From a virus: a DNA stretch of 64,000 nucleotides. The stretch lies in IMG/VR virus record IMGVR_UViG_3300022225_001767. One strand, 5' to 3'. The notes beneath the pieces are model-generated. The model saw only the letters and a program-made list of their open reading frames with translations. It ran no database searches and had not been told where the DNA came from. The position numbers were made by a program, and so were the translations under genes. Below, piece after piece: positions 1 through 64,000 of the stretch. How positions within the stretch are numbered: position 1 is the first letter of the stretch; every line of letters starts with the position of its first letter.

Positions 1-109
1 CGGCCACTCTTGCACCATTGAATGCACACTTACGTTTATAATCGTTTACCGCGTGAGGCTTCAAGGTTAATTGGTAGGGCTTGAACATTCACATTCGGAG
101 AACGCTATT

Positions 110-736
110 ATGAGCAACCCATTACGCCACCTTGCCACCGCCATTGTTACTGCTTGTCAAACTAAAGACAACGCAAAACACGTCAAACAGAGCACCGTCC
201 TTGATGTTCTTACTAAGCATGAAGGCTACAGAAGTATACAGGCGCGAGACAACGCAACTGCTACGCGTAACGATGACAAACCACTGCCATCGGACGTTGT
301 CGCATTGCGAGGGCTTCTTTACGCCAACTATCCACATTCTGACTTACTTCCCATAGAACTTGGTGAAGCCATCACATTTAAAGGCTCCCTCGTTTCGCAC
401 CCTGATTGGGGATGCGATGCACCCTTCGCCGTCATGTGGGATTTACTCAGTAATGAACTACATGCAGCGGTCGATGAGCTTGAGCGCTGGAACCGCTTGT
501 GCGACCGCCTTGAAGACGTTATTGAGTCTGGCACTGACGCTATAAACGAAGTGTTGATTGCTTTCCCACCACGTATTGCGCAGTTTCTTCACGCAGAGTT
601 TGATGAAGTGACCGACGACACCATGTTGCCTGTTAAACAGGCTGCGGAGAAATATCGCGCCCTAGAGCGCTTTCAATCTGATGTTGAGAGTGTCACGGAT
701 GCGCTTCGCAATGCCCGTTCGGCACAAGACAGATAA
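110..736 (+). CDS. Hypothetical protein with Glyoxalase_8-like N-terminal helical motif
   Basis: GGAG RBS before ATG 110; VKQSTVLDVLTKHEGYRSIQA. Confidence 0.75.
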   Translation: MSNPLRHLATAIVTACQTKDNAKHVKQSTVLDVLTKHEGYRSIQARDNATATRNDDKPLPSDVVALRGLLYANYPHSDLLPIELGEAITFKGSLVSHPDWGCDAPFAVMWDLLSNELHAAVDELERWNRLCDRLEDVIESGTDAINEVLIAFPPRIAQFLHAEFDEVTDDTMLPVKQAAEKYRALERFQSDVESVTDALRNARSAQDR

Positions 737-822
737 CCATCAATTTGTGGCCTGTGTTTGTTGACACAGGCTGTGTTTGTTGTTAATATAATAACCGTCA
801 ACACAACAACAGGAATGCACAC

Positions 823-1065
823 ATGAAAGTATCTCGTTTACTTGAACTCAACGAAGACCGTCGCATGAAAAAGGCGAAAACGGAAGACTTGCACGGTACG
901 GTAACGGTCTCTGATACGCTCGCTTGCTTGGACACCTATACGTTCATCAGACAAAAAGAAGAAGGCTTCTACTTGCTGAACGTTGACCCCCTCAGCGAAG
1001 AAATCACCAGCATTCTGGTTAAATCAGAGTTCCTCAGTGCAGACGTGCTGGCTATCTTTAAATAG
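823..1065 (+). CDS. Hypothetical protein
   Basis: Follows repeat 761; AGGA RBS. Confidence 0.8.
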   Translation: MKVSRLLELNEDRRMKKAKTEDLHGTVTVSDTLACLDTYTFIRQKEEGFYLLNVDPLSEEITSILVKSEFLSADVLAIFK

Positions 1066-1132
1066 CCACTTCGTTTTACGCTACAGCTAGGCGCTTCGGC
1101 GCCTTCACAGTCTCATTGATAAAGGGAACGCC

Positions 1133-1624
1133 ATGTATAAGCATGTCACCGTTACGCTCATTCGCGCATTTTTTGCCAACGTTAAATCATTAGCTGTATT
1201 GGTTAACCGAGTGCCTGTCTTAACCTCAGATCAAGTGGGGGATGACGAGGTCTTTGAGCGTTTAGCATCGACGCTGATCGCCCGGTTAAAGGAAGCCCAT
1301 AGTCATGTGGACTACGGCATCTACGACGTCATTATGAGTACGACATCAGCAGAAGTGGATTGGGTTAAAACCATCGACTACCTCACAGAGAAGAACATAC
1401 CGCCCACATCGTCTGATACCGCCATGTATGTCAAAGAAGTCACGGTCACCGATCCTGACACGCAACTTCCCGTCGACATCGTTATCTACAAAGACCGTGG
1501 TACTGACGCCATGTTTGGCGTGGACAGCGCATACATATCAAGGCTCGGAGACGATGAAGGCGTGATCAGCCCTGTTAGCGGAAAAGGTGTTATTCTCGTT
1601 GAGCCAGAAGAAACCTCTTCCTAA
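1133..1624 (+). CDS. Hypothetical protein
   Basis: AGGGA RBS; 163 aa. Confidence 0.8.
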   Translation: MYKHVTVTLIRAFFANVKSLAVLVNRVPVLTSDQVGDDEVFERLASTLIARLKEAHSHVDYGIYDVIMSTTSAEVDWVKTIDYLTEKNIPPTSSDTAMYVKEVTVTDPDTQLPVDIVIYKDRGTDAMFGVDSAYISRLGDDEGVISPVSGKGVILVEPEETSS

Positions 1625-1726
1625 CGAGCAGCGACAAGACGAACCAAGCCACCGTCAGCCTTTTTAATTAGACCATGGCGACACAGCACACACTGTGATT
1701 GCCATGACTCCTACGGAGCCTTTGTT

Positions 1727-2197
1727 ATGTATATCACGACTTACGAAACGCGACACTTTGAGTTTATTGCCGTAGGCACCACGCCTGAGAGCGCCAAGAC
1801 TGGACTGGACAGTGCCGTTCAGCGCCACGGTAAGATCTACCCTGACTGCAACGCAGAAGAACTGTTAAACGACATTAGAGATGACGGCGTTAACCTCTAC
1901 TTTATCCCCTGCGGAGAAGGCATCAATATGCTTTCTTCAGACTGCGAGACATTTAACGGCCCGCATAACAATGTCAGCGTTCCGTTAACCATTAACATCT
2001 ATAACGGCATAACGCCAACCAACCCAGCGCCAACGCAACGCTGCATCCCGCTTCATGGTGTTAGCGACATGCTGAGTCATGCGTCCCAATTACTTGCTGC
2101 ACGAAAGGCGTTACGTGAAGGGCGTATAACCGAAGCCGCATTCGATGCACTGTTCGATGAACTTGATGAGTCATTGTCGACATACTTGTCTGAATAA
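1727..2197 (+). CDS. Hypothetical protein
   Basis: GGAG RBS; 156 aa. Confidence 0.8.
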   Translation: MYITTYETRHFEFIAVGTTPESAKTGLDSAVQRHGKIYPDCNAEELLNDIRDDGVNLYFIPCGEGINMLSSDCETFNGPHNNVSVPLTINIYNGITPTNPAPTQRCIPLHGVSDMLSHASQLLAARKALREGRITEAAFDALFDELDESLSTYLSE

Positions 2198-2260
2198 ATT
2201 TTGTTGCACTTTGTCAAATTTATTGATATATTTAAACTGTCAACACAACAGGAGAGAAAC

Positions 2261-2458
2261 ATGCACCTTAGTCAACTTATCGACAACGCTTGCGAGGCTG
2301 TAACCAACATTAACCTTACGCTGCAAAAAAGCAAGATGGCGCTCATGTCAGATGCCTCATTCACACAAGAGCAAAAGCAAGCCATTTTAACAATGCTGGA
2401 GCCAACTGAAAGCGCAATATCACAAGCTACTCAAAGCTTCGTCATTTCGGAAGAGTAA
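2261..2458 (+). CDS. Hypothetical protein
   Basis: Start moved to the ATG after repeat 2204 and AGGAG. Confidence 0.8.
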   Translation: MHLSQLIDNACEAVTNINLTLQKSKMALMSDASFTQEQKQAILTMLEPTESAISQATQSFVISEE

Positions 2459-2552
2459 TCTTTCCTTAATTCACGCGACACACTTGTCGGAAATATTGAC
2501 AACGCTCTCTGACTTTGAGACGCTGACATGGTCAACACAACAGGAGAATGCC

Positions 2553-2789
2553 ATGACGCTTAATGACTTTGTCTTATCTCGCCAACGAGCAATAAGCGCT
2601 AATTTTGCATTACGTAATCGCGCTCCCTACTCCCGACAACGCAATCCTGAAAGGGTGCTTCAATGGCGTGCGCAGCAGCGTGCTACAATACGCCGTTTCA
2701 TCCAGGAAGTCAGGCTTTCGGAAAACAAAGATACCGCTCATATCATGAGTAAGGCCGTCGCCAACTTGGTGACACCTAAGTTTAACTAA
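2553..2789 (+). CDS. Basic hypothetical protein
   Basis: ATG after repeat 2496 and AGGAG. Confidence 0.8.
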   Translation: MTLNDFVLSRQRAISANFALRNRAPYSRQRNPERVLQWRAQQRATIRRFIQEVRLSENKDTAHIMSKAVANLVTPKFN

Positions 2790-2813
2790 TACGAGCAATA
2801 TGTCGGTTTCTTA

Positions 2814-2864
2814 TTGACAACACTCTCAGTTTTTGAGATACTAATCCTGTCAACACAACAGGAG
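2814..2864 (+). promoter_or_regulatory. Type copy of the repeat: sigma70 promoter with shared leader and RBS
   Basis: -35 TTGACA 2814-2819, 17 bp spacer ending TGA (extended -10), -10 GATACT 2837-2842, predicted +1 near G2849 of GTCAACACAAC, AGGAG RBS, ATG 2871. Confidence 0.9.
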
Positions 2865-2870
2865 AGAGAC

Positions 2871-3140
2871 ATGGCTTTATCTGAACAAGCAATGATCAGC
2901 AAAATCAATAAGGCGCTACCAGAAGCGAACGCCGTACCTATGGCTGAATTTTACGGCGACCCGTCACGTAAAGGCATCTGGCTACGAGGCAGCGAAGAGT
3001 TTGCATCAGATGGTTTACCTATCTTTAACGCAGGCACTATCGAGGACGCTCTGCACCCTACACTACAAGCTATCGTCGATGACAATGGCTGGTACGGCGA
3101 ACCCTATGACGGTGGCACGCTAATGCTATACAAGGTGTAG
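2871..3140 (+). CDS. Hypothetical protein
   Basis: After repeat 2814; C-terminal GWYGEPYDGGTLMLY resembles 3778..4062. Confidence 0.85.
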   Translation: MALSEQAMISKINKALPEANAVPMAEFYGDPSRKGIWLRGSEEFASDGLPIFNAGTIEDALHPTLQAIVDDNGWYGEPYDGGTLMLYKV

Positions 3141-3142
3141 CC

Positions 3143-3448
3143 GTGTGCTGGGCCACGCCTTATATCACTAAGTTGCAGCGAGGCGAAACCGTGTCGTTTC
3201 GTCCGCGAGGCAACTCAATGACAGGGCGCATATCGTCAGGACAAAAGGTCACCGTGCGCCCTCTTGGCAGCGACGAGGGCCTTAAAAAACGTGATATTGT
3301 GCTCTGTACGGTATCAGGGGTGCAGTATTTGCACCTTGTCACTGCGGTGCAGCCAGGTCGCGTCCAAATATCCAACAACCACGGCAAGGTTAATGGGTGG
3401 ACACCGATAAAAAATATTTACGGCAAGTGCATCCGCGTAGAACCGTAG
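3143..3448 (+). CDS. S24/S26 peptidase-like protein
   Basis: FRPRGNSM..I.SGQKV.V...DIVL...YLHLV; GxSM serine motif. Confidence 0.65.
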   Translation: MCWATPYITKLQRGETVSFRPRGNSMTGRISSGQKVTVRPLGSDEGLKKRDIVLCTVSGVQYLHLVTAVQPGRVQISNNHGKVNGWTPIKNIYGKCIRVEP

Positions 3449-3482
3449 GTGCACATGTTAAAAACGAGTTGAGGAAATAACG

Positions 3483-3692
3483 ATGGCGAATAAAAGACGC
3501 CCTTACGGGATTTATAAAGGCAACCCTGAACACATCTCGCCCTACGGGCCGGATGTTGCAGACTGCCAAGAGTTTCTTCCTCAGGGAGAACGCATTCGCA
3601 ACAAGAAAGCGAAACGTCGCTACCACAACAAAGTGGCACGAGCGACGGCTAAAAAAGCCATGAACGACGATGTTCGCGATAGCTTTTCTTGA
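3483..3692 (+). CDS. Small basic hypothetical protein
   Basis: GAGGA RBS. Confidence 0.7.
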   Translation: MANKRRPYGIYKGNPEHISPYGPDVADCQEFLPQGERIRNKKAKRRYHNKVARATAKKAMNDDVRDSFS

Positions 3693-3777
3693 TTTTTCTG
3701 GATGTTCTTCACGCGATTATTGACAAAAAACACAGCTTTTGCAATACTCGCTCTGTCAGCACAACAGAGGAAATATT

Positions 3778-4062
3778 ATGGTCTTACGCAACATCCCAAC
3801 GGTCTACATATCCGTACTTGAAAATGGCACTTTCAATATGGTCGACCGTCATGTAAATTTTCGTGTAGGCGACGAGGGGCAACTTTTTTGTTCAGACATC
3901 GACGCCATCAGCTACGATTGCGAAGTCAGAGGCTATCAGTGGATTGCCCCTGCACTTGAACAATGGGCAAAGAAGCAAAAGGGCTACTGGGAATGGGAGA
4001 ATGCGGAAACTATTGTTTTCGTACACGAAAGTGATCAGGTTCGTTTTCGAGCCCCACAATAA
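3778..4062 (+). CDS. Hypothetical protein
   Basis: After repeat 3720; GAGG RBS. Confidence 0.8.
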   Translation: MVLRNIPTVYISVLENGTFNMVDRHVNFRVGDEGQLFCSDIDAISYDCEVRGYQWIAPALEQWAKKQKGYWEWENAETIVFVHESDQVRFRAPQ

Positions 4063-4112
4063 ACAATGAGGGGGGCACCCCTTATTCAATCTATGCAAAA
4101 TAAGGTTTATCT

Positions 4113-4484
4113 ATGAACAACGCATCACAACCACAGGGCGACACCCTTTATCTTAGCCGACAGATTGCCGCACGCCTCACCGATTTCGTCAAGGCAACCA
4201 AATCGCCCATTATTATCACCAACCCGTGGTTGGCTCAGGCGCTGTTTATGCTAAAGCGAACATTGCCGCTTCGTTATGATAACGCGCCATATGCTGATTT
4301 AGAGTACTTGTTTACGCAATACCCTGGCTTCTCTATTGCATTTGTTAACGAAAACATTGCAATTGGATGGGAAGGTTGCAACGACAACCCCTTAATACCC
4401 ATTGACCTTGCGACGTTAGGTAATATGCTTTGCCCTACATCACGGGCGACGCTGCGAAGCATCATTGATTTGGATGAACAATAA
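4113..4484 (+). CDS. Hypothetical protein
   Basis: TAAGG RBS. Confidence 0.75.
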   Translation: MNNASQPQGDTLYLSRQIAARLTDFVKATKSPIIITNPWLAQALFMLKRTLPLRYDNAPYADLEYLFTQYPGFSIAFVNENIAIGWEGCNDNPLIPIDLATLGNMLCPTSRATLRSIIDLDEQ

Positions 4485-4834
4485 TGTCACGACTATCATC
4501 TAAAGCGATAAACGCCTTTCTCAGCGAGAACTTTGGAGGTGAACTCTCTGCTAATGTGGCCGCCAGCACGACATCTGAACTCGTTCAGATCATGACGGAT
4601 GCAGGCATCCCACCCGGCGAACCCGAAAATGACAGCGTGCTTTTAAGCGATATTCGCGATGTCATCGTTGAGCTTGCGGCAGTATACGAGTGTTTGCTTA
4701 ACACGACGAACACGGGCGCGCCACTGGCAATTGACATCCCCTCAATAGAGACACCATTAGGGCAGCGTATCAACGACATCTTACCTCGCCCAGGTGAAAC
4801 CCCTAACATCAACGATAACAAAGGCAGAGATTAA
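4484..4834 (+). CDS. Hypothetical protein
   Basis: TAATG stop/start coupling. Confidence 0.75.
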   Translation: MSRLSSKAINAFLSENFGGELSANVAASTTSELVQIMTDAGIPPGEPENDSVLLSDIRDVIVELAAVYECLLNTTNTGAPLAIDIPSIETPLGQRINDILPRPGETPNINDNKGRD

Positions 4835-4835
4835 C

Positions 4836-5114
4836 ATGGGCCCTTACGACAACGAGACCGGCAAGTACCTCTTTGACAATGATATTATGTCAGCACACTG
4901 GCTTTACCATGATGACAGTGAATCACTGTATATTATCGGGCGTGATGAGCACGGCTTTGAAGGCTATGGCAATGATGATGACATCGAGGCGGCGCTTTTT
5001 GCGCTTACTGACAGCGAGTTAGACAATGACGCGCTCATGGAAAGCAAAGGCTTTACGCTTGTGCCAGACCCGCTACGCCGCTTTGGTGTGAATGAAGGTT
5101 ATTACGCGGCATAA
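4836..5114 (+). CDS. Acidic hypothetical protein
   Basis: ATG directly after the upstream stop; D/E rich. Confidence 0.75.
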   Translation: MGPYDNETGKYLFDNDIMSAHWLYHDDSESLYIIGRDEHGFEGYGNDDDIEAALFALTDSELDNDALMESKGFTLVPDPLRRFGVNEGYYAA

Positions 5115-5203
5115 CGTTGCAAGAGGCGGCCTTTTGCCTAATTTACTTGACAACGCTCACACCATTTGAGATACTTGTCTTGTCAACACAACAGGAGGCC
5201 GTC

Positions 5204-5425
5204 ATGCCGTCAATATGCAAATACTGTAATCAACCCGTTATCCTTTCACCTTCAGCGTCAGAACGCGCAAAGAAGAGTGATAAGCCGGCATCGTATTACA
5301 CTGCGCTTTTTCCCAATCACTCTGAATGTGAAGTGGCTGCGAGAAGTGCAGGCTCTGTTGCGCTAATGCGCAGTATCAAAAAGCAGCGTGCTGCCGAGCG
5401 CGTCACTTATCCACTTGGGCAGTAA
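5204..5425 (+). CDS. Small hypothetical protein with CxxC...HxxC
   Basis: After repeat 5147; AGGAGG RBS. Confidence 0.8.
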   Translation: MPSICKYCNQPVILSPSASERAKKSDKPASYYTALFPNHSECEVAARSAGSVALMRSIKKQRAAERVTYPLGQ

Positions 5426-5450
5426 GCTGCCCTCACAAGGAATCTCAATC

Positions 5451-6071
5451 ATGAACGAAAAACGCTACTTTTACTTTGTCAGCACGCCTGATGCAGCCAA
5501 AGCGATATTGAGTAACTTTGATGCCAACATCGCCCCTAAGCGTGATGAAATTGTGAACTCGCTTTATATCGAAGCCGGTGGTGCCGTCGCGCATACTGAA
5601 GCGTCCAACTGGGGCAGGGCGTCTAGCATTCGCTATTTGGTCTACCCCGTCGCTCACCCAATTGTGTCTGCCTCGCACATTAAAGTCCATGACACCCGTG
5701 AGCATAACGGTGAGAAAGTGGCGATTGTCGGTGGCAAAGGCAATCATAAGCTTGGTAAGGCACTGAACGCCCTTGTTGCCAAAGCCAATGACGCACTGAC
5801 CGAGTATCCGTACCTTAGCGACTGGTTTATTTCTTCTAATAACCTGATGCGAACCATGATTGGCGATCGCGTGCCTAACAGCAGCGCCAGTTCAATGATA
5901 TCGACAAACTTCGGTATTGCCAAAGATGATAATGGCGAGGATGTTGCTGTGCTTCGCGTGCCCAAGTACACCGAGCGCACGGGCGATGCCCCGCCTGTTG
6001 ACGAGCCCGTTGATGTGCCGGAAGGTTTTAGTGAGATCACGTATGGTCAGTTTTTCGACCTCGTCAACTAA
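5451..6071 (+). CDS. Hypothetical protein
   Basis: AAGGA RBS; 206 aa. Confidence 0.8.
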   Translation: MNEKRYFYFVSTPDAAKAILSNFDANIAPKRDEIVNSLYIEAGGAVAHTEASNWGRASSIRYLVYPVAHPIVSASHIKVHDTREHNGEKVAIVGGKGNHKLGKALNALVAKANDALTEYPYLSDWFISSNNLMRTMIGDRVPNSSASSMISTNFGIAKDDNGEDVAVLRVPKYTERTGDAPPVDEPVDVPEGFSEITYGQFFDLVN

Positions 6072-6202
6072 TCCTCACCGCACTCGTGCATCGAACAAAC
6101 AAAGCCATCTTGATTGATGGCTTTGTTTTATTGCATACAAAAGCTTGACAACACTCACCGTTTTTGCGATACTAAACCTGTCAACACAACCGAGGAAAAA
6201 CG

Positions 6203-6709
6203 ATGGAACATCTCAAAACTATTTTTGGCTCAGTTCTACTTTTTGGCGCTATTGCTTATGGCGCATCAGCGTTCCCCGCTAAACAAGACAATACGTTTGG
6301 GCACGTTGAGTTAGGTCAGGCGACCAATGTCCCTAACGTCGTAGATGGCGTGCTGTATCAATCAACACCTGCCATTGCCTTTCCGACCACAACGGACAAG
6401 CGCCTTACGGCGTTCTTACCGACGGGCATTGAAGGCAAGGTCACAGCCGTCAAAGGACAGTCAGGGAAGTATGTGCCGGTCAAGGTTGACTACAACTTAT
6501 CGTATCGTTACGACGATATACAAAGCTGCCAAGATGCCATGCGTCTTATCCGCACGCGTTATGCGTCAATGGGGATTGCAAAGCAATCGCTTGAATTGGA
6601 CGGTTGTACGCAAAGTCTTGATGGTAGAGCGTTCAAAAAACCCATCACCTTAACAGTATCACAGCGTATCCACGACAGTCTTTTTGTCGACATCATCACG
6701 CGCACCTAG
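6203..6709 (+). CDS. Exported hypothetical protein
   Basis: After repeat 6145; signal peptide ending ASA. Confidence 0.8.
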   Translation: MEHLKTIFGSVLLFGAIAYGASAFPAKQDNTFGHVELGQATNVPNVVDGVLYQSTPAIAFPTTTDKRLTAFLPTGIEGKVTAVKGQSGKYVPVKVDYNLSYRYDDIQSCQDAMRLIRTRYASMGIAKQSLELDGCTQSLDGRAFKKPITLTVSQRIHDSLFVDIITRT

Positions 6710-6771
6710 CGTCACGAGGCAGGGCACACGCCCTGCCACTATCAACCAGTATCAAAGAGCGATTTTTTGTT

Positions 6772-6924
6772 ATGAATAACGTTGAACGTGAGCGCCGTGA
6801 GCGCAACTTTCTTGCTGAATGCGGCTTTGATTTAGACAACGGTTACTTTAGTGAAGATGTTGATTTTTGGCGACGCCAAGAACCCTCACTGTACGAATAC
6901 CATATAAAAAACCCCCTTGCTTAG
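6772..6924 (+). CDS. Small hypothetical protein (50 aa)
   Basis: Own translation MNNVERERRERNFLAECGF... Confidence 0.5.
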   Translation: MNNVERERRERNFLAECGFDLDNGYFSEDVDFWRRQEPSLYEYHIKNPLA

Positions 6925-6938
6925 CACGACTGAATTTT

Positions 6939-7196
6939 ATGAACAATCAAGTAGCAAAACTCATATCAGAACTACTGTCATCCACGTTTAAGCGCACAGA
7001 GAAGTGCATTGATGGACACCACGGCAAGGCGCTGATTGATGCATTGAAGGCGCAAGGTGTTCGTTCTGTACGTAACACTGCGGGAGAGCGACGTGACAAT
7101 ATCAATGCAACATTAAATGCCAGGTATGCGACGTTTACAATCACAGAGTCTACTTGTATGGGACCATTCACTGCCATAGTGATGCAGAAACACTAA
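6939..7196 (+). CDS. Hypothetical protein
   Basis: ORF in the gene run; start uncertain. Confidence 0.6.
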   Translation: MNNQVAKLISELLSSTFKRTEKCIDGHHGKALIDALKAQGVRSVRNTAGERRDNINATLNARYATFTITESTCMGPFTAIVMQKH

Positions 7197-7337
7197 CTTA
7201 ACGTGAGCTGCTCAGCGAGGGCAGAGAGTGGACAAAAATCGGCTTCCACTAGAAACGCCAATAGACTCTAGTTTTGTCAATACGGTGTCGCTACCTTTTT
7301 GACAAGATTACCCGTCAAGTTAACCAAGGACACATTC

Positions 7338-7637
7338 ATGAAAAAAGCAAAACCAAGTGGATTTTACGATCTAGAAAACCCAGAGCAGTTTAATGACTTT
7401 CAAAATAGCCTTACCCCATACGCCCAAGATGATGCTATGGGAGGCGTTTACGGGATTGAACTTGGAAAGACAGCAGAAAGAATTGAATTAGATAACCTAT
7501 ATTCACTTTCTCAAATTCAAGAGTCGAAATTTGACTTGATTATTGTTGATTACGGTAATAGCGCAGGTGATGCTTCTAAACTATTTATTAATATCAGCAC
7601 TTTATCTGCTTTCTGGCTAGATGAAAGCCCGCTTTAA
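7338..7637 (+). CDS. Hypothetical protein, AT-rich
   Basis: AAGGA RBS. Confidence 0.7.
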   Translation: MKKAKPSGFYDLENPEQFNDFQNSLTPYAQDDAMGGVYGIELGKTAERIELDNLYSLSQIQESKFDLIIVDYGNSAGDASKLFINISTLSAFWLDESPL

Positions 7638-7704
7638 ATAGTTGAGAGCCTCATTGAGACGCTTTTTCTTTTTTATCAACATAGGCGTACATCAAGGAAA
7701 CAAC

Positions 7705-8133
7705 ATGAATACTGAAACGCAACGCATCATCAACGTAGGCAATTGGACACTTGTTATCAACCAGAATGAAGGACAGAGTGCAGAATCGCCACGCGAAGAC
7801 GTCGTGTCGTGTATCGTGACTCACAACAGCTTCACACCGGTGGTAGACACCGATCAAGATATTGGCGCTGAAGATGAATTGGGCTATCGCCTCACCGCGA
7901 AAGCGATTGAGCGCAAGTATGATGTTGAGGGTGAAGCACGCCTTGACCAAATATGCGAGAACGTTTCCGCGTTTGGCCTTACTTTTTCTATTGTGATAGA
8001 CAGTGATGAACACTTCAATTTATATGTGAAAGCGGTGTGTGAAAAACGAGACGTCAAGCATGTCAGCATCGATGATGGCAATGACGCGGTGCCACCTTGT
8101 GAACTAATGATAGGTGTTGCTTGTTCTCGTTAG
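7705..8133 (+). CDS. Hypothetical protein
   Basis: AAGGA RBS. Confidence 0.75.
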   Translation: MNTETQRIINVGNWTLVINQNEGQSAESPREDVVSCIVTHNSFTPVVDTDQDIGAEDELGYRLTAKAIERKYDVEGEARLDQICENVSAFGLTFSIVIDSDEHFNLYVKAVCEKRDVKHVSIDDGNDAVPPCELMIGVACSR

Positions 8134-8216
8134 CGTTTTAATACGCCATCGCCATTGACAACACACTCACCTTGTGAGATACTCTTTTCTGTCAACACAG
8201 CAAAGGAAAAACACGT

Positions 8217-8987
8217 ATGCATCCCATCTTATCATCACTGTCATTAACTGCGAATGAACGTGGCACAAAAGCTTTTGTGGCCGCATTTTCAGATACACCA
8301 GACGGTATGTCACTTTCAGCATCTGGCACAGTGACAGGCGCGTCTAGCCAAGCCCCAGACAAGCTTACTATGATGGCAGCGCTTCTTTTTTCAGAGGTAG
8401 ATAATGTGGGTGGCTTTTCGATTACCGTAGAGCAGTGGGCCCACGATAACACTTCTGATGATGAAACCACACAGTTGCGTGTATGCGTTGCCGACGATTC
8501 AGGTGACAACACAGCGACATTTACGCTTGGTTTTCGCGACCCCAACAACGAGTTAAACGCATTAAGCCGCATGGTGTCAGTCAGTTCGCTGGCAATGGTT
8601 GAGGCATGGTGTCAATACGTGGTGGATGCGGACATTATTTCACAGGATGTCTACCGCTCAACACTACTGCTTGGGCTTCAAATCCGTGGCCTATGGCGCA
8701 AAGATGATATGCCACTGGCTGAACTGGTGAACGAATGCAAAGATGCCGACCCCGTTTTGTTTCATGCCACTACGGATGAATTGCGAGAGGCCGCTGTCCG
8801 TCGTATGCGCCATGTGCTTGTTACGGATGCGATGCCGAGCTTTGACGTTATGGAGCTTAAGCTTTACGTTGACCGCTGTGAGCAAACGATTAATATGCGT
8901 GACATTAGTTCGCAAAAGAAGCCCTTTTTCCTGTCTGACCGTCGCCAGCACATTGGTAAAAAAGCGCGCCGTATGCATCGCGGCTAG
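8217..8987 (+). CDS. Hypothetical protein
   Basis: After repeat 8155. Confidence 0.85.
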   Translation: MHPILSSLSLTANERGTKAFVAAFSDTPDGMSLSASGTVTGASSQAPDKLTMMAALLFSEVDNVGGFSITVEQWAHDNTSDDETTQLRVCVADDSGDNTATFTLGFRDPNNELNALSRMVSVSSLAMVEAWCQYVVDADIISQDVYRSTLLLGLQIRGLWRKDDMPLAELVNECKDADPVLFHATTDELREAAVRRMRHVLVTDAMPSFDVMELKLYVDRCEQTINMRDISSQKKPFFLSDRRQHIGKKARRMHRG

Positions 8988-9070
8988 TCGTGCGAGGGCG
9001 TTGTTTTCATTGACAACGCCCTCACACCATGAGATACTATTCCTGTCAACACAGCAAAAGGAATACCTCT

Positions 9071-9511
9071 ATGTCTACGACGAAAACAATGGCTTACGCG
9101 GATGCGTTAGCGATAAAAATTCTTGCAGCTAAAGCATTAGGTCAAGAGACCACCTGCCATGACATTGCAACAAAACAATTGCAATGTGAGACGCTGCACC
9201 CTATGGATGGCGCTCGATTAGAACGCGAAGCCACGGCCATTCACAATGCGCTTGCGGCCAACGAAGCCAAGATGAAAGAAGCCAACCTTGTTGCACAGCG
9301 CCTCGCCGTTGAATACGGTTTTGCTCAAGCTTCAACCTCATACTTAATCTCAGATATTGATTATGATGAGGGCCATGATGCATTACCCACCTCACTTACC
9401 ATGACGCTGGATACGCCGTTGGACGGAGAAGCGCTTCAAGAACGTGCCTCCGACTTTATCTCAAACGAAACCGGCTTTTGTCATAACGGCTTTAGCGTTT
9501 CACTGGCATAG
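9071..9511 (+). CDS. Hypothetical protein
   Basis: After repeat 9010. Confidence 0.85.
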   Translation: MSTTKTMAYADALAIKILAAKALGQETTCHDIATKQLQCETLHPMDGARLEREATAIHNALAANEAKMKEANLVAQRLAVEYGFAQASTSYLISDIDYDEGHDALPTSLTMTLDTPLDGEALQERASDFISNETGFCHNGFSVSLA

Positions 9512-9523
9512 GAGGAGTACATT

Positions 9524-9760
9524 ATGTCACCTTTGAATGCATACCTTGACCACCTCAACAAACGTCAAGCTTTCTTTAATGCTAAACCTTACACCTTACC
9601 TGACGACGCGGTGCGTGTATTGCAAACGGTGGAGTGTGATCTCAGCCCTGAAAACCTTCATGCTGACGGTGAACGTTCACGCAGTGATGTCAAAGCACGA
9701 CGCGACTTTTTAGAGCGGGTTAAGCAAGAGATTGACGACATGCTTCAAACGACAGCCTGA
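9524..9760 (+). CDS. Hypothetical protein (LSPENLHADGE)
   Basis: AGGAGG RBS. Confidence 0.8.
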   Translation: MSPLNAYLDHLNKRQAFFNAKPYTLPDDAVRVLQTVECDLSPENLHADGERSRSDVKARRDFLERVKQEIDDMLQTTA

Positions 9761-9861
9761 TTCGAGATTGTCGAACACATCAACACAAAAATGTGATACC
9801 TTCTTTATATCATTTTTATGCCACTGCTGACGGTGGCATTTTCATTTACTGAGGAATAAAT

Positions 9862-10482
9862 ATGGTTAAACTACGCACTGACAACATTAACCCAAAACAT
9901 CTTGCGCACATTGTGTGTGTTGACGCTATGCATTTTGTAAACCGCAGCGAAGATGGTTTTTGCGACTTCACGCTAGAACCAGGCGATATCATCATTGCAC
10001 GCCGCCACGAGCTTGAAAGAGATTATCGCTTCCGTCAAGTTATGCCTATGCTGGTGTTTACGCACAAGGGCAAAATCTGGGCATATCGCCGCACTGAAAA
10101 AGGCGGTGAAAAGGGGCTTCATAACAAGGTTGCTGTGGTGGTGGGCGGTCATTTTGACCTTGGCGACCTAGTGTATGATAAAAGTGTCATTGATCTTGAA
10201 AAGTCACTTGAGAACGCTACTGCGCGTGAAATTGACGAAGAGGTCTTATTGAATGGGGCCAACGTGGTGAGTCAAACCAAGTTGGACAAAGTGATCACTG
10301 CTGATGAGACCGGTGTTGATGCGAAACACGTTGCCTTGGTTACGATGATAGAGCTTGATGCCATGACGGTAGAAAGCAAAGAAGACGAGCTTGAGTCTCT
10401 CGGCTTCTTTTCGCCTGATGAACTGCTCAATGGCGACTATGCCCTCGAAACGTGGGCGACCATGATTTGCAAAATGATGTAA
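9862..10482 (+). CDS. NUDIX-family phosphoesterase (COG4112-like)
   Basis: E..Y.FRQVMP, YRR..KGGE..LH.K..V.VGGH, and Nudix-box-like REIDEE. Confidence 0.8.
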   Translation: MVKLRTDNINPKHLAHIVCVDAMHFVNRSEDGFCDFTLEPGDIIIARRHELERDYRFRQVMPMLVFTHKGKIWAYRRTEKGGEKGLHNKVAVVVGGHFDLGDLVYDKSVIDLEKSLENATAREIDEEVLLNGANVVSQTKLDKVITADETGVDAKHVALVTMIELDAMTVESKEDELESLGFFSPDELLNGDYALETWATMICKMM

Positions 10483-10632
10483 GATAAAAAACGCATCGCT
10501 AAAGTAACGCGGCATAGGTCGCGTTACTATTCTTGATTATTTACAATAATAAAAACCACCTTCACCTCGCCGCACTTGACAAAATTCACACGCTTTGAGA
10601 CACTTATACAGTCAACACAACGGAGAGAACAC

Positions 10633-10938
10633 ATGCCACTAACGCCAGCACAAAAACGCGCAACCGATCCAGTTCGTTCAGCATGGAAAGCAATGCCTAA
10701 CCACAAACTTATTCCTGCGCTGGAGTCTCGACTTGGAAAAGACGTTACCGTGCGCGTGTGTAACAGCACCAATCGCCATATCAAGGTTATCGGACCTGCA
10801 CGAACCGTTGAGCTTTACGCAACCACGGGACTGGTTAACTGCGCGCCACACAATAATCTGAAACCGTGCAAGTTTACTAATATGATGCCCTCACGTGCCA
10901 TTGAACGTGTAGCGACACTTGCCACGCAAGGCTGGTGA
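10633..10938 (+). CDS. Basic hypothetical protein
   Basis: After repeat 10576. Confidence 0.8.
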   Translation: MPLTPAQKRATDPVRSAWKAMPNHKLIPALESRLGKDVTVRVCNSTNRHIKVIGPARTVELYATTGLVNCAPHNNLKPCKFTNMMPSRAIERVATLATQGW

Positions 10939-11009
10939 TAACGTTTTGGCAACATTAACGCTGATGCACGCATCCAATGTGATGCACAACACTGACAACG
11001 AGGACTTAC

Positions 11010-11585
11010 ATGGATAGACTATCATTATCTATTAATGGCAAAACCATCAATGCCACGCTAATTAAATGGCAACACTTACGCTTCTATATTCAAGACGATG
11101 TTAACCTTAATGAGTTTGAAATCTACGCTCGCCGTGCGTCATCTGACGTGCCTAGCACCATGCATGTGACGACAAACACACTGCGCGAGCTTAATGCACT
11201 TGGCTTTGTTCCCGTTTACTTTGATATAGAAACGACAGAGCAACGTGGCACACAGCTATCCCTTGCGCTGGTGCATCAAGATGATTACTCATCTGCCCTT
11301 AGCGTCATCGATCGCACTTACGAACCTGACGGCCTCAGCAAATTTCACGCTCAGTTATCGGACATTGACGATTCGCTCGTTTTTAATGATGAGGTAAGCG
11401 AGTATATAGTCTGTATCACTAACGACAACTGTGACAAGGAATGGTTGCGCGTCGCCACACGTCTTTCTCTGTATGCAATGGAATACGATGCGGTGGTGAA
11501 AGCGCTAGGATACACTATCGACATTAATCCTGATAAAGAAGAGGTGAGCTTTACATCATTACCTCAATCAAAGCACTTGATTTAG
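11010..11585 (+). CDS. Hypothetical protein
   Basis: GAGGA RBS. Confidence 0.8.
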   Translation: MDRLSLSINGKTINATLIKWQHLRFYIQDDVNLNEFEIYARRASSDVPSTMHVTTNTLRELNALGFVPVYFDIETTEQRGTQLSLALVHQDDYSSALSVIDRTYEPDGLSKFHAQLSDIDDSLVFNDEVSEYIVCITNDNCDKEWLRVATRLSLYAMEYDAVVKALGYTIDINPDKEEVSFTSLPQSKHLI

Positions 11586-11632
11586 GTCATTGCTAAAGGT
11601 GTCGTTTATTAGTCACTTTGAGTTTCAGCATA

Positions 11633-11664
11633 AGAAAAGGCAGTTCGAAAGAACCGCCTTTTTT
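11633..11664. terminator. Bidirectional intrinsic terminator
   Basis: AAAAGGCAGTTC-GAAA-GAACCGCCTTTTTT between convergent genes. Confidence 0.8.
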
Positions 11665-11690
11665 GTATGTTAAGTGAGTTCTGTGGCGTG

Positions 11691-12038
11691 CTATTCGCTT
11701 CCTTCCAGCCTTGCGATTTTACGCTCTACTTGAGCTGGAGAGTTTTTGCCAGACGTACGAATACCTTTTTCTTCAAACACAATGTTTCTCACCTTGTTCA
11801 TGTTTGACGTTTCACCACGTCCAATGTTCATCTCAACATGGACTCGCTCAACCTCTTGGTATACGCGCAGGTCTTGATAGGCTTCAAGCAGGCTCGTTTT
11901 CAGCTTACGCCTATTCCATATCGCATTGGTTGTGATTAATAGCCCCACCAGCGCGACAAGTGAACCAAAAATGGTTGCCGTTGCTTGTATGAGCGATGAC
12001 AGGATGCGTGGCTCTTGGAGTAGTTGTTCAATGTTCAT
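11691..12038 (-). CDS. Single-pass membrane hypothetical protein
   Basis: After minus-strand repeat; N-terminal hydrophobic helix. Confidence 0.8.
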   Translation of the reverse strand: MNIEQLLQEPRILSSLIQATATIFGSLVALVGLLITTNAIWNRRKLKTSLLEAYQDLRVYQEVERVHVEMNIGRGETSNMNKVRNIVFEEKGIRTSGKNSPAQVERKIARLEGSE

Positions 12039-12050
12039 GGCTGTTACCTC

Positions 12051-12097
12051 GTTGTGTTGACGTAGTCAATTTTACTAAAATTAACATCATAAGTCAA
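12051..12097 (-). promoter_or_regulatory. Minus-strand copy of the promoter repeat
   Basis: TTGACT-N17-TAAAAT...GTCAACACAAC-GAGG upstream of ATG 12038. Confidence 0.85.
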
Positions 12098-12176
12098 CTT
12101 TTTTGAGGTTTTTGGTGTGAGCTATGAGGGTAAAACTCGCCCCAGAAAAAACGGGGCGAGGTATGAAATTGAGATG

Positions 12177-12938
12177 TTAGCGCGCGGCGCTCTTACGTCT
12201 TTTTAGACCGGCTAAAGACAACAACCCCAATCCCGCCATGACAGCGCCTGGCGCGCTTACATTGGCTAACCGGGCATTAGCATTATTCTCCACCAGGGAC
12301 ATATCTTCTTGCGTGGTCAATGTGGCGCCACCGTCAGCAACCAGGTAAACGCCCCGACTTGCTGCTGTTGCGTCTAACGTATATGACTCATGCGTGTAAT
12401 CAATATAGGAATACGAATAATACCGCGTTCGCTGCGTTGTCATCGGATCTTTGAACCAACGTACACCCGCCATATTCACATTGCCTTCATTAACATACAT
12501 GCCGTAGGAGTAATAGTCATGTTCTACATTCCATGACGAACCCGATATGCGCTTGTACGTCCACCCGAACTGAGCACTAAAATCGTCAACAATTTCTTGT
12601 ACTGCTGGTGAGCTTTCGCGGTTGTTGTAATAATAGCGAGATTGACTGGTGTCATATCCCGTTAAATCAGTCACAATATCCTGTACTTCAAGTGCCGTTG
12701 CAAAACGCCACCCGTCAAACAAACCGCCCTCGCCGAGCTCTGCACTCACCTGGTTAATTGACATCCCTTTTGTCTGGTCAAGCTTTAACCACTCTATCCC
12801 GGTGTCATAGTCAAGAAAAGCAAGCCCGTCACCTTCTGCCTTCCAGTCTAGCGGAATATAGTTTGCAGCGTTTGCACCACTTACCATTGCAATGGTTATT
12901 GCAAAAGCAGCAACACCTTTTTTGAAAAAATTTTTCAT
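12177..12938 (-). CDS. Secreted PEP-CTERM-like (exosortase-sorted) surface protein
   Basis: Signal peptide MKNFFKKG...ANA; C-terminal NVSAP-hydrophobic-KRRK. Confidence 0.8.
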   Translation of the reverse strand: MKNFFKKGVAAFAITIAMVSGANAANYIPLDWKAEGDGLAFLDYDTGIEWLKLDQTKGMSINQVSAELGEGGLFDGWRFATALEVQDIVTDLTGYDTSQSRYYYNNRESSPAVQEIVDDFSAQFGWTYKRISGSSWNVEHDYYSYGMYVNEGNVNMAGVRWFKDPMTTQRTRYYSYSYIDYTHESYTLDATAASRGVYLVADGGATLTTQEDMSLVENNANARLANVSAPGAVMAGLGLLSLAGLKRRKSAAR

Positions 12939-13197
12939 ACTTCTTCCCCACTTTACATTTGTATGTTTATCCTTAAATCGCCCCACTCCATGCAATGCTT
13001 ATGCCGCCTTTTTCACGCATTTAAAAGCGCACCCGCAGTCGTTCAGCGCCTTGTATATTCACACATTTACACTCCTTATGGATATACACCCACCAGTGTA
13101 AAACAACCTGACACTTGCAGCACCATAAAACAAACCATTGACACCCCACACAGACTGTGAGATACTAACATTGTCAACACAACAAGAGAACTTCGCT

Positions 13198-13506
13198 ATG
13201 AGCAAAACCAGACTTCAGAACATCTACACCACACGCCTTATCAGCAGCAACACAGATGGAAAGCGCGATGATGGCACCGTGGTTAAAATCAATTACCAGG
13301 TCGACCTGGTGACGGCTTTTGACAACTCACCAGGAGCGGATGACTATGATCCTGAAATTCCTATGCGAAGTGGGACCAAAATTAGAATCACATACCGCAC
13401 ACCTGAGTCTTTCCGAAACAAAGTGTTCTTTGCACTGAGAGAGCAAGCTGAACACGTCATCTCAGAGCTTCAAAACCCTAACAGTGATCTTTACGCCGCT
13501 GAGTAA
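13198..13506 (+). CDS. Hypothetical protein
   Basis: After repeat 13138. Confidence 0.8.
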   Translation: MSKTRLQNIYTTRLISSNTDGKRDDGTVVKINYQVDLVTAFDNSPGADDYDPEIPMRSGTKIRITYRTPESFRNKVFFALREQAEHVISELQNPNSDLYAAE

Positions 13507-13590
13507 AAGCGCCATTAAGTGCGTTATCATTGACAACGCACTCACATTGTGAGATGATACACGGGTCAACACAACAAAGAAGGTAATTCC

Positions 13591-13995
13591 ATGAATAGAC
13601 GTAATGTCATTGCACGTATCGACTGCCTAACATCAGACAGCTGCCCGCTAACCAAAGGCTTGCCTACCTATATCGAGGTAGAGGTCGCATTTAATGATGG
13701 CAGCGTTCCGCGTGCCCGTGGCGGTAAGCCACCCAAGCGTTATGAAGCCAATGCGCAGCTTAAGTCACGCGACGGCAGCTTTGTTAAAGCCTATGGCGGT
13801 AAAGGTGTCACTATGGGATTAAAGGAAGCGGCACGCTTTAGTGTTAAAACGCTTGAGTCCTTATCTCTGCCTAGCGCTGATGTTGAGAAGCTCGTTGCGC
13901 GCGTGTGTGAAATGAGTGGGCTCACACTCAGTGAAAAAGGCGAGGCTCAGATGGCTTATCTTAAAGACACTGAGGCTGCCAAAGAGACAGCCTAA
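13591..13995 (+). CDS. Hypothetical protein
   Basis: After repeat 13530. Confidence 0.8.
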   Translation: MNRRNVIARIDCLTSDSCPLTKGLPTYIEVEVAFNDGSVPRARGGKPPKRYEANAQLKSRDGSFVKAYGGKGVTMGLKEAARFSVKTLESLSLPSADVEKLVARVCEMSGLTLSEKGEAQMAYLKDTEAAKETA

Positions 13996-14014
13996 CGCTA
14001 CATTGTTGGCGTAA

Positions 14015-14173
14015 CTATACGTTACGCCGCCCTGCATACCCAACAGCCAAACCTAGCGCTGAAAGTGCGACAGGGGCTACTGTTTGTAGTTCGGGTAAAA
14101 ATAAAGCGATAAGTGATATTCCCAGCGCCACGGCACCACCGAACACGACGCCATATATTCCGTTAGTCATCAT
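14015..14173 (-). CDS. Small two-TM membrane protein (52 aa), absent from the ORF track
   Basis: AAGGAGG RBS; MMTNGIYGVVFGGAVALGISLIALFLPELQTVAPVALSALGLAVGYAGRRNV. Confidence 0.7.
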   Translation of the reverse strand: MMTNGIYGVVFGGAVALGISLIALFLPELQTVAPVALSALGLAVGYAGRRNV

Positions 14174-14299
14174 CCAACCTCCTTGTGAACATGATGTTAA
14201 TAATAGCAGATTATTTTATTTGTGATAGCCTTTTTATTTGACAACGCTCTCAGTTTTTGAGATACTAACCTTGTCAACACAGCAGCAGGATAAAACACC

Positions 14300-14689
14300 A
14301 TGAGCACTACCGTTCAAGCGTCAACCATTACCCCAGAGCAGGTTGCTTTCTTCATTGAACGCGCCAGTCAGGTTCGCACCTCTTTAACGCTATCAGCACG
14401 AGACGATGGCAAAAAGAACACTATCCGACTAAAACCCTTCCAGGATTTCACGGATGAAGGGGATGACAACGGAGAAGGTATCGATATTCTTGTCAATGGC
14501 AAAGAGGGTTTTGGACGCTTGCATTTAGTTGAAGATCCTGAGAACCCTAATGACGACATGCTGTCTGGCTCATGCCTTGGCTTTGATCTTGTCGTGTCAT
14601 GGAGAAAAGCCGATGAAGTGTGTGGCGCACTTGCCAATACGCTTGTCTCGACGCTTGACGGTGAATGGGCATTTAAAGGCTGCAACTGA
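14300..14689 (+). CDS. Hypothetical protein
   Basis: After repeat 14238. Confidence 0.85.
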   Translation: MSTTVQASTITPEQVAFFIERASQVRTSLTLSARDDGKKNTIRLKPFQDFTDEGDDNGEGIDILVNGKEGFGRLHLVEDPENPNDDMLSGSCLGFDLVVSWRKADEVCGALANTLVSTLDGEWAFKGCN

Positions 14690-14738
14690 GCCTTTTTATC
14701 TCCTAGCACCACGACTATTAACTAGAGGACATATCGGC

Positions 14739-15104
14739 ATGAATGAGCTTCGCATCCCACAGTGGTACCTTGCATTAGCAAGCACGCTACACCTTAACAT
14801 CGTTTTCCCTATCGCGATGGTTCTTGGTAGCGTGGTAGCCGGTCTCACGCTCACAGAGGCAATGAGTGGCTTCTTAGCAGGCACATTGGCTTTTACCTTC
14901 TTGATGCTTGCCTACACGCTCAACAAAGGGTATGGGCGTGGCAACATCATCACACGCGCTTTATTTACGTTGTGTGTGTTCTTGGAGGTGCCAGAGCACA
15001 ACGACAATAACGCGGGTCTTGCCTACTTCTTTATTTTTATTGCAACAGGGCTTGTTTTATTGCTCATCCAGCTCTCGTTGCTTGGTGCGCGCCTCATAGC
15101 ATAG
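14739..15104 (+). CDS. Membrane protein
   Basis: GAGGA RBS; several hydrophobic helices. Confidence 0.75.
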   Translation: MNELRIPQWYLALASTLHLNIVFPIAMVLGSVVAGLTLTEAMSGFLAGTLAFTFLMLAYTLNKGYGRGNIITRALFTLCVFLEVPEHNDNNAGLAYFFIFIATGLVLLLIQLSLLGARLIA

Positions 15105-15182
15105 CGCCACGCAACTCATTACACTCTATTTCCAACTAGCCTGCGGGCGTATCCGCAGGCGAATACACCAAGCGAGGTTTTT

Positions 15183-15431
15183 ATGGCAGCAACGGTTCTC
15201 TTTGTTTCACCCGAAGATGCTGAGGTGCTACGCAAGTACATGACGCCGGGAGACAGCAATCAAGGCATCGCGCTTATTTTTAGCAAAGAGGCGCAGACCG
15301 CGCTTGAGGATGCAGGCATAGAAGATGGCGAAACGGTCGATTATGACTTTGGCGGGGACGCAGACGCTTACGTTGAAACCGTCAACACCGTCACGCATCA
15401 CTTTGTGCTTTCGCAAAAAGACAACGCGTAA
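15183..15431 (+). CDS. Small acidic hypothetical protein
   Basis: GAGG RBS. Confidence 0.75.
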   Translation: MAATVLFVSPEDAEVLRKYMTPGDSNQGIALIFSKEAQTALEDAGIEDGETVDYDFGGDADAYVETVNTVTHHFVLSQKDNA

Positions 15432-15452
15432 GCGGCACTCAGCGCTCTAACA

Positions 15453-15477
15453 AAAAGACCCTAAAGGGTCTTTTTTT
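15453..15477 (+). terminator. Intrinsic terminator
   Basis: AAAAGACCC-TAAA-GGGTC followed by a T-run. Confidence 0.8.
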
Positions 15478-15478
15478 G

Positions 15479-15674
15479 TTGACTCTAGTTTGTTCGTTTG
15501 ATATATTTAAGTTGCTCCGATGGAGTGTAGGCCATACGACCTACGCCGCCCCTTTGGCCAAAATCGTAAGCAACATCTTTACCTATTCACCTGTGGTACG
15601 TTACATACAACGACATAACACCTTGGGTGCGATTGGGAACGGGGCACAAGCGCACCATTAATGAGGAATACCTT
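15479..15674 (+). promoter_or_regulatory. Box-less promoter with ~160 nt structured leader
   Basis: TTGACT-N17-TATATT; GTTGCT/AGCAAC closes an inner GTAGG/CCTAC hairpin; GGTGCG/CGCACC stem just before the RBS. Confidence 0.6.
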
Positions 15675-16646
15675 ATGTCATTACGTCAACAGATCGTGTC
15701 TAAATCACACATGCAGGGGCTACGAGACTCACTGCGAGAATCATTCTCCCCGAATAAGCTTGCTGTCCTGCTATCACACACCATTAATGATCCTGCTGTC
15801 CAGGCTGCAATGAGCAAAGCCATCGGTTCAAAAGGCGAGAGCAAGCTCGACGTGCGCGTCGCCGACGACATCACAGCCACCCTGCTTGGCTTTAATAACA
15901 CCCATGAAATGTTCGCGCATTACAATAGTGTGACGCATGTTCGTCGCTGGGAGTTTTTACACAAAAACAAACACGAAGACTATGCACCCGACTATTTGGT
16001 TGAAGTTGGCGTCCACTTTTCTGTACTTGATGCCATCGCCCTAGAGGACAACGATTTCGAACATGATCGCATTGATGAACGTTTTGAGCTCCTTGCTATG
16101 GATGAGGCCTACCCTGCCAGTGATGAAGATCTCGCAACCTGCATCACGTCAAAAAGCGATGCGCCTGCGGTTGTGTTATCGATGTCAAGAGATGGCCTGT
16201 TTGATGACATTAAAATGTCAGACAGCGCAATGGCGTCACAGGCATTCACCTTGCTCGAATCAATGATTTTAACCACAAGCGCCGGCATCCCCTTTGCACT
16301 GGATAGCGACGAGGTAATGAAACGCTACACGCTCTCTGATATGGCGATATTCTCGGTTTCCCAGGATGTCGTTGATAGCGAGCTAGACCTCCTGACCGTC
16401 TTTCTTGAAGAGGGGGTGCTGGAGGGGACAATCACCGTTCCACTACCAGCCGCATTGCTACCACTCGCGCCACTTTCAATCAGAGACGGCATGCATATCT
16501 ATACGTTACTGGATGGGTACACACTGCATTTTTCTCCGGCATCGATGATGTTCATCTTGGCGCACAACGACGCACCCTGCTTTGGCGGCGGCATACACCT
16601 CCATGAGGACGACCTTCGACGTCAGGCATTTACTGGCTTGGCGTGA
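15675..16646 (+). CDS. Hypothetical protein with helix-GFNN motif
   Basis: GAGGA RBS; DDITATLLGFNNTHEM; stop codon lies in the IS right end. Confidence 0.8.
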   Translation: MSLRQQIVSKSHMQGLRDSLRESFSPNKLAVLLSHTINDPAVQAAMSKAIGSKGESKLDVRVADDITATLLGFNNTHEMFAHYNSVTHVRRWEFLHKNKHEDYAPDYLVEVGVHFSVLDAIALEDNDFEHDRIDERFELLAMDEAYPASDEDLATCITSKSDAPAVVLSMSRDGLFDDIKMSDSAMASQAFTLLESMILTTSAGIPFALDSDEVMKRYTLSDMAIFSVSQDVVDSELDLLTVFLEEGVLEGTITVPLPAALLPLAPLSIRDGMHIYTLLDGYTLHFSPASMMFILAHNDAPCFGGGIHLHEDDLRRQAFTGLA

Positions 16647-18037
16647 ACTACCCAGCGACATCGCTTCGCTCTGATCACTGGGCTTCTACAGTCTAGCTTT
16701 GAAGCTAGGCCGCTTCTTTTTTCTCAGATCCAACAGCAAACTTCGATAGCTCGAAGGCTTTCGCTTTACTAGCTGATTTCTGCTGAGATATGGGGATTAC
16801 CCTTGCGACGATCCCAGCCGCAATTAAGTCTGTCTCACCTGTTTTTGCTATGCTTTTAGCCGCTGAGAAGTCGCGGTTTTGATACGTTCCGCAAGCAGTA
16901 CAGGTGAAATATCTATCGCTCAATGTTAAAACATGGCGTTGGCCGCATTCTGAACAAATCCCTGTGGATTTTTCAAAGCGACCAATTTCGTGATAGAGCT
17001 TACCTTCCAACTCAGCCTTGTATTTCGAGAGCTGGGTAATTAAGCCCATCACATTGTCAGCCACCATACTGCCGTTGAACTTTTGCATCGCTTTCACATT
17101 CAAATCCTCAAACACCAGAATATCAGTTTCATTGGCTATCTGTCGTGACACTTGATGTGCAAAGTCGAGTCTTTGCCGTGAGATTTTGCCGTGAAGCTTA
17201 TTGATGCGTTGCTTGGTCTTTTGCCAGCGATTAGACCCTTTCTTTCGCCTTGCAAGCTGGCGTTGCAAGTGGCTTAATTTCTCTTTTGATTGTTTTAAGA
17301 ACTTCGGGTTGTTGGCAGTAAAGCCATTTGAGCCCACTACCGTTTGCTTAGAGTTAATATCAAAACCTGTGATGCTTTCCAGTAGTTTTTTAGCGGCTTT
17401 ACATTCCACTTCTTGCGTAATGCTGCATTCCCATTTTCCATGACGATACTGGACAGTAACGGTCTTAATTTGGCTCACTAAGTCGCGGTGTAAGATGATG
17501 GGTATTTTACCCACTTTTGGGATGCTAATAGAGTCATTTTCAATGCGTATGCAATTGGAATTGTTCACCGCTCGAAAGCTGTCATTGTGAAGCTTCTTTC
17601 GCTTATAAGAGACTTTATGTTTTGGAAAACGTTGCAACCGACCTTTTGAAAAGGCGTTTTTTAGTGCTGTTTCCAGATCTCTTGCGACTTGCTGGGCTGC
17701 TGCTGAGTCAAACGCCTTTACCCAAGCAAACTCATCAAAAGACTTTAGTTCTTTGAGCAATGAAGCCATATCCCTGTAAAACAAGAACGTCTTATCGTAC
17801 TCGTATCGACGCATTGTTTCAGACAACAGCAGGTTCCAAATGCCACGGGCTGTTGCACCAAACTCAATGAGTCTAGCCTCCTGCTCCAGCGTTGGCTTAA
17901 GCCTGTAATTGTATCTGAGCGTCTTTTTCATATACTGTATAGATTACTGTATATAGTAGAGCTGTCAACCTGAATTTACCGATTCATCCCCGCGACATCA
18001 CTTCGTTCTGATCACGGGGTTTTCTCGGCAACATTAG
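16643..18037 (-). mobile_element. IS200/IS605-family element, tnpB only (non-autonomous)
   Basis: Related subterminal hairpins at ~16651-16683 and ~17988-18019; right end ...GTAGTTCAC; TTTAT next to the inferred left end; no tnpA. Confidence 0.8.
16705..17931 (-). CDS. tnpB: RNA-guided endonuclease TnpB
   Basis: N-terminal YRLKPT.EQ; RuvC GFDIN / FEDL / NRD; Zn finger CSEC..CTAC. Confidence 0.95.
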   Translation of the reverse strand: MKKTLRYNYRLKPTLEQEARLIEFGATARGIWNLLLSETMRRYEYDKTFLFYRDMASLLKELKSFDEFAWVKAFDSAAAQQVARDLETALKNAFSKGRLQRFPKHKVSYKRKKLHNDSFRAVNNSNCIRIENDSISIPKVGKIPIILHRDLVSQIKTVTVQYRHGKWECSITQEVECKAAKKLLESITGFDINSKQTVVGSNGFTANNPKFLKQSKEKLSHLQRQLARRKKGSNRWQKTKQRINKLHGKISRQRLDFAHQVSRQIANETDILVFEDLNVKAMQKFNGSMVADNVMGLITQLSKYKAELEGKLYHEIGRFEKSTGICSECGQRHVLTLSDRYFTCTACGTYQNRDFSAAKSIAKTGETDLIAAGIVARVIPISQQKSASKAKAFELSKFAVGSEKKEAA

Positions 18038-18106
18038 ATAAACGCACACGGCGCTTGCGTGGCACGTTCACTGTCACGCAATACGTAAACAACAAGGAAA
18101 TATATA

Positions 18107-18284
18107 ATGGTTAACTTTGATTTGGGTCCTAAAGGGGCCGAAGCAAGATGACAGCAAATGCAGAGACTTGTTTTGGGTCAATGCCCAAGGTGAATGGTGG
18201 TCTGAAAACGACCAAGAGTGGGTGCCAGCAGAGCGCTATGACGTAACGTGGCTGCAAACGATTGCCGCTAAGTACGCGGCATAA
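18107..18284 (+). pseudogene. Frameshifted small gene
   Basis: AAGGA RBS; MVNFDLGPKGAEAR* continues in a shifted frame as DDSKCRDLFWVNAQGEWWSENDQEWVPAERY..YAA*. Confidence 0.5.
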
Positions 18285-18397
18285 TAAATTAAGTTTTGAC
18301 TTTCGCTGTTTTTTTAGGAAAACATGAAAAAAACGTTGACAATAAACACAGGTTTTGCGATACTAATCCTGTCAACACAACAACGGAGTAACACTTT

Positions 18398-18748
18398 ATG
18401 TCAACACTGACTGCCTCACTTAAAACAGCAATCTTGGCTTCATGCGCAAGCATTCAAGCGCGTATGGACAACAACGACGACAGCACAAACATTGCGGGCG
18501 TGGATGCACTGTTCAAAGAAGCGGTAGAGGCCTCTCTTGAAAACCTTGCGGTAAACATTAAACGCGTCGATGATACCTTCATGGAGTGGGTCAATGCGAT
18601 GAATACCGTAGAGGCAATTGAGGCTGCTGAGGAAGAGGGTGACGACGATGTTGATGATATCGATGACGCTCACGAAGCAGTAGAGTTTACTCAGGGCGAG
18701 CTTGCTGATGCGCTGCGTGATTTGCGCAACGCCGTGGAAGCAATGTAG
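18398..18748 (+). CDS. Very acidic helical protein
   Basis: After repeat 18336; EEEGDDDVDDIDD. Confidence 0.85.
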   Translation: MSTLTASLKTAILASCASIQARMDNNDDSTNIAGVDALFKEAVEASLENLAVNIKRVDDTFMEWVNAMNTVEAIEAAEEEGDDDVDDIDDAHEAVEFTQGELADALRDLRNAVEAM

Positions 18749-18866
18749 TTATCGTTAGCGGGGAGATATTTATCTACAATAATCTCCCCACGCTTATAAA
18801 AAAACATTGACAATACACACAGCATTTGAGACACTAGCCCTGTCAACACAACAACGGAGCAACACC

Positions 18867-19358
18867 ATGATTTCAACCCTAACCAAAGCTGAATGCATCG
18901 ACGCGCTATCTCACTTTGATCGCGATGACATTGTTGTAGCAACATGCACGTTCGGTGACCGCGCTAGAACGATGCAGGCAGTACCACTGGGCGACCTTAC
19001 ATCTGGCTTTATCACCTCATCGAGCTACTCAGACTCTGGGTATGCCGTGGTTGAGGAGGGCGATGAAGATGACAGCGACACCCCTATTCACTTCTTCGAA
19101 CCGGGCGACGTCTCTGAACATATGACGGTAGGCGACTTTCTCGATAACCTAACGGGACTTGATGATGACGACCTTGTTGTCGCTGCGTGGAACTACGGAG
19201 ACCGCGGAAATACGATTCAGGCGATTGGTTTTAATGAGGTTAATGAGGTTTATCTTAACCGCAGCCCATCCTCGGACTCTGGCTACGCCGTAGTTGAGGA
19301 GGGGGATGAGGATGATGACGCAGTGCGCGCGCTGGTCATCAACTACGAGGCCCTTTAA
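18867..19358 (+). CDS. Very acidic protein with internal duplication
   Basis: After repeat 18807; GDR..T.QA...SDSGYAVVEEGDEDD occurs twice. Confidence 0.85.
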   Translation: MISTLTKAECIDALSHFDRDDIVVATCTFGDRARTMQAVPLGDLTSGFITSSSYSDSGYAVVEEGDEDDSDTPIHFFEPGDVSEHMTVGDFLDNLTGLDDDDLVVAAWNYGDRGNTIQAIGFNEVNEVYLNRSPSSDSGYAVVEEGDEDDDAVRALVINYEAL

Positions 19359-19430
19359 GTAACACTATGCGGGTGGCGATTTGCCACCCCTATCAAGACC
19401 TAACACAATCATCGTTCAACAGGAGCTATC

Positions 19431-19799
19431 ATGTCTCACGCATCAACGAACAATAAACAAAAAACAAACCGTGTTAACGTGGGGAAACTGTGGACAGCGC
19501 TGCGAGATAAACTGAATGCGCAATCGTCGCTATTGGCGATGAAGCTTGATGATGTGCTCAAAATGGAACAAAAACTTAATGCTGAAAACGGGGTCTGCGG
19601 CAGTGAGTACATCGCCAAAACCTCCCTGCTCTATCATATTGCGAGCCAGCCGTTAGGTAACATGAACTATAAGTTAGTAGGTCAGATGCGAGATAGCCTT
19701 ATCATTGTGCTTACACTCGTCTTAGCCACTAACCCTGAGAGCGATTACTTATCCGAATACGAAGGTGCCTTGGCAACCATTCTAATGAATCAAGGATAA
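19431..19799 (+). CDS. Hypothetical protein
   Basis: AGGAG RBS; lies just upstream of the candidate antisense RNA. Confidence 0.8.
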   Translation: MSHASTNNKQKTNRVNVGKLWTALRDKLNAQSSLLAMKLDDVLKMEQKLNAENGVCGSEYIAKTSLLYHIASQPLGNMNYKLVGQMRDSLIIVLTLVLATNPESDYLSEYEGALATILMNQG

Positions 19800-19845
19800 G
19801 GATAATGCGCCCTGATGCGTCAACCATCAGTATTGAACTTAAAGT

Positions 19846-19992
19846 CCCGGCACCTGTTGTTTTGTTGACGTAAAACGCCTTCGCCGGGCACCCTTTACGT
19901 CGGCGGCCTGTTGTGTTGACGCCTTCTCGCCGCCGACCCTCACATTGTTGTGACGACAACGCCCGTACCAGGTTATGCTGGCGGGCTTTTTT
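19846..19992 (+). ncRNA. Candidate multi-hairpin antisense RNA against the shared 5' leader
   Basis: Stems CCCGGC/GCCGGG and GTCGGCGGC/GCCGCCGAC enclose CCTGTTGTTTTGTTGACG and CTGTTGTGTTGACG (reverse complement of CGTCAACACAACAG); then a small third hairpin and an intrinsic terminator GCCCG..CGGGC-T6. Confidence 0.6.
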
Positions 19993-20095
19993 GCGCCTGT
20001 TAAATTTGATTATTTTCAATTTAATGAGAAAAACATTGACAACGCACGCATAATTTGAGATGCTCACCTGGTCAACACAACAACGGAGAATGACA

Positions 20096-20281
20096 ATGTC
20101 AGAAAAGAAAATTCAATTAGTTCGCGAGGTCGCGAGCGAAGCAGGCAAGCTTAAACGTAAAATCATCAATGCGCTTGATGAGTCTAACCCAAAATCGTAC
20201 GAAGTGTCTCAGGCAGTCTCACAGCTTATGGCTGATCTTAATGAGCTTGTGCAAAGCGCCCCTGTATCCGACAACGGTTAA
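20096..20281 (+). CDS. Small helical hypothetical protein
   Basis: After repeat 20036. Confidence 0.75.
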   Translation: MSEKKIQLVREVASEAGKLKRKIINALDESNPKSYEVSQAVSQLMADLNELVQSAPVSDNG

Positions 20282-20332
20282 CTGCGCCTGTGCGCCCATT
20301 GTGGCGCACACCCATGTAAAGGAATTCATAAC

Positions 20333-20923
20333 ATGAATAACGCTGTTCCACTATCTGAAGAATACCTTGATGCGCTACGCTCTGGCATCAATGGCAAAAG
20401 CACTGCGTTTGTTTCGTTGTTACTGGTCGCGTTTGACGAGCTGTGCGATGCAGAAACCCTTGAGGCGAATATCGCCGCCATACTTGAAGCCAATGCGGGT
20501 GGTGCCGCGGATGTTAATGCCGTTATCCCCATGGCGGTTCAGTTCCGCACCTGCGCTCGCTCATTTGCTGCCCTACCACCTGAGTACAGTCAGGCTGAGC
20601 TAGAGGACGCGAATGCGTTACTTAAAACCCTGGGTTACACTATTGATTTAGTCACGATATACGCCAACGTCATAAGCCGCATTCATTTTGCTAAAGAGGG
20701 CGTGGTGCTACGCGACTTAGTCAACAACGGTGACACGCCAGAGGATTTGATTGCGCCTTACCCTGACGAAGCCCCTGAAGGCAAGGTGAGAGAAACGTGG
20801 CTGGCACGGGTCAAAGAAGTGGGTCGCGACGACATTGTGGCATGGCATGACGATGTGATGGCTCGCCATGATGATGGGGATGCGATCATTACCATGATAC
20901 TGACGCAATCAGAATGGGAATGA
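20333..20923 (+). CDS. Hypothetical protein
   Basis: AAGGA RBS. Confidence 0.8.
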   Translation: MNNAVPLSEEYLDALRSGINGKSTAFVSLLLVAFDELCDAETLEANIAAILEANAGGAADVNAVIPMAVQFRTCARSFAALPPEYSQAELEDANALLKTLGYTIDLVTIYANVISRIHFAKEGVVLRDLVNNGDTPEDLIAPYPDEAPEGKVRETWLARVKEVGRDDIVAWHDDVMARHDDGDAIITMILTQSEWE

Positions 20924-21089
20924 CACGTTGTGACAACATCCATTTGAAAGGCGCACTGCGCCTTTTTTTGCTTCCCCCTCTGGCGGTTTCGTCGTTTAAT
21001 AATCAACCACTGTGCACAAAATTATTGACAACGCTCTCAGTTTTTGCGACACTTATCCTGTCAACACAACAACAGAGAGAAGCCTCACT

Positions 21090-21434
21090 ATGAGCAACGA
21101 ACAATCACCATCGACTTCAGAGCTTGAGTCCACCGTGTTAGACTCGCTAGCGAACCATCAGCCTGACACCACACTCGTGAAAACACTCGTGGGTGAGTCT
21201 ATGGGAGAGCGCAATGTCTCTGAGGACGCGGACGCCGATGAGCTTCTTTCGGCATATGAAAATTGGGCGCATGCCGTAGGCGAACTTAAACTCGCTGAAG
21301 ACACCTACTACAACGCTGACATGGAGAGCGAGGAAGCGGAGGAGGCAGAGCAAGAAAAAAATGCGGCTGAAAGCGAAGCGTCTAGCTATGCCAATGACGT
21401 CAAACGCGCACTGCGCACCTACCTTGGCAGCTAA
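21090..21434 (+). CDS. Very acidic helical protein, possible paralog of 18398
   Basis: After repeat 21025. Confidence 0.85.
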   Translation: MSNEQSPSTSELESTVLDSLANHQPDTTLVKTLVGESMGERNVSEDADADELLSAYENWAHAVGELKLAEDTYYNADMESEEAEEAEQEKNAAESEASSYANDVKRALRTYLGS

Positions 21435-21548
21435 CGTCAATCGCTATTTCTGACATTGGCCTTGCGTGTGCGAGGTCAAACCCATTGACAACGCTCTCAG
21501 CATCTGAGATACTAACCTTGTCAACACAACAACACAGAGAGCGCGCTC

Positions 21549-22052
21549 ATGAAAAAGAATGTATCACCACGATTTGAACTGCCACCGGCGATTAAAAATC
21601 TTGCTGCTCAGTTAGACAAAGATAAGATAAGCTACCGCAGCGAAAATCGACTTAAAATGTCGTCGCTTTTATCTTTCTTGGATATCAGCTTCACAACACC
21701 TGAAAGTTTTCTAGGCAAAGGGAATGGATGGTCGTGTTATTATAATGCCGAGTACGGGATTCAGATTGACGGCGCTTTCCCTCTTGGTGCAGGTGGCGTA
21801 GAATACCTCAGCAAAATCCAAGTAGAAGGCGCAAGGTTGAATAGTGTCTACAATGACTACGTGACTATCTTCTCGCTGTGGGATTTTCTTAATGAAGAAG
21901 GCCGTGCGTATGCGTTGAGTGTGTATGCTGAGGATATTCAGAAACTCAAAGAAGAAAAGACCGCTGAAGTCAACGCCGCTCAAAAGGCGCTTGATGATAT
22001 CGTCAACGCAGAACAGGCGCTCTCTCAGTCGCTGTGTAGCAAGGCGTCATAA
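21549..22052 (+). CDS. Hypothetical protein with C-terminal coiled coil
   Basis: After repeat 21485. Confidence 0.8.
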   Translation: MKKNVSPRFELPPAIKNLAAQLDKDKISYRSENRLKMSSLLSFLDISFTTPESFLGKGNGWSCYYNAEYGIQIDGAFPLGAGGVEYLSKIQVEGARLNSVYNDYVTIFSLWDFLNEEGRAYALSVYAEDIQKLKEEKTAEVNAAQKALDDIVNAEQALSQSLCSKAS

Positions 22053-22159
22053 TGTAACGGTATGCGCTTTACGAGAGTAAGGCGCAATACGCACTTAATC
22101 TTGACAACACTCTCAGTTTTTGAGATACTCATCCTGTCAACGAAACAGGAGTTTACATC

Positions 22160-22438
22160 GTGTTTAACCCTAACGATAACCCCATTTTCTACAGCAACAT
22201 GACAGATGATGAGGTGCGAGATGATGATGCAGAGTATGAGGCGATGATGCAGGGGGCTGAACCAACTTCATTGCCTATAGAAACACCTATCATCGACACG
22301 AGCGAACTTACGCCATTTGACCCAAATAATGGCCTTATTTTTACGAGCGAGGCCAGCGAAGACGAACTTTATGCTGACTTCGCGTTGGACTGCGCAACGT
22401 ATGACGCAGCATCAAACAGCGAACATGGAGACCAATAA
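22160..22438 (+). CDS. Very acidic protein with duplicated F(N/D)PN..IF motif
   Basis: After repeat 22101; GTG start, AGGAG RBS. Confidence 0.8.
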   Translation: MFNPNDNPIFYSNMTDDEVRDDDAEYEAMMQGAEPTSLPIETPIIDTSELTPFDPNNGLIFTSEASEDELYADFALDCATYDAASNSEHGDQ

Positions 22439-22439
22439 C

Positions 22440-22607
22440 ATGCGTACAAGCTTTGTAGCAACACAAAAAAACGGCGAAACCTTACGTGGCATAGCGCATA
22501 ACCTTGCTGACTTCCTAACTCAGATAAACAAAGAGCATGGCGTGACCGCGGAGGATATCACCAATATCTCAACATCAAAAGCACCTGCGCCATTGTCGTT
22601 ATCATAA
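22440..22607 (+). CDS. Small hypothetical protein
   Basis: GGAG RBS. Confidence 0.65.
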   Translation: MRTSFVATQKNGETLRGIAHNLADFLTQINKEHGVTAEDITNISTSKAPAPLSLS

Positions 22608-22665
22608 AACGTTACCTGCATGCCTCTATCACAAGAGTCATGCAGCGCTTTCAGGGAAATAGCGC

Positions 22666-23100
22666 ATGACAACAGACATTGCACCAAACATCAGTAAGGC
22701 ATACCTTTTATCCCAGGGTTACAAAAACGGCGCTTTTGCTTATGCAATAGAGGTGCTTCAGTGTCGCATTCAGTGCAGCCCACCCGCGCCTCTTTGGCTT
22801 TCATCGGTAGGTCGCGCAACATGGAACAGTGACGAGTTTTGCTTTCGCGGCGAACTTTGCCCGAGGCAGGCTATATTTACGCCTTCACTGGCGGAACACC
22901 CGTTTATTATCCCTCCCCATCCTTGCAACGGACGCTATCGCACAAGACTCTTTGTTAATGATCTGCATCTTCCTGAGTCCAAATTGTATATTCAACAGGG
23001 TATTGAGCGCGCGCTTACTGAAAAGGCGCGGATGCATCGTCGCGTAGCACCAACACGGTATCCACCGCGAAAAGACAACCTTGTTATCGAACTTTACTGA
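22666..23100 (+). CDS. Hypothetical protein
   Basis: AGGGA RBS. Confidence 0.7.
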   Translation: MTTDIAPNISKAYLLSQGYKNGAFAYAIEVLQCRIQCSPPAPLWLSSVGRATWNSDEFCFRGELCPRQAIFTPSLAEHPFIIPPHPCNGRYRTRLFVNDLHLPESKLYIQQGIERALTEKARMHRRVAPTRYPPRKDNLVIELY

Positions 23101-23340
23101 CTTGGCACACAGCTCACTAGACACTCTCTCTTGTTAACACCATAACTTTTAGTGCAGCGGGGCTCACATGACTCGTTCGCACAGCAAGTGGTGCAACAAT
23201 CATCTCGTTTTCCTAAACCCATCAAGAAAACCCAGATATTCGCGCGAAGAATGTTTATGGGTGGCTCACAACTGGGCGCTCTGACCTGACAGGCAACAAC
23301 AGACCACCAGCGGCAGTCTGCTGTTAGGTCTTAGAACCCC

Positions 23341-25512
23341 CTATTCATTCTCTTGTGGCAAGGCCGCTTGCTCACGTGCCGCCTCACACGCGTCTTTAAT
23401 GGCGTTAAACACCTCGTACGCCACGCTATTAAGCTCTGGCGGTGTGTCACTATTGGAAAACCCTTTAGCTTGCGCCAATCGTCCCGAACTGCGTTCAAAT
23501 TGATAGGTGAACGTTTCATCAGACCTATTACCTGTAGACAGGGCGAAAATCACCGCTGAGCCATCCGTACAACGGTCAGCATAGTAGCGTGTGCCTACAC
23601 AGTGATGTTGAGCACGACCTAATGCACGGAGGGCTTTTGTGTCCTCCGGCAGTGTTAGTGTGACGTGTGACGGGAGGCTTTCAGTGATAGTGTCAAGCTG
23701 CGCAATAGCATCGGCCTGATAGAAACGCGCATTGACGGTACTGATTGAGAAGTCACGTTGCTGCTTGTTGCTTAAGTAGCTATGAAATGCTTCACCGTAG
23801 TCTTTCTTAGACGCAAGCCATTTACGCACCAACGCACACTGTTTGGCGCTTTCATCAGGGCAATCTCGTGCAATGAGCGTTGCTAACATACGAAACACAT
23901 CTCGCGCTTCGGTAATGGCGTTATCCATCACAACGGCTACCATTTCATCGTGTGACAAAAAAGCCAAACAGGTGCGTAGTGACGGCGCATCAATGGCAAG
24001 CCCTGCGCGCTTCTGCGCCTGTTTACCTGTGCCTAATGCACTATTAATCTGCGCAAGAAACTGAATGTATCCGTGACGGTCGAGTTTGCCACGTGAATTG
24101 GTAAACACGCTCTGCAATGCGCTTAGTGCGGTCAAGGACTCCGCCTCTTGACTGTCGAACAAGAACTGCACCTCTTGAGGGTGTTTTGAACCAATGAGCA
24201 TTTTGGTCATCGCCTTGGGCGAATTAACACTCTTGAAGTCAAACAGATCATACCCGTAATCATTATGCAAGATGAGGTAGTTCTTTAATGACGTAAGCAA
24301 CGCGAACGCGGGGCTTTCATTGAAGAGTGTTTTATCATAATCCTTATTAGAACTCATAATGCTCTCACGTACACGGTAGAGACACTTAAACGTGCTGTCT
24401 GAGACATTGGGGTGCATCGCGACACGCATTTGGATAGTGTGATCGGGGTCGTACGCCAGCATATCCAAGATGCCCGACGGGACATTACCACTGCTTAGCA
24501 GCTTGCGTACTAATAAGGAGTCAACAGGCTCGCGCTCGATGAATTGTGAAACGACCTCCGGTGACAATGTATCTACGCGGTCAAGAATGGCGTAGCACAA
24601 CGCGTCACAGCTGCCCTGGTATTCCAACAGCATCGCTTCCGCTTGCGCATCTGAGAAATTAAGCCGGTGAAAACCTTCATCAATACCGTATTGAGAGGCG
24701 TCGCACTTAACCAGCTCAATAAAATCGGATTGCTTCATGTCAGCGTTTTTAAATGCGGCGTCGTACACATCCGATACATACCTTGCTCGACAGTCTGTAT
24801 TGGCATTGTTTTGCACATACGCTAAAACTTCGCGAAATTGCTCCATCGTATGTTCGTGATTATCTAGCAACGCAATGCGTATCCGGCATGTGCTATTAGG
24901 CTCTATTTCCAGCGCTAACAGGCGATTAAACAACGAACGTGAACATGCGGCGTTTTCAGCCACTTTGATGTATATGTTGGTATGGAGCGTCTTATCTTCA
25001 ACGCGTGGAACAGCAGCAACGATATCGCTCAATACAGCATCACATGACGCAGCTTGCCCCATTTCAGCAAGCAGCGATGCATTATTCATTGCAATAATAG
25101 CATCAGCACGTTCCCACGGGAATGCGCGATGATTGACTATGTTCTGCGCCATGAAACTTACATTTCCGTCAGAATACTCACCATCAATAACGCGATTGAG
25201 AAGACGGTTATACAGTGCCTCTGGCACTCGCTCGCTGTACAGTGAAAGCACATCCAGCGCAGGATTAAGCGCCAGCAATTCGCTGACCTCATTGTCGCTA
25301 AATGCGGGGTGATTGAGCATCTGTGCCATACTCTCAATACTTTTAGCATTGGCGTAGTACCCCGCCACAAATCTCGGTGTCTCGCTTTCTAATACATCCC
25401 GCATGATACACTTGGGGAAATTAGGTGCACTCAGTGCGACCTGCATCTTTCGCGAGCAGCAGCTATTAAACATTTTTTTTAGTTGCGATGGACTGTAATA
25501 ACGGTGAGTCAT
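23341..25512 (-). CDS. Large helical-repeat protein with PcfJ-like C-terminal domain
   Basis: 723 aa; NP-containing LRV/HEAT-like repeats; LRALGRAQHHCVGT.YY...IFAL...QAKGFSN. Confidence 0.75.
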   Translation of the reverse strand: MTHRYYSPSQLKKMFNSCCSRKMQVALSAPNFPKCIMRDVLESETPRFVAGYYANAKSIESMAQMLNHPAFSDNEVSELLALNPALDVLSLYSERVPEALYNRLLNRVIDGEYSDGNVSFMAQNIVNHRAFPWERADAIIAMNNASLLAEMGQAASCDAVLSDIVAAVPRVEDKTLHTNIYIKVAENAACSRSLFNRLLALEIEPNSTCRIRIALLDNHEHTMEQFREVLAYVQNNANTDCRARYVSDVYDAAFKNADMKQSDFIELVKCDASQYGIDEGFHRLNFSDAQAEAMLLEYQGSCDALCYAILDRVDTLSPEVVSQFIEREPVDSLLVRKLLSSGNVPSGILDMLAYDPDHTIQMRVAMHPNVSDSTFKCLYRVRESIMSSNKDYDKTLFNESPAFALLTSLKNYLILHNDYGYDLFDFKSVNSPKAMTKMLIGSKHPQEVQFLFDSQEAESLTALSALQSVFTNSRGKLDRHGYIQFLAQINSALGTGKQAQKRAGLAIDAPSLRTCLAFLSHDEMVAVVMDNAITEARDVFRMLATLIARDCPDESAKQCALVRKWLASKKDYGEAFHSYLSNKQQRDFSISTVNARFYQADAIAQLDTITESLPSHVTLTLPEDTKALRALGRAQHHCVGTRYYADRCTDGSAVIFALSTGNRSDETFTYQFERSSGRLAQAKGFSNSDTPPELNSVAYEVFNAIKDACEAAREQAALPQENE

Positions 25513-25524
25513 TATGTAAACCCT

Positions 25525-25574
25525 GTGTGTTGACGATTTATGCCAATTATATCTAAATAAAGCCGTTAAATCAA
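25525..25574 (-). promoter_or_regulatory. Minus-strand variant copy of the promoter repeat
   Basis: TTGATT-N17-TATAAT-N11-GTCAACACAC upstream of ATG 25512; divergent from the copy at 25625. Confidence 0.75.
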
Positions 25575-25684
25575 CATAAAAGTGCGAGCGTTGCCCTCGC
25601 TATGATGCCGCAAAACCAAAACAATTGACTTCACTCACAGGCTGTGAGACACTTCTTTTTGTCAACACAACACAGGAATACATT

Positions 25685-26203
25685 ATGACAATTGTACTGC
25701 AAACAGCACTCGCACCGACGCAAATGGTTCAGCACGTTGAAAACTTATTTGCTGCAATTGAACGCCACTATATGGTTGAGCACAGCGAACGCAGCGCCAG
25801 CTACGGGCTGTCTATTCAGTTCGGACGTAACCCCATCAAAGAAAACAGCTTAAAGTTTGTACCTAAAGATGACAGTGGCTATATGGAACTGTACATTTAC
25901 AACATCAGTGATACGCTAGCTAAGAAGCTAACCGGAAAAAGTGCGGTTGAACTTGGTGAAGAGGCAAAACGCCGTCGAGAAGAGGGGAACGCACGGATCA
26001 GCGAGGCATACGCCGAGCCCGTTGCCTCATTTTTTGGTACTAGTGGCGTCAATCTTGATGTTAATACCTACATGGGCTCAACCGTTAATGTGCACTACAC
26101 CTTCCACACGATAGATGAAAACACCCTATCTGTGATCAGCACATTACTACAGCACTGCGGCATGACGCCAAAAGCACCGAGCATTATGGCCTACGCCCTG
26201 TAA
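25685..26203 (+). CDS. Hypothetical protein
   Basis: After repeat 25625. Confidence 0.85.
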   Translation: MTIVLQTALAPTQMVQHVENLFAAIERHYMVEHSERSASYGLSIQFGRNPIKENSLKFVPKDDSGYMELYIYNISDTLAKKLTGKSAVELGEEAKRRREEGNARISEAYAEPVASFFGTSGVNLDVNTYMGSTVNVHYTFHTIDENTLSVISTLLQHCGMTPKAPSIMAYAL

Positions 26204-26303
26204 TGGCTAAGAGCGCGGACGTTTGGGTTCGCGCTAAAAACCAACTTGACAACACTCTCAGATTTTGAGATACTTGTTTTGTCAACACAACGCAGGAATT
26301 TTT

Positions 26304-26546
26304 ATGTCGCCGACCGCTCTTTTGCTTATCACGCTGGCTTCTATTTTCGTCTTTTACTTATGGCCGATAATTGTTTACCCGTTCCAGCTACGCCCCTATA
26401 CAATCAAAAACAGTTGTGACCGCGACTGTGGCATTATCTGGCTCACGCAAAAAGAGTGCACAGCCATCACCACCGACATTGATAACGCCACGCTTCACCG
26501 CGCGCCATTTAGACCTGCGCTTCTGGACTTGCTGAAGAGAAATTAG
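26304..26546 (+). CDS. Small membrane-anchored protein
   Basis: After repeat 26246. Confidence 0.75.
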   Translation: MSPTALLLITLASIFVFYLWPIIVYPFQLRPYTIKNSCDRDCGIIWLTQKECTAITTDIDNATLHRAPFRPALLDLLKRN

Positions 26547-26566
26547 CCTGCTTACTGGGATTAACT

Positions 26567-27079
26567 ATGCAAAAAATAACACTCACCTTGTCTGCGTTTG
26601 ATATTCAAAACATCGGCGCTGACGTAAGAAAATTACACGTCTTAACCCAAGATGACACCGATCAAAAGGAACTGTATAAACGCGTCGAGTCACTGACTGC
26701 GTTCAGACAGTTTGTGCGCGATAAGTTGGTGCGGTTAGATAAAATTGACGCCCTCGATAGTGGGAAACTGCCCAAGAATCTCGCGGCTTGCTTTTACAAG
26801 GCTGAAGGTGAACGTAACGGGCTTAAGCACCAAGCCAATCAGCTTAAAAAACGCGTCGCTCAAGAGGGCGCTTATTACTTCAATCTTTACGTCGAAGAGG
26901 TGCTCTTCAAAGTCTATGACGCCTGCGTCGGTGATGACTTTTACACCCACCCTCACGGGTATGAGGCTTACCAGATTGCCTGCAAAGAGATTGCTGAACG
27001 CTATCCTGAGTATTACAGCACCGTTATCGCTGTCATTAGTGTTGCATTGGGTGCATCGCAATCACACAAAAAAGATTGA
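26567..27079 (+). CDS. Hypothetical protein
   Basis: 170 aa; stop codon overlaps the next -35. Confidence 0.8.
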   Translation: MQKITLTLSAFDIQNIGADVRKLHVLTQDDTDQKELYKRVESLTAFRQFVRDKLVRLDKIDALDSGKLPKNLAACFYKAEGERNGLKHQANQLKKRVAQEGAYYFNLYVEEVLFKVYDACVGDDFYTHPHGYEAYQIACKEIAERYPEYYSTVIAVISVALGASQSHKKD

Positions 27080-27135
27080 CAATACACACAGTTTTTGAGA
27101 TGCTGGTCATGTCAACACAGCAATGAGGAAAACAC

Positions 27136-27405
27136 ATGGCCTTCATCAAAACCGTAAACCTTTGGGATCCCGCTATCGCCCGCCAAATCGAGGATGGCAC
27201 GCTTGTCCTTCAAACAGGCCAATGGGTAACGTGCGGGAGTGATGGCATGAAAAGCCGCTTTGTCGGGTTTGACGCGAAGCGGAAAACCTACGATGTCGTG
27301 CACGGCGCCACCATTGAGGAAGTTAACCGACGCTTTGCTGAACGCATCAAGTTTCGTCGATTAGCACACAAACGCCACCACGACATGCGTGCGCTTGCAG
27401 CATAA
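27136..27405 (+). CDS. Hypothetical protein
   Basis: After repeat 27076. Confidence 0.8.
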   Translation: MAFIKTVNLWDPAIARQIEDGTLVLQTGQWVTCGSDGMKSRFVGFDAKRKTYDVVHGATIEEVNRRFAERIKFRRLAHKRHHDMRALAA

Positions 27406-27460
27406 CGCGCTAGCGGGCCTGTAGGCTCGCTTCCACCACCACGTTTTACCAAGGATCATC

Positions 27461-28375
27461 ATGAACAATACAAACACAGGTCACATTGAACTAACGACTG
27501 AATGCGGCACCCCGCTTCGCGCTATCGTCATCGACAGCGGCACGCCTGACGTTCCATCGACCATCCAATTTTTCGATGCTGACGCCTCATCAGTGAAGCC
27601 GGTTTCAGAAATCTCCCAGACCCTGTTTACCATCTCTTTTGAAAAAGGGTTGTACAAGGAACGCTTTGTGTTGCCTGACGCACCTCAATCCACCAGCCTT
27701 AACTTTGATCAAGCAGGTAAACTTTACGCTTGGCTTGATAAAGGCCGGGACACGCTGTCTCCTTTCATTGAGCAGCCTTTATTGGGCGAAAAACAGCGTC
27801 GTAAATTGCTTTCCATGCTTATTTCGCTTGCTGCAAAAATCAACACCATGCCGGATAAAAGCTATAACGTAGACGTGGTCAAAGTGCGCTATATACCGCT
27901 ACTCATTTTGCAGATCACGCAAGGGCAAAAGCCTTCTTTGGCCGCTATCATTGCCATTGAAAATTTAATCAACCCAGAAGGTGACGCAGAAATGTGGTCG
28001 ACCGACATGCTGGCCTTTCTAAAGGAAGCAGGGTTGCAGGATGTTCTCAAAATCGTTGTGTCTACCATGAAGCAGGCGAGTGAAAGGGAGAGCGTCGCTT
28101 GGATCACTAAAGCAATACAGGGGGGCTCGCCACTCACACGCTATGTATGGTCAGACTTCAACCCTTTCATCTTCGCCGAGCAGTATTATCGAATCTGCCC
28201 TGCAAGCATGCAAAAACGCTTGCTGTGCGCTGATCCTCATATTTTTGAGGTAATGTTACACAACGGCGAAATTGACGTGCAAACGCTCTCTTACGACGAC
28301 TTGATGTTGTTTTTGTCATTGGTAGATGATCCTGCCGAAATCGCAGCAAAACTTAACGATGTCACCACTGGGTGA
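27461..28375 (+). CDS. Two-domain hypothetical protein
   Basis: C-terminal part paralogous to 46493..47140. Confidence 0.85.
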   Translation: MNNTNTGHIELTTECGTPLRAIVIDSGTPDVPSTIQFFDADASSVKPVSEISQTLFTISFEKGLYKERFVLPDAPQSTSLNFDQAGKLYAWLDKGRDTLSPFIEQPLLGEKQRRKLLSMLISLAAKINTMPDKSYNVDVVKVRYIPLLILQITQGQKPSLAAIIAIENLINPEGDAEMWSTDMLAFLKEAGLQDVLKIVVSTMKQASERESVAWITKAIQGGSPLTRYVWSDFNPFIFAEQYYRICPASMQKRLLCADPHIFEVMLHNGEIDVQTLSYDDLMLFLSLVDDPAEIAAKLNDVTTG

Positions 28376-28437
28376 CATCGGCCTTGACAACCCTCACTTA
28401 TTTACACTTATCCTGTCAACACAACGCTGAGGAAGCC

Positions 28438-28800
28438 ATGTCAGAATTAATGCACCGTCAAATAACACGCGCCGCCACATCACTCGGCTGGTCAGCATCA
28501 GAAGCAAACCTTGATGTTTTTGCCACTAAGCGCACCGGCGGCATACCAGGCGCACAAGAGGCTCGCCTATTGTTAGGTTATGAAGGGCGTCGCGTCCGCT
28601 TAACCGGCGAGTGTATTATCGATGGTGTCAATGTGCTATCACACCTCACAGGCTATGTGCCTACCAACGCGAGCGTTACGGACATTAACTTGGCCGTCAG
28701 TGGCTTTATAGGGGTGGTGCACGCGACGCTTGATGATGTCAAAATGTCTCGTATACATCACGCGAAACTTATATCGCGCCACGGCCTTGCTTTTCACTAA
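28438..28800 (+). CDS. Hypothetical protein
   Basis: After short-spacer repeat 28384. Confidence 0.8.
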   Translation: MSELMHRQITRAATSLGWSASEANLDVFATKRTGGIPGAQEARLLLGYEGRRVRLTGECIIDGVNVLSHLTGYVPTNASVTDINLAVSGFIGVVHATLDDVKMSRIHHAKLISRHGLAFH

Positions 28801-28820
28801 TCACGCATTGGATATTACCT

Positions 28821-28994
28821 ATGTCACAAAAACAAACCGAATTCGCCCTTTGTGTTCGTCAAAAACAGTTTGTCATCACACGTAATGGTCACACCATGTT
28901 CTTAGAGGATGTGCTAAAGGAAATTCATGCGCTACAGCGTGAAAACGCAGAACTTCGCCACCAGCTTGCATTACGCACAAAAGAAAGCGGCTAA
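28821..28994 (+). CDS. Small coiled-coil protein (57 aa)
   Basis: Own translation MSQKQTEFALCVRQKQF... Confidence 0.55.
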   Translation: MSQKQTEFALCVRQKQFVITRNGHTMFLEDVLKEIHALQRENAELRHQLALRTKESG

Positions 28995-29269
28995 CTACTT
29001 TTTGCGTTAATATCACAACGTGAGTTCAGGTATTGATATGGAGAAAACAATGGCTACATCTGGCTTTGAAAGCGCGATAGATGAACATATCGAGCGCCAC
29101 ATAAATCCTGATGAATCATCGCCTGAAAAGGCAGGGGAAGACGGTGAGAACGTGGTTGATAGCATCGACAGTGAAACAGCGTAGCTGCGCGTAATATTGA
29201 GCCGCACCCATTGACAACCCACACTGATTGTGAGACACTACATGCAGTCAACACAACAGAGTCAATGCA

Positions 29270-29740
29270 ATGAACAAACAACGCATCACCCCTTTTGCAA
29301 TCACAGCGCCTGTTTTTCAAAAAGGTAACACTTTTACGCAAATTAAAACAAGCGCCCGTCTTCTACCTTCTTGCATTACCTCTGAAGAACATGCCAACAT
29401 CAATGTAAAACCCAGCTTCAGCCGATGCGCTTATCGTATCACCCAACCCGCATTAAGCGATGCACCTTCTCGATTGCGCGCGGTGCCGACGAGTCGTTTA
29501 AAATCGCAATCTGTCTGTTTTGACCATGATGACTTTGGTTGTATAACGATAACCCGTCACAACATCGACTTTTACTGTATTTCTGTCATCGTACCCGACG
29601 ACATAGAAAGTAAGGCGGTGGCAGATATGGAACAGGCGCTTGTGAGCATCTATTATGATACACTAAACAAACTTGTTGGCGAGTGTCGTGACATGTTGTC
29701 GCTTATGACTGCGCACATCGAAGCAGCAACAAGCCGTTAA
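29270..29740 (+). CDS. Hypothetical protein
   Basis: After repeat 29211. Confidence 0.8.
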   Translation: MNKQRITPFAITAPVFQKGNTFTQIKTSARLLPSCITSEEHANINVKPSFSRCAYRITQPALSDAPSRLRAVPTSRLKSQSVCFDHDDFGCITITRHNIDFYCISVIVPDDIESKAVADMEQALVSIYYDTLNKLVGECRDMLSLMTAHIEAATSR

Positions 29741-29766
29741 GCTTAATTAAAACAAGGAGTACGCTT

Positions 29767-30378
29767 ATGTACATCACTGCTATGGCTTCAGCGCTAAACT
29801 ATGCTGATGCGCTACTTGCTACCATCGAATCTCACCTTGCTCAGAAAGGCGACAAGTCTGACAATGACAATGATATTGACATCGAGACGCCACCCACATC
29901 ATTCCTAATGAGCGTTGACATCAAATTGGCGGCATTAACGCTAGAGGCAAAATCCGCTCATCTTGCATGGCAAGCCCAGTCTATCCTTTTGCAAAGTGCC
30001 CGAGATAATCATGCCTCCCCGCACCTCATTGCTACTGAGAAAGAGAAACTCGATGTTGCATTGGCTAATGCGCACAACGCGTTGAAATCCCTTCGTGAAC
30101 ACCTCAACACGTGCCACATTAAACCCAAGAAAACATTACCTCACCATATGGAGTTTCGGGCTGGCGGCGAACGCTTTGTTGCCTCACTAACGACAGAGCA
30201 CTCAGTTGATTTCAGTCTCTCTTACGAAGGCAAAAGGCAAATGCGCTGTTCCCTGCCAAGCCTCCGCTTTGCACTAGATAAATGCGAACTAAGGGGCAGT
30301 GGTGGAAACGTATTCAGCCTACCTGAAAAAACGCAAAGTCTGATCATGGATTGGGTTGCGGCCATCGTGGACAGTTGA
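29767..30378 (+). CDS. Hypothetical protein
   Basis: AAGGAG RBS; layout similar to 30452. Confidence 0.8.
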   Translation: MYITAMASALNYADALLATIESHLAQKGDKSDNDNDIDIETPPTSFLMSVDIKLAALTLEAKSAHLAWQAQSILLQSARDNHASPHLIATEKEKLDVALANAHNALKSLREHLNTCHIKPKKTLPHHMEFRAGGERFVASLTTEHSVDFSLSYEGKRQMRCSLPSLRFALDKCELRGSGGNVFSLPEKTQSLIMDWVAAIVDS

Positions 30379-30451
30379 CACGTTCCCTGTTGACTTTTCA
30401 CACTACTCTTGAGATAATTTAACCGTCAACACAACTCGGAGTTAATCCATT

Positions 30452-31120
30452 ATGAGCAAGCCTTTATTTAACACTGCCGTTGATGCCGCAACAGCAGCAC
30501 GGCTTTTTGCCAAATCAACACTGGATGCGGCAGCAGGGGAGACAAGCACGGCTATTGCAGACATTGCAAGCCTACCCACAGAAAGCATCTCTCTGGTAAG
30601 CCAACGGCTTGCTGTTCAAGTCGCATTGGTCAACAGCGCGATTGTCGAGTGGTCAAGATGCGCACTTTCACATTACGCCTTTAAAACCGCTGCTGAGTTC
30701 ACCTCAGATAACGCTGAGATGAAAGCAGCACTTGAACGAGAGATGTGCACCCACCAAGGCGCTGTAAACCGTGCCAAAGAGACCGCTGCGATGCATGCCG
30801 CATCATTACTGTCTGTGGCAAATGACATACTTGGTTTGCGTGTATCGACTAAGAATATGGATATTGTTCATCGGCGTGAAGCGTTCGCTGTCACGCTGAC
30901 GGTTCATCCACCCGAATCTGGCGAGGATGATTCACTTGTACTAGTCAACAAGGAGAATCAAGAAGCCTACACAGTCTCGGTATCAAGCTTTTTGAAACAA
31001 GCTGATGATGTTGGTAGCGTCGCGTTCACAGGCAGAGAAAAAACATACCACTTGATCTCGCCGTCCGTTGAGCTCGTTTACCTATGGATTGACGCCAACA
31101 GACCGCCAGCTAAGCCTTAG
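30452..31120 (+). CDS. Hypothetical protein
   Basis: After repeat 30390. Confidence 0.85.
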   Translation: MSKPLFNTAVDAATAARLFAKSTLDAAAGETSTAIADIASLPTESISLVSQRLAVQVALVNSAIVEWSRCALSHYAFKTAAEFTSDNAEMKAALEREMCTHQGAVNRAKETAAMHAASLLSVANDILGLRVSTKNMDIVHRREAFAVTLTVHPPESGEDDSLVLVNKENQEAYTVSVSSFLKQADDVGSVAFTGREKTYHLISPSVELVYLWIDANRPPAKP

Positions 31121-31136
31121 CGGACACATTGAACGT

Positions 31137-31167
31137 AAAAAAAAGAGGCTACACCAAGCCTCTTTTT
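31137..31167. terminator. Bidirectional intrinsic terminator
   Basis: A-run-GAGGCT-ACACCA-AGCCTC-T5. Confidence 0.75.
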
Positions 31168-31182
31168 ATGGTAACTTTAACG

Positions 31183-31308
31183 CTACTTTTTTCGTCTACG
31201 CGCTGCAAGCAAGCCTAACAACCCAAAAGCGCTAATGGCTAATGGTGCGGATGCATCAATCAGATTACCTTGCGCGTTAAGCGCAATGCCGTTCATTGAA
31301 TATTTCAT
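31183..31308 (-). pseudogene. Isolated PEP-CTERM-like sorting-signal fragment (41 aa)
   Basis: MKYSMNGIALNAQGNLIDASAPLAISAFGLLGLLAARRRKK*. Confidence 0.65.
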
Positions 31309-31366
31309 TGACAACACTCTCAGAGTTTGAGATACTGGTTTTGTCAGCACAACAATGAGGTTTCAC

Positions 31367-31624
31367 ATGATCATTCATACCGAAAACACAGCGAAGAAAG
31401 CACCTGAAACGTTTTCGTACTATTTCAGCCACGCCACCGGAAAAATGGTGCACTTTGCTTCTCGCACCAATGCAGTGAATTCACCTTCCATGCTGATTGA
31501 GATTGTTGTCGATGCCCACCTTTATGCGCAAGACATTGATGTTATTCTTGATATCAATCTTCCTAAAGCCCAACAGGCCGCGACAGCTGCTATTGAAAAA
31601 CAACAAAGTGAGGCAACTGTATGA
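31367..31624 (+). CDS. Hypothetical protein
   Basis: After repeat 31308. Confidence 0.75.
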   Translation: MIIHTENTAKKAPETFSYYFSHATGKMVHFASRTNAVNSPSMLIEIVVDAHLYAQDIDVILDINLPKAQQAATAAIEKQQSEATV

Positions 31625-31980
31625 CTTACAGTATAAAATGGGACACGCTGAAAAAACGCGCCATAAAACACTTTATGGGTGAAACCGATATCAACAATGG
31701 CCTGATTGGAGGGGCGAGCCGAGACCTTGCTATTGCGGCCATCATGAAACACAACATCACACCTTCGTCATCGCCACTATGCGATGAAAGCAACAACAAC
31801 TGGCGCGCCCTTTTTGAGGCTGAGCGTCAAGAGGGTCAGCGAACCATTTCGCATTGGGATGTTAGATTGGCGCAGACGCTTATCGCAAAATTTCCTACCA
31901 TTATCAGCGCTAAATATGCCAATGTGAAACCTGATGCTGATGTGAATGACAAAGGCGAATGGGTGCTCTTTTTCTCTTAG
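31621..31980 (+). CDS. Hypothetical protein
   Basis: ATGA coupling. Confidence 0.75.
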   Translation: MTYSIKWDTLKKRAIKHFMGETDINNGLIGGASRDLAIAAIMKHNITPSSSPLCDESNNNWRALFEAERQEGQRTISHWDVRLAQTLIAKFPTIISAKYANVKPDADVNDKGEWVLFFS

Positions 31981-32066
31981 TGTAACGCAGCAATAGACGT
32001 AAACCTGTTGACAATCCACACAGGTTTTGAGATACTAACCTTGTCAACACAACAGGAGATAACGCT

Positions 32067-32771
32067 ATGTCAACTTTCGAGAAACAATGGGGCACACTTC
32101 ATTTTTCTAAATCAGGCTACCCCGCTTTTGTGCGCCTTGTAAGGAAAGAGTACAACAGCTACATCGCGGAACTGCGCGACAACGCCTTAAAGGCACACGC
32201 TAAATTAGCCAAGCTTAAGCCTCGCGAGCGCAAGGGGGCGTTTGATAGCATGGTCTCTAGGAACACACTATACCTTAATCCTCCGCGTGAAAGTCACAAT
32301 TGTCTCGTTTACTCAAACGGCTTTGAGTCATCGGCTGCCGACTTGGACAAGCTTCGCGATGAAATGTTTCGCGGCAAAAATGACGCGCTGACGAAGCCAC
32401 GCATGGGAAGCTTTCCAACGCTCACAAATAAACAGACTTCCTTTAGCATTGATTGTGATGACGGCACGTTTACACTAGAGCAGTGCAGTGACGGCTCAGG
32501 GACGCTACATTGGCTCGTGCAATGGGATAATCATGCCGTTCGAGACGCTCAAAACACCGGCACTTACAGTGCGGTAGATGCCGCATTATCGAACCACAAA
32601 TGGAGACGCAATGAAGGGGGCGAGTGGTACTATGAGGATGAGCATTCTCGCGAAGCCGCAGAGGAAAATGGCACAGAAAGCACATCTGTATCCTCTCGAT
32701 TCGGGCCGCTAGGCGAACAGATGCATCATGATCGTTTCAACTTGTCTCGCGGCAAACGCAGGCGCGCTTAA
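32067..32771 (+). CDS. Hypothetical protein
   Basis: After repeat 32008. Confidence 0.85.
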   Translation: MSTFEKQWGTLHFSKSGYPAFVRLVRKEYNSYIAELRDNALKAHAKLAKLKPRERKGAFDSMVSRNTLYLNPPRESHNCLVYSNGFESSAADLDKLRDEMFRGKNDALTKPRMGSFPTLTNKQTSFSIDCDDGTFTLEQCSDGSGTLHWLVQWDNHAVRDAQNTGTYSAVDAALSNHKWRRNEGGEWYYEDEHSREAAEENGTESTSVSSRFGPLGEQMHHDRFNLSRGKRRRA

Positions 32772-32834
32772 CCCTTAGCAGCAAACACAACGGCACAGCA
32801 TAGGGTTGTGCCGATTATTTAAGCGGGAGACACT

Positions 32835-32987
32835 ATGGCATTGCCTACATTCCATGAATTACTGTCACTTGGCATCAAAACGTATGGTGACGCTGATAGC
32901 GAAAGCGCAGACGGCATTTATGAATTAAATGGTGAGACGTATGTTTTAACAGGCACCACGGTTATCAAGCAAAGTGATGTTGATTAG
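32835..32987 (+). CDS. Small hypothetical protein (50 aa)
   Basis: GGGAG RBS; MALPTFHELLSLGIKTYG... Confidence 0.6.
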   Translation: MALPTFHELLSLGIKTYGDADSESADGIYELNGETYVLTGTTVIKQSDVD

Positions 32988-33058
32988 GCTCATCGTCTAT
33001 TGACAACGCTCATCGAATTTGCGATACTAACCCTGTCAACACAACAAAGGTTAGCCCC

Positions 33059-33574
33059 ATGAACTCAGCTTACGCACATGCCAATTTTATCTTTTTGCTT
33101 CAACTTTCAGGTGAAGCCCTTAATTACGCGCTTGCTGATGCCATGAGATTGTCACCTCGCATCAATACCGCAACAGGCCGTACAGAAGTTCCTGTGACGC
33201 CAAAGCTTGAGCGAGTCATGAGTATAACTTTTCCTGAAGCGGAATACGGCAGCATGGTTGAATTCTCACCTGCCACTAACCCTGTCCACGCAGTGATCAT
33301 TCAAAAGTCGTTTCGCATTAACGCCAAGCGTTTTGATACAACAGGCGACAAGTTCATTCCGCTTCGTAAAAACAATACCACGTTTTCCCCTGACGATTCA
33401 CGCAAAGCGGCCTACTTGACGGGTGATACGGTTATGGAAGCCACCACGCGCCTTGCGCTAATGCTGACGTTAGGATTGCATGGTATTAAAAACAACCTCC
33501 ACGGCTATGATGCAGAAAGCGTGAAAATCAATTTTCGCCCCAGTGTCTTAGCACGCCTTCGGACTTTTCCGTAA
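33059..33574 (+). CDS. Hypothetical protein
   Basis: After repeat 33000. Confidence 0.8.
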   Translation: MNSAYAHANFIFLLQLSGEALNYALADAMRLSPRINTATGRTEVPVTPKLERVMSITFPEAEYGSMVEFSPATNPVHAVIIQKSFRINAKRFDTTGDKFIPLRKNNTTFSPDDSRKAAYLTGDTVMEATTRLALMLTLGLHGIKNNLHGYDAESVKINFRPSVLARLRTFP

Positions 33575-33664
33575 GGCGAATCACCTATTAACACATCGTT
33601 TTATGTTGACTTTTTTGCTCAAATTTGAGACAATTTAATCGTCAACACAACCAGAGAGAAAACC

Positions 33665-34150
33665 ATGAGCAAAACCTTTAATCTTTTCGCGCCCGTTGTA
33701 TCTGATTTGAACACCGTTGTTCAGCAGAACAAAAATACTGTATCTATCGCTTCACTTGTCAGTATTGCGGCAATCGCAGCCTTTCAAGCCACCATCAATA
33801 TGGGCAAGCAGGATGTGATCACGAAGGTAGGCAAGCTTGACCCTGACTTCATCTTAACAGAAACTCGTCGCCCATTGTCGTTTTATGAACAAGCAGTGGT
33901 GTGTGCGGCTGAAGCGACCATCATCGAAACCCTGTCACTTCACAGCATCACGCCAGATGAAAAAATTCGTGATATCATCGTAGAGCAATGGATAAACGAA
34001 GGGGCGTTTTTGACGGCTTCTCGCAGCACCGCAGGGTCAATGATGACAGAGGCAGAGCGTGCCGCTGCACGAGGCCGATCTGAAGAAGAAATTCTTGCCG
34101 AATTAGCTTCCGCAGAGGGCGGATGTGCGGGTGGTGCATGCACCATATAG
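33665..34150 (+). CDS. Hypothetical protein ending CAGGACTI
   Basis: After repeat 33606. Confidence 0.85.
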   Translation: MSKTFNLFAPVVSDLNTVVQQNKNTVSIASLVSIAAIAAFQATINMGKQDVITKVGKLDPDFILTETRRPLSFYEQAVVCAAEATIIETLSLHSITPDEKIRDIIVEQWINEGAFLTASRSTAGSMMTEAERAAARGRSEEEILAELASAEGGCAGGACTI

Positions 34151-34256
34151 GGTGCACTTTCGCCACTTCTCACTTTTAGGTACGTTGCACGAAACGGCAG
34201 CCTGTTATGACACGCTGCCAACATCACCACGTTATAATCACCAACAAGGACACACT

Positions 34257-34976
34257 ATGCGTACGTCATTTGTCACCTTGCTGTTTTCTGTCTTTCTGTC
34301 TACATCGGCTTTCGCTGTTGATGTCGTAAAGAAAAGCAGTAGCGGTATTTGCCACGACACCAGCAGCAGCTGGTATGAAAAAACGAAGAACTTCACAGCC
34401 TATGCCACCATGGAGGCCTGTATTGATTCTGGTGGACGCGCACCGCGCAATTACACCGGCACCAAACCGAAAGACAACCTGCCGCAAGGCGAACGCTATG
34501 ATCGCGACGCATGGGAACACTGGGTGGATGACGATAATGATTGTCAGAACACGCGCGCTGAGGTCTTGATTGCTCACTCAACGACCCCCGTTCTTTACAA
34601 TAACATTATCAAACGATGTTATGTGACACGGGGGAAGTGGTATGGCGTCTACTCCGGCAAATTCTATTATGACGACGACGATCTTGATATTGACCACATT
34701 GTGCCCCTTGCTTATGCGCATGCGCACGGTGGTGATAAATGGAGCGCCGCTCAAAAGCGTGCTTTTGCCAACGATATGGACAACCTTCTCCCTGTTAGCG
34801 CATCATTAAACAGGCAGAAATCGGCAAAAGGGCCGACTGATTGGATGCCGCCCTATCAACCTTACCGCTGTGAGTATTTGGGTGAGTTTGACGGCATTAT
34901 GAAAAAGTACTCCCTTGAGTATTTCCCTCACGAACTGCGCGTTATCAACAAAATGAAAAGCGCCTGCGGTATGTAA
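34257..34976 (+). CDS. Secreted HNH endonuclease (DUF1524-like)
   Basis: Signal peptide; CQNTRAEVL, DIDHIVPL, FANDMDNLL, NRQKSAKGP..W.P. Confidence 0.85.
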   Translation: MRTSFVTLLFSVFLSTSAFAVDVVKKSSSGICHDTSSSWYEKTKNFTAYATMEACIDSGGRAPRNYTGTKPKDNLPQGERYDRDAWEHWVDDDNDCQNTRAEVLIAHSTTPVLYNNIIKRCYVTRGKWYGVYSGKFYYDDDDLDIDHIVPLAYAHAHGGDKWSAAQKRAFANDMDNLLPVSASLNRQKSAKGPTDWMPPYQPYRCEYLGEFDGIMKKYSLEYFPHELRVINKMKSACGM

Positions 34977-35002
34977 ACACCAAGACGTTTATTGCATGTA
35001 CT

Positions 35003-35030
35003 AAAAAAGCGCCTCATTTGGCGCTTTTTT
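35003..35030. terminator. Bidirectional intrinsic terminator
   Basis: A6-GCGCC-TCATTT-GGCGC-T6. Confidence 0.85.
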
Positions 35031-35051
35031 GATTTGTGACCCTTATCGGCA

Positions 35052-35432
35052 TTAGCACAGCAGGTCGACAACAACGGCCAATCGCCGCTTCTGTTCATTT
35101 AATGCTTCCGCAAGAGTAACCAGTTCATCGTCGGCATCCGCCATTTGAGCCAGCATTACGATGCGCTTTGTGTGCTCTGCAATACTATGCGACAATTCCG
35201 ACTTCATTGTTTCGAGGTCGGCCTTTGATGGTGTAGACGCATTAACCTTTGAAGTGAGCGCCTGCATATCAACACCTTTTAACGTTCTGCCGATATGAAT
35301 GTTACCCGACAGTGGGTTTAAGGCATTGCTAAAATAGAAACCATGCTTATTCTTTCTGAGCGTTAAATGCATGGCTTTTTCTTTTGTGATAAGCGCACTT
35401 AAATGCACTTGTGTTACCGTGACTTCAGACAT
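35052..35432 (-). CDS. Hypothetical protein
   Basis: AAGGAG RBS. Confidence 0.8.
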   Translation of the reverse strand: MSEVTVTQVHLSALITKEKAMHLTLRKNKHGFYFSNALNPLSGNIHIGRTLKGVDMQALTSKVNASTPSKADLETMKSELSHSIAEHTKRIVMLAQMADADDELVTLAEALNEQKRRLAVVVDLLC

Positions 35433-35507
35433 TGCTTTTCTCCTTGGTGGTGAAGTTAAATTATACCACCATATGACCTATTTTCCAATTGCTTTTGCCC
35501 TTCTTAT

Positions 35508-36122
35508 TTAGCGCGACGTTAATACGTCATACTCTAAACTGTTCCTCACAATACTGCCCATGATCTCAGCAACATCAACCAGGCCTTGCTGCTCAAGTGT
35601 CACCAGGGCTTCTTTTAACAAGGGGTGGTTGGCCAGCTCTCGCGCATCATCACTTAACGCCTCTGCGGTAGACTCGTGCGCGTCAGCGGGCACATCGCTC
35701 ATATCATCCACTTGCTGTGCGTCCAATATGTTTGATGACACTTGTGATTTCCACATATTTATTTTTTGCTCGCATGCTTTCAATGCATCATTTGGCGCAT
35801 CTTCATCGCTATGCTTCTGTTGAAATACATGCGCTTTAGGGGGGAGGGCGGCCAGCACGTCTGACGCCCTAACCTCGTGTGTATCGTCAAGTAACGCCCC
35901 CGCTTTCGCTTGGATTTTTAGCCAGTTGTACAGGCCATCAATAGCCGCAGAGGGAGCAATCACCGGTGCCGGTGTTAATTGATTGGTTAGTATCGCAATA
36001 TCAGCACAGTTTTGCCCTTTTGCGATGGCGCTTCGCAGTCGCGTGGCGGGCATCTTCGTGTGCTGCGCAGTGTCTTTTGAAAATTGGTCGAGTGAATGTT
36101 TGCTATCAATAATAATAAACAC
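35508..36122 (-). CDS. Hypothetical protein of the structured-leader class
   Basis: GAGGA RBS, GTG start; RLRSAIAKGQNCADI. Confidence 0.75.
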   Translation of the reverse strand: MFIIIDSKHSLDQFSKDTAQHTKMPATRLRSAIAKGQNCADIAILTNQLTPAPVIAPSAAIDGLYNWLKIQAKAGALLDDTHEVRASDVLAALPPKAHVFQQKHSDEDAPNDALKACEQKINMWKSQVSSNILDAQQVDDMSDVPADAHESTAEALSDDARELANHPLLKEALVTLEQQGLVDVAEIMGSIVRNSLEYDVLTSR

Positions 36123-36370
36123 AATAATATCCTCTTTGTCGTCGGTATAAGGTGATGAGTTCGGCCATTGCCCAACAACCGACTAAAAAGTCATATTGTG
36201 GTTGATGCAAATAGTGGTTGATGCAGTTTACCTTACTCAGGCAGACCATAAGACAGGTCGGCGAGTGGCCGTAGAGGGATGCCGTCCCAAGCACCGGCTT
36301 ATCAGATGCATAACATGCAAATGGGCAGCGCTATGGTGAAAATAATATCAACATCAACCTGTGCTGTCAA
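36123..36370 (-). promoter_or_regulatory. Box-less promoter with ~215 nt structured leader
   Basis: TTGACA-N17-TATTAT; GTCGGT/ACCGAC stem just before the RBS. Confidence 0.6.
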
Positions 36371-36377
36371 CATAAAG

Positions 36378-36408
36378 CAAAAGGGCTGCAAGCGCAGCCC
36401 TTTTTTTG
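36378..36408. terminator. Intrinsic terminator
   Basis: AAAAGGGCTGC-AAGC-GCAGCCC-T7. Confidence 0.8.
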
Positions 36409-36416
36409 ATCACCCA

Positions 36417-37187
36417 CTAACTCGAAAGCGTAACTAAAAAACATCCTTCTGGAATATCATCACGTGGTACCACAGCAAGGCCTGATGTCGTTTGGATGTC
36501 ATGAAAACAAGCCAAAAACCCAGTCTTATTACGCAGCGTTTCCATAACATCTTCGCTGCTTCCATCGAAACCAACAGGGACATGAATGGCGACGACAGAG
36601 TAAACGCCCTGAATGCGGTCGATCACATGCTCTTCAAATTGGTCAATAGCGCCGATGTTTACTTTATCTGCACCCATAAGTGTGGTTGAACTTGCATCTG
36701 GCATCACCCACTCTTCATTGGTGTTTTCATTAATATAAAGCGTAAAGCGCTTCGTATCACTCGTTTCAATAATATCTTGCATGGCGTATTCTGCCATGCA
36801 GTGAACGGTTACATCACCCAATAAACTCTGCTTGAATTGCTGTTCGCCATTCGGGAAGCCGATAAGTTTTAAGGTAATATCGCGGAGGCGGTCTCGCCCT
36901 TTACTTTTATCCGTATTTATCGTGATATCGAGTGTGTCAGCAAGGATGCGCTTGACGTGCTCCTCAGTGACACAAAGTGACGCTTCGTCTTTTACCTCTG
37001 CCATAGGGTTGTTGACATAAGTGTTAACTTCACCTTTTACGACAGGGTACGCCAAGCATGAGCAAAGGGGGCATTCGCAGGTTGTGAAAGACTGACCGCT
37101 ATCGAAGCGCTCACTTGCACGTCTTACAGCATTAAATTCGCTTTCATTTTGCGTAAAGTTACAGTTATCGCAGCGATAATACATCAT
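36417..37187 (-). CDS. Zn-ribbon plus helix-GFPN protein
   Basis: Start moved to MMYYRCDNC after GAGGA; CDNC..CPLC; DITLKLIGFPNG. Confidence 0.75.
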   Translation of the reverse strand: MMYYRCDNCNFTQNESEFNAVRRASERFDSGQSFTTCECPLCSCLAYPVVKGEVNTYVNNPMAEVKDEASLCVTEEHVKRILADTLDITINTDKSKGRDRLRDITLKLIGFPNGEQQFKQSLLGDVTVHCMAEYAMQDIIETSDTKRFTLYINENTNEEWVMPDASSTTLMGADKVNIGAIDQFEEHVIDRIQGVYSVVAIHVPVGFDGSSEDVMETLRNKTGFLACFHDIQTTSGLAVVPRDDIPEGCFLVTLSS

Positions 37188-37421
37188 CGTATTCCTCATA
37201 GTATGACAGGTTGCGTCTACGTTCCTCAACTTGTCACGTATCGTGAACAAGTATGATGTTTTTTGCGTCATCGTAAATGGATGTTTGCGTTGCGTTATCA
37301 GCACTGCGTTATGCAGTTGTAGACGAGCCAAGGCCGCCGCCTCACATACACCACCATCAACCAATTGGTGTGGCGTCATACGTGTTAAGCCTATTATCCA
37401 TAAATCTTGGAGTGTTGTCAA
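37188..37421 (-). promoter_or_regulatory. Box-less promoter with ~200 nt structured leader
   Basis: TTGACA-N17-GATAAT; GTGACAAGTTG/CAACCTGTCAT stem before the RBS. Confidence 0.6.
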
Positions 37422-37517
37422 TGGGTTTATTTTTAATAAGGTTTTCTTTTTATGCTTGACAACGCACTCAGAGTTTGAGATACTACATCTGTCAACACAA
37501 CAACTCAGGACGCCATT

Positions 37518-37991
37518 ATGACGACCCCAACATCTACCATTGCACCGTTTGTTATTCCTGCGAACATTATCGCATCACTGCCAGATTACAGTGATGTCAG
37601 TGACACACTGCCATCCATGCAGAGCGAGCTACTTAACGCTGATGCGAATTTAAAGCTTGATGCTGATGCCGCAATGACCATTGCTATGAAAATGGGCGAT
37701 GAAGCTAAAGGTCTACTTGATTGGACGCTGCTTGGGGCGTGCGGGTGGACGTTGAGCACGTTAGATGCGAAAGCTAAGAGTCGTTTCGTCGACTGGACTG
37801 AAGTTATGATAGACGCTATCACCAGCGACGACCAATGCCCGCTTAAAGAGACCGGCAAGGTTATTCTTCATTGGTCTGAAGCGGCACCTGCATCACGTGC
37901 AGCAGTAGATGCGTTTTACGTAGCGCTAATGGGGAAACCATTGACGACGCTGTTCAACGAAATTAACGCTGAAATCAGCAACGCACACTAA
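37518..37991 (+). CDS. Hypothetical protein
   Basis: After repeat 37456; two similar G(W/K).L.TL helices. Confidence 0.85.
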   Translation: MTTPTSTIAPFVIPANIIASLPDYSDVSDTLPSMQSELLNADANLKLDADAAMTIAMKMGDEAKGLLDWTLLGACGWTLSTLDAKAKSRFVDWTEVMIDAITSDDQCPLKETGKVILHWSEAAPASRAAVDAFYVALMGKPLTTLFNEINAEISNAH

Positions 37992-38044
37992 TAACGAGTG
38001 GTGCAAGGTGCGATGGCGCCTTGCATCAACGAGGACGATTTGTC

Positions 38045-38482
38045 ATGAAAATGAAGCTTATTACTTACACCCGAAAGACGACCATTGAGAATCTTAATAC
38101 GCTCATCAAAAAAGGCCGCTACACCTTTCCGGCTGATGTGGCAGACATCAAGGACTTGTCGCTGATTGCTACCGCCGCCGTCGAGATGATTGCATCTAGC
38201 ATCGATCTTCCTCCGGCATTGGCTATTGAGGACGACAATGGTTATTTTCACTTCATCGCTAATTACCAGACACTTTACGCGTTAACAGCGTTCCTCAACG
38301 GCAATATCACGCTCACTGAAAGCGTTATCGATGACAGTGTCAGTAATATGAAAGCTGATGAACTTGATTTACATCTTTATGAGCGCATTGTCGACAAGTA
38401 CTTCACTGTATCTTCATGTCTTGGTAAAAACCTTGTGGAGCCTGAAGTAGAAGAGCTTGTCCGCCGTTACAATTTACTTTAA
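38045..38482 (+). CDS. Degenerate DUF262/GmrS-like (ParB/Srx fold) protein
   Basis: IDLPPALAIEDDNGYFHFIANYQTLYALTAF resembles the P.P...DG...IDGQQRL region. Confidence 0.5.
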   Translation: MKMKLITYTRKTTIENLNTLIKKGRYTFPADVADIKDLSLIATAAVEMIASSIDLPPALAIEDDNGYFHFIANYQTLYALTAFLNGNITLTESVIDDSVSNMKADELDLHLYERIVDKYFTVSSCLGKNLVEPEVEELVRRYNLL

Positions 38483-38558
38483 ATCACGGAAGGGCGAGAT
38501 ATCATTTTCGCCTTTCCTTCACTACAAATTAACCCCCCACCACCACGAAGGGAAGAGT

Positions 38559-39056
38559 ATGAAAACTGTAAATGTAGGCTATCTGGGTATTACCATTTCA
38601 CACTGTGAAACAAACAAAAACAATGCCTCAATATCATCTAACATGAAGATGAAAAACACGGAAGGCAATGCAGCATTTAACCTTGCCGTCGCGCACCTTG
38701 AGTCGCTTATTTTAGGTCACTTTATCGCAGGTGTAGATGTGACTTCACAAGATTACCAGACGGGCGTGATGGCCATGTACGAATCGCTTAAAGACTTGGC
38801 TGAAGATCTTCATGATGAAAGCGGCAATGGTATCGTTCGCGTGCAAAAATACTGTCGCGTTAACGCCATTGTTGATCAAAGCATCACCTACGACATTAAG
38901 AAGTCAGATTGGACAGCATCACTTGACGAGCATGGCGACGAAAAAGACGCGTTGGATGCGCTCATCAGCGACAAGCGTGTGACTTGCACTCTCATTGACA
39001 ACGACGTTGATGAAGTCAATGCCGAGTTTGATGTTAATGTCGAGCGCTTGAGCTAA
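38559..39056 (+). CDS. Hypothetical protein
   Basis: AGGGAAGAG RBS. Confidence 0.75.
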   Translation: MKTVNVGYLGITISHCETNKNNASISSNMKMKNTEGNAAFNLAVAHLESLILGHFIAGVDVTSQDYQTGVMAMYESLKDLAEDLHDESGNGIVRVQKYCRVNAIVDQSITYDIKKSDWTASLDEHGDEKDALDALISDKRVTCTLIDNDVDEVNAEFDVNVERLS

Positions 39057-39142
39057 CTTGTGTTGTGGCACGGCAATAAAAACATTGACAACTCACACAG
39101 CATTTGAGATACTGTTCCTGTCAACACAACAGGAACTTTATT

Positions 39143-39583
39143 ATGGATGCCAACTGCTACCACTTACGCTATGTCGATACTCGTGATGGGCTTCAGCCAC
39201 CGCAAGGTGCGGAACTGTACAATCAGCTCAATGGTGCACCGCTACATGCAGGCGATAAGCTCATTATGCAGGACGGACAGCTGCTGGCGAAGGTGGTTAG
39301 CAACCTAACCGACTTCACCGAAGATTTAACACAGGAGCAGTGCGACGACATTTTGTCTACCGCACCAATGCTGGTGGTCTGTCAGCGAAACACGGGTGGC
39401 ACGGTAAGCTTCACACGACGCGCGTACGCCGAGCGTCAAGTGATGACTGCCGACGGTGTTATCATGTCACAATATCTCGTTAAAGCCTTTGGTGAGGCTG
39501 CATGGGTAAACAAAGGTCGTTTGGAAATTCTGCTCAATGAGTGGCAGTATCAGTCGGAAAAAGAAGCAGGTCGGGTGATTTAA
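39143..39583 (+). CDS. Hypothetical protein
   Basis: After repeat 39085. Confidence 0.8.
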   Translation: MDANCYHLRYVDTRDGLQPPQGAELYNQLNGAPLHAGDKLIMQDGQLLAKVVSNLTDFTEDLTQEQCDDILSTAPMLVVCQRNTGGTVSFTRRAYAERQVMTADGVIMSQYLVKAFGEAAWVNKGRLEILLNEWQYQSEKEAGRVI

Positions 39584-39655
39584 TTCACCTGACGGCTTGA
39601 CAACGCACACTGATTTTGAGATACTAACCCTGTCAACACAACAGAGAGATTTACC

Positions 39656-40048
39656 ATGAACGCACTGACTCACGCACAACGTCAATTTATCGATACCTTT
39701 GAGGGCGAAAAACGCGACCAAATTACCGACACGCTTTCGCGCGGTGAGGTGCTTTTTGCTGAGGTTGTCATTTGTATGAGCGGCCAATACTCAACAGGCT
39801 CTTTAGGTGATGTCGAGGATGCAATCCCTGCCCTTGATGTACGCAGTGAAATCGAAGCATGCATCGCTGAAAACGTAGAAGAATATGAGCGTCAAGTCCG
39901 TGAGGGTGAACGCGATGAAGATGACGAGTGGGAAGGTGACTTGATGGCTGTTCGCTGGAATGGCGACGACACGCTGTCATTCTATACACCGGAAAATCTT
40001 GATGAGGAAATTACTCGTCAAACGCTGGCTGAAGTGTGCGGCCATTAG
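39656..40048 (+). CDS. Very acidic hypothetical protein
   Basis: After repeat 39597. Confidence 0.85.
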   Translation: MNALTHAQRQFIDTFEGEKRDQITDTLSRGEVLFAEVVICMSGQYSTGSLGDVEDAIPALDVRSEIEACIAENVEEYERQVREGERDEDDEWEGDLMAVRWNGDDTLSFYTPENLDEEITRQTLAEVCGH

Positions 40049-40118
40049 GTCGCCTTATTACCGGCTCTTGGTATTGTCTGCAACACAGGCAGCAACCGCT
40101 TTAATGCTAATTTTTATA

Positions 40119-40170
40119 CCTTGGTGATGTGCTGACACACTCACCCCAGCCCGCCATGCGCGGGCTTTTT
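40119..40170 (+). ncRNA. Hairpin plus terminator module carrying anti-leader sequence, copy 1
   Basis: GGTGA-TGTG-CTGA-CACA-C-TCACC, then GCCCGC..GCGGGC-T5; TGTGCTGACA is the reverse complement of TGTCAGCACA. Confidence 0.55.
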
Positions 40171-40273
40171 CTTATCTCTCATTACATCAAAATCTTGACA
40201 ACACTCGCAGTTTTTGAGATACTAACCTTGTCAACACACATCGCCCCAGCGATAACAAATAAGGTTAACATTT

Positions 40274-40501
40274 ATGCCCACTCATCCATGCAGCATCAGT
40301 GATGCCATCAACACCTGCGCAGGGGAGCTCCCAGAGGGATGGCGAGTGCGACTTGATATTGAACTACACGGCTCAGGCATGTCCATCATCGATCCGGATG
40401 GCAATGAACACGATTTTGACAGCGGAGGCGAAAGCCTTGCCGATGATTTTCTTTACGCCCTTGAATTGGCGAAACAAAAACACAACAAGGAAAAATCATG
40501 A
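40274..40501 (+). CDS. Small hypothetical protein
   Basis: After repeat 40195; TAAGG RBS. Confidence 0.75.
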   Translation: MPTHPCSISDAINTCAGELPEGWRVRLDIELHGSGMSIIDPDGNEHDFDSGGESLADDFLYALELAKQKHNKEKS

Positions 40502-40926
40502 TAGAGACCACTTCTCGATGCATTGCGTGCATCACCAGCGCCGCATTTCGCGCCACCGGCATCACTGAAGATGATGCCAATAACGGCAAACTTATGTTTT
40601 TTTCGCCAAGCGGTAGCAGCATTCTCATGCAGTATGAGAATCTGATTTACCAATTAGTCATTCTCAGCGATGAATCTGACCATGATTGGCTGAACCCGAG
40701 TATCCTGCGGGTAAGAAACTTCAATCTTGGCGGAGAGCCCTCTGATGAGGCCAAAAAGGAGATTACCGCAATCTGGCAGAAAGGGCTTGACGCTTGGATT
40801 AGAGAGGTAGCTGACAAAGACAATGACGCGTATCTTCCAACACCACTACGCAACCGTTTGTCGACACTAATGAAAGAAGAAATTGCCGCGCTAAAAAAGC
40901 AAAATCGTCACCACGCAAGCGCATAG
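40498..40926 (+). CDS. Hypothetical protein
   Basis: ATGA coupling. Confidence 0.75.
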   Translation: MIETTSRCIACITSAAFRATGITEDDANNGKLMFFSPSGSSILMQYENLIYQLVILSDESDHDWLNPSILRVRNFNLGGEPSDEAKKEITAIWQKGLDAWIREVADKDNDAYLPTPLRNRLSTLMKEEIAALKKQNRHHASA

Positions 40927-40995
40927 CATACCTTTCACTCATTCACATTGCGCCCATTGCTTGACGCGTGGGCACAACCGCACTGGAGCATCATT

Positions 40996-41289
40996 ATGCA
41001 ACTTTTTGGCATCCACACAACAGAATTTGAAAACAATGACTTTATGCTACTTAATTATGCAGCGTTATGCACGACACAACGTGACATTGTTTTTATTACC
41101 AGTAACGAAATAGACGCTCAAGAGCCTACTGGTGATATTGTAGGTGAATCTGTTGATGTTGAGTTCAATAATCAGTGTTTTTCGTTCGAGTGTGACCAAG
41201 GTTCGCTCACACAGCAAGGGCAAGCTGACTTTGACAATTTTCTCAACAGCACGCTATTTCCTGCTATCAAAAATGGAGCCCCCCTCTAA
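40996..41289 (+). CDS. Acidic hypothetical protein
   Basis: GGAG RBS. Confidence 0.7.
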   Translation: MQLFGIHTTEFENNDFMLLNYAALCTTQRDIVFITSNEIDAQEPTGDIVGESVDVEFNNQCFSFECDQGSLTQQGQADFDNFLNSTLFPAIKNGAPL

Positions 41290-41573
41290 TGGCTCGCTCA
41301 CAGGAAGCGCGCACCATCGACTTGTTGGCCCATAGAGCACTTGTTCGCAAAAATATGGGGCGTGATGGCAAGGCCATGATGTTGGAGGATGGCTCTCTGC
41401 GGCCGCACTCGATAGTCATGAACACCTCTAACATTCATGTTAAAGTGGCTATTGCCGATCCAAAGTCGCACACTGTACGCATCTCAGATATTGATTTGGT
41501 TACGGGGATGTCTAACTATCACCTTGAAAAGACCTTTTTCAACATGGCTCTGTTTGATGAGGTTGAAGCATAG
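41289..41573 (+). CDS. Hypothetical protein
   Basis: TAATG coupling. Confidence 0.7.
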   Translation: MARSQEARTIDLLAHRALVRKNMGRDGKAMMLEDGSLRPHSIVMNTSNIHVKVAIADPKSHTVRISDIDLVTGMSNYHLEKTFFNMALFDEVEA

Positions 41574-41797
41574 TGGGATTTTCTGTTGCCAAGGAGTATC
41601 ACTGGTGCGTGATTGCACTCATCTTCGGCGCATTCAGCCTGCTGTTACTGCTTATATGCGCAGTCATCGGCGTTGACAGGAGCGCGGTGGAGCCCAGTGC
41701 ATTCTATGCCATCATAGGCGCCGGAGCCATCAACTTGATGTGCCTTTGTTTCCTCTGGTTAAGGTATGTAGACAAACTCAAATACATTGACGACTGA
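41573..41797 (+). CDS. Small two-TM protein
   Basis: TAGTG coupling; hydrophobic. Confidence 0.65.
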   Translation: MGFSVAKEYHWCVIALIFGAFSLLLLLICAVIGVDRSAVEPSAFYAIIGAGAINLMCLCFLWLRYVDKLKYIDD

Positions 41798-41906
41798 TAC
41801 CGCATTGATGTGCTTTGTTGCCTTGTGAACAAAACAAGAAAAAGTGTTGACATAACTCACAGGCTTTGAGATACTAATCCTGTCAACATAACACGAGGAT
41901 ACACCA

Positions 41907-42170
41907 ATGCAAACCACTCAGTCTTACCTGCTTTTCCCGGTTAAGCCCAGCTACCCTATTGACGAGGACGGCACAGAAGGCACCTTGGAAGAACACTTGG
42001 CATATGTCGATAATGGCGGTACACCAGACATGTGGGACAGCGTAGAAACTGAGAACATCATGGATGTATTCAAACAAGTTCGCTACTCAGGCCTTCACCT
42101 TATCATCGTACGCAACGATGGTGATCCTGAAGTTGTCGGGGAATTTGACCCGTCAGAATATTCAGATTAA
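41907..42170 (+). CDS. Acidic hypothetical protein
   Basis: After repeat 41847. Confidence 0.8.
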   Translation: MQTTQSYLLFPVKPSYPIDEDGTEGTLEEHLAYVDNGGTPDMWDSVETENIMDVFKQVRYSGLHLIIVRNDGDPEVVGEFDPSEYSD

Positions 42171-42222
42171 CGTTATTAACCACGGCTGCAATAGCGGCCG
42201 TGGGAGCTACCAGTGAGGCAAC

Positions 42223-42447
42223 ATGAAACCGACTCTTATTGCACTGTGCATTTTGCTACTTTGCGCGATAACCGCGTCATCGGGCTGCACGCTTCAACGC
42301 CAGGTCGTGGCGAGCGCCTCTCTTGCCGATGAAGCAACAATGGATCACGTTACTGCGGCATTCCTTCGCGACACAGCCACGGTGACATTGACGACCCCTC
42401 AGGGGCGTGTCATACGCACATCACGTGCGAGGCAGTACTACTTTTAA
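42223..42447 (+). CDS. Small exported or lipoprotein-like protein
   Basis: GAGG RBS; hydrophobic N-terminus, SSGC. Confidence 0.65.
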   Translation: MKPTLIALCILLLCAITASSGCTLQRQVVASASLADEATMDHVTAAFLRDTATVTLTTPQGRVIRTSRARQYYF

Positions 42448-42448
42448 A

Positions 42449-42504
42449 CCTTGGTGATGTGCTGACACGCTCACCACCAGCCCGCCACTGGCGGGCTTTC
42501 TTTT
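42449..42504 (+). ncRNA. Hairpin plus terminator module, copy 2
   Basis: CCTTGGTGATGTGCTGACACGCTCACC..GCCCGCCACTGGCGGGC-TTTCTTTT. Confidence 0.55.
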
Positions 42505-42585
42505 GGCTGTTGAGTCGCGCCACCATTGACAACCTTCACAGATTCACGTTACAGTTTTATACAGACAATAACAAGGGATGCTCGC

Positions 42586-43137
42586 ATGAGTACAGCAACA
42601 CCTGAAACACCAACGCACTTTCAAATAGGCATGAACACATTCACCGCAGAAATCGTTGCTGCGGCAATCACTGTCCCCTTAAAAATGCTCAATTTTTCAC
42701 GATTCGATAATGCTCATGATGCGCTCGACGAAGTGAAAAAAATCACTACTGAGCGCCTCCCTGATCAAACCGCGTTAACCACATACTGTGGCAGTGAACT
42801 GGTGGCCAAACTCAATGAAGACACACCTGTCGCCATTTACGAGGTGTATCGTTCGCTCTCCCCTCTGGCACCCAAGGCTGACGCTTTGACGCTAAAAGCG
42901 ACGGAAGGGAAAGGTATCTTTTTGTGTTGCTTGCCGTCTTACGGGGCCAGAACACTGGTCAATTTATTTGTTGCCACTTACATTGACACGATCATCGATG
43001 AAGTGAAGCGCTTCGACACAGACGGGCATGTTAGTAACGTGCTTAAGAACGAGCCGCGTCGTTTTCCTTTGACACTTTCTGCCATCTTAATGGCAAGTCT
43101 TGGACGCACTGCCTACGATTTGTCACTCGCGGCTTAA
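42586..43137 (+). CDS. Hypothetical protein, paralog family with 49301 and 56623
   Basis: FSRFD..AL..T.ERL; YGARTLVNLFVATYIDT. Confidence 0.85.
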   Translation: MSTATPETPTHFQIGMNTFTAEIVAAAITVPLKMLNFSRFDNAHDALDEVKKITTERLPDQTALTTYCGSELVAKLNEDTPVAIYEVYRSLSPLAPKADALTLKATEGKGIFLCCLPSYGARTLVNLFVATYIDTIIDEVKRFDTDGHVSNVLKNEPRRFPLTLSAILMASLGRTAYDLSLAA

Positions 43138-43162
43138 AAGCATAGACAACAAGGATAATGTG

Positions 43163-44416
43163 ATGAGAATTAAATCGATAAATGAAGGAAAGGCGCTGCT
43201 TTTGCTTGAACGACACAAACACTGCGACCAGACCATGCACGCACTTTCCCGCGCATTATATGTTGGCATAAGAAACAGCCTCATCACACTGCTAGGCGCG
43301 CTGCTTCTATTGGTTGCGCTCTCAGATATAAAAGCGACAACATTAATGTTTCTCGCTTTCATAGGTGCCATAGCGCCTCTTTTCTACATCGCTGTGCACG
43401 CGTTCTTTGAGCGACGTGACGCTATCCGTCGAGGTGATCACAATGGCATCCTTAAACTTGCCCTGCGCCTGCCCGAACAAACCAGTAAAATTATCCCTTA
43501 TGGGCTGCCTTTTGGATTGAGCGTAATTTTTTACGAAGCGTACTCCACCCTCACTACGGGCACGTTCGCATCCTCCATGCTGCTAGGCACATGCCTTATT
43601 GTGACGGTCTATAGCGCGACGCTTTTCTTATTCAATAGCGCTAAACCTGCGCATGAGGCGAGAAATAAAAAGAGCGCGATGGATGTCGCACTCAGTGAAT
43701 TTGAAACATCAGATAGCGGCAAGCAGACCGCAGTGCTTAAGCGTTTTGGATTTTATCTTTCCAGCAGCCATAACAAATTTGGCAGCCTTCTCACCTCAAA
43801 AGAAGAGCAATCAGCTGTTATTGAGGCCGGTAAAGGTGTGATTAAAAGCCACAGTCAGGCCCGGGACGCTATTTACCTTCAAAACGGTTTAATGACTTGT
43901 CTTATCACAGTGGCCACGGTCATTTTTATGTACATTGCTCATCATGGATTAGTCACGCTAACTGACTCGCAAGCAGCTTCATACCCACTCTCACTAATGA
44001 TGGGGTTGTTCGGACTTTACGTCGGGCGTCACATTGGACTTAGCTTGTCTGTCAACCCAACGCTTGACTTCACTACGACCAATGAACAAGATGCTTATGA
44101 CCATACGGGACCACGAGCAAGTGACTTGATACGTTCACGGGCATTTTCGGTCACCTCTCCCCTTATTCCTGTTGTCATGATGGCACTTGCTCTAGCCCCT
44201 TCGACGCTATTTTCGTCGGCAACGGCCGAGGTTGCGTTCCAGCTTGCATTGATCACGTTCTTGCCATTGCTTTTAAATGCTGCGGTGACTCGAATGTCAC
44301 TGAGCATCATTGCCAGCACGGAACGTGATATTGATGCGCTAAGGCGTGATGTAGAGTATGCTAAGAAAAAATCCAACGTCTTGCAGTTCCATCGCAAGCA
44401 TAAAGCGAGCGCTTAA
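43163..44416 (+). CDS. Multi-pass membrane protein
   Basis: About 8 hydrophobic segments; AAGGA RBS. Confidence 0.8.
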   Translation: MRIKSINEGKALLLLERHKHCDQTMHALSRALYVGIRNSLITLLGALLLLVALSDIKATTLMFLAFIGAIAPLFYIAVHAFFERRDAIRRGDHNGILKLALRLPEQTSKIIPYGLPFGLSVIFYEAYSTLTTGTFASSMLLGTCLIVTVYSATLFLFNSAKPAHEARNKKSAMDVALSEFETSDSGKQTAVLKRFGFYLSSSHNKFGSLLTSKEEQSAVIEAGKGVIKSHSQARDAIYLQNGLMTCLITVATVIFMYIAHHGLVTLTDSQAASYPLSLMMGLFGLYVGRHIGLSLSVNPTLDFTTTNEQDAYDHTGPRASDLIRSRAFSVTSPLIPVVMMALALAPSTLFSSATAEVAFQLALITFLPLLLNAAVTRMSLSIIASTERDIDALRRDVEYAKKKSNVLQFHRKHKASA

Positions 44417-44472
44417 CATGGTAGGCAACCTGTGTTACAATGACAATGTCAACACAACACAGGTTATTCTCT

Positions 44473-44970
44473 ATGGATCCATGCTACATCGAACAAACCA
44501 AGATTGCTCACGGTCATGATCACAAAGGTCGTGACCTTACGATAGACAATTCGCAAACACCGGTTAAATGCGCGCGCTTCTTCTGTGTTTACCCGAAAGA
44601 GCAGAACGACCAAGGTAATATCGTCACTTACCAGTATTCAGAACAGACACCTCTTGGTATTCGCCATGTCACGCTGTCAGCAGACACGGTTAAGACGTGC
44701 TTTGTTAAGCATCGTCCTGTTGAGCACGGTGATACACTGAAGGCCAAGGTGGACACCAAAGGTTACATCAAGTGCGTCAACAGCGCCCCCCTAACCTTAG
44801 CGATAAAACAAGGTGAGGTTCTCACGTGCATCAACAGCAAGCTTAATACGTTCTGCAAGGTGGGTGAACCACATCGCATCTTCGGAATAAATCGCATGCT
44901 GATAGGAGACTATGCTCACACCATTGCCGATCCTGACGAGTTCCTTGTATTACCTTATATAGAGACGTAG
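44473..44970 (+). CDS. Hypothetical protein
   Basis: After variant repeat 44413. Confidence 0.75.
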   Translation: MDPCYIEQTKIAHGHDHKGRDLTIDNSQTPVKCARFFCVYPKEQNDQGNIVTYQYSEQTPLGIRHVTLSADTVKTCFVKHRPVEHGDTLKAKVDTKGYIKCVNSAPLTLAIKQGEVLTCINSKLNTFCKVGEPHRIFGINRMLIGDYAHTIADPDEFLVLPYIET

Positions 44971-45081
44971 GCCGCAGTTGCCACACCTCTTATCGGCTGC
45001 AAAAAAACACAAAAAACTGTTGACAACATACACAGGTTTTGGGATACTAATCCTGTCAGCACAACAACACAGGAAAACATC

Positions 45082-45480
45082 ATGAGCTTCATGCGTGAAC
45101 AAGCACTTAAAGCCCGTCGCCAAGTACTAAACCTCCACCTTAAAAAGTTGGATGCAGCCTTTCGCTCGCTTAAAAAAGACAAAGGTTTCGCGGCAGCACG
45201 TCTTACCAAAGATCACCACGACTCTGGCCAGGTGCGCTCTGAACTTGCTGAGGAAAAACTGGGCAAAGGGGCGCTAGATAGCGGTAACCTTTATGCGTTT
45301 TGTGGCATCATTAAGCGTGGGTGGACGACGCTACCAAATCAAACGTCTATCTTTTGGAATAGCACGGTTCCTAGCTCTCGCAAGATCATCGTCGACACGA
45401 TGCAAGACGCAGGGCTTGTTGTCACGAACCCTGACGCTCCTCACGAAGCGGTTGTGGTAAAGTTAAGTGATGCGGCATAG
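45082..45480 (+). CDS. Hypothetical protein
   Basis: After repeat 45020. Confidence 0.8.
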   Translation: MSFMREQALKARRQVLNLHLKKLDAAFRSLKKDKGFAAARLTKDHHDSGQVRSELAEEKLGKGALDSGNLYAFCGIIKRGWTTLPNQTSIFWNSTVPSSRKIIVDTMQDAGLVVTNPDAPHEAVVVKLSDAA

Positions 45481-45531
45481 CCGCATTCACTGCTCTTCAT
45501 TTTACTAACGCAACACTATAGGCAAAAAACA

Positions 45532-45834
45532 ATGAGTACTCCTACAGAAGCCATCGAAAATGCAACATTTGATTGCGCTGAACCCGTCATGAATGCGCTA
45601 CCTGATAGCGTTAATCACGCTAACCCCAATGGGGCACGCGCGAAGCAGGGATGGCGCGCCCTTCATGGCTACGCAAAACACATTTACGGAAGCAGTGGAG
45701 GCGAACCTGTCGAGCAGGGAGTACGCGACTTGCTATCTGATCTCCAGCACACATGCGAACATCTTAACATCGATTTCATGGAAGCGCTGGAGCGTGCTAG
45801 TTCCGTCTTCAATAGTGAGAAAGAACATCCATAA
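45532..45834 (+). CDS. Hypothetical protein (DLLSDLQH helical motif)
   Basis: ORF in the gene run. Confidence 0.75.
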   Translation: MSTPTEAIENATFDCAEPVMNALPDSVNHANPNGARAKQGWRALHGYAKHIYGSSGGEPVEQGVRDLLSDLQHTCEHLNIDFMEALERASSVFNSEKEHP

Positions 45835-45910
45835 ATGTCTCTTTTTTATTGACAACACTCTCAGCTTTTGAGATACTAACCCTGTCAACACAACGGTCTC
45901 GGAGAGCACT

Positions 45911-46429
45911 ATGAAAACATTGTTTGTCCCACTTGAGTTAATTACGCCAAATAGCGCGCAAATTGCTGGGCAAAGCATCAAAGCAACCGTATGCCAGAGC
46001 AAAATGTTTTCTTCCGATAGCATGCTTTCGCCTAACGTTAACTTAAAAGGCTACGATGCTCTCTCGCTACTTGGCGCTATCCTTGGTGATACTGGGGGCA
46101 ATACATCACCTGACGCTATCCCTGATGGTCGTGCTATTTTCGATGTAACGTTCTCGGCCTTTTACATCAACGACCTTAACGAACCCGAATACATTGATAT
46201 ATGTGTACAACGACAATGCCTCCCAAAGGACGCGCAGATCACTGAACGTGATACCACCATCATTGACGCGGTATTTTATGCCAAAATGGATGTGGTTGGC
46301 GATGTCAATTGCCCACTTGACGAGGATATTGTCAACGAGGCTCTCGCAGAATATAAGGAAGAACACCTGTCTGCGGCTCTTGGCGCGGTCGGCTGGCGTG
46401 TTAGCATTACACCCAAAGCCCTCAAGTAA
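45911..46429 (+). CDS. Hypothetical protein
   Basis: After repeat 45849. Confidence 0.8.
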   Translation: MKTLFVPLELITPNSAQIAGQSIKATVCQSKMFSSDSMLSPNVNLKGYDALSLLGAILGDTGGNTSPDAIPDGRAIFDVTFSAFYINDLNEPEYIDICVQRQCLPKDAQITERDTTIIDAVFYAKMDVVGDVNCPLDEDIVNEALAEYKEEHLSAALGAVGWRVSITPKALK

Positions 46430-46492
46430 CACGGTTTATATTTTTAGGTGAAGCCGTTTCGCTTCACCTCAACTCAACACCAAGGCGTCATT

Positions 46493-47140
46493 ATGAACTC
46501 TACAACCCTTTTAGCTTCACTTCGCATTGATGAAGAGCAAACGTTACTGACCCCTCAGCAACAGCTTGCACTCATTAAACGCACCACTGCACTGGCACAA
46601 AAAACGCCATCTCGTCTTACGCCAGATACTAATAAGGCATGGCAATTAGGCCGCTACTGGCTACCCCTTATCTCAAAACAAGCGACTCACGGCCATAAGC
46701 CTTCTCTCTCGGCACTACTTGAGATCGATAACATCATTGGGAGTCCAGACAGTGACACATGGTCTGATACTCTTCTAGGTTGGCTTTCTGACGCAGGGCT
46801 TGACGGTATCAGCAAGGCGGAGGTGGCTGCAATTGACGATATGAACGACACCGCAGAAAATGAAAAAATTGAGCAAGCTATCGCCACGGCCTCACCGTTA
46901 GCGCGCTATATCTGGGCAGACATTAATCCCAATGCAATAATGACCTATGCATATCAAGCATGTTCAAAGACGATGCTCCAGCGCTTATGGGTGCTCGACA
47001 GTACGGTCATTGATATCATGGTCGACAATGATGATTTCAGTTTAGCCAGCCTAACCGCTGCTGAACGTGCCTTAATGATGGCACTTTCCGATAGTCAACA
47101 CGACATTATTAAAGCGCTGGCCAGCCAGGCATCTAATTAG
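46493..47140 (+). CDS. Hypothetical protein, paralog of the 27461 C-terminal domain
   Basis: KPSL.A...I.N.I; SPL.RY.W.D.NP. Confidence 0.85.
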   Translation: MNSTTLLASLRIDEEQTLLTPQQQLALIKRTTALAQKTPSRLTPDTNKAWQLGRYWLPLISKQATHGHKPSLSALLEIDNIIGSPDSDTWSDTLLGWLSDAGLDGISKAEVAAIDDMNDTAENEKIEQAIATASPLARYIWADINPNAIMTYAYQACSKTMLQRLWVLDSTVIDIMVDNDDFSLASLTAAERALMMALSDSQHDIIKALASQASN

Positions 47141-47251
47141 ATTTTTATTACCCATAAAACCAAGGTTGTTTGCAACCTTGGTTGTTTTTTTATTGACAAT
47201 TAACACAGATTTTGAGATACTAACCCTGTCAGCACAACAGAGGTTACTCGC

Positions 47252-47590
47252 ATGAATACCACCTACGCTAAACGCGTTCTTACGCCCAAGTCAGACATTG
47301 TCGCCATCTACATTGGTTTTATCGGTGATACGCTTTATCTTTTTGAGTGCAACACCAAAAATCAAACGGTGCGTCAGTTTAAACTTAGCCTAAAAGACCG
47401 CACCATCCCTGATGAGCATCTTGCTAAAGCCATTGCCGATAAAGGATTGGCATTCAATCAAGTCAAGGTTTACTCTCACCCTGATTACATTGAGTATTTC
47501 AAGCGCGGGGCAGCAGGTACAAAGTCGATTAAACAAGACTTTTGGGTACGCACTACCGCAAGAAACCCCAACATGAAACGTGTCGCATAA
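47252..47590 (+). CDS. Hypothetical protein
   Basis: After repeat 47193. Confidence 0.8.
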   Translation: MNTTYAKRVLTPKSDIVAIYIGFIGDTLYLFECNTKNQTVRQFKLSLKDRTIPDEHLAKAIADKGLAFNQVKVYSHPDYIEYFKRGAAGTKSIKQDFWVRTTARNPNMKRVA

Positions 47591-47673
47591 CGGCACGTTC
47601 TTCATCTTTTTTGTTGACAATCAACACAGATTTTGAGATACTGATCCTGTCAGCACAACACAGGTAAAAAACG

Positions 47674-48288
47674 ATGAACACACCTCTTTCAGATACCGCA
47701 AAACAATACGCATTCATGGCACTAATGTTTCGCCAGCGTTTACTTCCTCGCTGGAATCGCATGTACCTTATCGAAAACGAAAATGTACTAGAGCATACTG
47801 CCGAAGTCACGATCACAGCACTGCTTTTAGGGTTAATCTCTAAGCATGAGTTTGGCAAAACCATCGACATAGGCAAGCTTCTATCTTACGCTATCCTGCA
47901 TGACGGTGAAGAAACGCTAACCACGGATTTGCCTTCCCCTATCAAACGCTCTTCACCTGAGTTCTACGATATGTGGAAAGCCCTTGAAGTTGAAAACGAA
48001 AAACTGCTTTTCAGCAAACTTCCTGATTACATGCGCAGCGAAATCGAAGCCATTTGCCATGACAAGTCTTATGAGACTGAATTGGTAAAAGCCGCAGATA
48101 TTTATGTCGCGCATAACAAAGCATCACGCGAGTTTGCGATGGGTAACGTACTAGAGTTCAAAGTTGCCGTTAAAAAATGCGAAGCGGCTTACCTTGAATA
48201 CGCAGAAAAATACCCTGAGTTAGCGCGCCTACATGAATACTTTGGCGGCTGCATGCACATGAGCCTTGATGAACTTATCGAGGCATAA
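47674..48288 (+). CDS. HD-domain 5'-deoxynucleotidase (YfbR-like)
   Basis: LPRW...ENVLEH...ILHD.EE..TDLPSPIK...VKAAD. Confidence 0.85.
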   Translation: MNTPLSDTAKQYAFMALMFRQRLLPRWNRMYLIENENVLEHTAEVTITALLLGLISKHEFGKTIDIGKLLSYAILHDGEETLTTDLPSPIKRSSPEFYDMWKALEVENEKLLFSKLPDYMRSEIEAICHDKSYETELVKAADIYVAHNKASREFAMGNVLEFKVAVKKCEAAYLEYAEKYPELARLHEYFGGCMHMSLDELIEA

Positions 48289-48365
48289 AAAACGGGGGCA
48301 ACGCCCGCCCCCACATTCACAAAAAATCACTCACAACAAGTCTCACTAAAAGTGAAAATAGACTT

Positions 48366-48890
48366 ATGAAAACACGCATCACACGCACACTAATGAGCGC
48401 AGCCTTAGCCATGAGCGCTTTATCTGTTAGTCATACCGCACTGGCAGAAGGCGAAACGATAAAAGGCATCGTGCCTATTGAACAAGCCAAAAACGCTAAT
48501 GTGAAAACATGCCTTAAAGCCGTTACAGATATTTCTAACTTTCTTATCGGTGATGGTGAGCATGGCGCGCATGGCACTTGGGCAACAGATTCACAAGATT
48601 CACATTATACTGCCGTCATTGAGCGCGCGTATAGTGACGGCTCAATGACCATGAATATTGTTGCCGCCCCCACCGCAGACGGCAAATGTGTCGCCCAGTA
48701 TACCAAACATATCATTTTTGAAGAAAACTGCATGAGTGCGCTAAAAACCTTTGATGGCATCGAAATAAAAGGCTCACTGGCGCAAAATGTGACATACATC
48801 AAGCACAATTTAGTTGATATGTATATGAATCCTATTGGCAAAAAAAATGAGTATTGCCATGTGGTCAGAAAAGAAGTGATGACATTCTAA
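48366..48890 (+). CDS. Exported Cys-containing protein
   Basis: Signal peptide ending ALA; 4 Cys. Confidence 0.8.
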   Translation: MKTRITRTLMSAALAMSALSVSHTALAEGETIKGIVPIEQAKNANVKTCLKAVTDISNFLIGDGEHGAHGTWATDSQDSHYTAVIERAYSDGSMTMNIVAAPTADGKCVAQYTKHIIFEENCMSALKTFDGIEIKGSLAQNVTYIKHNLVDMYMNPIGKKNEYCHVVRKEVMTF

Positions 48891-48955
48891 GTATTGAACT
48901 CACATTGCCGAAAGCGCCTTGTGGCGCTTTTGCATCACGTTTACAGGAATCTAAC

Positions 48956-49180
48956 ATGCCTTCAAACGCAAAAAATCTGTTAAGTGAGTGGAGTGCTCAC
49001 AAAGCAAGCCAACTTATACCTTGGCGGTATAACCTTCGTTCAGAAACCCTTTATGCCAACCTAGACAACAAAAAGGTTAAAATGAACAGAAAGATCCGCA
49101 GTATATTCCCCAGAGGGAAGCGGTTTGATCGCATCGCTAAAGATTGTGTTGCTGTACCTAAAGATCTTCAGGACGAGTGA
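48956..49180 (+). CDS. Small basic protein
   Basis: AGGA RBS. Confidence 0.65.
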   Translation: MPSNAKNLLSEWSAHKASQLIPWRYNLRSETLYANLDNKKVKMNRKIRSIFPRGKRFDRIAKDCVAVPKDLQDE

Positions 49181-49300
49181 TGAAAATAACATAGCGCAGT
49201 AGTTAGCCACATAAAAAGGCGCTTTCTCTACTTTCCTGTTGACAACACTCTCAGGTTTTGAGATGCTAACCCCTGTCAGCACAACAACAGGAACACCACG

Positions 49301-49855
49301 ATGAAAATCACATCCGCTTTTTTACCAAGCTACGCATTCTCAGTCGACATTTCACAGACGGTACTTTCCTGTATTGCCGATACCATAACCGCACCATTCG
49401 ATAACGAAGACTTTTCATCGTTTGCTTCGCTTGATGATGCGCTTAACCACATTGTCACACAAACACAGCAACGCCTTGCCACAGAGCAAGATAAGGTGCT
49501 AAGTCAGGCAGAGTCAACATTTGACTCGCTTGTCGATACAACAATCAATCACTTCTATGACGGCTTTTCGCCGATTGCGCTTTACGCCGACCGCATTACC
49601 CTAAACCACAGCTACAATGTACCTATGCACCACTTGATGCTCTGTAGTGCATGTACGATGGTAAATACATTTGTTGCGCTTTACGTTGATGTGCTTATCA
49701 AAGAGGCCGTTCGCTTTGACGCCGCCGCTTGCACATTGAAAGGCAGCGTTAAGGGGGATTCTACCTTATTCCTCAAAAACCTTAACGACATACTTCAGCA
49801 ATCGATGGGTTACGTCGAATATGACATAAGCCGCCTTTCTCAACTAGGCCTGTAA
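49301..49855 (+). CDS. Hypothetical protein, paralog family with 42586 and 56623
   Basis: After repeat 49239; TMVNTFVALYVD. Confidence 0.85.
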   Translation: MKITSAFLPSYAFSVDISQTVLSCIADTITAPFDNEDFSSFASLDDALNHIVTQTQQRLATEQDKVLSQAESTFDSLVDTTINHFYDGFSPIALYADRITLNHSYNVPMHHLMLCSACTMVNTFVALYVDVLIKEAVRFDAAACTLKGSVKGDSTLFLKNLNDILQQSMGYVEYDISRLSQLGL

Positions 49856-49960
49856 TGCACAACACGCGCCCTTTCCGCGAGGGCGCGCCGCCAAAAAAAT
49901 TGACAACGCACTCAGTTTTTGAGATACTGTTCTTGTCAGCACAACAACAAGGGTTACATC

Positions 49961-50638
49961 ATGGGTTGGGAATTTTGCAGCTACACAACGGACATTGATA
50001 AGGTCAACGAACCTCAGCTTTTTGCGGGCAATGAAGTTGGGTTGCCTACGCGACTTAATAATACACTTTATATTGACGAGAACGATGCAGCCAACGCGCT
50101 TTGCGATGAACTCGACAAGCTAGGCTGCATGTACGCAACATATATTGACTTCGAGTCGAGCAGCACTCCCCTCAAGAACGCACGCGTAACCCGCGCCCAT
50201 GAGACATTTAAAAAACGCTCTGAGCGCCAGTGCGAAGTGACATTGGCAGCAATACAAAAGGCAGAAAACCTTAAAACGCGAACATGCCCTAAGTGCAACA
50301 AGCGCGTTTCTATGCAGCGCTATCACCGTAACTTTAGCTACTTTAGGTCGAGTGTTAGTCACTCGCCTTACCATTCGTCATTCGGGGGTAGCTGCCCTCA
50401 TTGTGGCGACGACACACTGCCGCTAACGCAAGCCCAACGCCAATCTATCGAGAAGGCAAGAGTAAGAGCCGCAGACGCTTATGACGTATGGCAGAACGAG
50501 AAAGAAAAGGCCGTTCGCGCCATGCATAAGGCGGGCAAGCTTGGTACTAAAGCCGTGGTGGTGGGTATGCTGCATGAGATTGATGCGCGCCCCTACAACG
50601 ATGAACACTTTGATGAAGATGAGTACGATGATTATTGA
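49961..50638 (+). CDS. Zn-ribbon protein with acidic tail
   Basis: After repeat 49900; CPKC...CPHC. Confidence 0.8.
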   Translation: MGWEFCSYTTDIDKVNEPQLFAGNEVGLPTRLNNTLYIDENDAANALCDELDKLGCMYATYIDFESSSTPLKNARVTRAHETFKKRSERQCEVTLAAIQKAENLKTRTCPKCNKRVSMQRYHRNFSYFRSSVSHSPYHSSFGGSCPHCGDDTLPLTQAQRQSIEKARVRAADAYDVWQNEKEKAVRAMHKAGKLGTKAVVVGMLHEIDARPYNDEHFDEDEYDDY

Positions 50639-50740
50639 TCATCGTACGTTTTTCTTACAGACAACCTAAACAACCTATTGACAAATAACACAGATTTTGC
50701 GATACTTACCCTGTCAGCACAACAACACAGGCAACGCATT

Positions 50741-51442
50741 ATGACCACCTATCATCAACTTGCATTCCATGCGGCTTTTCGCCCAGCAAAATACCACTCG
50801 AACCACGCTGATTTGTTGCGTGAGCGTGCCAGCGATTTTGTTAATCCTGCTGCACGCATTGCATTAACTTACCCTGCATTAACACGCGTGCTTGATCACG
50901 CGGCTAACGCCTTTTCTTCGACCTCTGTTGTTGATGTATTTAGTGATGCGAAACGTTCAGCACAACGCATTGACGGCCTCTTTCTCATGTTGGTGTGTGC
51001 GGAGCGTCTTAATTTAGAAAACCTCAATACGCAACCCCGATCACCTGTCAGTGAAGCGGACATCAAGCGGGCCGAGGCGTTACTTGATGACTTAGGTAAA
51101 CTTAGAAAAGCCATCGATATTGCCAACAAAGGTATTACAGCAGACCACCTCACCTACGTAACAGGTACGCCTTGCCCTGCACAAGCGACACCTGATGACG
51201 TAAAGCTTATGTGGGTGGTATTTATGTTTCACGATATGTGTGTGAATTATAGCAACGGCATGTCCACGATTGGGCTACTCGACCCCAATGCGCCACCAGA
51301 ATGTAAAGCCCTGCGAGAACGTACCGCCAAGGTGATGGAAGACGCTTTTTTTCATCTTGCTACCCACTACATCGCATTTTCAGAGGTTGCAGCGATACGC
51401 GGTTCGCAGTCTACTCACACGGCACCACCATTGGTACAGTAA
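50741..51442 (+). CDS. Hypothetical protein
   Basis: After repeat 50678. Confidence 0.8.
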   Translation: MTTYHQLAFHAAFRPAKYHSNHADLLRERASDFVNPAARIALTYPALTRVLDHAANAFSSTSVVDVFSDAKRSAQRIDGLFLMLVCAERLNLENLNTQPRSPVSEADIKRAEALLDDLGKLRKAIDIANKGITADHLTYVTGTPCPAQATPDDVKLMWVVFMFHDMCVNYSNGMSTIGLLDPNAPPECKALRERTAKVMEDAFFHLATHYIAFSEVAAIRGSQSTHTAPPLVQ

Positions 51443-51559
51443 TCGCCAAGCGGCAGTCGTAAACATGATTATTGTGAGCGACTGTTGCCAAAACCATTGA
51501 CAACTATCACAGATTTTGCGATACTGATCCTGTCAGCACAACACATCAGGGTAACCATC

Positions 51560-52183
51560 ATGGCACTATTTCAAGCGCTTGCGCAACTTGTTAACGGTAA
51601 AACGTCACCACAAGAAAACATTGACTCCAATCAACCTGTTGATACAGGTGTGACTATCATTTCGGGCATAGATCCTCGCGCCACCAGCGAAGCGAAGCTT
51701 ATTGCACCTGCGCCACTACCGCACATTAGCCGTCGCTCACTGAAGCGTGTAAAGCACCGCGTTCCCGTGCCTGAAACATGCCCTTACTGCGGTCATGAGC
51801 ATGTCGAGTTAGTGGAGCATAAAACCGTTTATAAGCGTAGCTATGGAGAGTGGCCTTACCTTTACCTATGCCGAAATCAAGAATGCGGTGCCTACGTAGG
51901 TGTTCATCCTCACACTGATATACCGCTTGGCACGCTGGCTGATGCGGCCACTCGCGAGGCACGCAAAGCCAATAAAAGCTGGTTTATGCGCCTTATGAAG
52001 CGTCAGCAGTGCGGTCTTAATATTGGCTATCTATGGTTGTCTCAAGAAATGAACATTCGCGCTGAGCAATGCCACTGGTCAATGTTTGACGTTGAATTGT
52101 GCGAGCAGGCAGGCGCTATCTGCAAGGCAAAATTTGAAGATGGTACGATCCTCATGCCGAAGCACTTCTCTCGCTCAAAATAA
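51560..52183 (+). CDS. DUF3268-like zinc-finger protein
   Basis: CPYCG...YLC...CGAYVGVH..TDIPLGTLAD..R.AR. Confidence 0.8.
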   Translation: MALFQALAQLVNGKTSPQENIDSNQPVDTGVTIISGIDPRATSEAKLIAPAPLPHISRRSLKRVKHRVPVPETCPYCGHEHVELVEHKTVYKRSYGEWPYLYLCRNQECGAYVGVHPHTDIPLGTLADAATREARKANKSWFMRLMKRQQCGLNIGYLWLSQEMNIRAEQCHWSMFDVELCEQAGAICKAKFEDGTILMPKHFSRSK

Positions 52184-52190
52184 CCTCTTT

Positions 52191-52244
52191 TTGGTGCTGT
52201 GCTGACATACACACCCTGCCCGCCACGCGCGGGCTTTTCTCTTT
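52191..52244 (+). ncRNA. Hairpin plus terminator module, copy 3
   Basis: TTGGTGCTGTGCTGACATACACACC..GCCCGCCACGCGCGGGC-TTTT. Confidence 0.55.
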
Positions 52245-52331
52245 CTTAACATTGGTTATTTTCAATTTTAACATTGACTTAACCCTGATTATAAGAGACA
52301 ATAAACAGGTCAACACAACAAGGTATACTCC

Positions 52332-53108
52332 ATGGGAAAAACCACTAAGCCCCCTCTCTCAAATGTCACGCCTAAACCGACAGGCACCACCACGATATTC
52401 GACGAGTTATGCCATCTGCCGAAAGCCCAACAACAATGGGAAAACCGCACTTACATCAGTTTTGATGATGGCGACATCAGAGACAGCCTTGATATCCTGA
52501 CGCTTGAGAATGAGCACCTCTGCGGCCAGAGCGAGCCAGAATTTACTACAAGAGCAGGTGGACGCTATCAAGACACCTCGCTTACTGATTTTGTGGGCAT
52601 TGGCCTTAATCGTGACGATAGCGCCTTGTCGTTTGAAATAACCAATGCCGCAGACAGCGTTTTTGCGCCTGTCGAGTTAGCCGAGACATTTGTATGGTAC
52701 GTTGTGATTGATACGCGCACCAGCACCACAACCGTACACTATGCAGACTCGCATTTATCGATGGCATTTTCGCAAGCCACATGGGCGCAATGGCAGCAAT
52801 GGCTGATAACGTACCAACCGTTGCTGCATGTGCATGAGTACCGACAATTTATCTCTCCTTATTCACCTAACTACGAGGAAAAAGCGATGTTATTTTTAGT
52901 TGTTTATCACCCTGAAGGGGAAGAACCGCGTTCTGCGCTGGCTGAAGCGCCTAATGAAGATGTGGCATGGGATGCCGTTGCTGAGCGTCACCACCTTAAT
53001 GCTGGCACCTCGCCTGAAGACGAGGAGCTTTATCTCGACCACACCAAAGTGCTAGACAGCATGCTTAAAGAGGCGCAAGTACCTTATACATTAACATCGA
53101 CGCGTTAA
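52332..53108 (+). CDS. Hypothetical protein
   Basis: After repeat 52274. Confidence 0.75.
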   Translation: MGKTTKPPLSNVTPKPTGTTTIFDELCHLPKAQQQWENRTYISFDDGDIRDSLDILTLENEHLCGQSEPEFTTRAGGRYQDTSLTDFVGIGLNRDDSALSFEITNAADSVFAPVELAETFVWYVVIDTRTSTTTVHYADSHLSMAFSQATWAQWQQWLITYQPLLHVHEYRQFISPYSPNYEEKAMLFLVVYHPEGEEPRSALAEAPNEDVAWDAVAERHHLNAGTSPEDEELYLDHTKVLDSMLKEAQVPYTLTSTR

Positions 53109-53195
53109 TATCTGCATGAATTTTCTTGGCTGTGTTGACAACGCACTCAGACTTTGGGATACTAACACTGTCAACACAACCAAGGAGAAAGCCTC

Positions 53196-53351
53196 ATGGC
53201 ACAATCTAACGAAAATAAAGTTTGGATGGCGTATAACCACAACGACACGCCATTAATGAAATCACCCGCATCGCTTGAGGATGCCAGGGCTGAAGCTGAC
53301 GCGTACACCTACGCGACAGGCAATGCTTCTTATGTAGACAAGGCTAAATAA
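53196..53351 (+). CDS. Small protein (51 aa), absent from the ORF track
   Basis: After repeat 53135; AAGGAG RBS; MAQSNENKVWMAYNHND... Confidence 0.75.
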   Translation: MAQSNENKVWMAYNHNDTPLMKSPASLEDARAEADAYTYATGNASYVDKAK

Positions 53352-53551
53352 GAAAAGGCTCATAAGAGCCGTTTCTTCACGCATTACAAAATCGCAAAAG
53401 CGAATATAGATATGTGGTGATACGTTGCAAAGAAGACGATTGCCAACTCGCCTTTTTTTGCATATAAAACAAACACCAATCACTTTTTGTATTGACAACA
53501 CTCTCAGCTTTTGAGATACTAACCCTGTCAGCACAACTTAGGAGCATCACC

Positions 53552-53893
53552 ATGCCTGCAATCGATACGCAACAGCAACGCGACAACGCCATCAAAGGTA
53601 AAACTCTGGCCTTTATCGGTGACGCCAATTGGGACCTCTATGCGCAACCTGATGGACGTCTTTGGGCCATTCCAAAACCAGACTGCCTTGGCTGTCATAT
53701 GAGTCCTTTTGGAGACAGACATCACGTCAAGAGACTGATGGACAAGGGTTACTTCACTTCCACGCCGACGGATGCAGGACTTGCACTAATGGAGGGGCTT
53801 TACACAAGGCTGATTACCGATTCGAAAGGGAAGCGTTTTGGGATTTTAGGCTTCGACATACCCGACGGCCTTAGGACAGCTTTCGCAGCCTAA
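53552..53893 (+). CDS. Hypothetical protein
   Basis: After repeat 53492. Confidence 0.8.
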   Translation: MPAIDTQQQRDNAIKGKTLAFIGDANWDLYAQPDGRLWAIPKPDCLGCHMSPFGDRHHVKRLMDKGYFTSTPTDAGLALMEGLYTRLITDSKGKRFGILGFDIPDGLRTAFAA

Positions 53894-54002
53894 ATATGAG
53901 GTGCGCGGCTGGTTAATTATGGGTCAGCCGCATTTTCTATTGACAACACTCTCAGAGTTTGAGATACTTATCTTGTCAGCACAACATTAAAGGTATATCA
54001 CA

Positions 54003-54368
54003 ATGGAACAGGTTCTTTTTCTTGCATACGCTATCACAGGCATGGACTACGAGTACGAGAACGAAGCGTTGCTTCTCCCTACGCCAGATCTCGATGCAGC
54101 GAAAGCGGCATGCTGGGATTTTCTTTTTGCCAATGATATCATGGGCAACGACGATGAGTACGCGTTGGCGCGTGTAGACAAAGTTGTAGTGGGTCAACGT
54201 GACAGCACCGAAGTGGTGTGGCATTCGCGTGAGGAGCAAAAGCAAGTGGACCTTGAGATTGCAGCCGCAGAACAAGCGCTTGCACACAAAGAGCGCAACC
54301 TCGACAATGAGGCGTGGCTGTATTGGGACATGGAGCAGGCGCTTATGGGCCAGCGGGTGATGCATTAA
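54003..54368 (+). CDS. Acidic hypothetical protein
   Basis: After repeat 53940. Confidence 0.8.
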   Translation: MEQVLFLAYAITGMDYEYENEALLLPTPDLDAAKAACWDFLFANDIMGNDDEYALARVDKVVVGQRDSTEVVWHSREEQKQVDLEIAAAEQALAHKERNLDNEAWLYWDMEQALMGQRVMH

Positions 54369-54413
54369 TCGCCCCCTAATGTAATACTTTTTCAACCAGA
54401 GGGCGCACATCAC

Positions 54414-54908
54414 ATGGATATAACCAACGAAGATCCACAAACAGACATCACCCTGAATACTATTGGGCAAGCCTTATTATGGATGTGGCGTGGCGTCGGT
54501 TTTTTCGCGCTTCTTGCGGTCATTTCGTTGATGGCACATTCTTATGCCACATTGCCCGACTTTGAGCCTCACACTTTTAAGCTAACGACGTCGTTTTTAA
54601 TTATGGCTATGTGTATCGGCTTGATAATCGCCAAGCTTGCTCATACCGTTGCATTCAGGTATCAAAATGTCACCCGAAACCAGCCTCACAGTACGTCGCA
54701 TGATGCGCAGGTGGCATTCGACCTGGTCAGCACAGCATTGATTGCACTGTTTACTAATTATGGTGCCATTATCGCGATAGACATGCTGACATCTGCCGAA
54801 AACACCATGTGGGATAGTGTTTTTATAACCGCTGCGTTGGGATTTAACACACTGTTTGTCATCCTCACCTCCGATTTACGGAAGGTAATAAAGCCAGATG
54901 TCGATTAA
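54414..54908 (+). CDS. Four-TM membrane protein
   Basis: GAGGG RBS; hydrophobic helices. Confidence 0.75.
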   Translation: MDITNEDPQTDITLNTIGQALLWMWRGVGFFALLAVISLMAHSYATLPDFEPHTFKLTTSFLIMAMCIGLIIAKLAHTVAFRYQNVTRNQPHSTSHDAQVAFDLVSTALIALFTNYGAIIAIDMLTSAENTMWDSVFITAALGFNTLFVILTSDLRKVIKPDVD

Positions 54909-54989
54909 ACATAATGCAAAAAAACATTGACAACGCTCTCAGCTTTTGGGATACTGTTCCTGTCAGCACAACAACACAGGAACAGTACC

Positions 54990-55502
54990 ATGGCACTATT
55001 TGCTATCAAAGCCTTACCCCTTAACCTTTCTCCGATGAATCTACGCCCTGAATTGGGTGAAATCGAAATCGACACCGACACACTTGAGAAAGCCAGAGAT
55101 GTTGCTCAGTCGCGCGTCCCATCAGATAAACCCTTCATGATTTGCCCGTGGCGCGAAACCACCAAGTGCTTCACAGTGGGCGACCGCGAATTCGTCTTCC
55201 CGTCAACGCTTTACCGCTACAACGGCAAAGATTTCGATGTTCATCAAGGCAAATGCCTAAGTGATTCACCTGCGTCAGGCCAATTCTTGAATAAGAGTGA
55301 TGCAAAGCGTGATTATGATAAGCATGCGAAACTTGCTCAGGATAAGTTTGACAAAGCGCTTGCGCACCTGAAGGCCATGGAGGCGCTAGGTGTTAGCATT
55401 GATTACCACATGGCTGGCGATACGCATGGCATCTATGAAGATTACATGTATCTTGAAGTACAAGAAGGCCCTTATACCTTCGAATACCGTTACGGCAGCT
55501 AA
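54990..55502 (+). CDS. Hypothetical protein
   Basis: After repeat 54927. Confidence 0.8.
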   Translation: MALFAIKALPLNLSPMNLRPELGEIEIDTDTLEKARDVAQSRVPSDKPFMICPWRETTKCFTVGDREFVFPSTLYRYNGKDFDVHQGKCLSDSPASGQFLNKSDAKRDYDKHAKLAQDKFDKALAHLKAMEALGVSIDYHMAGDTHGIYEDYMYLEVQEGPYTFEYRYGS

Positions 55503-55512
55503 CACCAACATT

Positions 55513-55538
55513 AAAGCCCGCATTTTACGGGCTTTTTT
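55513..55538 (+). terminator. Intrinsic terminator
   Basis: AAAGCCCG-CATTTTA-CGGGC-T6. Confidence 0.75.
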
Positions 55539-55609
55539 ACGCAAAACCCATTGACAAAAAACACAGATTTTGAGATACTGTTCCTGTCAGCACAACACGG
55601 GTTACCACC

Positions 55610-55918
55610 ATGAACACACTATCGAATAAAACAATGTTTGATCACGATGCCGCAGACAAGACGTTCCCCATCTCAAAGCGTCGAAAATCACTGCTTCGTT
55701 ATATTCGTGAGCATGGTTGGGTAAAAGCCACCTGCATGGCAACAAAACTGGCCACTGGCTACCCTAAGCGCGCCAGAAAAGCAAACAAAACTTACGGCCA
55801 CGCGCTAAAGTCACTGTGGCTTCGTGGAGAGCTTGAGGGGATCAAAATAAACGGTGTTTGGCATTACACACAAGCCGCCCCGTATCACGACCGCTCGCCT
55901 ATTTCACGCGGTAAATAA
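55610..55918 (+). CDS. Basic protein, possible winged helix
   Basis: After repeat 55551; LLRYIREHG...LKSLWLRGELEGIKINGVWHY. Confidence 0.7.
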   Translation: MNTLSNKTMFDHDAADKTFPISKRRKSLLRYIREHGWVKATCMATKLATGYPKRARKANKTYGHALKSLWLRGELEGIKINGVWHYTQAAPYHDRSPISRGK

Positions 55919-55953
55919 ACCACAACAACACTTTTCGTCACTAGGGAAACAGC

Positions 55954-56547
55954 ATGAAAAACATCAAAATCGGTCTTTCTTCTATCTACAATTCACATCA
56001 TTTTGAAGCGGAGCTTATCAACGGTGATAGTGAATTTTCTTTCCCGCGAGAGTCAGGGGCTGACAATGCATGCCGCCGCGCCGCACAAAACCTTCGTGAT
56101 ATGGCAGAAAAATTCGACATGCTCGCACTGGCGGTGAACCCAAATAACGCAACGACCATTAACAGCGTCAATAAACCTATGAGTAAGCGCGCACAAGATT
56201 TCGTGCGAGATAACCCCGCAGGTTCTGATTTTGTCTTTCGTGCAGATCGCACAGGCTCGCACTATGAAGACGGTACGGTTTATTACAATTATCAAGGTTT
56301 AGTTGATTATACATTCGACAATATCTTTGATGCGGCTCGCTACTTGATAGACGGCGCGACAGATGTGCCACACTACAGAGCAGATGCTGTGGGCAACCGC
56401 CTTGATGATGGATCTATTTCATTCTGGTCAGCAAGCTATGATGATGATGAACTTGACCTTGATGATGATGGTGGCACCGTCTACACCAAGCCCGAGCGCG
56501 TTGATGAAAATGGCGAGGTCGTGGACGAGGACGACAGTGTGTCGTAA
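55954..56547 (+). CDS. Hypothetical protein with acidic C-terminus
   Basis: AGGGA RBS. Confidence 0.8.
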   Translation: MKNIKIGLSSIYNSHHFEAELINGDSEFSFPRESGADNACRRAAQNLRDMAEKFDMLALAVNPNNATTINSVNKPMSKRAQDFVRDNPAGSDFVFRADRTGSHYEDGTVYYNYQGLVDYTFDNIFDAARYLIDGATDVPHYRADAVGNRLDDGSISFWSASYDDDELDLDDDGGTVYTKPERVDENGEVVDEDDSVS

Positions 56548-56622
56548 TTACGGCACACTATTGACAACCCTCTCATATCTGTGAGAGGATTATTTTCGTC
56601 AACACAACAACGAGAATGCATT

Positions 56623-57186
56623 ATGAACAGCACTACAACACAGCACAACAGCCAGCCTAATGTTTTTGAAATTGGTTATTGCAGCAATGTATCTGAAGCT
56701 ATTTCAGTTGCCATCTGCGTACCTTTAAGTACATATGATTTCTCAACGTTTGATACGGTGTCTCAAGCGCTTGAACAGATCGCTATAATGACGAAAAAGC
56801 GACTTGATAACGCCCCAGCATTAGTTGAAAGCTACGGCAATGAACTTACCTCTCGCATCAACAGTATGAAAATGAACGTTACTGATGAGGTGTACGACGC
56901 ACTTTCGCCCCTTGCTCGCAGTGCAGACAACCTGACCATTGAGGTTGTCAATAACCGTGAAGGCCACGTGCCGCTTAATAAGTTAAGCATCTATGGCGCA
57001 CGTACGCTCATTAACCTTTTTGTTTACACCTACATCGATACGTTGATGGAGATGGTCAAGAAGTATGATGTTGAAAGCGCGCTTGATGATATGCTACAAA
57101 ACGACCCCGCTAAATTCTGGATGACACTTGATGATTTGCTGACGAGTTGCGCAGGCTACCCTGATTTTGACATGACGCGTATCTAA
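56623..57186 (+). CDS. Hypothetical protein, paralog family with 42586 and 49301
   Basis: After repeat 56561; YGARTLINLFVYTYIDT. Confidence 0.85.
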   Translation: MNSTTTQHNSQPNVFEIGYCSNVSEAISVAICVPLSTYDFSTFDTVSQALEQIAIMTKKRLDNAPALVESYGNELTSRINSMKMNVTDEVYDALSPLARSADNLTIEVVNNREGHVPLNKLSIYGARTLINLFVYTYIDTLMEMVKKYDVESALDDMLQNDPAKFWMTLDDLLTSCAGYPDFDMTRI

Positions 57187-57201
57187 CACGCTTTAGTTTC
57201 A

Positions 57202-57254
57202 CCTTGGTGATGTGCTGACACACTCACCCAAGCCCGCCATGCGCGGGCTTTTTT
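57202..57254 (+). ncRNA. Hairpin plus terminator module, copy 4
   Basis: CCTTGGTGATGTGCTGACACACTCACC..GCCCGCCATGCGCGGGC-T6. Confidence 0.55.
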
Positions 57255-57267
57255 GACTCTTTTTTGG

Positions 57268-57487
57268 TTGACTTTATCGCTTTAGTTGGTATAATTAACT
57301 TCAATATTTAGGTGATTCGGCCTAGATGTTACCAAGCGTATAACGGCGCGGATTGCTTCACCCTCCAGGCGACTGGCACGGCATCACGTTAACACACAAT
57401 CTACAGTATGTTTCTTTGCAGCATTATTCACAATGGCCGCACAGGACAACGGGTGAACTCTTATGTATCGGTCAATTGAGGATAATT
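57268..57487 (+). promoter_or_regulatory. Box-less promoter with ~185 nt structured leader
   Basis: TTGACT-N16-TATAAT with TG extension; AATATTTAGG/CCTAGATGTT stem. Confidence 0.6.
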
Positions 57488-58267
57488 ATGTCAACGCTAC
57501 AACAAAAACTTCGCACGCTTATCAGCCAACACAGCGATGGCCCTCGCGCCTTTGCTTCTTTGCTTTCCGCATCGCATAATGCCTTCTTTGGAACACCACT
57601 TAACGAGTCTAAATCCAAGGCATTTGGTGCAGTGATAGCAGGCGTTAAAAACGCCCACGTGTTCTCATCCCTCACCAACACCGAGTCAGCAGTAACACGC
57701 ACCACATCTTCGCTTATTAGTATCTGCTCGCGCACCCACGACCACCTCTATGGCGAAGGATATTTCGACTTTTACTACCCTGTTTTCACTTGCGATGAGA
57801 CGTCGAACTCTGTGGGGATATTTACAACGGCCCATATGGATGATGATGAGTTGTGCGTCAGAGTGACCCAATCCATTAAAGCGTTTGATGATCAAATAGG
57901 TGAGTTTGTTGAATGCGTGCTAGCACCTTGCGGCGCAACCTGTAGCATGAAGCTTATTAGTACAAATGGCGGCAACTCCCGTCTAATTTTCCGTATTGAT
58001 TACCTTAACGAAGATGCGCAGCAACGCTTGCAGGAAGCCACGCAGCCCGACATCGTCAAAACCGCCGAGTTATGTGCGCGCGCTAAACAAGAGCCTAAGC
58101 GATGTAATGTGAGTTATGCATCCACATCCGCTCTCAGGGCGATGCAGACGCTGGAACTTTCTCGCATTATTGAGGCTATTGGTGCCATACCGCATCCTGA
58201 CTTTACCACACATCAAAGCCACCTCGCTTTGTTTGATGGTTACGTTCCTTACAAGGCATTGGCGTAA
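57488..58267 (+). CDS. Hypothetical protein of the structured-leader class
   Basis: GAGGA RBS; KAFGAVIAGVKNAH. Confidence 0.75.
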   Translation: MSTLQQKLRTLISQHSDGPRAFASLLSASHNAFFGTPLNESKSKAFGAVIAGVKNAHVFSSLTNTESAVTRTTSSLISICSRTHDHLYGEGYFDFYYPVFTCDETSNSVGIFTTAHMDDDELCVRVTQSIKAFDDQIGEFVECVLAPCGATCSMKLISTNGGNSRLIFRIDYLNEDAQQRLQEATQPDIVKTAELCARAKQEPKRCNVSYASTSALRAMQTLELSRIIEAIGAIPHPDFTTHQSHLALFDGYVPYKALA

Positions 58268-58374
58268 TCGCGTACACTGCGGGTTGAGGCGTTCCTCAGC
58301 CTGCAAAAAAACATTGACTTAGCACACAGGCTTGTTACACTGTTCTTAGTCAGCACAACAAGCAGGTAACCCGC

Positions 58375-58890
58375 ATGAAAACACAGTACACTACAGGTTC
58401 AGCATCAGACGTAAAAGAATTCATTACTATTATGTCTAACATGGCCGTCGATCACCGCGAGGGCAATCAGCCTATGATTGAGGAACGCAAAACAGGCGTC
58501 TTTTTCTTTGTAAGCATCTATCAGTATTCAATTTCGTTTATTGCTGAAGTCCAAGATCCAACACTCATCACGGCTTTTCGGGACAAGCTGGCATGGAATA
58601 AGGACAATTTGTTTTCTCAGGTACCAGCACTCGATGCCGCATCGAAAACACTGCATGATGCACGTAACGATTACATCGAGAAAGAAACCGACTTAATACG
58701 CGAGTCTGCGTCATCACCCAAGGAATTCCTTGATATAAAGCTATCACGAGACCTGCTTGGGGAGGCGGAGGCTGCAACACCTGATGAATATCGCGCGTAT
58801 TGCGACGCATCAAACAAGGTTTTCGTTGGCGCAAGCGGCTTGCACCCCAACGATTACTTTAAGCAACTAGGGGTCAGCGTGCGCTTTTAG
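58375..58890 (+). CDS. Hypothetical protein
   Basis: After repeat 58314. Confidence 0.8.
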   Translation: MKTQYTTGSASDVKEFITIMSNMAVDHREGNQPMIEERKTGVFFFVSIYQYSISFIAEVQDPTLITAFRDKLAWNKDNLFSQVPALDAASKTLHDARNDYIEKETDLIRESASSPKEFLDIKLSRDLLGEAEAATPDEYRAYCDASNKVFVGASGLHPNDYFKQLGVSVRF

Positions 58891-58968
58891 CGCGCCTTGG
58901 CGCTACACGGCGCGTCAAAACACAAGCTATTTACACCACCACTTGCTAACATAACACGGGCATTCACG

Positions 58969-59379
58969 ATGAAAAAACGCGAATATTTTCTTATCCATCA
59001 CCTTCTTGATTTTACTGTCATCAGTTTAATTTTATTTTATCTATTAACGGCAAGTGACACCTTAAAAAGTGTTATTTTCTGGCTATGTTCGGTTTCTCTT
59101 GCTGTCATGTTCCTCAGCAGTTTCTTTATTTACGCTGGCGTAAAAAAAGCCCCTCATGCGCTAACAAGCCCAATGAAAGAGCGTGTCGCGAGCCGTCGTT
59201 ATGGCAATACGTTCATTGATATCGCGGTGTCACTGTTAATTGCGCTAGCCATCTCGCCCATACTGGGTTTCGCATGGTATGCCAACACGCTTATTGCTCA
59301 GCGCGTCACAGCAATACACAACCTCGCCTATCATCAGCATCAACAATCGCTGAAAAGCGGCAATAATGATGCAACCTAA
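58969..59379 (+). CDS. Membrane protein
   Basis: Three to four hydrophobic helices. Confidence 0.7.
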   Translation: MKKREYFLIHHLLDFTVISLILFYLLTASDTLKSVIFWLCSVSLAVMFLSSFFIYAGVKKAPHALTSPMKERVASRRYGNTFIDIAVSLLIALAISPILGFAWYANTLIAQRVTAIHNLAYHQHQQSLKSGNNDAT

Positions 59380-59459
59380 GCAACCATATTTCTTTTTTGT
59401 TGACAACTAACACAGCATTTGAGACACTATTTCTGTCAACACAACAACGGAACCGCATC

Positions 59460-59978
59460 ATGAAAATACTCACACTTTCTGCAAACGACATCCATACGCT
59501 TGCGGCCAATGTTAACGCGTTTAAAGAGACCATCCGCAAGCGCGCAAAGAAAATACCAAAGGGCTACGGCAATACACCAACGGAACGCACCGCAAAAATC
59601 AACGCTATGGCGCGCACGCAAGCGCTATACACCTTGCTGGCGAACCACGACCTTGCTGCCATTGAAAAGATCGAAGACGACCGCTCAGCCAGCGAATTTG
59701 CCAACGATCTTTTCTCAGCTGACAATCATCCTGACATGCACCCTTCAACCTTGTCGCGCCAACGCAATGCACTTGAGAAAAGAGTTGAAGAGGTGGGCCT
59801 TTTTACGGTGGAGCTTATTGTCAATGGTGAGAGCATTAGCGCAATTGGCGGTTTCGTTGGTGATGACTTTTATGGCTCTGGCTACGATGATGACTTCTAC
59901 CGCGAAGCCATTGAATTGCTTTCCGATGAATACAAGAACTTCATCGAAAGCGCACAAGCCGTCCTTGACGTCATCTAA
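59460..59978 (+). CDS. Hypothetical protein
   Basis: After repeat 59400. Confidence 0.85.
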   Translation: MKILTLSANDIHTLAANVNAFKETIRKRAKKIPKGYGNTPTERTAKINAMARTQALYTLLANHDLAAIEKIEDDRSASEFANDLFSADNHPDMHPSTLSRQRNALEKRVEEVGLFTVELIVNGESISAIGGFVGDDFYGSGYDDDFYREAIELLSDEYKNFIESAQAVLDVI

Positions 59979-60058
59979 CTAAGTGCCACACCTCCTCATC
60001 TCGCCTTATTAGTGAGATGAGGGGGCCTGTCAGCGCAACATTATAAGGAAACGCCACT

Positions 60059-60475
60059 GTGAGTTATATGTCTGACTTCAGTCACCTACAAGCGCCTAGA
60101 ACGCGTATTGAACGACAATTTAACGCCGCTGCCAGCGCACTAGTTAAGCTGGTGGAACGTAAAGCATGGCGTAGCCGACCGCTAGCTACGCTTGGCGCGT
60201 GCGCCCTCGTATACTGGGCCAACACCGCGTTTGCTCTGTTATTTTGTACAATGGGGCTGTACCCACTTATTGTGCTTCAAGCTATTCCGTCCTTTGAACA
60301 GCACCCCGTGCTAGTCTCTTTTATACTTTGTCACGGCATGACCGCCGCAATGAGTGGCCTTACTTACAGCATTGACAGAAAACGTCGCCATGCGGATGCG
60401 TCGCTGCGATACAACGCTTGGCGAGAAAGTGAAATGAGACGTCAATCACTCTACCTTAATTACCATCAACGATAA
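60059..60475 (+). CDS. Two-TM membrane protein
   Basis: TAAGGA RBS; half-repeat CTGTCAGCGCAAC at 60027. Confidence 0.7.
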   Translation: MSYMSDFSHLQAPRTRIERQFNAAASALVKLVERKAWRSRPLATLGACALVYWANTAFALLFCTMGLYPLIVLQAIPSFEQHPVLVSFILCHGMTAAMSGLTYSIDRKRRHADASLRYNAWRESEMRRQSLYLNYHQR

Positions 60476-60486
60476 GGCCGTCAACC

Positions 60487-61161
60487 ATGACCATCAAAGA
60501 CAACGCCCTATTCACAGAAAACACCTTGCTTGGCTTTTTCCTTGCGCGTATTGCAGGTGACAGCGGTGAGTCTATCGCTACCATCGTAAACAGCGTGCTA
60601 AGTGAAGCGTCTGTCCATTACCTTGAGGACTCGGTGTGGTCTATTGAGACCAGCAATGAAGATAATGACAACGCGTTACTTAGCAGTGAAGATGTTTTAG
60701 GTATCATCGATGATGCGCTCAGCGATGATGTGGAGAAGCTGCTTTCTACTATTCACGAATATACCGATTTGACCGTTGTTCGTGTCGATGGCGGCTTCCG
60801 CGTACAATCCTCTATCACTGGCATTGCGAAAAATCCACCACTGCAAGGCAAAGCGACGGTGCTGGAGACATCAAGTGGACGTGTATGGTGTACCGTCACA
60901 GATGAGAGCAGTCTCATTATGATAGGTCACCAGATGTACAACGCACTAAGAGAGCCTAACTTTGCAAAAATGTACAGCGGTCGAATGCGGCTCTTTTTCT
61001 TGATGGAAAAAAGCAGCGATAAGGTTCTCGTCAATGCCTCTTTTGATAAAATCGATCTCAAAGAAGGTATGATATTGGGGCCAAAAAACATGCCTTATAA
61101 CTCGCAGTACGAAGACGACGTAAAGCAACTTCGCGATTACGTTGCAAAATTAGAAATATAA
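60487..61161 (+). CDS. Acidic protein with degenerate PcfJ-like C-terminus
   Basis: SLIMIGHQMYNAL...Y....RLFFL...GPKN. Confidence 0.7.
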   Translation: MTIKDNALFTENTLLGFFLARIAGDSGESIATIVNSVLSEASVHYLEDSVWSIETSNEDNDNALLSSEDVLGIIDDALSDDVEKLLSTIHEYTDLTVVRVDGGFRVQSSITGIAKNPPLQGKATVLETSSGRVWCTVTDESSLIMIGHQMYNALREPNFAKMYSGRMRLFFLMEKSSDKVLVNASFDKIDLKEGMILGPKNMPYNSQYEDDVKQLRDYVAKLEI

Positions 61162-61287
61162 GATAGGGCGGAATCTAGCTACCAATCCTTTCAACGGCGA
61201 GTGTTGTCATAATAGGTAAAACTTTATTGACAACACTCTCAGTCTTTGGGATAATAACTCTCGTCAACACAACAACGGAGTTTATCC

Positions 61288-61698
61288 ATGCCAGAACAAA
61301 CCATCACCCCTGACTTTGATGCCGCGTTAAAAGAATTTGGCTACTTTGACGACAGCACCACCGTGATTAAATTGTCTTTAAAGATGAGTGGATTAACTGA
61401 GCAGCCCGCGTTCAGCTATCAACCGACGCCTACGCCTGGTCTCACATGGGGCAAAGATGAAGTTTGCATAAACGGTTCTCGCGTCCAGAAATCATCGCTT
61501 TACGTTCCTGGTCTTACACGCTTTGAAGATCCTTTGCCCTTTCATTATACGCCAAACCTTTACGTGTACACGACGCCTGCGCTTAAAACGCAAGCGATTG
61601 CTGATATGAAGCAGGGGATGCGCGCTATTCTTACTCGCAAGAAGATGGAAGCCGAACGCCTCATTGCGGCCTTTGACGAGGCGATAGATAGCCTGTAA
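61288..61698 (+). CDS. Hypothetical protein
   Basis: After repeat 61227; C-terminal helix AIADMKQ resembles 29270. Confidence 0.8.
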   Translation: MPEQTITPDFDAALKEFGYFDDSTTVIKLSLKMSGLTEQPAFSYQPTPTPGLTWGKDEVCINGSRVQKSSLYVPGLTRFEDPLPFHYTPNLYVYTTPALKTQAIADMKQGMRAILTRKKMEAERLIAAFDEAIDSL

Positions 61699-61924
61699 CC
61701 TATAGGGTGGCGTACGTGCTGTGCGTCACCGCAACCAACACTTATACGATCGATAAGGAGAGTATGCTATGACGTTCGCCTCAGATGAACATCACTTGGA
61801 TGACAACACCCCTGTAAGCCTACCATCTTGGTAGGCTTTTTGGCTTTTCTCACACAAAAAACTTGACAATCCACACAGTTTTTGCGATACTGATCCTGTC
61901 AACACAACAACGAGAGAATATATC

Positions 61925-62509
61925 ATGGCTATGACCATCAACTATGCACCGTCACTAGACTGCTTTTCACCGAATGCCATTGGTGTAGAAAATGCGTTTG
62001 AAGCATTATCCGAGGTGGCAGCACTTTACTTCATTGATGGCGAGCTAAGAGAGCTTGCGTTCCTTGAGCCTGCATCACCGAGCAACAATCTTCTTGCTGT
62101 AGACTTATCATCACCGATCAGCGTTCGCAATGCTGGCGACAGCTTGATTGATGATGCATCACCGTCACTTTACGTTGATACCCTTGTAGTATCACCTGCA
62201 ATGTTAGCCGACATGAAGCCGTGCAACGATACCTTTACCGCGATAGCAAGAGCCGCTGCGCCTCGTAGCTTTTCGGTGACGGTAACGTCAGAATATATGA
62301 CTATCATGTTTGACGCGACCCTGTCACGCCCTCATGGTAGCGTATTAAATGGCCTTTCGCTCACGCTAACGCCAACCTATTATGCAACCGATGATTTCTC
62401 TTGGCGCCAAGGCGACGCGTGGCCTGATGCGGGTCGTAGCGTAGAAGATGTTATCCCTCGCGCTATCCGACGCCTCGCAGCCGAAGCGGTGTACAACCAA
62501 GCCTTTTAA
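61925..62509 (+). CDS. Hypothetical protein
   Basis: After repeat 61863. Confidence 0.8.
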   Translation: MAMTINYAPSLDCFSPNAIGVENAFEALSEVAALYFIDGELRELAFLEPASPSNNLLAVDLSSPISVRNAGDSLIDDASPSLYVDTLVVSPAMLADMKPCNDTFTAIARAAAPRSFSVTVTSEYMTIMFDATLSRPHGSVLNGLSLTLTPTYYATDDFSWRQGDAWPDAGRSVEDVIPRAIRRLAAEAVYNQAF

Positions 62510-62770
62510 CTCTGTGGCGGGGTGCTGTGCGCCCCTTTTGCTACGCGAACACAAAAGCAACGTTTATGCTTGCAGATCGTATCGAAGATTACCTTAGTGG
62601 ACACTTTGAGCGCATGCAGGGCGCATCCTCGCGCGCTTTAGCTGCGAGTTAAGCCCTGCGGTTTTATTTGTTATGCTTGATAATGGCTTTCGTACACATT
62701 TAACTTACGGTTGATTTTTGTGTAAGGCTAAAATATTCTTTATTTAGTGGCTAGGCAAGGTGTTTGATTA

Positions 62771-64000
62771 ATGGCAATGCGTGGATTTAGCATCGATATA
62801 ACTGATAAGGTTAATAGCAATCAAGCTATCACCTTCGCTCAGTGGATCGGTGCGTCCAACGTCATGCGCAATCAAAAACTTACTGAGTACAAAAGCCTAC
62901 TCGCTGCCCAGAAGGGCAGCGAGATAAACAAGGCTTATAGCCATATACGCAAAAATAAAGCTCTCTCTTTCTTAAAAGATATACCTGTACAGCTCATGCG
63001 TAATGCAGCTCAGGACATATTTGAAGATGTAGAGAAGTGGCGTAAAGGGCTTGTTAGGTTCCCCAGGCACAAAGGGCGCAGCCGCAAACGTAGCATTCGT
63101 ATCACAAAAGAAATGTTTGTACTGGAACCGTTAGGCGAAAATAGGTCGCTTCTCACGTTCTTCGACAATGCAACGCAAAAGCATCAGCGCCTGTTCTCTA
63201 TACAGCTAGGCTACGCGCCACAACAGTTATGCAAACAATTCCGCATTTCGCGGCAAGGTAGGCGCTTCTACCTATCAGGATCGTATAACGACGGCGCAGA
63301 TTCGGCAACGAACGAAGAGCTACTAAAAGGCTTTGTGCAACAAAGCCTCAGTGATGAAGAACTACTAGCCCAAATCACAGGCATTGATCGCGGTGTTAAA
63401 TTGCCCATTGCGACAAGTGATGGTTTGCGTAAAGCCTACAGTCCAGAAAAGGCTGAAAGACTTAGGCAGCTAGCGCGCAAGAAAGCCAGATACCAACGTA
63501 TACTTGCAGCAAAGAAACGCCGCAACGGCAACAAAAATACCAAACGCGTCGAGTCTAAAGAGCAGCAAAAGTTGGCGGGTAAGATCGCGAACTTCGATGC
63601 TAAAACAGCCCGAATTAGGCACGACTTCCTGCATCAGACTTCGAAAGAGGTGGTACTAGCAGCCAAGCCCATTATCGCTTTGGAAGACTTAAAGTTAGGC
63701 AATATGACCAAGCGAGCTAGCCCAAAGCGCGGCGTGCATGGGCGTGGCTATGTGCGTAACCGAGCACGCGCTAAGAGTGGTCTAAATAGAAGCTTGCTTA
63801 ATGTAGCTTTAGGAAAGCTTGGTGATTTCATCAAATATAAAGCGAACGACTACGGCAAGGCCGTCGTCGAAGTGAATCCCGCAGGTACGTCGCAGACGTG
63901 CCATGTGTGCGGTGAAAAGAACACGATAAGACCTCAGCAAGATACATTAATTTGCCTTAATGGCTGTGGAACTTTTCACGCGGACGACAATGCTGGCATT
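62771..64000 (+). CDS. tnpB: Second TnpB (IS200/IS605 family), runs off the window end; absent from the ORF track
   Basis: Own translation MAMRGFSIDIT...GIDRGV...HDFLHQTS...LEDL.LGNMTKRA...AKSGLNRSLL...TSQTCHVCG...CLNGCG..HADDNA. Confidence 0.93.
   Translation, partial: MAMRGFSIDITDKVNSNQAITFAQWIGASNVMRNQKLTEYKSLLAAQKGSEINKAYSHIRKNKALSFLKDIPVQLMRNAAQDIFEDVEKWRKGLVRFPRHKGRSRKRSIRITKEMFVLEPLGENRSLLTFFDNATQKHQRLFSIQLGYAPQQLCKQFRISRQGRRFYLSGSYNDGADSATNEELLKGFVQQSLSDEELLAQITGIDRGVKLPIATSDGLRKAYSPEKAERLRQLARKKARYQRILAAKKRRNGNKNTKRVESKEQQKLAGKIANFDAKTARIRHDFLHQTSKEVVLAAKPIIALEDLKLGNMTKRASPKRGVHGRGYVRNRARAKSGLNRSLLNVALGKLGDFIKYKANDYGKAVVEVNPAGTSQTCHVCGEKNTIRPQQDTLICLNGCGTFHADDNAGI

What the first reader, a model, noticed from the sequence alone, without database searches (positions are those of the whole stretch)
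1..58267. Second regulatory class: five genes with box-less promoters, long structured leaders and a shared helix-G(F/Y)xN motif
Seen: genes at 15675(+), 36122(-), 37187(-) and 57488(+) have TTGACW-N16/17-(T/G)ATNNT promoters without the GTCAAC box. A 160-215 nt hairpin-rich leader follows, ending in GAGGA, mostly with a stem just before it. Gene 110(+) has the same pre-RBS stem (TTCAAG/CTTGAA), and its leader shares CGGCCACTC with the 36122 leader; its promoter lies outside the window. The proteins share a loose motif: TKHEGYRS, ATLLGFNN, LKLIGFPN, AVIAGVKN and, weakest, IAKGQNCA. This recalls the Glyoxalase_8-type N-terminal helical domain, here fused to unrelated domains. Inference: RNA-protein pairs, either autoregulatory leaders or RNA antitoxin-like partners.
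Basis: partly seen in the sequence, partly recalled or inferred. Interest (0 to 1): 0.7.

Follow-up and report, generated by a model that had tools for sequence, protein, structure and literature searches.

The report
Five long-leader genes lacking the tag
In a large uncultured marine plasmid-like element where most genes start with the same short RNA tag, five orphan genes instead have ordinary promoters and unusually long, non-coding leaders that tend to hide the ribosome-binding site, but the claimed shared protein domain and RNA-protein partnership are only weakly supported.

Summary
The anatomy is real. Four genes in the window (starts 15675+, 36122-, 37187-, 57488+) have strong sigma-70-type promoters without the GTCA(A/G)CAC box. 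Their untranslated leaders are 161-213 nt, against a median of 25 nt for 55 box-bearing genes. A relative (L007) shows the same layout for gene 110. The leaders are non-coding by codon usage and match no Rfam family.

The "structured, related leaders" claim is mostly unsupported. Whole-leader folding is no better than shuffles, the leaders do not align with each other, and the shared CGGCCACTC is at chance level. Substitutions in close relatives do not avoid predicted pairs. Two local features are modestly enriched: a hairpin at the 5' end and masking of the ribosome-binding site (combined P about 0.005-0.007 each).

The protein motif is strict only in g15675 and g37187. Profile comparison gives P=0.004 for g57488, P=0.04 for g37187, and nothing for g110 or g36122. 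A language-model search gives lead-level PF20066 (Glyoxalase_8) hits for g110 and g15675.

Best reading: terminator-insulated accessory genes outside the tag regulon, with translational-control leaders. An RNA-antitoxin reading has no support. This scan has described a leader RNA tied to PF20066 genes on other DNA; I could not test membership.

The parts
1..109 (+). 3' part (109 nt) of the g110 leader; its promoter lies upstream of the window
   Evidence: In L007 the homologous leader is 197 nt and follows a terminator and TTGACA-N17-TATTAT. A helix pairing UAUAAUCGUU with AACGCUAUUAUG covers the start codon and shows one compensatory change, U-A to C-G. RBS pairing probability is 0.84 against 0.55 for shuffled upstream sequence.
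110..736 (+). g110 CDS, 208 aa, orphan
   Evidence: No Pfam, PHROG, NCBIfam or PADLOC hit. An 88% identical homolog lies in L007. ESM features of residues 1-60 are nearest to PF20066-bearing clusters at 0.85 and 0.84, a lead only.
15479..15507 (+). box-less sigma-70 promoter TTGACT-N17-TATATT with TG, directly after a terminator-like hairpin
15514..15674 (+). g15675 leader, 161 nt, non-coding
   Evidence: All three frames give codon scores of -0.13 to -0.17 and contain stops. MFE z-score is -0.07. Identity to L025 is 97%. No Rfam hit falls inside the leader.
15675..16646 (+). g15675 CDS, 323 aa; founding member here of a family of at least 38 clusters
   Evidence: N-terminal consensus is AD.L.A..LGF.N.HEMFAHY. 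The AF2 model has pLDDT 89.6 and matches no solved or viral fold clearly.
36342..36370 (-). box-less promoter TTGACA-N17-TATTAT with TG, preceded by terminator 36379-36404
   Evidence: Hexamers are conserved and the spacer has diverged in L009.
36123..36335 (-). g36122 leader, 213 nt, non-coding
   Evidence: The two-sequence consensus fold pairs CACAAUA..CUUUUU with the SD and the GUG start, with one compensatory change, G-C to A-U.
35508..36122 (-). g36122 CDS, 204 aa, GTG start, orphan; followed by gene 35052-35432(-), which has its own short-leader box-less promoter
37393..37421 (-). box-less promoter TTGACA-N17-GATAAT, divergent from the class-1 promoter at 37456
   Evidence: RNA-library contigs from two studies end at 37363-37377, which is a weak hint of a transcript 5' end.
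37188..37386 (-). g37187 leader, 199 nt; open in frame with the gene but not coding-like
   Evidence: The in-frame codon score is -0.04, against 0.27 +/- 0.12 for genes. A gene caller extended the protein to 320 aa (P0010). The first 45 nt form a stable hairpin of -18.2 kcal/mol (P=0.009).
36417..37187 (-). g37187 CDS, 256 aa: N-terminal CxxC...CxC..CxxC zinc-ribbon-like motif, then ITLKLIGFPN; hypervariable between strains
   Evidence: The body of the gene is 60-83% identical to L009, while the flanks are 99-100% identical.
57268..57295 (+). box-less promoter TTGACT-N16-TATAAT with TG, after terminator 57230-57250, which belongs to the D14 repeat
57302..57487 (+). g57488 leader, 186 nt, non-coding
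   Evidence: About 96% identical in L026 up to TTGAG of the SD, where a TnpB insertion sequence begins.
57488..58267 (+). g57488 CDS, 259 aa, orphan; possible remote relative of the g15675 family's N-terminal half
   Evidence: hhalign P=0.004 over 58 columns. Only close homologs were found.

Best explanation
These are five independently transcribed accessory genes that sit outside the element's main regulon, the GUCA(A/G)CAC tag regulon.

Shown directly by the sequence: each unit is insulated by an upstream terminator (four of five) and driven by a near-consensus host-type sigma-70 promoter. Each makes an mRNA with a 160-215-nt non-coding 5' UTR ending in a strong GAGGA Shine-Dalgarno.

Inferred: the leader is a cis-acting post-transcriptional control region. 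A hairpin at the extreme 5' end would protect the mRNA. Upstream segments pair with the SD and start codon, so translation is low by default and needs a trans-acting factor or condition to open. That factor may be the gene's own product, a small RNA of the element, or a physical signal.

The encoded proteins belong to different orphan families. Two to four of them may share a short helix-turn-helix-like motif (hydrophobic helix, G-F/Y-x-N/S turn, helix). If real, that motif could be the nucleic-acid-binding part that closes an autoregulatory loop.
For: Promoters: only four intergenic box-less matches exist in 64 kb, scoring 10-11 of 12. The fifth is seen in L007. The g36122 hexamers are conserved while the spacer has diverged in L009.

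Leader length: 161-213 nt, against a median of 25 nt (12-44) for 55 tagged genes.

Non-coding: codon-usage scores are -0.04 to -0.83 in all frames, against 0.27 +/- 0.12 for genes.

RBS masking against shuffled upstream sequence: P<0.007, 0.08, 0.08, 0.2 and 0.66; Fisher about 0.007 by my calculation.

5' hairpin: the first 45 nt fold better than random 45-nt windows of the same DNA, Fisher P=0.005.

Covariation: one compensatory pair each in the g110 and g36122 leaders, both in helices that cover or flank the start region.

Transcript end: RNA-library contigs from two studies stop at 37363-37377, next to the predicted g37187 start site, and cover leader and CDS together.

Motif: the strict form occurs in 2 of 127 ORFs, both long-leader genes. 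The loose form occurs in 4 of 5 long-leader genes against 14 of 122 others (hypergeometric P about 0.001 by my calculation, post hoc). hhalign gives P=0.004 and 0.04. ESM features give PF20066-bearing clusters in the top 3 for two different proteins. The N-domain of the AF2 model aligns with TetR, AraC and sigma-4 HTH domains at Z about 4.
Against: Whole-leader MFE is not better than shuffles, with z from -0.07 to -1.6.

An unbiased test on single-sequence MFE structures shows no depletion of natural substitutions in paired positions. It also shows no excess stability of natural variants over random mutants.

The high leader identity to relatives (89-99%) is explained by mosaic recombination blocks, not by selection. 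The apparent 'leader kept, gene swapped' case in L026 is an IS insertion.

The leaders share no sequence or obvious common fold and match no Rfam family even at E<=10.

The two positive local tests were chosen after several negative ones, so their P values are optimistic.

Motif support is post hoc. HMMER does not link the families. g36122 lacks the motif, and g110 is not aligned at the motif by hhalign. The structural Z scores of about 4 are within noise for helical domains.

A sixth box-less promoter has a short leader.
Confidence: 0.45

Rival explanations
1. Unrelated accessory genes ('morons') picked up with their own host-type promoters and terminators. The long leaders have no shared function. 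The protein motif is a chance match or a generic helix-turn-helix signature picked by eye.
For: Leaders are not alignable and have ordinary global folding energy. Available substitutions show no structure conservation. The proteins are unrelated by BLAST and HMMER. The loose motif occurs in 18 of 127 proteins. The region is mosaic and hypervariable, with IS traffic.
Against: Five of five stand-alone promoters with leaders in a narrow 161-213-nt band, in a tightly packed element whose other leaders are 12-44 nt, is hard to get by chance. RBS masking and 5' hairpins are enriched. The motif is enriched in exactly these genes, with hhalign P=0.004 and 0.04.
Confidence: 0.3
2. Members of an uncatalogued pseudoknotted leader RNA family that accompanies genes with the PF20066 (Glyoxalase_8) N-terminal three-helix domain. 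Other reports of this scan describe this family on other DNA. The protein would bind its own leader and limit its own translation.
For: ESM-feature searches for g110 (residues 1-60) and g15675 (residues 1-100) both return PF20066-bearing clusters in the top three, one cluster in common. The motif regions align by hhalign. Long leaders occur only at these genes. RBS masking is present. Earlier scan notes are leads only, not evidence.
Against: HMMER finds no PF20066 match at E<=10, and none of the 40 g15675-family members hits it. Atlas scores of 0.81-0.85 lie in the range that a third of shuffled proteins reach. The five leaders share no detectable sequence or fold with each other. I could not obtain a reference leader to compare. 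In g37187 the motif is at residue 100, not at the N-terminus.
Confidence: 0.15
3. Type III toxin-antitoxin-like pairs, in which the leader RNA is processed into an antitoxin that neutralises the encoded protein.
For: Only the layout of promoter, long non-coding RNA and gene, and the location on a mobile element.
Against: There are no tandem repeats in the leaders. No terminator lies between leader and gene. No PADLOC, Pfam or NCBIfam toxin family is hit. The proteins differ from one another. The leader runs straight into a strong SD.
Confidence: 0.03
4. The 'leaders' are partly coding: N-terminal extensions (as in the database call of a 320-aa g37187 protein) or small upstream ORFs.
For: The g37187 leader is open in frame for 66 codons from an ATG about 10 nt after the predicted start site. 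A gene caller used that ATG (P0010).
Against: Codon-usage scores of all leader frames are far below those of genes. Every other leader frame carries 1-7 stops. Strong GAGGA sites sit before the downstream starts. Of the three substitutions seen in that leader, two would be non-synonymous.
Confidence: 0.05

Closest known systems
Long translational-control 5' UTRs that mask the RBS, such as the E. coli rpoS leader and ribosomal-protein autoregulatory leaders (my own knowledge, not checked in a paper here)
   Same: A long non-coding leader in which upstream segments pair with the SD and start codon. Translation is presumably opened or closed by a trans-acting RNA or protein.
   Different: There is no sequence or Rfam match. 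The effector is unknown. Five different leaders sit before five different orphan genes on one mobile element. Evidence for structure is statistical and weak.
5'-terminal stem-loop mRNA stabilisers such as the ompA 5' UTR (my own knowledge)
   Same: A stable hairpin lies within the first 45 nt of a long 5' UTR.
   Different: Neither the transcript 5' end nor mRNA half-life has been mapped here.
PF20066 (Glyoxalase_8) N-terminal helical domain proteins, and the uncatalogued leader RNA that earlier reports of this scan place before them
   Same: A short helix, G-F/Y-x-N/S turn, helix motif, with lead-level ESM similarity. A leader of about 150-200 nt sits in front of the gene.
   Different: HMMER gives no match to PF20066. 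The leaders are not shown to share that RNA's fold. Motif position varies from residue 40 to residue 110.
Type III toxin-antitoxin loci (ToxIN and relatives)
   Same: A promoter, then non-coding RNA, then a protein gene, on a mobile element.
   Different: No repeat array, no internal terminator, and no toxin family hit.
Phage and plasmid morons
   Same: A single accessory gene with its own promoter and terminator, inserted among genes of another regulatory class. It is variable between strains.
   Different: The consistently long leaders are not a feature of morons as usually described.

Membership tests
PF20066 Glyoxalase_8 (N-terminal helical domain) | Match to the Pfam HMM at or above its cut-off (23.7 bits) | tested here: not met
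   PF20066 is not hit at E<=10 for the five motif-bearing segments. It is not hit at E<=0.1 for the whole proteins, and none of the 40 g15675-family members hits it.
PF20066 Glyoxalase_8 (N-terminal helical domain) | Remote similarity by profile or embedding methods | tested here: inconclusive
   ESM features: g110 residues 1-60 score 0.85 and 0.84, and g15675 residues 1-100 score 0.81, to clusters in which 29% of members carry PF20066. The tool calls scores under 0.9 a lead only.
Uncatalogued PF20066-associated pseudoknotted leader RNA (earlier scan reports) | Match to that family's consensus fold or covariance model | not testable with these tools
   No reference sequences could be fetched. 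There is no G000, and PF20066 is absent from K-12 and the 14 control genomes. My accession guesses failed.
   hhalign against the g15675 family: g57488 P=0.004, g37187 P=0.04; g110 and g36122 are not aligned at the motif. BLAST E values are about 1 or worse.
One common leader RNA family for the five leaders | Alignable sequence or shared consensus structure | tested here: not met
   MAFFT mean identity is 45% with no conserved block. Pairwise local alignments lie within the shuffle range, apart from an RBS 11-mer.
Rfam cis-regulatory or sRNA families | cmscan match | tested here: not met
   None at gathering score. None inside a leader at E<=10.
Type III toxin-antitoxin | Tandem repeat array of antitoxin RNA | tested here: not met
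   Tandem Repeats Finder (TRF) finds none across 36000-37500, which covers the g36122 and g37187 leaders. The other three leaders were not run through it.
Type III toxin-antitoxin | Terminator between the RNA and the toxin gene | tested here: not met
   No terminator-like site lies inside any leader.
RBS-masking translational leader (functional class) | SD and start codon paired more than expected | tested here: inconclusive
   Pairing probability is 0.60-0.84. Against shuffled upstream sequence, P<0.007, 0.08, 0.08, 0.2 and 0.66.
RBS-masking translational leader (functional class) | Structure kept by covariation | tested here: inconclusive
   One compensatory pair each in two leaders. The unbiased substitution test is negative but has low power, with only 2-13 substitutions per leader.

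The most novel reading that the evidence does not exclude
The five units are divergent copies of one RNA-protein module. In it, a pseudoknotted leader of about 200 nt is recognised by a small PF20066-like three-helix domain carried by the protein it precedes. This gives each accessory gene a private autoregulatory translational switch. The module has been reused in front of unrelated effector domains across a giant marine plasmid-like element, and, according to other reports of this scan, across distant bacteria.
Probability: 0.12. Interest if true: 0.75.

Novelty: new member of a known kind. Interest (0 to 1): 0.35.

Why it matters
The element appears to run most of its genes through one shared 5' tag. 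Knowing which genes escape that control, and how they are controlled instead, is needed to understand its gene-expression programme. If the long leaders prove to be protein-operated switches tied to a small helical domain, they would be a new, portable RNA-protein regulatory module on mobile DNA. If they do not, they are simply long 5' UTRs of strain-variable orphan genes. Separately, the g15675 family (at least 38 clusters, confident model, no known fold) is a well-defined target for structural and functional work.

Tried and rejected
1. Identifying the element. There was no match in INPHARED phages by megablast, blastn or tblastn. The promoter pattern was absent from IMG/VR and the GTDB representatives. 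No whole genome is held.

DNA around the distant g15675 homologs (P0009 at 49% and 30 or more further clusters) therefore could not be fetched.

3. The search for related loci with A5 failed because the alignment was too diverse. With A8 it found no relative in the GTDB genomes or IMG/VR. The 290-kb metagenome record behind L013 could not be searched.

4. The first AF2 run, on 4 sequences, gave pLDDT 37 and was unusable.

5. 'Leader conserved more than CDS' as evidence of selection was rejected. The window/L009 identity profile is a recombination mosaic, and the g37187 leader lies in a block of about 100% identity.

6. 'Leader is a separate module because L026 keeps it but changes the gene' was rejected. 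The downstream sequence is the left end of a TnpB insertion sequence, 90% identical to window 62606-62826.

7. Tag or anti-tag sequences in the leaders: only two 7-of-8 matches. Not pursued.

8. RNA-library contigs cover the whole 20-kb stretch on long contigs, so they cannot show leader-specific RNAs, strand or level.

9. No further long-leader units were found in the 42 related loci. HMMER found no paralog of the g15675 family in them.

10. Attempts to get PF20066 reference loci failed: two plasmid accessions recalled from memory were not in the collection, and K-12 plus 14 control genomes had none.

11. A literature search for Glyoxalase_8 or PF20066 found no paper.

Full report
CONTEXT. 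The window holds about 120 small, mostly plus-strand orphan genes. About 45 of them are preceded by a nearly identical promoter, TTGACAAC..TGAGATACT-N6-GTCA(A/G)CACAAC. It has no match in the phage collection. The promoter pattern is absent from IMG/VR and from the GTDB representative genomes, and no whole genome is held. The same pattern pulled 42 related metagenome stretches, mostly Tara-type marine contigs and a 290-kb contig. At least 20 public runs from 14 studies hold the 34000-38500 stretch almost word for word. Other markers are two TnpB genes, a PcfJ-like gene and a GmrSD_C/HNH gene. Earlier notes of this scan call it a large uncultured marine plasmid-like element whose mRNAs share a 5' tag. 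I used those notes for context only.

THE OBSERVATION. A regex for TTGAC[AT]-N16-18-NATNNT without a GTCA[AG]C box within 25 nt finds four intergenic sites: 15479(+), 57268(+), 37421(-) and 36370(-). The consensus scanner scores them 10-11 of 12, three with an extended -10 TG. Three follow an intrinsic-terminator-like hairpin directly. The distance from predicted start site to start codon is 161, 186, 199 and 213 nt, and each start follows GAGGA. The promoter of gene 110 is outside the window. In relative L007 (88% protein identity) the gene is preceded by a terminator, TTGACA-N17-TATTAT, no box, and a 197-nt leader. By contrast, 55 boxed genes have 12-44 nt (median 25) between the box and the start codon. 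About 50 further genes lack a box but sit in operons behind short gaps, often with a small hairpin and no promoter. Even differently built promoters on the minus strand (PcfJ gene at 25512, gene at 12038) carry the box. So a small, distinct class of stand-alone, box-less, long-leader transcription units is real. It is not exclusive: gene 35432(-) has a box-less promoter with a 28-nt leader. The promoters look selected: in L009 the g36122 promoter keeps both hexamers and the spacing while about half of the spacer differs.

ARE THE LEADERS NON-CODING? A database gene call extends g37187 by 64 codons into its leader (P0010), and that frame is open. I built a codon-usage log-odds score from the window's other genes. 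It gives 0.27 +/- 0.12 for 60-codon pieces of real genes and -0.53 +/- 0.27 off frame. All leader frames score between -0.04 and -0.83, and all but that one frame contain stops. The five CDSs score 0.18-0.27. The leaders are therefore non-coding.

ARE THEY STRUCTURED OR RELATED?
- Whole-leader MFE z-scores are -0.07, -0.77, -1.6, -0.53 and -1.33, which is not beyond shuffles.
- The leaders do not align. Pairwise local alignment scores lie within shuffles. The exception is the 11-mer ATGAGGAATAC at the RBS of g15675 and g37187 (P=0.03, uncorrected). The CGGCCACTC shared by g110 and g36122 is at chance level (P=0.27).
- No Rfam family matches at gathering score or inside a leader at E<=10.

Close relatives exist for all five: L007, L025, L009 and L026. 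Leader identity is 89-99% against 74-97% for the CDSs. This does not show selection, because the window/L009 identity profile is a mosaic of 100% blocks and 60-83% patches, and the g37187 leader lies in a 100% block. In L026 the g57488 leader is kept at about 96% and the sequence then changes abruptly. That downstream sequence is the left end of a TnpB insertion sequence, 90% identical to window 62606-62826. It is inserted after TTGAG, inside the SD.

Two-sequence consensus folds show no broken pairs and one compensatory pair each in g110 and g36122, but that method avoids broken pairs by construction. In an unbiased test I took the MFE structure from the window sequence alone and compared natural substitutions with random substitutions of the same kinds. 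Natural changes are not depleted in paired positions, and natural variants are not more stable. Power is low, with only 2-13 substitutions per leader.

Two local features are enriched:
- The 17 nt spanning the SD and start codon have pairing probabilities of 0.60-0.84. When only the upstream leader is shuffled, these are exceeded with P<0.007, 0.66, 0.08, 0.2 and 0.08 (Fisher about 0.007 by my calculation).
- The first 45 nt fold better than random 45-nt windows of the same DNA, with P=0.32, 0.045, 0.21, 0.009 and 0.13 (Fisher 0.005).

These tests followed several negative ones, so the evidence is moderate at best.

RNA EVIDENCE. All four RNA libraries were available only as assembled contigs. 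They cover the whole 20-kb stretch, so they cannot show ends, strand or level. Contigs from two studies stop at 37363-37377, next to the predicted g37187 start site (37386), with no loose end reported at those places. They span leader and CDS together. The tool itself rates this as a weak hint.

THE PROTEINS. None of the five hits Pfam, PHROGs, NCBIfam or PADLOC. They are unrelated by BLAST; the best cross-hit is g15675 against g37187 at the motif, with E about 1.

g15675 belongs to a family of 38 clusters at 50% identity, mostly 280-350 aa. Its most conserved part is AD.L.A..LGF.N.HEMFAHY. No family member hits PF20066, and neither Pfam nor the PDB gives any meaningful match. With the 40-sequence alignment, AlphaFold gives a confident model (pLDDT 89.6, pTM 0.78). 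The motif forms helix 60-70, turn 71-75 and helix 76-85. Fold searches give nothing convincing:
- Foldseek PDB E>=0.075.
- BFVD E>=0.026.
- VIA-align best Z 5.4. The N-terminal 85 residues align to TetR, AraC and sigma-4 HTH domains at Z about 4, which is within noise for helical domains.

The motif itself:
- The strict form [LIVMA]{2}G[FY].N occurs in 2 of 127 ORFs, g15675 and g37187.
- The loose form G[FYV].[NS] occurs in 18 of 127, including 4 of the 5 long-leader genes. The hypergeometric P is about 0.001 by my calculation, but the motif was defined on these proteins.
- hhalign of the g15675 family against the g57488 family gives P=0.004 over 58 columns, which include the motif and the following strand region. 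Against the g37187 family it gives P=0.04 over 18 columns.
- g110 and g36122 do not align at the motif.
- PF20066 is not hit by HMMER at E<=10.
- ESM-feature searches return clusters in which 29% of members carry PF20066. They are ranks 1-2 for g110 residues 1-60 (0.85, 0.84) and rank 3 for g15675 residues 1-100 (0.81), with one cluster in common. By the tool's calibration these are leads only.

So a shared helix-turn-helix-like element is plausible for two to four of the proteins and unsupported for g36122.

MECHANISM. Shown:
- separate promoters;
- terminator insulation;
- long non-coding leaders;
- strong SD.

Inferred, with moderate support: the leader masks the RBS and carries a 5' hairpin, so these genes are controlled after transcription, independently of the tag system.

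Inferred, with weak support: the proteins' helical motif binds nucleic acid and closes an autoregulatory loop.

The type III antitoxin reading lacks its defining features: no repeat array where tested, no internal terminator, and no toxin family hit.

RELATION TO EARLIER SCAN REPORTS. Notes from other genomes describe an uncatalogued pseudoknotted leader RNA before PF20066-domain genes. Two other first-stage notes list similar units elsewhere on this element. These are unchecked leads. I could not obtain reference sequences to test membership, and my own comparison of the five leaders finds no common sequence or fold.

VERDICT. The anatomical observation holds. The structural, motif and RNA-protein claims are at best weakly supported. 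This is most likely a set of strain-variable accessory genes with translational-control leaders: a new instance of a known kind, with a modest chance of belonging to a more interesting RNA-protein module.

Noticed in passing
window 62606-64000 (+); L026 1-205; window 16705-17931 (-): Two TnpB (IS605 OrfB-type) elements. The left end CGCATGCAGGGCGCATCC... follows TTGAG both at window 62606 and in L026. In L026 the element has inserted inside the Shine-Dalgarno (TTGAG|GA) of the g57488 homolog, so presence of the IS varies between strains and TTGAG is the likely target.
   Followed up: partly
window 40118-40170, 42448-42500, 52188-52240, 57201-57253: Four copies of a repeat of about 53 nt. It carries GTGCTGAC, the complement of the GTCAGCAC tag, followed by a GC-rich terminator hairpin. 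The copies sit at the 3' ends of genes and are candidate 3'-UTR-derived anti-tag RNAs.
   Followed up: no
window 36359-37158 versus L009: A hypervariable patch. The body and 3' end of g37187 and the g36122 promoter spacer are 60-83% identical between strains, while flanking DNA is 99-100% identical over kilobases. This suggests diversifying selection or allele exchange at g37187. A second such patch lies at 40959-41258.
   Followed up: partly
window 15675-16646 (P0002; alignment A5; model mf510c951a80b): The g15675 family has at least 38 clusters at 50% identity. I found no relatives in the GTDB representative genomes or IMG/VR, and the homologs whose sources were listed come from metagenome collections. 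The three-domain AlphaFold model is confident (pLDDT 89.6) but has no convincing match in the PDB or BFVD.
   Followed up: partly
window 34125-34976 (+): A GmrSD_C/HNH-type nuclease gene lies directly beside the minus-strand island that holds g36122 and g37187.
   Followed up: no
window 1065-1133, 1624-1727, 9760-9862, 19358-19431, 20281-20333, 27405-27461, 42170-42223: Many box-less genes inside operons are separated by 50-100-nt gaps that each hold one short GC-rich hairpin and no promoter. These may be RNA processing or stabilising elements.
   Followed up: no
window 25520-25590 (-) and 12040-12100 (-): Minus-strand genes with promoters built differently from the common class still carry GTCAACAC just before the RBS. 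One is the PcfJ gene (TTGATT-N17-GATATAAT); the other is the gene at 12038. The box therefore travels independently of the promoter hexamers.
   Followed up: no
P0050 (homolog of g57488) and runs X1-X20: A homolog 87% identical to g57488 is recorded on a 382,542-bp contig. The 34000-38500 stretch is held nearly word for word by runs from 14 studies of marine samples. The element is therefore very large and widespread.
   Followed up: no
P0012: A 217-aa database protein joins a DNA polymerase III alpha-like N-terminus to the C-terminal 70 residues of g37187. It sits on a 923-nt contig and is probably an assembly chimera.
   Followed up: no

Follow-up and report, generated by a model that had tools for sequence, protein, structure and literature searches.

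Plasmid global regulons and phage early-promoter arrays are the known systems closest in kind to the locus described here. In the former, a plasmid global repressor such as ArdK acts at CUP sites (PMC6289460). A further relevant architecture is that of the PeSLs of T4-type phages, which comprise about 50 sigma-70 consensus promoters per genome with AT-rich upstream sequence, often with a stem-loop between -35 and -10, and which lie before ORFans in hyperplastic regions (PMC2839356, PMC4122927). At the level of the message, ACA motifs upstream of the Shine–Dalgarno (SD) sequence act as translation enhancers, which GcvB silences through its GU-rich region (PMC3879156). Here, we analyze a stretch of 64,000 nucleotides (henceforth the window) that contains 57 near-identical promoter-leader units. 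The explanation that best accounts for the whole, to which we assign a probability of roughly 60%, is an element-specific regulatory cassette made of a promoter, a repressor dyad and an antisense-targeted leader.

A promoter-leader unit repeated across the window

Curation of the whole window yielded 57 units, 55 on the plus strand and two on the minus strand (12051–12097 and 25524–25574). Together they run from 761 to 61908, a block of about 61 kb with one unit per 1.07 kb. The original prediction of about 57 copies between 761 and 61907, with the same strand distribution, was thus reproduced. The promoter part consists of an A/T-rich upstream tract, a -35 hexamer, a 17-bp spacer, a TGn extended -10 and a -10 hexamer beginning with G. 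It is followed by an 11-nt box, GTCA[A/G]CACAAC, that had been placed about 7 nt after the -10. The canonical geometry, in which a -35 hexamer, a 17-nt spacer ending in TGn, a -10 hexamer and 6 nt precede the box, occurs in 44 of the 57 units, and the conserved block has sharp edges at about -41 and about +12. Allowing up to one mismatch, the 11-base box has 65 matches in the window versus 3.5 ± 1.8 in shuffled sequence, and a strict composite pattern matches 32 times versus none in 100 shuffles. A search by -35 and -10 alone, blind to the box, recovered 44 extended -10 promoters on the plus strand; 42 of them carry the box with at most one mismatch 6–7 nt behind the -10, and the remaining two carry it with two mismatches. 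Sigma-70 transcription usually starts 6–7 nt downstream of the -10. The beginning of the box is therefore the expected transcript start, and all unit mRNAs would open with the same leader. From the first base of the box to the start codon, 55 of the 56 units with an assigned start span 22–30 nt (median 25), and the remaining one spans 44 nt. These data bear out the proposal of a large, co-oriented set of near-identical sigma-70-type promoters with one common predicted mRNA 5' end.

Units are given below with the start of the gene behind them in parentheses and lie on the plus strand unless stated otherwise; A and G boxes are named after their fifth base. Canonical units with an A box are found at 2814–2859 (2871), 5147–5192 (5204), 6145–6190 (6203), 10576–10621 (10633), 13138–13183 (13198), 18336–18381 (18398), 18807–18852 (18867 and 19431), 21025–21070 (21090), 21485–21530 (21549), 26246–26291 (26304), 32008–32053 (32067), 33000–33045 (33059), 37456–37501 (37518), 39085–39130 (39143), 39597–39642 (39656), 45849–45894 (45911), 53135–53180 (53196), 59400–59445 (59460) and 61863–61908 (61925). 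Canonical units with a G box lie at 31308–31353 (31367), 45020–45065 (45082), 47193–47238 (47252), 47614–47659 (47674, encoding a YfbR-like HD phosphohydrolase), 49900–49945 (49961), 50678–50723 (50741), 51497–51542 (51560), 53492–53537 (53552), 53940–53985 (54003), 54927–54972 (54990) and 55551–55596 (55610). Further units carry an A box at 2496–2541 (2553), 13530–13575 (13591), 20036–20081 (20096), 25625–25671 (25685), 29211–29257 (29270) and 61227–61273 (61288), or a G box at 3720–3765 (3778) and 49239–49285 (49301). The A box bears the change A10>G at 8155–8201 (8217), 9010–9055 (9071), 14238–14283 (14300) and 27076–27121 (27136), and C8>T at 41847–41892 (41907). The unit at 56561–56608 (56623) has an A box and an 18-nt spacer with a 7-bp palindrome. 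A doubtful unit at 59993–60039 (60059, GTG start) has a 9-bp hairpin, no recognisable -35 or -10, and a G box with A7>G. Overall, single-base box variants comprise A5>G in 15 units, A10>G in four, and the C8>U and A7>G changes.

Behind the units lie small ORFans that are unrelated to one another; a Pfam match exists for about 7 of 103 genes, and there are only four small paralogue groups. Spacer type and box variant are freely reassorted among units, and similarity between units does not fall with distance. Given the sharp edges of the conserved block, the unrelated genes, the few paralogues and the distance-independent similarity, gene duplication does not account for the repeats.

Box, spacer dyad and antisense complements

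The original prediction held that the box outlasts the -10 even in divergent copies and is an independent module, and about ten units with a different -35, spacer or -10 support both points, retaining the box or its first nine bases intact. An A box follows a divergent -10 at 761–807 (823) and, on the minus strand, at 12051–12097 (12038); a divergent -35 and -10 at 2211–2249 (2261) and 44413–44458 (44473); a short spacer and divergent -10 at 28382–28425 (28438); a divergent spacer at 30390–30435; and a divergent spacer and -10 at 33606–33651 (33665) and 52274–52319 (52332). A G box follows a divergent -35 and -10 at 58314–58359 (58375). In the minus-strand unit at 25524–25574, which precedes a PcfJ-like gene starting at 25512, the -35 is different, the -10 matches the consensus, and the distance from the -10 to the box is 11 nt instead of 6 nt. 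The reverse case, a canonical promoter with a decayed box, occurs twice, at 22101–22146 (two mismatches; gene 22160, GTG start) and at 40195–40240 (last two bases degenerate, 44-nt leader; gene 40274).

Within the spacer, a dyad CnCA-N5-TGnG is centred at -18. Among 44 units, complementarity holds in 93% at the pair -24/-12, in 93% at -22/-14 and in 84% at -21/-15; all five pairs are present in only 9 of the 44, and no covariation between the arms was detected. The right arm overlaps the extended -10, and the dyad would explain the G at -12, which is found in 40 of 44 units and is not the sigma-70 optimum. In sequence L001, the counterpart of the 30390 unit retains the -35, the -10 and the first eight box bases, with 8 of 17 spacer bases differing. 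The dyad is probably where a dimeric repressor encoded by the element binds; a search of the window proteins revealed neither a repressor nor an HTH protein. A terminator function of the dyad was ruled out, as it is too short and has no T-run.

The leaders contain 3.1 ACA motifs per unit versus 0.8 before other genes, and complements of the leader occur in the same window. On the plus strand, ten complements of the box core were found versus about 1.6 expected, nearly all of them intergenic. The clearest antisense copy would be a candidate anti-leader RNA at 19846–19992 (plus strand), in which two GC-clamped hairpins precede an intrinsic terminator. Its loop 2 (19908–19921) is a perfect 14-of-14-nt complement of the leader of six units, with a chance expectation of about 0.0005 for such a 14-mer in the window, and loop 1 (19853–19870) is complementary to 16 of 17 nt of the longer leader type. 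Every single-base box variant (A5>G, A10>G, C8>U, A7>G) stays paired with loop 2 through G-U wobble. The fold z-score of the candidate is only -1.8, and neither an Rfam family match nor a promoter of its own was found for it. It falls within the untranslated 3' end of one of the regulon's own operons (unit 18807, genes 18867 and 19431), so the regulon would limit itself. A transcript from the unit at 18807–18852 would run into these antisense loops. Four hairpin-plus-terminator modules on the plus strand (40117–40170, with a 9-mer complementary to the G box, 42447–42500, 52187–52240 and 57200–57254) have the complementary 9-mer half buried in a stem. The arrangement resembles GcvB, whose GU-rich region silences ACA leaders, in that GU-rich loops of the element are complementary to an ACA-rich leader. 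Antisense copies of the box would be the most concrete mechanism on offer.

An analogous cassette in a conjugative Alteromonas plasmid

The nearest relative found is pAMCP48-600, a conjugative 600-kb plasmid of cultured Alteromonas mediterranea (PMC5217437). Homologues of 17 window proteins, at 23–62% identity, are encoded within 200 kb of this plasmid. It carries a cassette of its own, in which the SD is preceded, in order, by a -35, a perfect palindrome of 13 bp with its centre at -18, a -10 and a CA-rich box; the -10 and the spacer differ from those of the window cassette. The palindrome has 83 sites versus 4 in the control, 73 of the 83 lying within 190 kb, and its centre is present in both orientations, as expected of a protein site. 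Five of seven orthologues of unit-headed window genes, including that of gene 32067, follow the plasmid's own cassette. Across the 200 kb examined, antisense copies of its box were not found. The position of its perfect palindrome, likewise at -18, is the basis for reading the window dyad as a repressor site, although the dyad arms are 2 bp further apart than in pAMCP48-600 and the two need not bind homologous proteins.

Because the cassette spreads over about 190 kb in the relative, it looks like the standard promoter of a whole accessory module, not of a leading region of limited extent. The window yielded no ard, psiB, ssb or other establishment gene, and neither an oriT nor a regulator was located. 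The burst-expressed host-takeover or establishment region suggested originally would rest on analogy, and a pulse of expression after transfer would be possible. Between the plasmid and phage analogues that had been offered, the plasmid fits better, given a conjugative relative and two marker proteins that favour conjugative plasmids.

Alternative explanations and the role of the cassette

Recombination alone could account for much of the pattern: the units would be strong constitutive promoters without a dedicated regulator, kept uniform by gene conversion and serving as crossover points for ORFan shuffling, with box and spacer conserved only as a homology tract. The match to PeSL architecture (consensus promoters, AT-rich upstream sequence, ORFans behind; PMC2839356, PMC4122927), the free reassortment of spacer types and box variants with distance-independent similarity, and the presence of each element's own cassette before orthologous genes, as concerted evolution predicts, all agree with it, as does the mosaic relation of L001 to the window, in which identity is 100% in some stretches and about 87% in others. 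However, the identity breakpoints of that mosaic are not at units, and the box persists downstream of promoters with no homology tract in common. Nor would gene conversion lead one to expect hairpin loops with exact complements of the leader, and the dyad is no terminator. Gene conversion alone could maintain the uniformity, and the explanation is compatible with the cassette; as a replacement for it we consider it unlikely. A giant-phage early or host-takeover region, whose units host RNA polymerase would read right after infection as in T4, is far less probable still. Phage early regions typically hold co-oriented small ORFans with strong consensus promoters, window proteins match about 20 PHROG families (nucleotide-metabolism enzymes included), and contigs of up to 486 kb carry window proteins. 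Yet neither of two large queries matched any of 50,697 phage records at the DNA or protein level, none of 2.9 million IMG/VR contigs contains the corrected composite pattern, and the window has no tRNA or virion genes. The PcfJ-like protein matches three conjugative-plasmid records and no phage record, the YfbR-like protein matches 838 plasmid records (794 conjugative) and 10 phage records, at least one of which is not phage, and the window shares 17 proteins with the conjugative Alteromonas plasmid (PMC5217437).

Two further explanations concern what reads or blocks the promoter. The box might be a DNA operator, with a repressor on its first six bases, an inverted copy of the -35, blocking RNA polymerase at +1 and perhaps bridging the -35 and +1 half-sites. 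In nearly all units positions -1 to +4 mirror the -35 hexamer as a perfect 6-bp inverted repeat, and this mode of action is known from plasmid global repressors, ArdK at CUP sites among them (PMC6289460). We nevertheless regard an operator as doubtful: compact palindromes of the half-site are missing from the window, about 35 bp separate the two half-sites, the upstream arm is nothing more than the sigma-70 -35, and the extra G that completes the 6-bp half-site is present in only nine units. Conservation also runs five bases past the half-site into the ACA-rich tract, the half-site is broken in the G variant (15 units) while wobble pairing with the antisense loop is kept, and one unit has its box 11 nt, not 6 nt, from the -10. 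It is similarly hard to credit, and more so, that an element-encoded sigma-70-family factor reads the promoters instead of, or besides, the host housekeeping sigma, with the G at -12, the C at -8 and the spacer bases as specificity determinants. Positions outside the standard sigma-70 contacts are indeed strongly conserved, and pAMCP48-600 encodes a divergent 515-aa sigma-70-family protein (only region 2 detected) beside its transfer genes. Against this, the housekeeping sigma would find a nearly ideal -35, spacing and extended -10, the pAMCP48-600 cassette has a different -10 and spacer, and the window encodes no sigma-like protein.

We therefore favour the regulatory cassette. The 57 repeats would be its copies, placed at the head of almost all transcription units in an accessory ("plasmid") module; the replicon that carries this module would be an uncultured marine megaplasmid of about 0.5 Mb and a relative of pAMCP48-600. 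A near-consensus sigma-70 promoter would be joined by the dyad at -18, the probable site of an element-encoded dimeric repressor, and by the invariant 11-nt box at the predicted +1, which would place an ACA-rich, unstructured 22–30-nt leader on all mRNAs. The ACA motifs of this leader most likely enhance translation initiation, and its exact sequence is most likely the landing site for GU-rich antisense loops of the same element. With its shared promoter and message start, the set looks like an address through which accessory genes could be switched plasmid-wide.

Anatomy of the repeated promoter-leader unit

The 11-base box GTCA(A/G)CACAAC occurs 65 times in the window at no more than one mismatch, against 3.5 matches expected. 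When all matches were inspected with their flanks, a single composite emerged that recurs nearly letter for letter: an A/T-rich tract, a consensus -35, a 17-bp spacer ending in TGn, a -10 that starts with G, six further bases and the box, followed by a purine-rich SD and nearly always ATG (GTG in two cases). Curation yielded 57 of these promoter-leader cassettes, here termed units and named by start coordinate. With 55 on the plus and 2 on the minus strand, spanning 761-61908 at one per 1.07 kb, they reproduce the count, strand split and range (761-61907) of the original prediction. In 55 of the 56 cases in which a start codon was assigned, it lies 22-30 nt (median 25) from the first base of the box. 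A strict form of the composite has 32 matches in the window and zero in shuffles.

To avoid circular ascertainment of the box, sites were also picked by their -35 and -10 alone. Among the 44 plus-strand sites with an extended -10 obtained in this way, 42 are followed 6-7 nt downstream by the box at no more than one mismatch; the other two carry it with two mismatches. Judged against sigma-70 promoters, 44 units show at most one mismatch per hexamer and a 17-bp spacer, a number that rises to 52 by a looser rule. T occupies -15 in 41 and G occupies -14 in 42 of the 44, with A/T enrichment at -42 to -39. As read from the DNA, the units thus resemble housekeeping promoters in hexamers, spacing, extended -10 and A/T-rich upstream tract. 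Sigma-70 promoters usually start transcription 6-8 nt after the -10, which is where the box sits, so that the box is predicted to form the first bases of the RNA, a tag shared by the mRNA 5' ends. The conserved block ends sharply near -41 and +12.

The box had been proposed to be under selection separate from that on the promoter, and this is supported by about ten units in which the -35, spacer or -10 differs and the box is retained. The clearest case precedes the minus-strand PcfJ-like gene, with a different -35, a consensus -10 and the box 11 nt behind it. In units 22101 and 40195, the canonical promoter is kept and the box has decayed. Units with G at box position 5 (G-type, n = 15; units with A there are A-type) cluster at 45-60 kb, with two outliers at 3720 and 31308. 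The genes behind the units are unrelated apart from four small paralogue groups, units far apart are no less alike than neighbours, and spacer types and box variants are shuffled against each other; gene duplication therefore does not account for the repeats. An integron cassette array was rejected: neither strand carries the attC core-site consensus, the window holds no integrase, and the repeat is a promoter facing the next gene.

ACA motifs number 3.1 per unit leader and 0.8 before other genes. Upstream of an SD, such motifs are documented translation enhancers that are silenced by the GU-rich region of GcvB (PMC3879156), which offers a reason for a CA-rich leader here and in the related plasmid described below. 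Where a cognate antisense RNA exists, it would also explain why the leader is conserved exactly.

Several local features accompany the array. In 12 units, e.g., 9010, 39085 and 54927, the 6-nt gap between -10 and box could pair with the SD region over 5-8 nt; this possible insulating hairpin in read-through RNA is in weak excess over shuffled pairings (p 0.03-0.11). At 746-775, a 12-13-bp hairpin and its T-rich tail extend over the -35 of unit 761, a terminator-over-promoter arrangement also seen in some PeSLs, the promoter cassettes of T4-type phages. A decayed unit at 42526-42585, with a good -35 and spacer start, a poor -10 and an unrecognizable box, precedes gene 42586, whose paralogues at 49301 and 56623 have intact units. 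Among the few transcription units outside the regulon is the one at 57258-57488, where a strong boxless promoter (near-consensus -35, 17 nt, consensus -10) and a leader of about 190 nt precede gene 57488.

A spacer dyad and its counterpart in a cultured relative

Within the spacer, complementarity is seen in 93% of 44 units at -24/-12, in 93% at -22/-14 and in 84% at -21/-15. These pairs belong to a dyad centred at -18 whose right arm overlaps the extended -10; it would account for the nearly invariant G at -12, which is otherwise odd. All five pairs are present in only 9 of the 44 units, and permutation tests on these units detected no covariation: the pairs are conserved without compensatory changes. 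In the one orthologous unit within a diverged stretch of L001, a 7.7-kb contig from a strain variant of the element, 8 of 17 spacer bases differ, whereas the -35, the -10 and box positions 1-8 are retained. From its symmetry and position, we predict that the dyad is probably a repressor site.

A weak match of one window ORFan led to the Alteromonas mediterranea plasmid pAMCP48-600 (NZ_CP018025.1), in which local tblastn found homologues of 17 window proteins at 23-62% identity within 200 kb. The paper on this replicon, which does not mention promoters, describes a conjugative 'chromid' whose 'plasmid module' is packed with hypothetical genes (PMC5217437). Its small co-oriented genes are preceded by a cassette of their own: a -35, five bases, a perfect 13-bp palindrome (arms of 5, A/T centre of 3) running into the -10, a CA-rich box 4-14 nt past the palindrome and -10, then SD and ATG. 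The palindrome centre is TTT or AAA, as a symmetric protein site allows. The palindrome has 83 sites in the record, whereas a reversed-pattern control has 4. Of these 83, 73 fall at 69-258 kb, where the palindrome stands between the -35 and -10 of small co-oriented genes and a CA-rich leader box often follows. Among 32 strictly spaced units, 30 are on one strand and 18 have the box, at variable distance. We interpret this pattern as an analogous regulon of about 80 sites that is new here and apparently undescribed. About 3 kb separate a T4SS/pilus cluster from the start of the cassette-rich 190 kb. Beside T4SS and type IV pilus genes (34.5-36.1 kb; L014:9543-11090 in our numbering of plasmid stretches), a 515-aa sigma-70-family protein is encoded in which region 2 only was detected, possibly a plasmid-specific sigma factor.

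The two cassettes share a -35, a dyad centred at -18 that overlaps the -10, a CA-rich box before the SD and a short leader, and both occur in dozens of strongly co-oriented copies before small hypothetical genes. The sequences differ: pAMCP48-600 has another palindrome, with arms 2 bp closer together than in the window, another -10 and another box. The best-kept part is the palindrome in pAMCP48-600, where the box is looser, and the box in the window, where the dyad is imperfect. Orthologous genes can each stand behind the cassette of their own element; for window genes that come first behind a unit and have an orthologue in the relative, this orthologue lies behind the palindrome in five of seven cases. 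The architecture would thus be inherited or convergent within a plasmid family, each element having its own sequence version.

Antisense complements of the box

On the plus strand of the window, complements of the box core occur ten times where chance predicts about 1.6, nearly all of them between genes. Two lie in minus-strand units, two over -35 regions, and the others in two kinds of element. One kind is a candidate anti-leader RNA at 19846-19992 on the plus strand, which consists of two GC-stem hairpins and a canonical terminator. Loop 1 (19853-19870) complements the longer leader type at 16 of 17 nt and loop 2 (19908-19921) the shorter one at 14 of 14, taking in the first SD bases; about 0.0005 perfect 14-mers would be expected in the window. 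Duplex energies with the leaders are -19 to -24 kcal/mol, compared with about -11 kcal/mol for control upstream regions, and the unpaired probability of the loops is 0.57-0.63 versus 0.42 overall. Folding and pairing calculations thus describe a structured, terminated RNA with an exposed seed and extended complementarity to leader 5' ends, which is predicted to repress them. No promoter was found before 19846-19992. As this stretch stands directly behind the second gene of unit 18807, the RNA would be the 3' end of a regulon transcript.

The second kind is a 50-nt module of hairpin and terminator with four copies, at 40117, 42447, 52187 and 57200, which contains a 9-mer complementary to the G variant of the box only. 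By duplex prediction, G-type leaders (-21 to -30 kcal/mol) are preferred over A-type leaders (-9 to -22 kcal/mol). Because the 9-mer is half buried, we rate these modules lower than 19846-19992 as antisense candidates. All single-base box variants are A to G or C to U and face a U or G of loop 2, so pairing would be kept by wobble. This variation, which comprises few independent events, is suggestive of the pairing model. In pAMCP48-600, the 200 kb examined hold no antisense copies of that plasmid's box. Searches against Rfam 15 (C4, GcvB and all other families) gave no window match at gathering score and, at 19700-20100, only chance-level matches, and a literature search on the box, its complement and the palindrome of the relative found nothing relevant.

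Two known antisense systems offer comparisons. The c4 antisense RNA of phages P1 and P7, a curated Rfam family, is encoded by the element that it regulates. The loops of this structured RNA base-pair to short repeated sites in the mRNA and cover a ribosome-binding site; it acts on one operon (ant). In the window, by contrast, about 57 separate mRNAs are putative targets, and there is no match to the Rfam C4 family. In GcvB, a GU-rich unstructured region of a multi-target RNA pairs with ACA-rich sequence just before the SD (PMC3879156), a likeness reflected here in leaders with about three ACA motifs and GU-rich loops. GcvB is, however, chromosomal and has diverse, non-identical targets, whereas in the window target and candidate regulator reside on one mobile element and the tag is identical and at the extreme 5' end.

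Cargo, rival readings and a proposed self-limiting regulon

The window contains about 110 ORFs, 106 on the plus strand, at one to four per unit. Pfam matches were obtained for about 7 of 103 proteins (TnpB, PcfJ-like, GmrSD_C/HNH nuclease, YfbR-like HD phosphohydrolase, DUF3268 and NUDIX). PHROGs matches were mostly to families of unknown function, and NCBIfam and PADLOC added nothing. Including ESM Atlas and PDB sequence searches with two proteins each, about 95% of the cargo remains unexplained. Anti-restriction, SSB, PsiB or similar establishment functions were not recognized among the window proteins, Pfam, NCBIfam and PHROGs revealed no ArdK-type repressor or ard gene among the 103, and neither a KorA or KorB homologue nor an oriT or relaxase was found in the window. 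A regulator search among the window genes that lack a unit found no HTH protein. The TnpB genes at 16705-17931 (minus) and 62771-64000 (plus) are only 26% identical to each other, indicating that two different IS200/IS605-type elements landed in the array. About 490 bp at 14690-15180, flanked by the gene behind unit 14238 and by gene 15183, lack a convincing ORF.

Assemblies from Tara Oceans, JGI, ENA and Logan contain more than 100 contigs, of up to 486 kb, with proteins identical or at least 90% identical to those of the window, and the element is thus widespread. The composite pattern had 0 matches in 185,579 species-representative genomes and in IMG/VR, and a search for stretches resembling positions 1-12000 of the window returned none from another genome. 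Strain variation is visible in L001, which shares 5 kb with the window as an identity mosaic of 100%, then about 87%. At 31296, the window lacks about 730 bp present in L001 (L001:6339-7071), a deletion that left only 41 codons of a minus-strand gene, immediately upstream of unit 31308. The L001 copy of the TnpB gene found at 62.7-64 kb in the window lies elsewhere, beside the equivalent of 26906. The MOBH conjugative Vibrio plasmid pAQU2 (NC_025127.1) has a long co-oriented array of small hypothetical genes at 81-106 kb with yfbR, tusA and a methylase, and repeated intergenic elements of its own (5 copies of about 82 nt; 6 copies of a 24-nt GC-hairpin motif).

The closest described architecture is that of PeSLs, about 50 sigma-70 consensus promoters per T4-type phage genome that stand before ORFans in plastic regions (PMC2839356; PMC4122927), and recombination cassettes of this type may well be part of the truth. 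Window units share this setting: they are strong sigma-70-like promoters in many copies, AT-rich on their upstream side, and they precede ORFans in plastic regions. They also have a dyad that falls between or across the -35 and -10, and an SD and start codon follow directly. The stem-loops that define PeSLs, however, are stable G/C-rich terminators or attenuators; such a stem-loop is lacking in the window units, whose dyad has 3-5 pairs and no T-run and whose intrinsic terminators are separate modules, at about 25 sites only. PeSLs have neither an invariant transcribed box nor an antisense partner, and cassettes of their type predict neither the antisense loops nor a box behind unrelated promoters. 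A T4-type genome is also not what we find: megablast with 20 kb gave no DNA match in phage and plasmid collections, the relatives are plasmids, and PcfJ-like and YfbR-like proteins point to conjugative MOBH-type plasmids and not to phages. The early region of a giant phage is another, unlikely rival. The host replicon thus reads as plasmid-like rather than as a T4-type phage. Two further rivals concern how the unit is recognized. An element-encoded sigma factor could read the units, a possibility favoured by the divergent sigma encoded in the relative, to be set beside the fit of the window units to housekeeping promoters. Alternatively, the box at +1 could act as a DNA operator; the window has no compact palindrome built from the half-site of the box.

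Repressor networks are known from plasmids, KorA/KorB of IncP-1 among them. On IncN plasmids, CUP (conserved upstream) repeats are bound by ArdK according to a secondary account (PMC6289460, citing Delver and Belogurov 1997), and the repressor network of IncW R388 gives a transcriptional overshoot upon entry into a new cell (PMC3937220). As far as these accounts go, the likeness lies in a plasmid-encoded repressor site at many promoters, with backbone and establishment genes in one regulon; those plasmids differ in having about 3-12 sites rather than 57 in 61 kb, known regulators and no common mRNA leader.

We propose that the strong promoters of the units would fire with host sigma, that the unstructured ACA-rich tag would open each mRNA and promote initiation, and that an element-encoded dimer on the spacer dyad, together with GU-rich antisense loops on the tag, would shut the block down. 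With the clearest antisense RNA itself a regulon product, the system would be self-limiting, which is compatible by analogy with the R388 overshoot (PMC3937220). In a marine gammaproteobacterial megaplasmid family, a whole accessory module (50 to >100 operons) would accordingly stand under one cassette with a repressor dyad and an identical ACA-rich 5' tag, read here by antisense loops in the 3' ends of the regulon's own transcripts, such that hundreds of kb of cargo fire as one self-limiting pulse after transfer and are cheap afterwards. We hold this reading tentatively, at a probability of about 0.35. A shared 5' tag with cognate A-type and G-type antisense RNAs would be an element-wide post-transcriptional switch for which we know of no earlier description. 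As a compact, portable strong promoter and leader with a putative antisense off-switch, the cassette is also of practical interest for marine gammaproteobacteria.

Large plasmids must silence hundreds of cargo genes once settled in a host, and still express them promptly after moving to another. To our knowledge, it is little understood how 0.5-Mb replicons manage this. In the window, sequence alone reveals the wiring, with one cassette in 57 copies over 61 kb and separable DNA and RNA handles, and the cultured relative A. mediterranea CP48 with pAMCP48-600 now opens the regulon to experiment.

Follow-up and report, generated by a model that had tools for sequence, protein, structure and literature searches.

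The 64-kb window considered here, meaning the whole 64,000-nt stretch of DNA that was analysed, carries short and densely packed genes on the + strand, most of which are preceded by a promoter of one repeated class. One of these promoters heads an operon of two genes, and neither of the two ORFs has a Pfam or PHROG family. Downstream of the second ORF, with its stop codon at 19797–19799, lies a stretch (19811–19992) made up of a series of hairpins that ends in an intrinsic terminator (Table 1). This terminator is common to the operon and to the hairpin element. A first-pass annotation had described two GC-rich stems with loops complementary to the start of many mRNAs, followed by a small hairpin and a terminator, at 19846–19992. 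The sequence is as described, including the exact reverse complement of the mRNA start in the second loop and the near match to longer leader variants in the first.

Table 1. Positions of the hairpin element, its parental operon and related features in the window
Feature	Position	Strand	Basis
Promoter TTGACA-N17-GACACT and leader GTCAACACAACAACGGAG of the parental operon	18807–18866	+	repeat class
Two ORFs of the parental mRNA: 18867–19358 (163 aa) and 19431–19799 (122 aa)	18867–19799	+	
Hairpin H0: stem CTGATG/CATCAG, 7-nt loop CGTCAAC	19812–19830	+	fold
AU-rich linker, H0 to H1	19831–19845	+	
Hairpin H1: 6-bp GC stem, CCCGGC (19846–19851) / GCCGGG (19883–19888)	19846–19888	+	fold
Hairpin H2: 9-bp GC stem, GTCGGCGGC (19899–19907) / GCCGCCGAC (19929–19937), 21-nt loop CTGTTGTGTTGACGCCTTCTC	19899–19937	+	
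Hairpin H3: GTTGT-GACG-ACAAC; degenerate anti-leader TTGTTGTGAC, duplex −17.5 kcal/mol	19947–19960	+	
Intrinsic terminator: GCCCG..CGGGC stem (19961–19986) and six T, −19.0 kcal/mol	19961–19992	+	
Next promoter of the repeat class, with leader GTCAACACAACAACGGAG (an example of the predicted targets)	20036–20096	+	sequence
Hairpin-plus-terminator copies of the second class (D14)	40118–40170, 42448–42500, 52188–52240, 57201–57253	+	repeat family, terminator calls

The two larger hairpins present sequence that is antisense to the leaders of the repeated promoter class. In H2, the first 13 nt of the loop (19908–19920) are the exact reverse complement of GTCAACACAACAG, which corresponds to bases 1–13 of the mRNA. 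The H1 loop contains CCTGTTGTTTTGTTGACG at 19853–19870; CCTGTTGTTTTGTTGAC of this loop complements the long leader variant GTCAACACAACAACAGG with one mismatch, and GUUGACGU is exposed by an inner stem (GUUUU/AAAAC). The loops include UUGA, a YUNR tetranucleotide, for which the first-pass annotation points to a putative U-turn. The H0 loop has the other polarity and carries the sense motif GCGTCAAC, a copy of the start of the tag that complements GUUGACG(C) of the H1 and H2 loops. The stretch has only a modest folding z-score (−1.98), and the opposite strand folds just as well (−2.60). Because folding energy favours neither strand, the strand call rests on the T-tract, the orientation of the genes and the paralog described below.

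Transcription of the element

Between the stop codon of the second ORF and the terminator at 19961–19992 there is no other terminator or promoter call. There are no + strand terminators between 17975 and 19942, and none from the promoters at 18336 and 18807 up to position 19961. A promoter belonging to the 19811–19992 element itself was not found at the consensus level; a weak TTGGCA-N16-AAGGAT, picked out by eye inside the end of the ORF, was not counted as one. Given that the element has no promoter call of its own and that no terminator intervenes, it would arise as the 3' portion of the 18842 transcript, in line with the earlier proposal that it is the tail of the unit driven from 18807.

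The minus strand was also considered. Nothing like TTGACA-N17-GATACT precedes the two loop sites on that strand, so the loop sites are not additional copies of the promoter, a point that the first-pass annotation had made as well. The arrangement expected of a cis-encoded antisense RNA of the CopA, FinP or RNAI type was not found either: no leader or gene start lies opposite 19846–19992, and the minus strand has no promoter there.

The evidence from RNA libraries comes as assembled contigs only, from which ends, strand and abundance are not readable and in which uncovered parts are uninformative. The bin at 19814–20014 has low cover by such contigs in two studies (X15, 4.05; X19, 3.02). The signal in a third study (X17) is that of the paralog, which is represented by a metatranscriptome contig at a depth of 19.6. 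One RNA-library contig begins exactly at the tag (GTCAACAC/GTCAACACAACAG), which is a weak hint.

A promoter class with a shared 5' tag

When the promoter filter is applied, the window holds 52–53 promoter-plus-leader units that share one sigma-70-type promoter. The first-pass annotation had spoken of ~57 transcripts; the shared leader class stands, and the count has to be lowered to these units. The promoter consists of TTGACAAC, a spacer of 17 nt in which CWCAG is conserved, an extended −10 of the form TGnGATACT and six bases. The conserved mRNA start GTCA(A/G)CACAAC follows, then a Shine–Dalgarno sequence (SD) and then the ATG. The opening G of the tag box lies 7 nt past the −10, i.e., at the expected transcription start. 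Leaders (5' UTRs) are 22–30 nt long across the units, and the predicted leaders, for example CAACACAACAAC, are rich in ACA and ACAA. Allowing up to two mismatches, the 13-mer GTCAACACAACAG occurs 59 times in the window versus 2.08 ± 1.34 times in shuffled sequence.

The tag comes in two variants, with 38 units carrying GTCAACAC (A-type) and 14 carrying GTCAGCAC (G-type). The variants are clustered in space. Twelve of the 14 GTCAGCAC leaders fall within 45055–58349 (45–58.4 kb), and elsewhere GTCAACAC predominates.

An inverted repeat across the +1 and the SD was tried as a feature of the whole class and rejected (mean 4.44 vs 4.18 ± 0.12 in controls). An inverted repeat of at least 7 bp is found in three units only, at 54948–54990 (12 bp), 39106–39140 (8 bp) and 9030–9065 (7 bp). 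In these three, the bases just 5' of the +1 complement the SD region, and their sequences suggest that the SD would be masked in read-through transcripts and not in promoter-initiated ones. A further hairpin is seen at 743–790, where GCCTGTG-TTTGTTGA-CACAGGC is followed by CTGTGTTTGTTGTT; the pair is G/U-rich and resembles an anti-leader. The gene at 823 has an atypical promoter (TTGACA-N17-TAATAT), and this feature overlaps its −35.

Complementarity between loops and leaders

A duplex scan of the + strand across the whole window, run with five leader variants, places H2 (−25.7 kcal/mol) and H1 (−24.5 kcal/mol) at ranks 1 and 2 against a background with a mean of −6.3 and a standard deviation of 2.6 kcal/mol. 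No + strand site makes a better anti-leader than these two. Ranks 3 and 4 are the leaders of two genuine minus-strand promoters. By simple arithmetic, an exact match to the 13-mer is expected by chance ~0.002 times per 64 kb when both strands are counted.

The H1 and H2 loops complement bases 1–13 or 1–17 of 53 leaders. When the H2 loop is paired with each of these, the best duplex opens at mRNA base 1 in all 53 and contains 11–13 pairs, and the seed CUGUUGUGUUGAC pairs with GUCAACACAACAG of the leaders. A U at the variable position of the loop pairs with both A-type and G-type tags. The complementarity ends at the predicted +1 G and does not extend into promoter sequence upstream of it. At the other end, the duplex extends over the first SD bases in leaders of the ...ACAGG(AG) subclass and stops short of the SD for most leaders (those of the ...ACAACAACGGAG types). 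Of the first-pass idea of an antisense match running into the ribosome-binding site, complementarity from mRNA base 1 onward is supported, and the SD is reached in part, in some subclasses.

The energies of the H2–leader duplexes have a median of −19.5 kcal/mol (range −14.6 to −22.4 across the 53 leaders), and the cost of opening the seed is ~4–7 kcal/mol. Random 28-nt windows have their 1st percentile at −19 kcal/mol, so that duplex energy by itself is unexceptional, and specificity would for this reason need an accessible 5' end together with the context of the loop. What is unusual is an exact, end-anchored match that recurs across a whole promoter class. Part of the loop is left out of the pairing. 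None of the leaders complements eight conserved loop bases, GCCYTCTY, and the complement of the 3' half of the loop (GAGAAGGC and variants) shows no enrichment at leaders.

Conservation of the element in related sequences

Orthologs of the locus were identified in marine metagenome assemblies (L003 and L023–L029), where ORF 19431–19799 is present at 87–98% amino acid identity. Across three lineages, the 147 nt from H1 through the terminator show 1, 3 and 0 differences, and the adjacent ORF (369 nt) shows 15, 44 and 31 differences in the same three. The 4 differences observed in the 147 nt compare with ~36 expected from the rate of the adjacent ORF. The linker at 19831–19845 is variable, with up to 4 changes in 15 nt.

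The anti-leader bases and all of the stems are invariant across the orthologs, and H2 is wholly so. H1 has two loop changes in one ortholog lineage, both outside the anti-leader. The H0 stem is invariant, and its loop has one change, C to T, with which a G–U pair is still possible. The terminator differs only in the length of its T-run. Because the orthologs are too close, there is no covariation within the locus. The 19811–19992 stretch is a conserved, structured + strand element under purifying selection.

A free-standing paralog and a family of hairpins

The same element has a second locus of this kind ~40 kb upstream of the window, which was reached by walking contigs (L039:6865–7153). This paralog has its own promoter (TTGACA, 17 nt, extended −10 GAGGAT) with a start that reads GTCGAC..., and it consists of two hairpins (B1 and B2) and a terminator with no ORF. 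It folds with a z-score of −5.8 against shuffled sequence. There is no leader downstream of it on its strand.

The B2 loop is identical to the 21-nt loop of H2, and the two stems are very different (GCTGCACGCT/AGCGTGCAGC in B2). In six of nine aligned stem pairs both bases are replaced and 100% are still paired; slid registers give 0–1. On a third stem, B1 presents a loop that is almost the same. The family formed by H2, B1 and B2 can be described as a GC stem of 8–10 bp around the loop CTGTTGTGTTGACGCCYTCTY. Since an identical loop sits on an unrelated but fully paired stem, selection has kept a hairpin that presents a fixed loop. The compensated stems argue for a nucleic acid that is single-stranded; RNA is what the promoters and terminators indicate. 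All copies are on the transcribed strand and upstream of a terminator.

A covariance model built from H2 and B2 scores H2 at 67 bits, B2 at 70–71 and B1 at 40.5, with nothing else significant in 326 kb. H1, which has a loop longer by 10 nt, is not found by this model. The individual loops match subclasses of leaders: H2 and B1 start with CCTG (for ...ACAGG), B2 starts with CTCTG (for ...ACAGAG), and H1 has an extra GTT/TTT (for ...ACAACAGG). The paralog also contains a mimic of the tag, ACGTCAACAC (6988–6997), which in the minimum-energy fold closes the first anti-leader in a long helix. Judging from the predicted folds, such tag mimics (H0 and the one in the paralog) may gate the RNA or act as a built-in sponge.

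Another type of hairpin occurs directly 5' of four terminators in the window (D14 in Table 1). It has the form GGTGATGTG-CTGA-CACACTCACC and contains GTGCTGAC, the complement of the GTCAGCAC tag. With G-type leaders its predicted duplexes reach −17 to −22 kcal/mol, against −10 to −13 kcal/mol with A-type leaders, and its seed is half buried in a 9-bp stem with a CUGA loop. As a member of the H2/B2 model it was rejected, being a weak match (12.8 bits, E ~0.9). From their sequence, these hairpins are possibly a separate, second class of anti-leader. The first-pass annotation had envisaged one master RNA, and this part of it does not hold: there is a paralog with its own promoter, and the second class matches GTCAGCAC at four terminators.

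Proposed mechanism and alternatives

The reading favoured here, with a confidence slightly better than even, is that the + strand of 19811–19992 is a functional RNA module, the member borne in a 3' UTR of a family of anti-leader RNAs specific to this element, and that it represses translation by pairing in trans. Transcription from the promoter at 18807 would produce the module as the untranslated 3' tail of the operon, from which processing may release it. Its H1 and H2 loops hold the complement of the invariant mRNA 5' end (GUCARCACAACA...) and would pair in trans with bases 1 to 12–17 of the leaders, reaching the first SD bases in several leader subclasses. The predicted outcome is less translation initiation, and probably a change in the stability of the mRNAs, across the entire promoter class at once. 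The accumulation of a discrete RNA, the pairing in trans and the repressive effect are what we infer from these features.

Repression would be the most likely outcome because a duplex in a leader of 22–30 nt lies inside the landing site of the ribosome. Because the RNA comes from the same promoter class as its predicted targets, it could work as delayed negative feedback or as an immunity-like brake. Stoichiometry is a difficulty for one RNA that has to face dozens of mRNAs from strong promoters, unless the several copies contribute jointly. The folds also suggest that the H0 motif and its counterpart in the paralog might pair with the anti-leader and keep it closed. No RNA chaperone (Hfq or ProQ) is found by Pfam among the 97 ORFs of the window.

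An RNA that pairs with these leaders might instead protect or activate them, with a duplex that starts at base 1 hiding the 5' end from decay that depends on it (RNase E sensing, RppH), which would stabilise the whole class, or from a nuclease of the host or a rival. Base-paired 5' ends stabilise bacterial mRNAs, and such a role would suit both the exact start of pairing at the first transcribed base in 53 of 53 leaders and the end of the duplex before the SD in most of them. It is nonetheless unlikely, given that a 5' duplex of 12–17 bp in so short a leader falls within the ribosome footprint, that the first SD bases are covered in one subclass and that C/A-rich segments of this kind are enhancers that pairing would silence (PMC3879156). 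The pairing might also be purely in cis, either with the leader of the same operon, which would close the 5' and 3' ends and autoregulate ORF 18867, or, on transcripts extending past the terminator, with the leader at 20071 that comes next. In the read-through version, only promoter-initiated copies of the next gene would be translated. The position in a 3' UTR ~150 nt before the next promoter and leader is what such an arrangement would look like, and the four D14 hairpins are likewise just before terminators with promoters next. The D14 loops, however, mismatch the tag type of their own operon in three of the four cases, and the paralog, which starts from a promoter of its own, lacks an ORF and has no leader after it on its strand, is incapable of either cis mode and still keeps the identical loop. 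Together the two cis versions are quite improbable.

The remaining explanations do without pairing to the leaders. The 21-nt loop could be a site for an RNA-binding protein, or the motif could be an operator in double-stranded DNA that serves as a decoy or in looping, with the complementarity to leaders as a by-product. Eight loop bases that leader pairing leaves unaccounted for would find a use under this explanation. Conservation of the promoter spacer and the +1 region goes further than sigma-70 requires, a hint at a DNA-binding factor, and TGTCAA at the +1 is the inverse of the −35 TTGACA. Yet a DNA operator needs no flanking stems, and these are kept through six double changes between the paralogs; all copies have the same orientation to transcription and sit inside transcribed 3' regions, and the complementarity ends at the predicted +1. 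A binding site of either kind thus has a distinctly low probability. It is very unlikely that the hairpins merely stabilise the transcript or accompany the terminator, with the loop as a functionless remnant of an inverted duplication of promoter and leader. The modest z-score and the equal folding of the opposite strand would fit with a remnant, as would the tendency of the promoters in this element to recombine and move cassettes. Against it, a remnant would not be expected to show 4 differences in place of ~36, to keep a loop identical while its stems are replaced or to match the leader without reaching the promoter sequence upstream of the +1.

Comparison with known regulatory RNAs

A search of 19000–20500 with Rfam cmscan on both strands, with E up to 10, returned only four matches at chance level to unrelated families, and neither C4 nor GcvB was among them. 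The first-pass annotation did not recognise the architecture from described systems, and no described RNA family matches it.

The enterobacterial GcvB RNA offers one likeness. ACA motifs rich in C and A enhance translation when they lie upstream of the SD, and GcvB silences many mRNAs that have them through its G/U-rich seed (PMC3879156). In the element described here, a G/U-rich seed is likewise matched to C/A-rich leader sequence that lies shortly before the SD of many mRNAs. Unlike GcvB, which has its seed in a single-stranded linker, the element has its seed in hairpin loops, and predicted pairing starts from mRNA base 1. Its predicted targets also share one promoter and an identical tag and reside on the same mobile element, and the RNA gene is multi-copy.

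Mobile elements are themselves a source of comparable RNAs. [quoted passage not shown] Like the c4 RNA of phages P1 and P7 (immI) and the related CI RNA of P4, the module is a folded RNA of a mobile element with exposed segments that would act in trans on the mRNA of the same element and keep genes off. The resemblance to the C4 family, suggested by the complementarity of loops and leaders, is a functional one only. The c4 RNA, which is cut from a longer transcript, controls one operon (icd-ant), whereas the element would address ~50 mRNAs per 64 kb.

Small RNAs from the 3' ends of mRNAs are an established class that includes CpxQ, which is processed, and DapZ and MicL, which have a promoter inside the upstream coding sequence (PMC9438474). 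The module resembles them in its location between the stop codon and the terminator of the mRNA itself, with a shared terminator hairpin and U-tail. It differs from CpxQ, DapZ and MicL in that the seed is in large hairpin loops and a free-standing paralog exists.

The use of stem-loops to present the pairing bases recalls the antisense RNAs that control plasmids. In the pairs CopA/CopT, RNAI/RNAII and FinP/traJ, the antisense RNA is made from the strand opposite a single target, is fully complementary to it and pairs through kissing loops. Shared with CopA, FinP and RNAI are the stem-loops, a YUNR-type motif (UUGA in this case) and a predicted target at the translation start region of the element's own genes. 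The module is, in contrast, encoded away from its predicted targets, has complementarity of 12–17 nt and has many targets, the 5' ends of which are not predicted to be hairpins. In function, a parallel can be drawn to the T4 RegB endoribonuclease, a protein that cuts GGAG in early mRNAs. Both would bring about a class-wide post-transcriptional shut-off by means of one short motif shared among leaders. RegB is, however, a protein nuclease that recognises the SD, and the module is an RNA directed at a 5'-terminal tag.

The element combines traits of GcvB, of c4 and CI and of the 3'-UTR-derived small RNAs and is a member of none of these groups. What is new is a uniform promoter and tag on all predicted targets, predicted pairing anchored at base 1, a conserved 21-nt loop on interchangeable stems and the existence of several copies and types.

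The host element and what the pairing would mean

The window belongs to a very large and nearly uncharacterised element. No relatives were found among phage records (megablast and tblastn) or plasmids (megablast). The promoter–tag pattern gave single chance matches only in IMG/VR and GTDB genomes, and the loop 20-mer is absent from IMG/VR. DNA that is ~99% identical is present in marine metagenome runs from 15 studies, which indicates that the element is widespread, and scaffolds that bear the element measure 223 kb and 447 kb (loci L033 and L038).

Most of the coding content is unfamiliar, as 91 of the 97 ORFs of at least 70 aa in the window have no Pfam family. The Pfam matches are a YfbR-like/HD 5'-deoxynucleotidase, DUF3268, GmrSD_C, NUDIX, HNH_4, a PcfJ-like protein of 723 aa (23341–25512, minus strand) and two TnpB/OrfB_IS605 proteins (16705–17931, minus strand, and 62771–64000). 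Distant relatives reached through the PcfJ-like protein (39–40% identity) do not have the GTCAAC tag. In one of them (L042:1–18116, 39% identity), the repeated promoter is of another kind (TTGACATTGCGGTTTATCCGTGTGATAAT type) and the leaders, CACACACAGAGG for instance, are C/A-rich. The tag may be younger than the design with a uniform promoter.

Relatives differ from the window by whole cassettes of promoter and ORF: 21024–21483 is missing in L003, and 20097–21434 is missing in L027 and L028. The junctions of the cassettes fall within the repeated promoter and leader, in L027 right after CAACACAACAAC. The repeats of ~60 nt seem to be recombination points at which gene cassettes are shuffled.

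A wider proposal can be put forward tentatively, at somewhat less than an even chance. In a giant element of this kind, one type of promoter would tag the mRNAs of hundreds of genes. Multi-copy anti-tag RNAs, free-standing or on 3' ends, would be specific for the type of tag (a U-type pairs with both tags and a C-type with GTCAGCAC only), and mimics of the tag would possibly gate them. Such a system would amount to a master switch made of RNA only, or to an immunity system, able to silence the entire accessory gene set and perhaps that of incoming relatives.

If the pairing is real, one code of 13 bases would control ~50 genes per 64 kb of this element. No simpler design for class-wide post-transcriptional control would be known, with a uniform tag set against a uniform anti-tag. 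It would give an experimental handle on how giant plasmids and phages time or silence their cargo and would suggest an RNA basis for immunity or incompatibility among related elements. The tag and anti-tag would also constitute a natural orthogonal pair for synthetic gene control.

Follow-up and report, generated by a model that had tools for sequence, protein, structure and literature searches.

Repeated hairpin-terminator modules complementary to one class of mRNA leaders in a giant marine mobile element: candidate 3'-end-derived antisense RNAs

The antisense RNA-OUT of IS10 is cis-encoded and has ~35 nt of perfect complementarity to RNA-IN, while 3'ETS-leuZ is a 3' external transcribed spacer RNA released from a tRNA precursor. 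In Vibrio cholerae, OppZ and CarZ are 3'UTR-derived sRNAs that use the terminator of their parent mRNA (PMC7398697), and NarS is likewise a 3'UTR-derived sRNA sharing the parent terminator (PMC7038943). In the hok mRNA of plasmid R1, as outlined in one account, the 3' end pairs with the molecule's own 5' end (tac/fbi) and translation is closed (PMC9841398). The modules described here lie in a giant uncultured marine mobile element, and were analysed in a 64,000-nt stretch of it (the window) and in related DNA. Like the 3'UTR-derived sRNAs, they have a conserved pairing region just 5' of a Rho-independent terminator and, upstream, a U-rich stretch that is a possible RNase E site. Unlike OppZ and CarZ, which occur once per operon, they are present in at least ten near-identical copies per element, their seed is half buried in a hairpin, and their release, Hfq binding and regulatory role are putative; and where a 3'UTR sRNA addresses one ribosome-binding site, the putative target here is the extreme 5' end common to dozens of mRNAs. 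Nor are they cis-encoded antisense RNAs, as they lie on the strand of their targets, kilobases away, with a perfect match of 9-10 nt.

Each unit is a transcript 3' end in which an intrinsic terminator is preceded by a sequence-constrained hairpin. The layout is a 23-nt hairpin 1 (GGUGA-UGUG-CUGA-CACA-C-UCACC), a linker of 2-4 nt, and a GC-rich stem-loop followed immediately by a U run at a gene end, as expected of an intrinsic terminator. The four hairpin-plus-terminator units reported in a preliminary description are indeed present: the plus-strand pattern GGTGMTGTGCTGACAYR has four copies in the window, with hairpin 1 at 40123, 42453, 52193 and 57206 (shuffles give 0.09), and family D14 in the repeat listing of the window consists of the same four. 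Each folds into two independent hairpins (MFE -19 to -27 kcal/mol, z -2.9 to -5.0). A prediction run over 36-56 kb scored hairpin 2 and its U run as an intrinsic terminator in three copies; the terminator of copy 4 (57232-57254), outside that interval, has the sequence of copy 1's.

Copy 1 (40108..40170, plus strand; found by D14, folding, terminator prediction and a covariance model at 79.9 bits) lies past the stop codon at 40046-40048. It comprises a U-rich tract and ACCUU flank (40108-40122), hairpin 1 (40123-40145) with the seed UGUGCUGAC at 40128-40136 and the loop CUGA at 40132-40135, a linker (40146-40148), the terminator stem-loop (40149-40165) and a U run (40166-40170). One RNA contig ends at 40100 with adapter, a weak hint of a discrete small RNA given that such contigs are assembled, broken at repeats, and not data on strand, level or ends. 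Copy 2 (42438..42504, plus strand) sits immediately 3' of the stop codon at 42445-42447 and has hairpin 1 at 42453-42475 with the 3'-arm variant CACG (a U-G pair), a linker at 42476-42479, the terminator at 42480-42496 and a U-rich tail at 42497-42504. Copy 3 (52184..52244, plus strand) belongs to a variant subfamily, GGUGCUGUGCUGACAUACACACC; 9 nt past the stop codon at 52181-52183 it has hairpin 1 (52193-52215), a linker (52216-52217), the terminator (52218-52234) and a U-rich tail (52235-52244). Its changes, A13>C with U27>A, cost one pair, and the loop in its MFE structure is CUGACA. Copy 4 (57190..57254, plus strand; pattern, folding and covariance model) follows the stop codon at 57184-57186, with hairpin 1 at 57206-57228, a linker at 57229-57231, the terminator at 57232-57248 and a U run at 57249-57254. 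A next promoter lies 25-80 nt past each of the four units.

The seed UGUGCUGAC is exactly complementary to nt 1-9 of the mRNAs with GUCAGCACAAC leaders (G-type), if transcription starts at the G as we suppose. The complementarity to a promoter box variant, proposed at the outset, was borne out across the window: on the plus strand TGTGCTGACA is found solely within the four module units, and on the minus strand (where the plus strand reads TGTCAGCACA) it has 14 occurrences, 13 of them in promoter start boxes. By our own estimate, which takes uniform base composition, the chance of a 9-mer match to either tag in a segment of 23-31 nt is ~5e-4. For the 14 G-type leaders the predicted dimer gain lies between -11 and -13 kcal/mol (about -12), and for the 35 A-type (GUCAAC) leaders between -3 and -8 kcal/mol (summary value -4). 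Among 100 shuffled arms, one attains the observed value. These energies predict specific pairing with GUCAGC leaders over GUCAAC leaders, A-type leaders being spared because the module places a C opposite the G. Only four nucleotides are exposed in hairpin 1, the rest of the seed lying inside a stable 9-bp stem; the predicted cost of opening the seed is 5.4-5.8 kcal/mol (2.7 for copy 3) against -16.5 kcal/mol for the duplex. Pairing extended to the ribosome-binding site in 8 of 14 G-type and 19 of 35 A-type leaders; as such masking is equally frequent in both classes, we claim no specificity for it. The loop and 3' arm (CTGACA-CACTCACC) resemble a -35 box and spacer, so part of the complementarity could stem from descent.

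The G-type tags are grouped along the element. A predicted target, GTCAGCACAAC at 45055..45065 on the plus strand, coincides with the +1 predicted for an extended -10 promoter of the sigma70 type, and further G-type tags lie on the same strand at 47228..47238, 47649..47659, 49275..49285, 49935..49945, 50713..50723, 51532..51542, 53527..53537, 53975..53985, 54962..54972, 55586..55596 and 58349..58359. Two more, at 31343..31353 and 3755..3765 (plus strand), are isolated within an A-type block: positions 1-40 kb of the window hold no module, 31 A-type leaders and these 2 G-type. The ten module loci span from 40.1 kb in the window to ~33 kb beyond its end, a stretch in which G-type leaders number 31 of 44, and every locus lies within or adjoins a G-type block; two of the window copies are in A-type territory. 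As described earlier, the leader nearest upstream is A-type for three of the four window units (39632, 41882 and 56598, for copies 1, 2 and 4); for copy 3 it is the G-type leader at 51532, so that the 5' and 3' ends of this unit's mRNA are complementary. Leader tags are identical between the window and its relatives (209/209), and the promoters are 93% identical. A leader hairpin of the form CCUGU...ACAGG occurs in 9 of 49 leaders against 6.4 expected, which is not significant.

Further copies gathered from downstream DNA and related strains bring the family to at least ten loci per element and ~21 distinct versions, all running along the direction of transcription. A tRNA-Ala gene has one copy as its trailer, beginning 16 nt past the gene; the hairpin is therefore not linked to the end of translation, and here it would be released as the tRNA matures. 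In this it is like 3'ETS-leuZ, with the difference that the arrangement is found in one module copy only and its function is putative. In a metagenome scan constrained only at GGTG, CACC and the terminator, with the inner 15 nt left open, every true copy had an identical inner sequence. The invariance claimed for the CUGA loop held, with 0 changes across the ~21 versions against 9 variants of the terminator loop and 8 of the linker; loop and seed are constrained, and the free loop variation among homologs that had been named beforehand as a refutation was not seen. As also proposed, G-U pairs maintain the stem in the variants CACG and CATA, 98% of hairpin-1 cells being paired, and these substitutions support a structure at the RNA level. 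In the copy 2 ortholog L074 the arm is CACA, one change restoring the Watson-Crick pair, and the diverged relative L073 matches hairpin 1 of copy 3 at 23/23 positions and differs in the flanks. The loop had been likened to a YUNR motif; CUGA fits the letter pattern, but a 4-nt loop is small for U-turn display.

The reading we lean towards, tentatively and at a little under an even chance, is that the modules yield an antisense RNA from transcript 3' ends, encoded in many copies and directed specifically at G-type leaders. The hairpin's 5' arm and loop (UGUG-CUGA-C) would be antisense to the first 9 nt of GUCAGCACAAC mRNAs, and a tail of ~55-70 nt, shielded by the terminator hairpin, would accumulate as a stable RNA after cleavage in the upstream U-rich tract or, for the tRNA-Ala trailer copy, tRNA 3' processing. 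A G-type mRNA would then use its free 5' end to nucleate on the CUGA loop, from where it would invade UGUG/CACA, the weak upper part of the stem, and pair down the 5' side by displacement, as RNA-IN does with RNA-OUT; unlike RNA-OUT, pairing would be in trans, over 9-10 nt, and one-to-many. The resulting 9-bp duplex, with the pyrimidine-rich flank ACCU beside the ribosome-binding site, may make mRNAs of the G-type class less stable or less well translated. With the module present at ten or more terminators, the amount of repressor would follow how much the block as a whole is transcribed, a form of global negative feedback. Where a unit's own leader is G-type, pairing could also act in cis as a 5'-3' fold-back, and copy 3 and four of the downstream copies could target their own transcript as OppZ and CarZ do. 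Such units, starting G-type and ending in a module, could fold their 3' end onto their own 5' end like hok; unlike hok, the module system is not a toxin system, and the 6 of 10 modules that end G-type units (1/4 in the window, 5/6 past its end) show no enrichment over a regional background of ~70%.

An unlikely alternative is that hairpin 1 is an RNA site for an element or host protein acting in stability, processing or anti-termination, boxB/nut-like, with the leader complementarity incidental or inherited. Counted as events, the seed, outer arm and 3' arm change at similar low rates, so constraint falls on the whole hairpin and not demonstrably on the seed alone; together with the invariant loop, the fixed position 2-4 nt before a terminator and shortly past a gene end, and a tetraloop hairpin better suited to protein recognition than to RNA kissing, this speaks for a protein site. 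It fits poorly with the subfamily structure. Two subfamilies are conserved, and the variant one alters stem geometry (a lost pair, a shifted bulge); what they have in common is the seed block, the 10-nt UGUGCUGACA, their differences falling in the 3' arm or at the single 5'-arm position that faces a leader mismatch. Moreover, read-through control would be superfluous, since each downstream gene is served by a promoter of its own, and the 62 leader-linked ORFs gave two Pfam matches, neither RNA-binding, and no N-like protein. A protein site also leaves unexplained why 10 nt match the second commonest tag exactly and why modules and G-type leaders lie together.

It is also possible, and in our view improbable, that the modules are plain tandem-hairpin terminator cassettes spread by duplication with gene cassettes, hairpin 1 giving stability or insulation and having no specific reader. 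Hairpin 1 is dispensable at one locus, where relatives L084 and L092 at the copy-4 position lack 24 nt (TCACCTTGGTGATGTGCTGACACA) and keep the terminator alone, and it is decayed at three, with seed mutations at L092:13644, L091:5454 and L089:8849 for which no compensatory variants were found among the leaders. Terminators of the GCCCGCC type occur elsewhere without hairpin 1, and local duplication could produce the regional association. Recent copies, however, should share linker and terminator loop, and both differ in nearly every copy while hairpin 1 is constant. A purely structural role also predicts compensatory changes such as the one in the terminator stem (GCCCGCC/GCGGGC to GCCCACC/GUGGGC, at L079:2661), and hairpin 1 has none.

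The preliminary description had also offered a factor that reads both module and leader, which at the RNA level is unsupported because the hairpin displays the complement of the tag and not the tag, and only a reader of double-stranded DNA could see both. Such a reader, a regulator of TGTCAGCACA on the G-type promoter start site with modules as inverted extra operators (roadblocks or looping partners), is very improbable: the 10 bp are identical in both contexts, the start box is 100% conserved and the box is the inverse of the -35 hexamer, but module-to-start-box distances of 99, 101, 108, 110, 112, 114 and 114 bp are too variable for helical phasing, the tolerated stem changes are G-U pairs that matter to RNA and not DNA, the flanking inverted repeat GGTGA/TCACC is left without a role, and no candidate DNA-binding protein was identified. 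Modulation of termination by leaders, raised earlier as well, is unlikely, since hairpin 1 and the terminator have no common alternative pairing and opening the former leaves the latter untouched.

Several other identities were considered and set aside. Hairpin 1 is not an anti-antiterminator, having no alternative pairing with the terminator, and the module is not a decayed promoter (no -10 element at the proper distance) or an integron attC site (R'/R'' boxes absent). A nut/boxB antitermination site was rejected on the downstream promoters and the lack of an N-like or RNA-binding Pfam match in the 62 ORFs, and REP or IS200-IS605 end hairpins because the covariance model finds none at TnpB elements and all copies are transcription-oriented. 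A mini-ORF, AUG-UGC-UGA, within hairpin 1 was dropped as it is not conserved in the variant subfamily. Rfam gave 0 family matches in the window, the best sub-threshold score being Trp_leader at 22.9 bits (threshold 41). Exact-pattern scans (hairpin 16-mer; promoter-plus-tag) of viral contigs gave single chance matches without terminators or tags, as did those of species genomes. Phage and plasmid collections, searched by BLAST with the region and with its proteins, returned nothing, or a remote PcfJ match in Vibrio plasmids. The DUF3268 protein has homologs in an unrelated prophage (L083) and in another element (L080), which carries a promoter repeat of a separate kind and lacks the module.

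The antisense reading may have a counterpart for the other leader class. An intergenic RNA candidate at 19846-19992 has an open loop displaying CUGUUGUGUUGAC, 13 nt complementary to the A-type leader. Like the modules it is antisense to a shared 5' tag on the same element; its 13 nt lie in large open loops and would also pair G-type leaders via G-U, whereas the modules offer 9-10 nt in a tight hairpin fused to terminators and are G-type specific by prediction. A wider scheme, which we consider doubtful, is a two-channel tag/anti-tag RNA control in which more than 100 mRNAs would be tagged GUCAAC... or GUCAGC..., the A channel being read by stand-alone loop RNAs, which would reach G-type leaders too through G-U pairs, and the G channel by at least ten terminator-built hairpins and a tRNA trailer. 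Each finished block transcript would add repressor to one shared pool, and the result would be negative feedback across the element in proportion to copy number, or a timed shut-off of an accessory/anti-defence gene block.

The element is abundant in seawater worldwide: among the runs listed, at least half of the sampled words are present in 17, which come from 13 studies. If the proposed pairing is true, dozens of unrelated genes would be regulated post-transcriptionally through a shared 5'-terminal tag, and the repressor would be a by-product of termination at many sites and not a dedicated gene product. Known 3'UTR sRNAs are single-locus and aimed at ribosome-binding sites, and the proposed system would differ on both counts. 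As the genes under putative control are nearly all without known function, such a regulatory handle would aid the study of this element's uncharacterised genes.

Hairpin 1 of the module, the hairpin that a linker of 2-4 nt joins to an intrinsic terminator, is matched in the window at 40123, 42453, 52193 and 57206 only, all on the + strand (degenerate 17-mer search; shuffles gave 0.09), and the repeat finder returned the same four units as family D14. Folding of these copies gave two separate hairpins per unit: GGUGA-UGUG-[CUGA]-CACA-C-UCACC, which forms 9 pairs and leaves one C bulged, and GCCCGCC-N4-GCGGGC with its U run, which a terminator scan also picks up. A gene end precedes every unit, and the next promoter lies 25-80 nt downstream. 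The search, the repeat family and the folding thus bear out the four hairpin-plus-terminator units of the preliminary description. Its observation that stem changes keep G-U pairing also holds, the 3'-arm changes A>G and C>U giving G-U pairs, and the CUGA loop it called invariant shows no change among distinct copies, relatives included, while the terminator loop takes 9 forms and the linker 8.

The window is densely set with roughly 56 copies of a single promoter, TTGACA-N17-(TGn)GATACT-N6-GTCA(A/G)CACAAC, each with a ribosome-binding site and start codon after it; from standard sigma70 spacing, +1 is probably the G of GTCA. Tags, the 5'-terminal boxes of the mRNA leaders, are A-type (GTCAAC) over 0-45 kb, and from 45 kb through the continuation past the window end the G-type (GTCAGC) predominates. 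When window 33000-64000 was compared with the relatives L084, L092 and L074, the 11-nt tags were 100% identical (264/264 positions), the promoters upstream 93-96% and the leader just downstream 91-99%; another count between the window and relatives gave 209/209 for tags vs 93% for promoters. GGAG serves as ribosome-binding site in 1/49 distinct G-type leaders vs 17/48 A-type, and CAGG is found in 24/49 vs 11/48 (45055-58359 plus relatives, the cases being non-independent). A Pfam family was matched by just 2 of the 62 leader-linked ORFs in window 1-64000, a YfbR-like 5'-deoxynucleotidase (47674-48285) and DUF3268 (51560-52180); the window also holds TnpB genes at 16705-17931 (- strand) and 62771-64000, a PcfJ-like protein at 23341-25512 (- strand) and a GmrSD_C/HNH protein at 34125-34976. 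The terminator at 47158-47183 is a perfect palindrome, AACCAAGGTTG-TTTG-CAACCTTGGTT, and contains CCTTGGTTGT, to which ACAACCAAGG in the 53170 leader is complementary, perhaps by chance.

That the module contains the reverse complement of the promoter box was confirmed: TGTGCTGACA is confined on the + strand to modules, and its complement stands at 13 start boxes. In RNA register, nt 1-9 of G-type mRNAs face hairpin 1 at the first 3'-arm base, across the loop and along the upper part of the 5' arm. With 14 G-type leaders, dimer formation has a predicted gain of -11 to -13 kcal/mol, compared with -3 to -8 for 35 A-type leaders, a preference attributable, on predicted pairing, to the C in the modules' sequence; shuffled arms equalled the observed gain in 1 of 100 cases. 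Only the tetraloop of hairpin 1 is exposed, and opening the seed, the stretch complementary to the tag, is predicted to cost 5.4-5.8 kcal/mol (2.7 at 52193) vs -16.5 kcal/mol for the duplex. Minimum free energy dimers run on through an ACCU flank as far as the ribosome-binding site, an extension with no G-type specificity relative to A-type leaders. Descent may explain part of the module-leader match, since the start box inverts the -35 hexamer (TGTCAAC being the reverse complement of GTTGACA at all window promoters, e.g., 6144-6190 and 53131-53181) and the loop plus 3' arm, CTGACA-CACTCACC, resemble the 6144 promoter's -35 box and spacer TTGACAACACTCACC.

A candidate RNA against A-type leaders lies at 19846-19992, in an intergenic segment without ORFs whose fold comprises GC-stemmed hairpins and a terminator. 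One open loop has CUGUUGUGUUGAC, which complements the A-type leader perfectly over 13 nt, and its predicted duplex energy on G-type leaders is equal, through a G-U pair.

In a metagenome contig scan with GGTG, CACC and the terminator fixed, the inner 15 nt, left free, were the same in every true match. Thirteen copies were used to build a covariance model, which, run over the fetched relatives, gave about 21 distinct module versions. The module is absent from window 1-40 kb; beyond the window end (L088) there are five within 14 kb and a tenth about 19 kb further, all among G-type leaders, with 6 of 10 module loci having a G-type leader on their own unit, which is not above regional background. 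About 13.7 kb into this continuation a tRNA-Ala(UGC) gene (L088:13654-13724) has a G-type promoter upstream and a module starting 16 nt past its 3' end, so the module there is also tRNA trailer and terminator.

As linkers and terminator loops differ, the set does not appear to stem from recent copying. Hairpin 1 has few substitutions and no compensatory pairs, which together with the invariant loop argues that its selection is not purely structural; the terminator stem has one compensatory double change. The copy at 52193 belongs to a second subfamily (A13>C, C24>U, U27>A), and its hairpin matches a diverged relative at 23/23 positions despite differing flanks. As caveats to antisense pairing, seed mutations in three copies have no matching leader changes, and one ortholog (L084 type) has lost 24 nt of hairpin 1 and kept its terminator. 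Binding of hairpin 1 by a protein is an alternative reading that we consider rather unlikely; a plain tandem terminator, with the constant loop set against it, seems a little less likely still. Action as a DNA operator is very improbable.

The RNA runs are assembled contigs, broken at repeats, with RNA ends beyond their reach. In one seawater run a contig passes straight into Illumina adapter at 40100, and fragments therefore ended there, in a U-rich tract 22 nt upstream of hairpin 1, a weak hint of an RNA cut before it.

The window belongs to an uncultured marine element of very large size, whose contigs reach 447 kb, with further records of 382 kb and 290 kb. Seventeen of the listed sequencing runs (13 studies) contained 50% or more of the sampled words, and nothing similar was found in phage, plasmid, viral-contig or species-genome collections. 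Strains differ in IS605-family TnpA/TnpB insertions at several cassette junctions (L084:5932-7331 and 11131-12648; L091:5884-7401), in the order of 167-aa and 280-aa genes, and in module presence. A different uncultured element found via a DUF3268 homolog (L080:1-10387) has no module, and each of its small genes lies behind a repeated promoter of that element's own (AACTTTTTTGTTGTAA ... TAnnnT) and a leader with CA repeats (ACACACACAAACACAG).

The proposal of a trans-acting anti-leader RNA is upheld in part, by complementarity, the predicted G-type preference and loop constancy, and we tentatively favor the module as a G-type-specific, terminator-linked antisense RNA. No Rfam family matches it. 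Its anatomy fits 3'UTR-derived sRNAs that use the parent terminator (PMC7398697, PMC7038943), its pairing geometry with the leader is similar to that of RNA-IN/RNA-OUT, and action in cis would resemble the hok tac/fbi fold-back (PMC9841398). Unlike all three, the module is multi-copy and fused to many terminators, and its putative target is a 5'-terminal tag common to dozens of genes.
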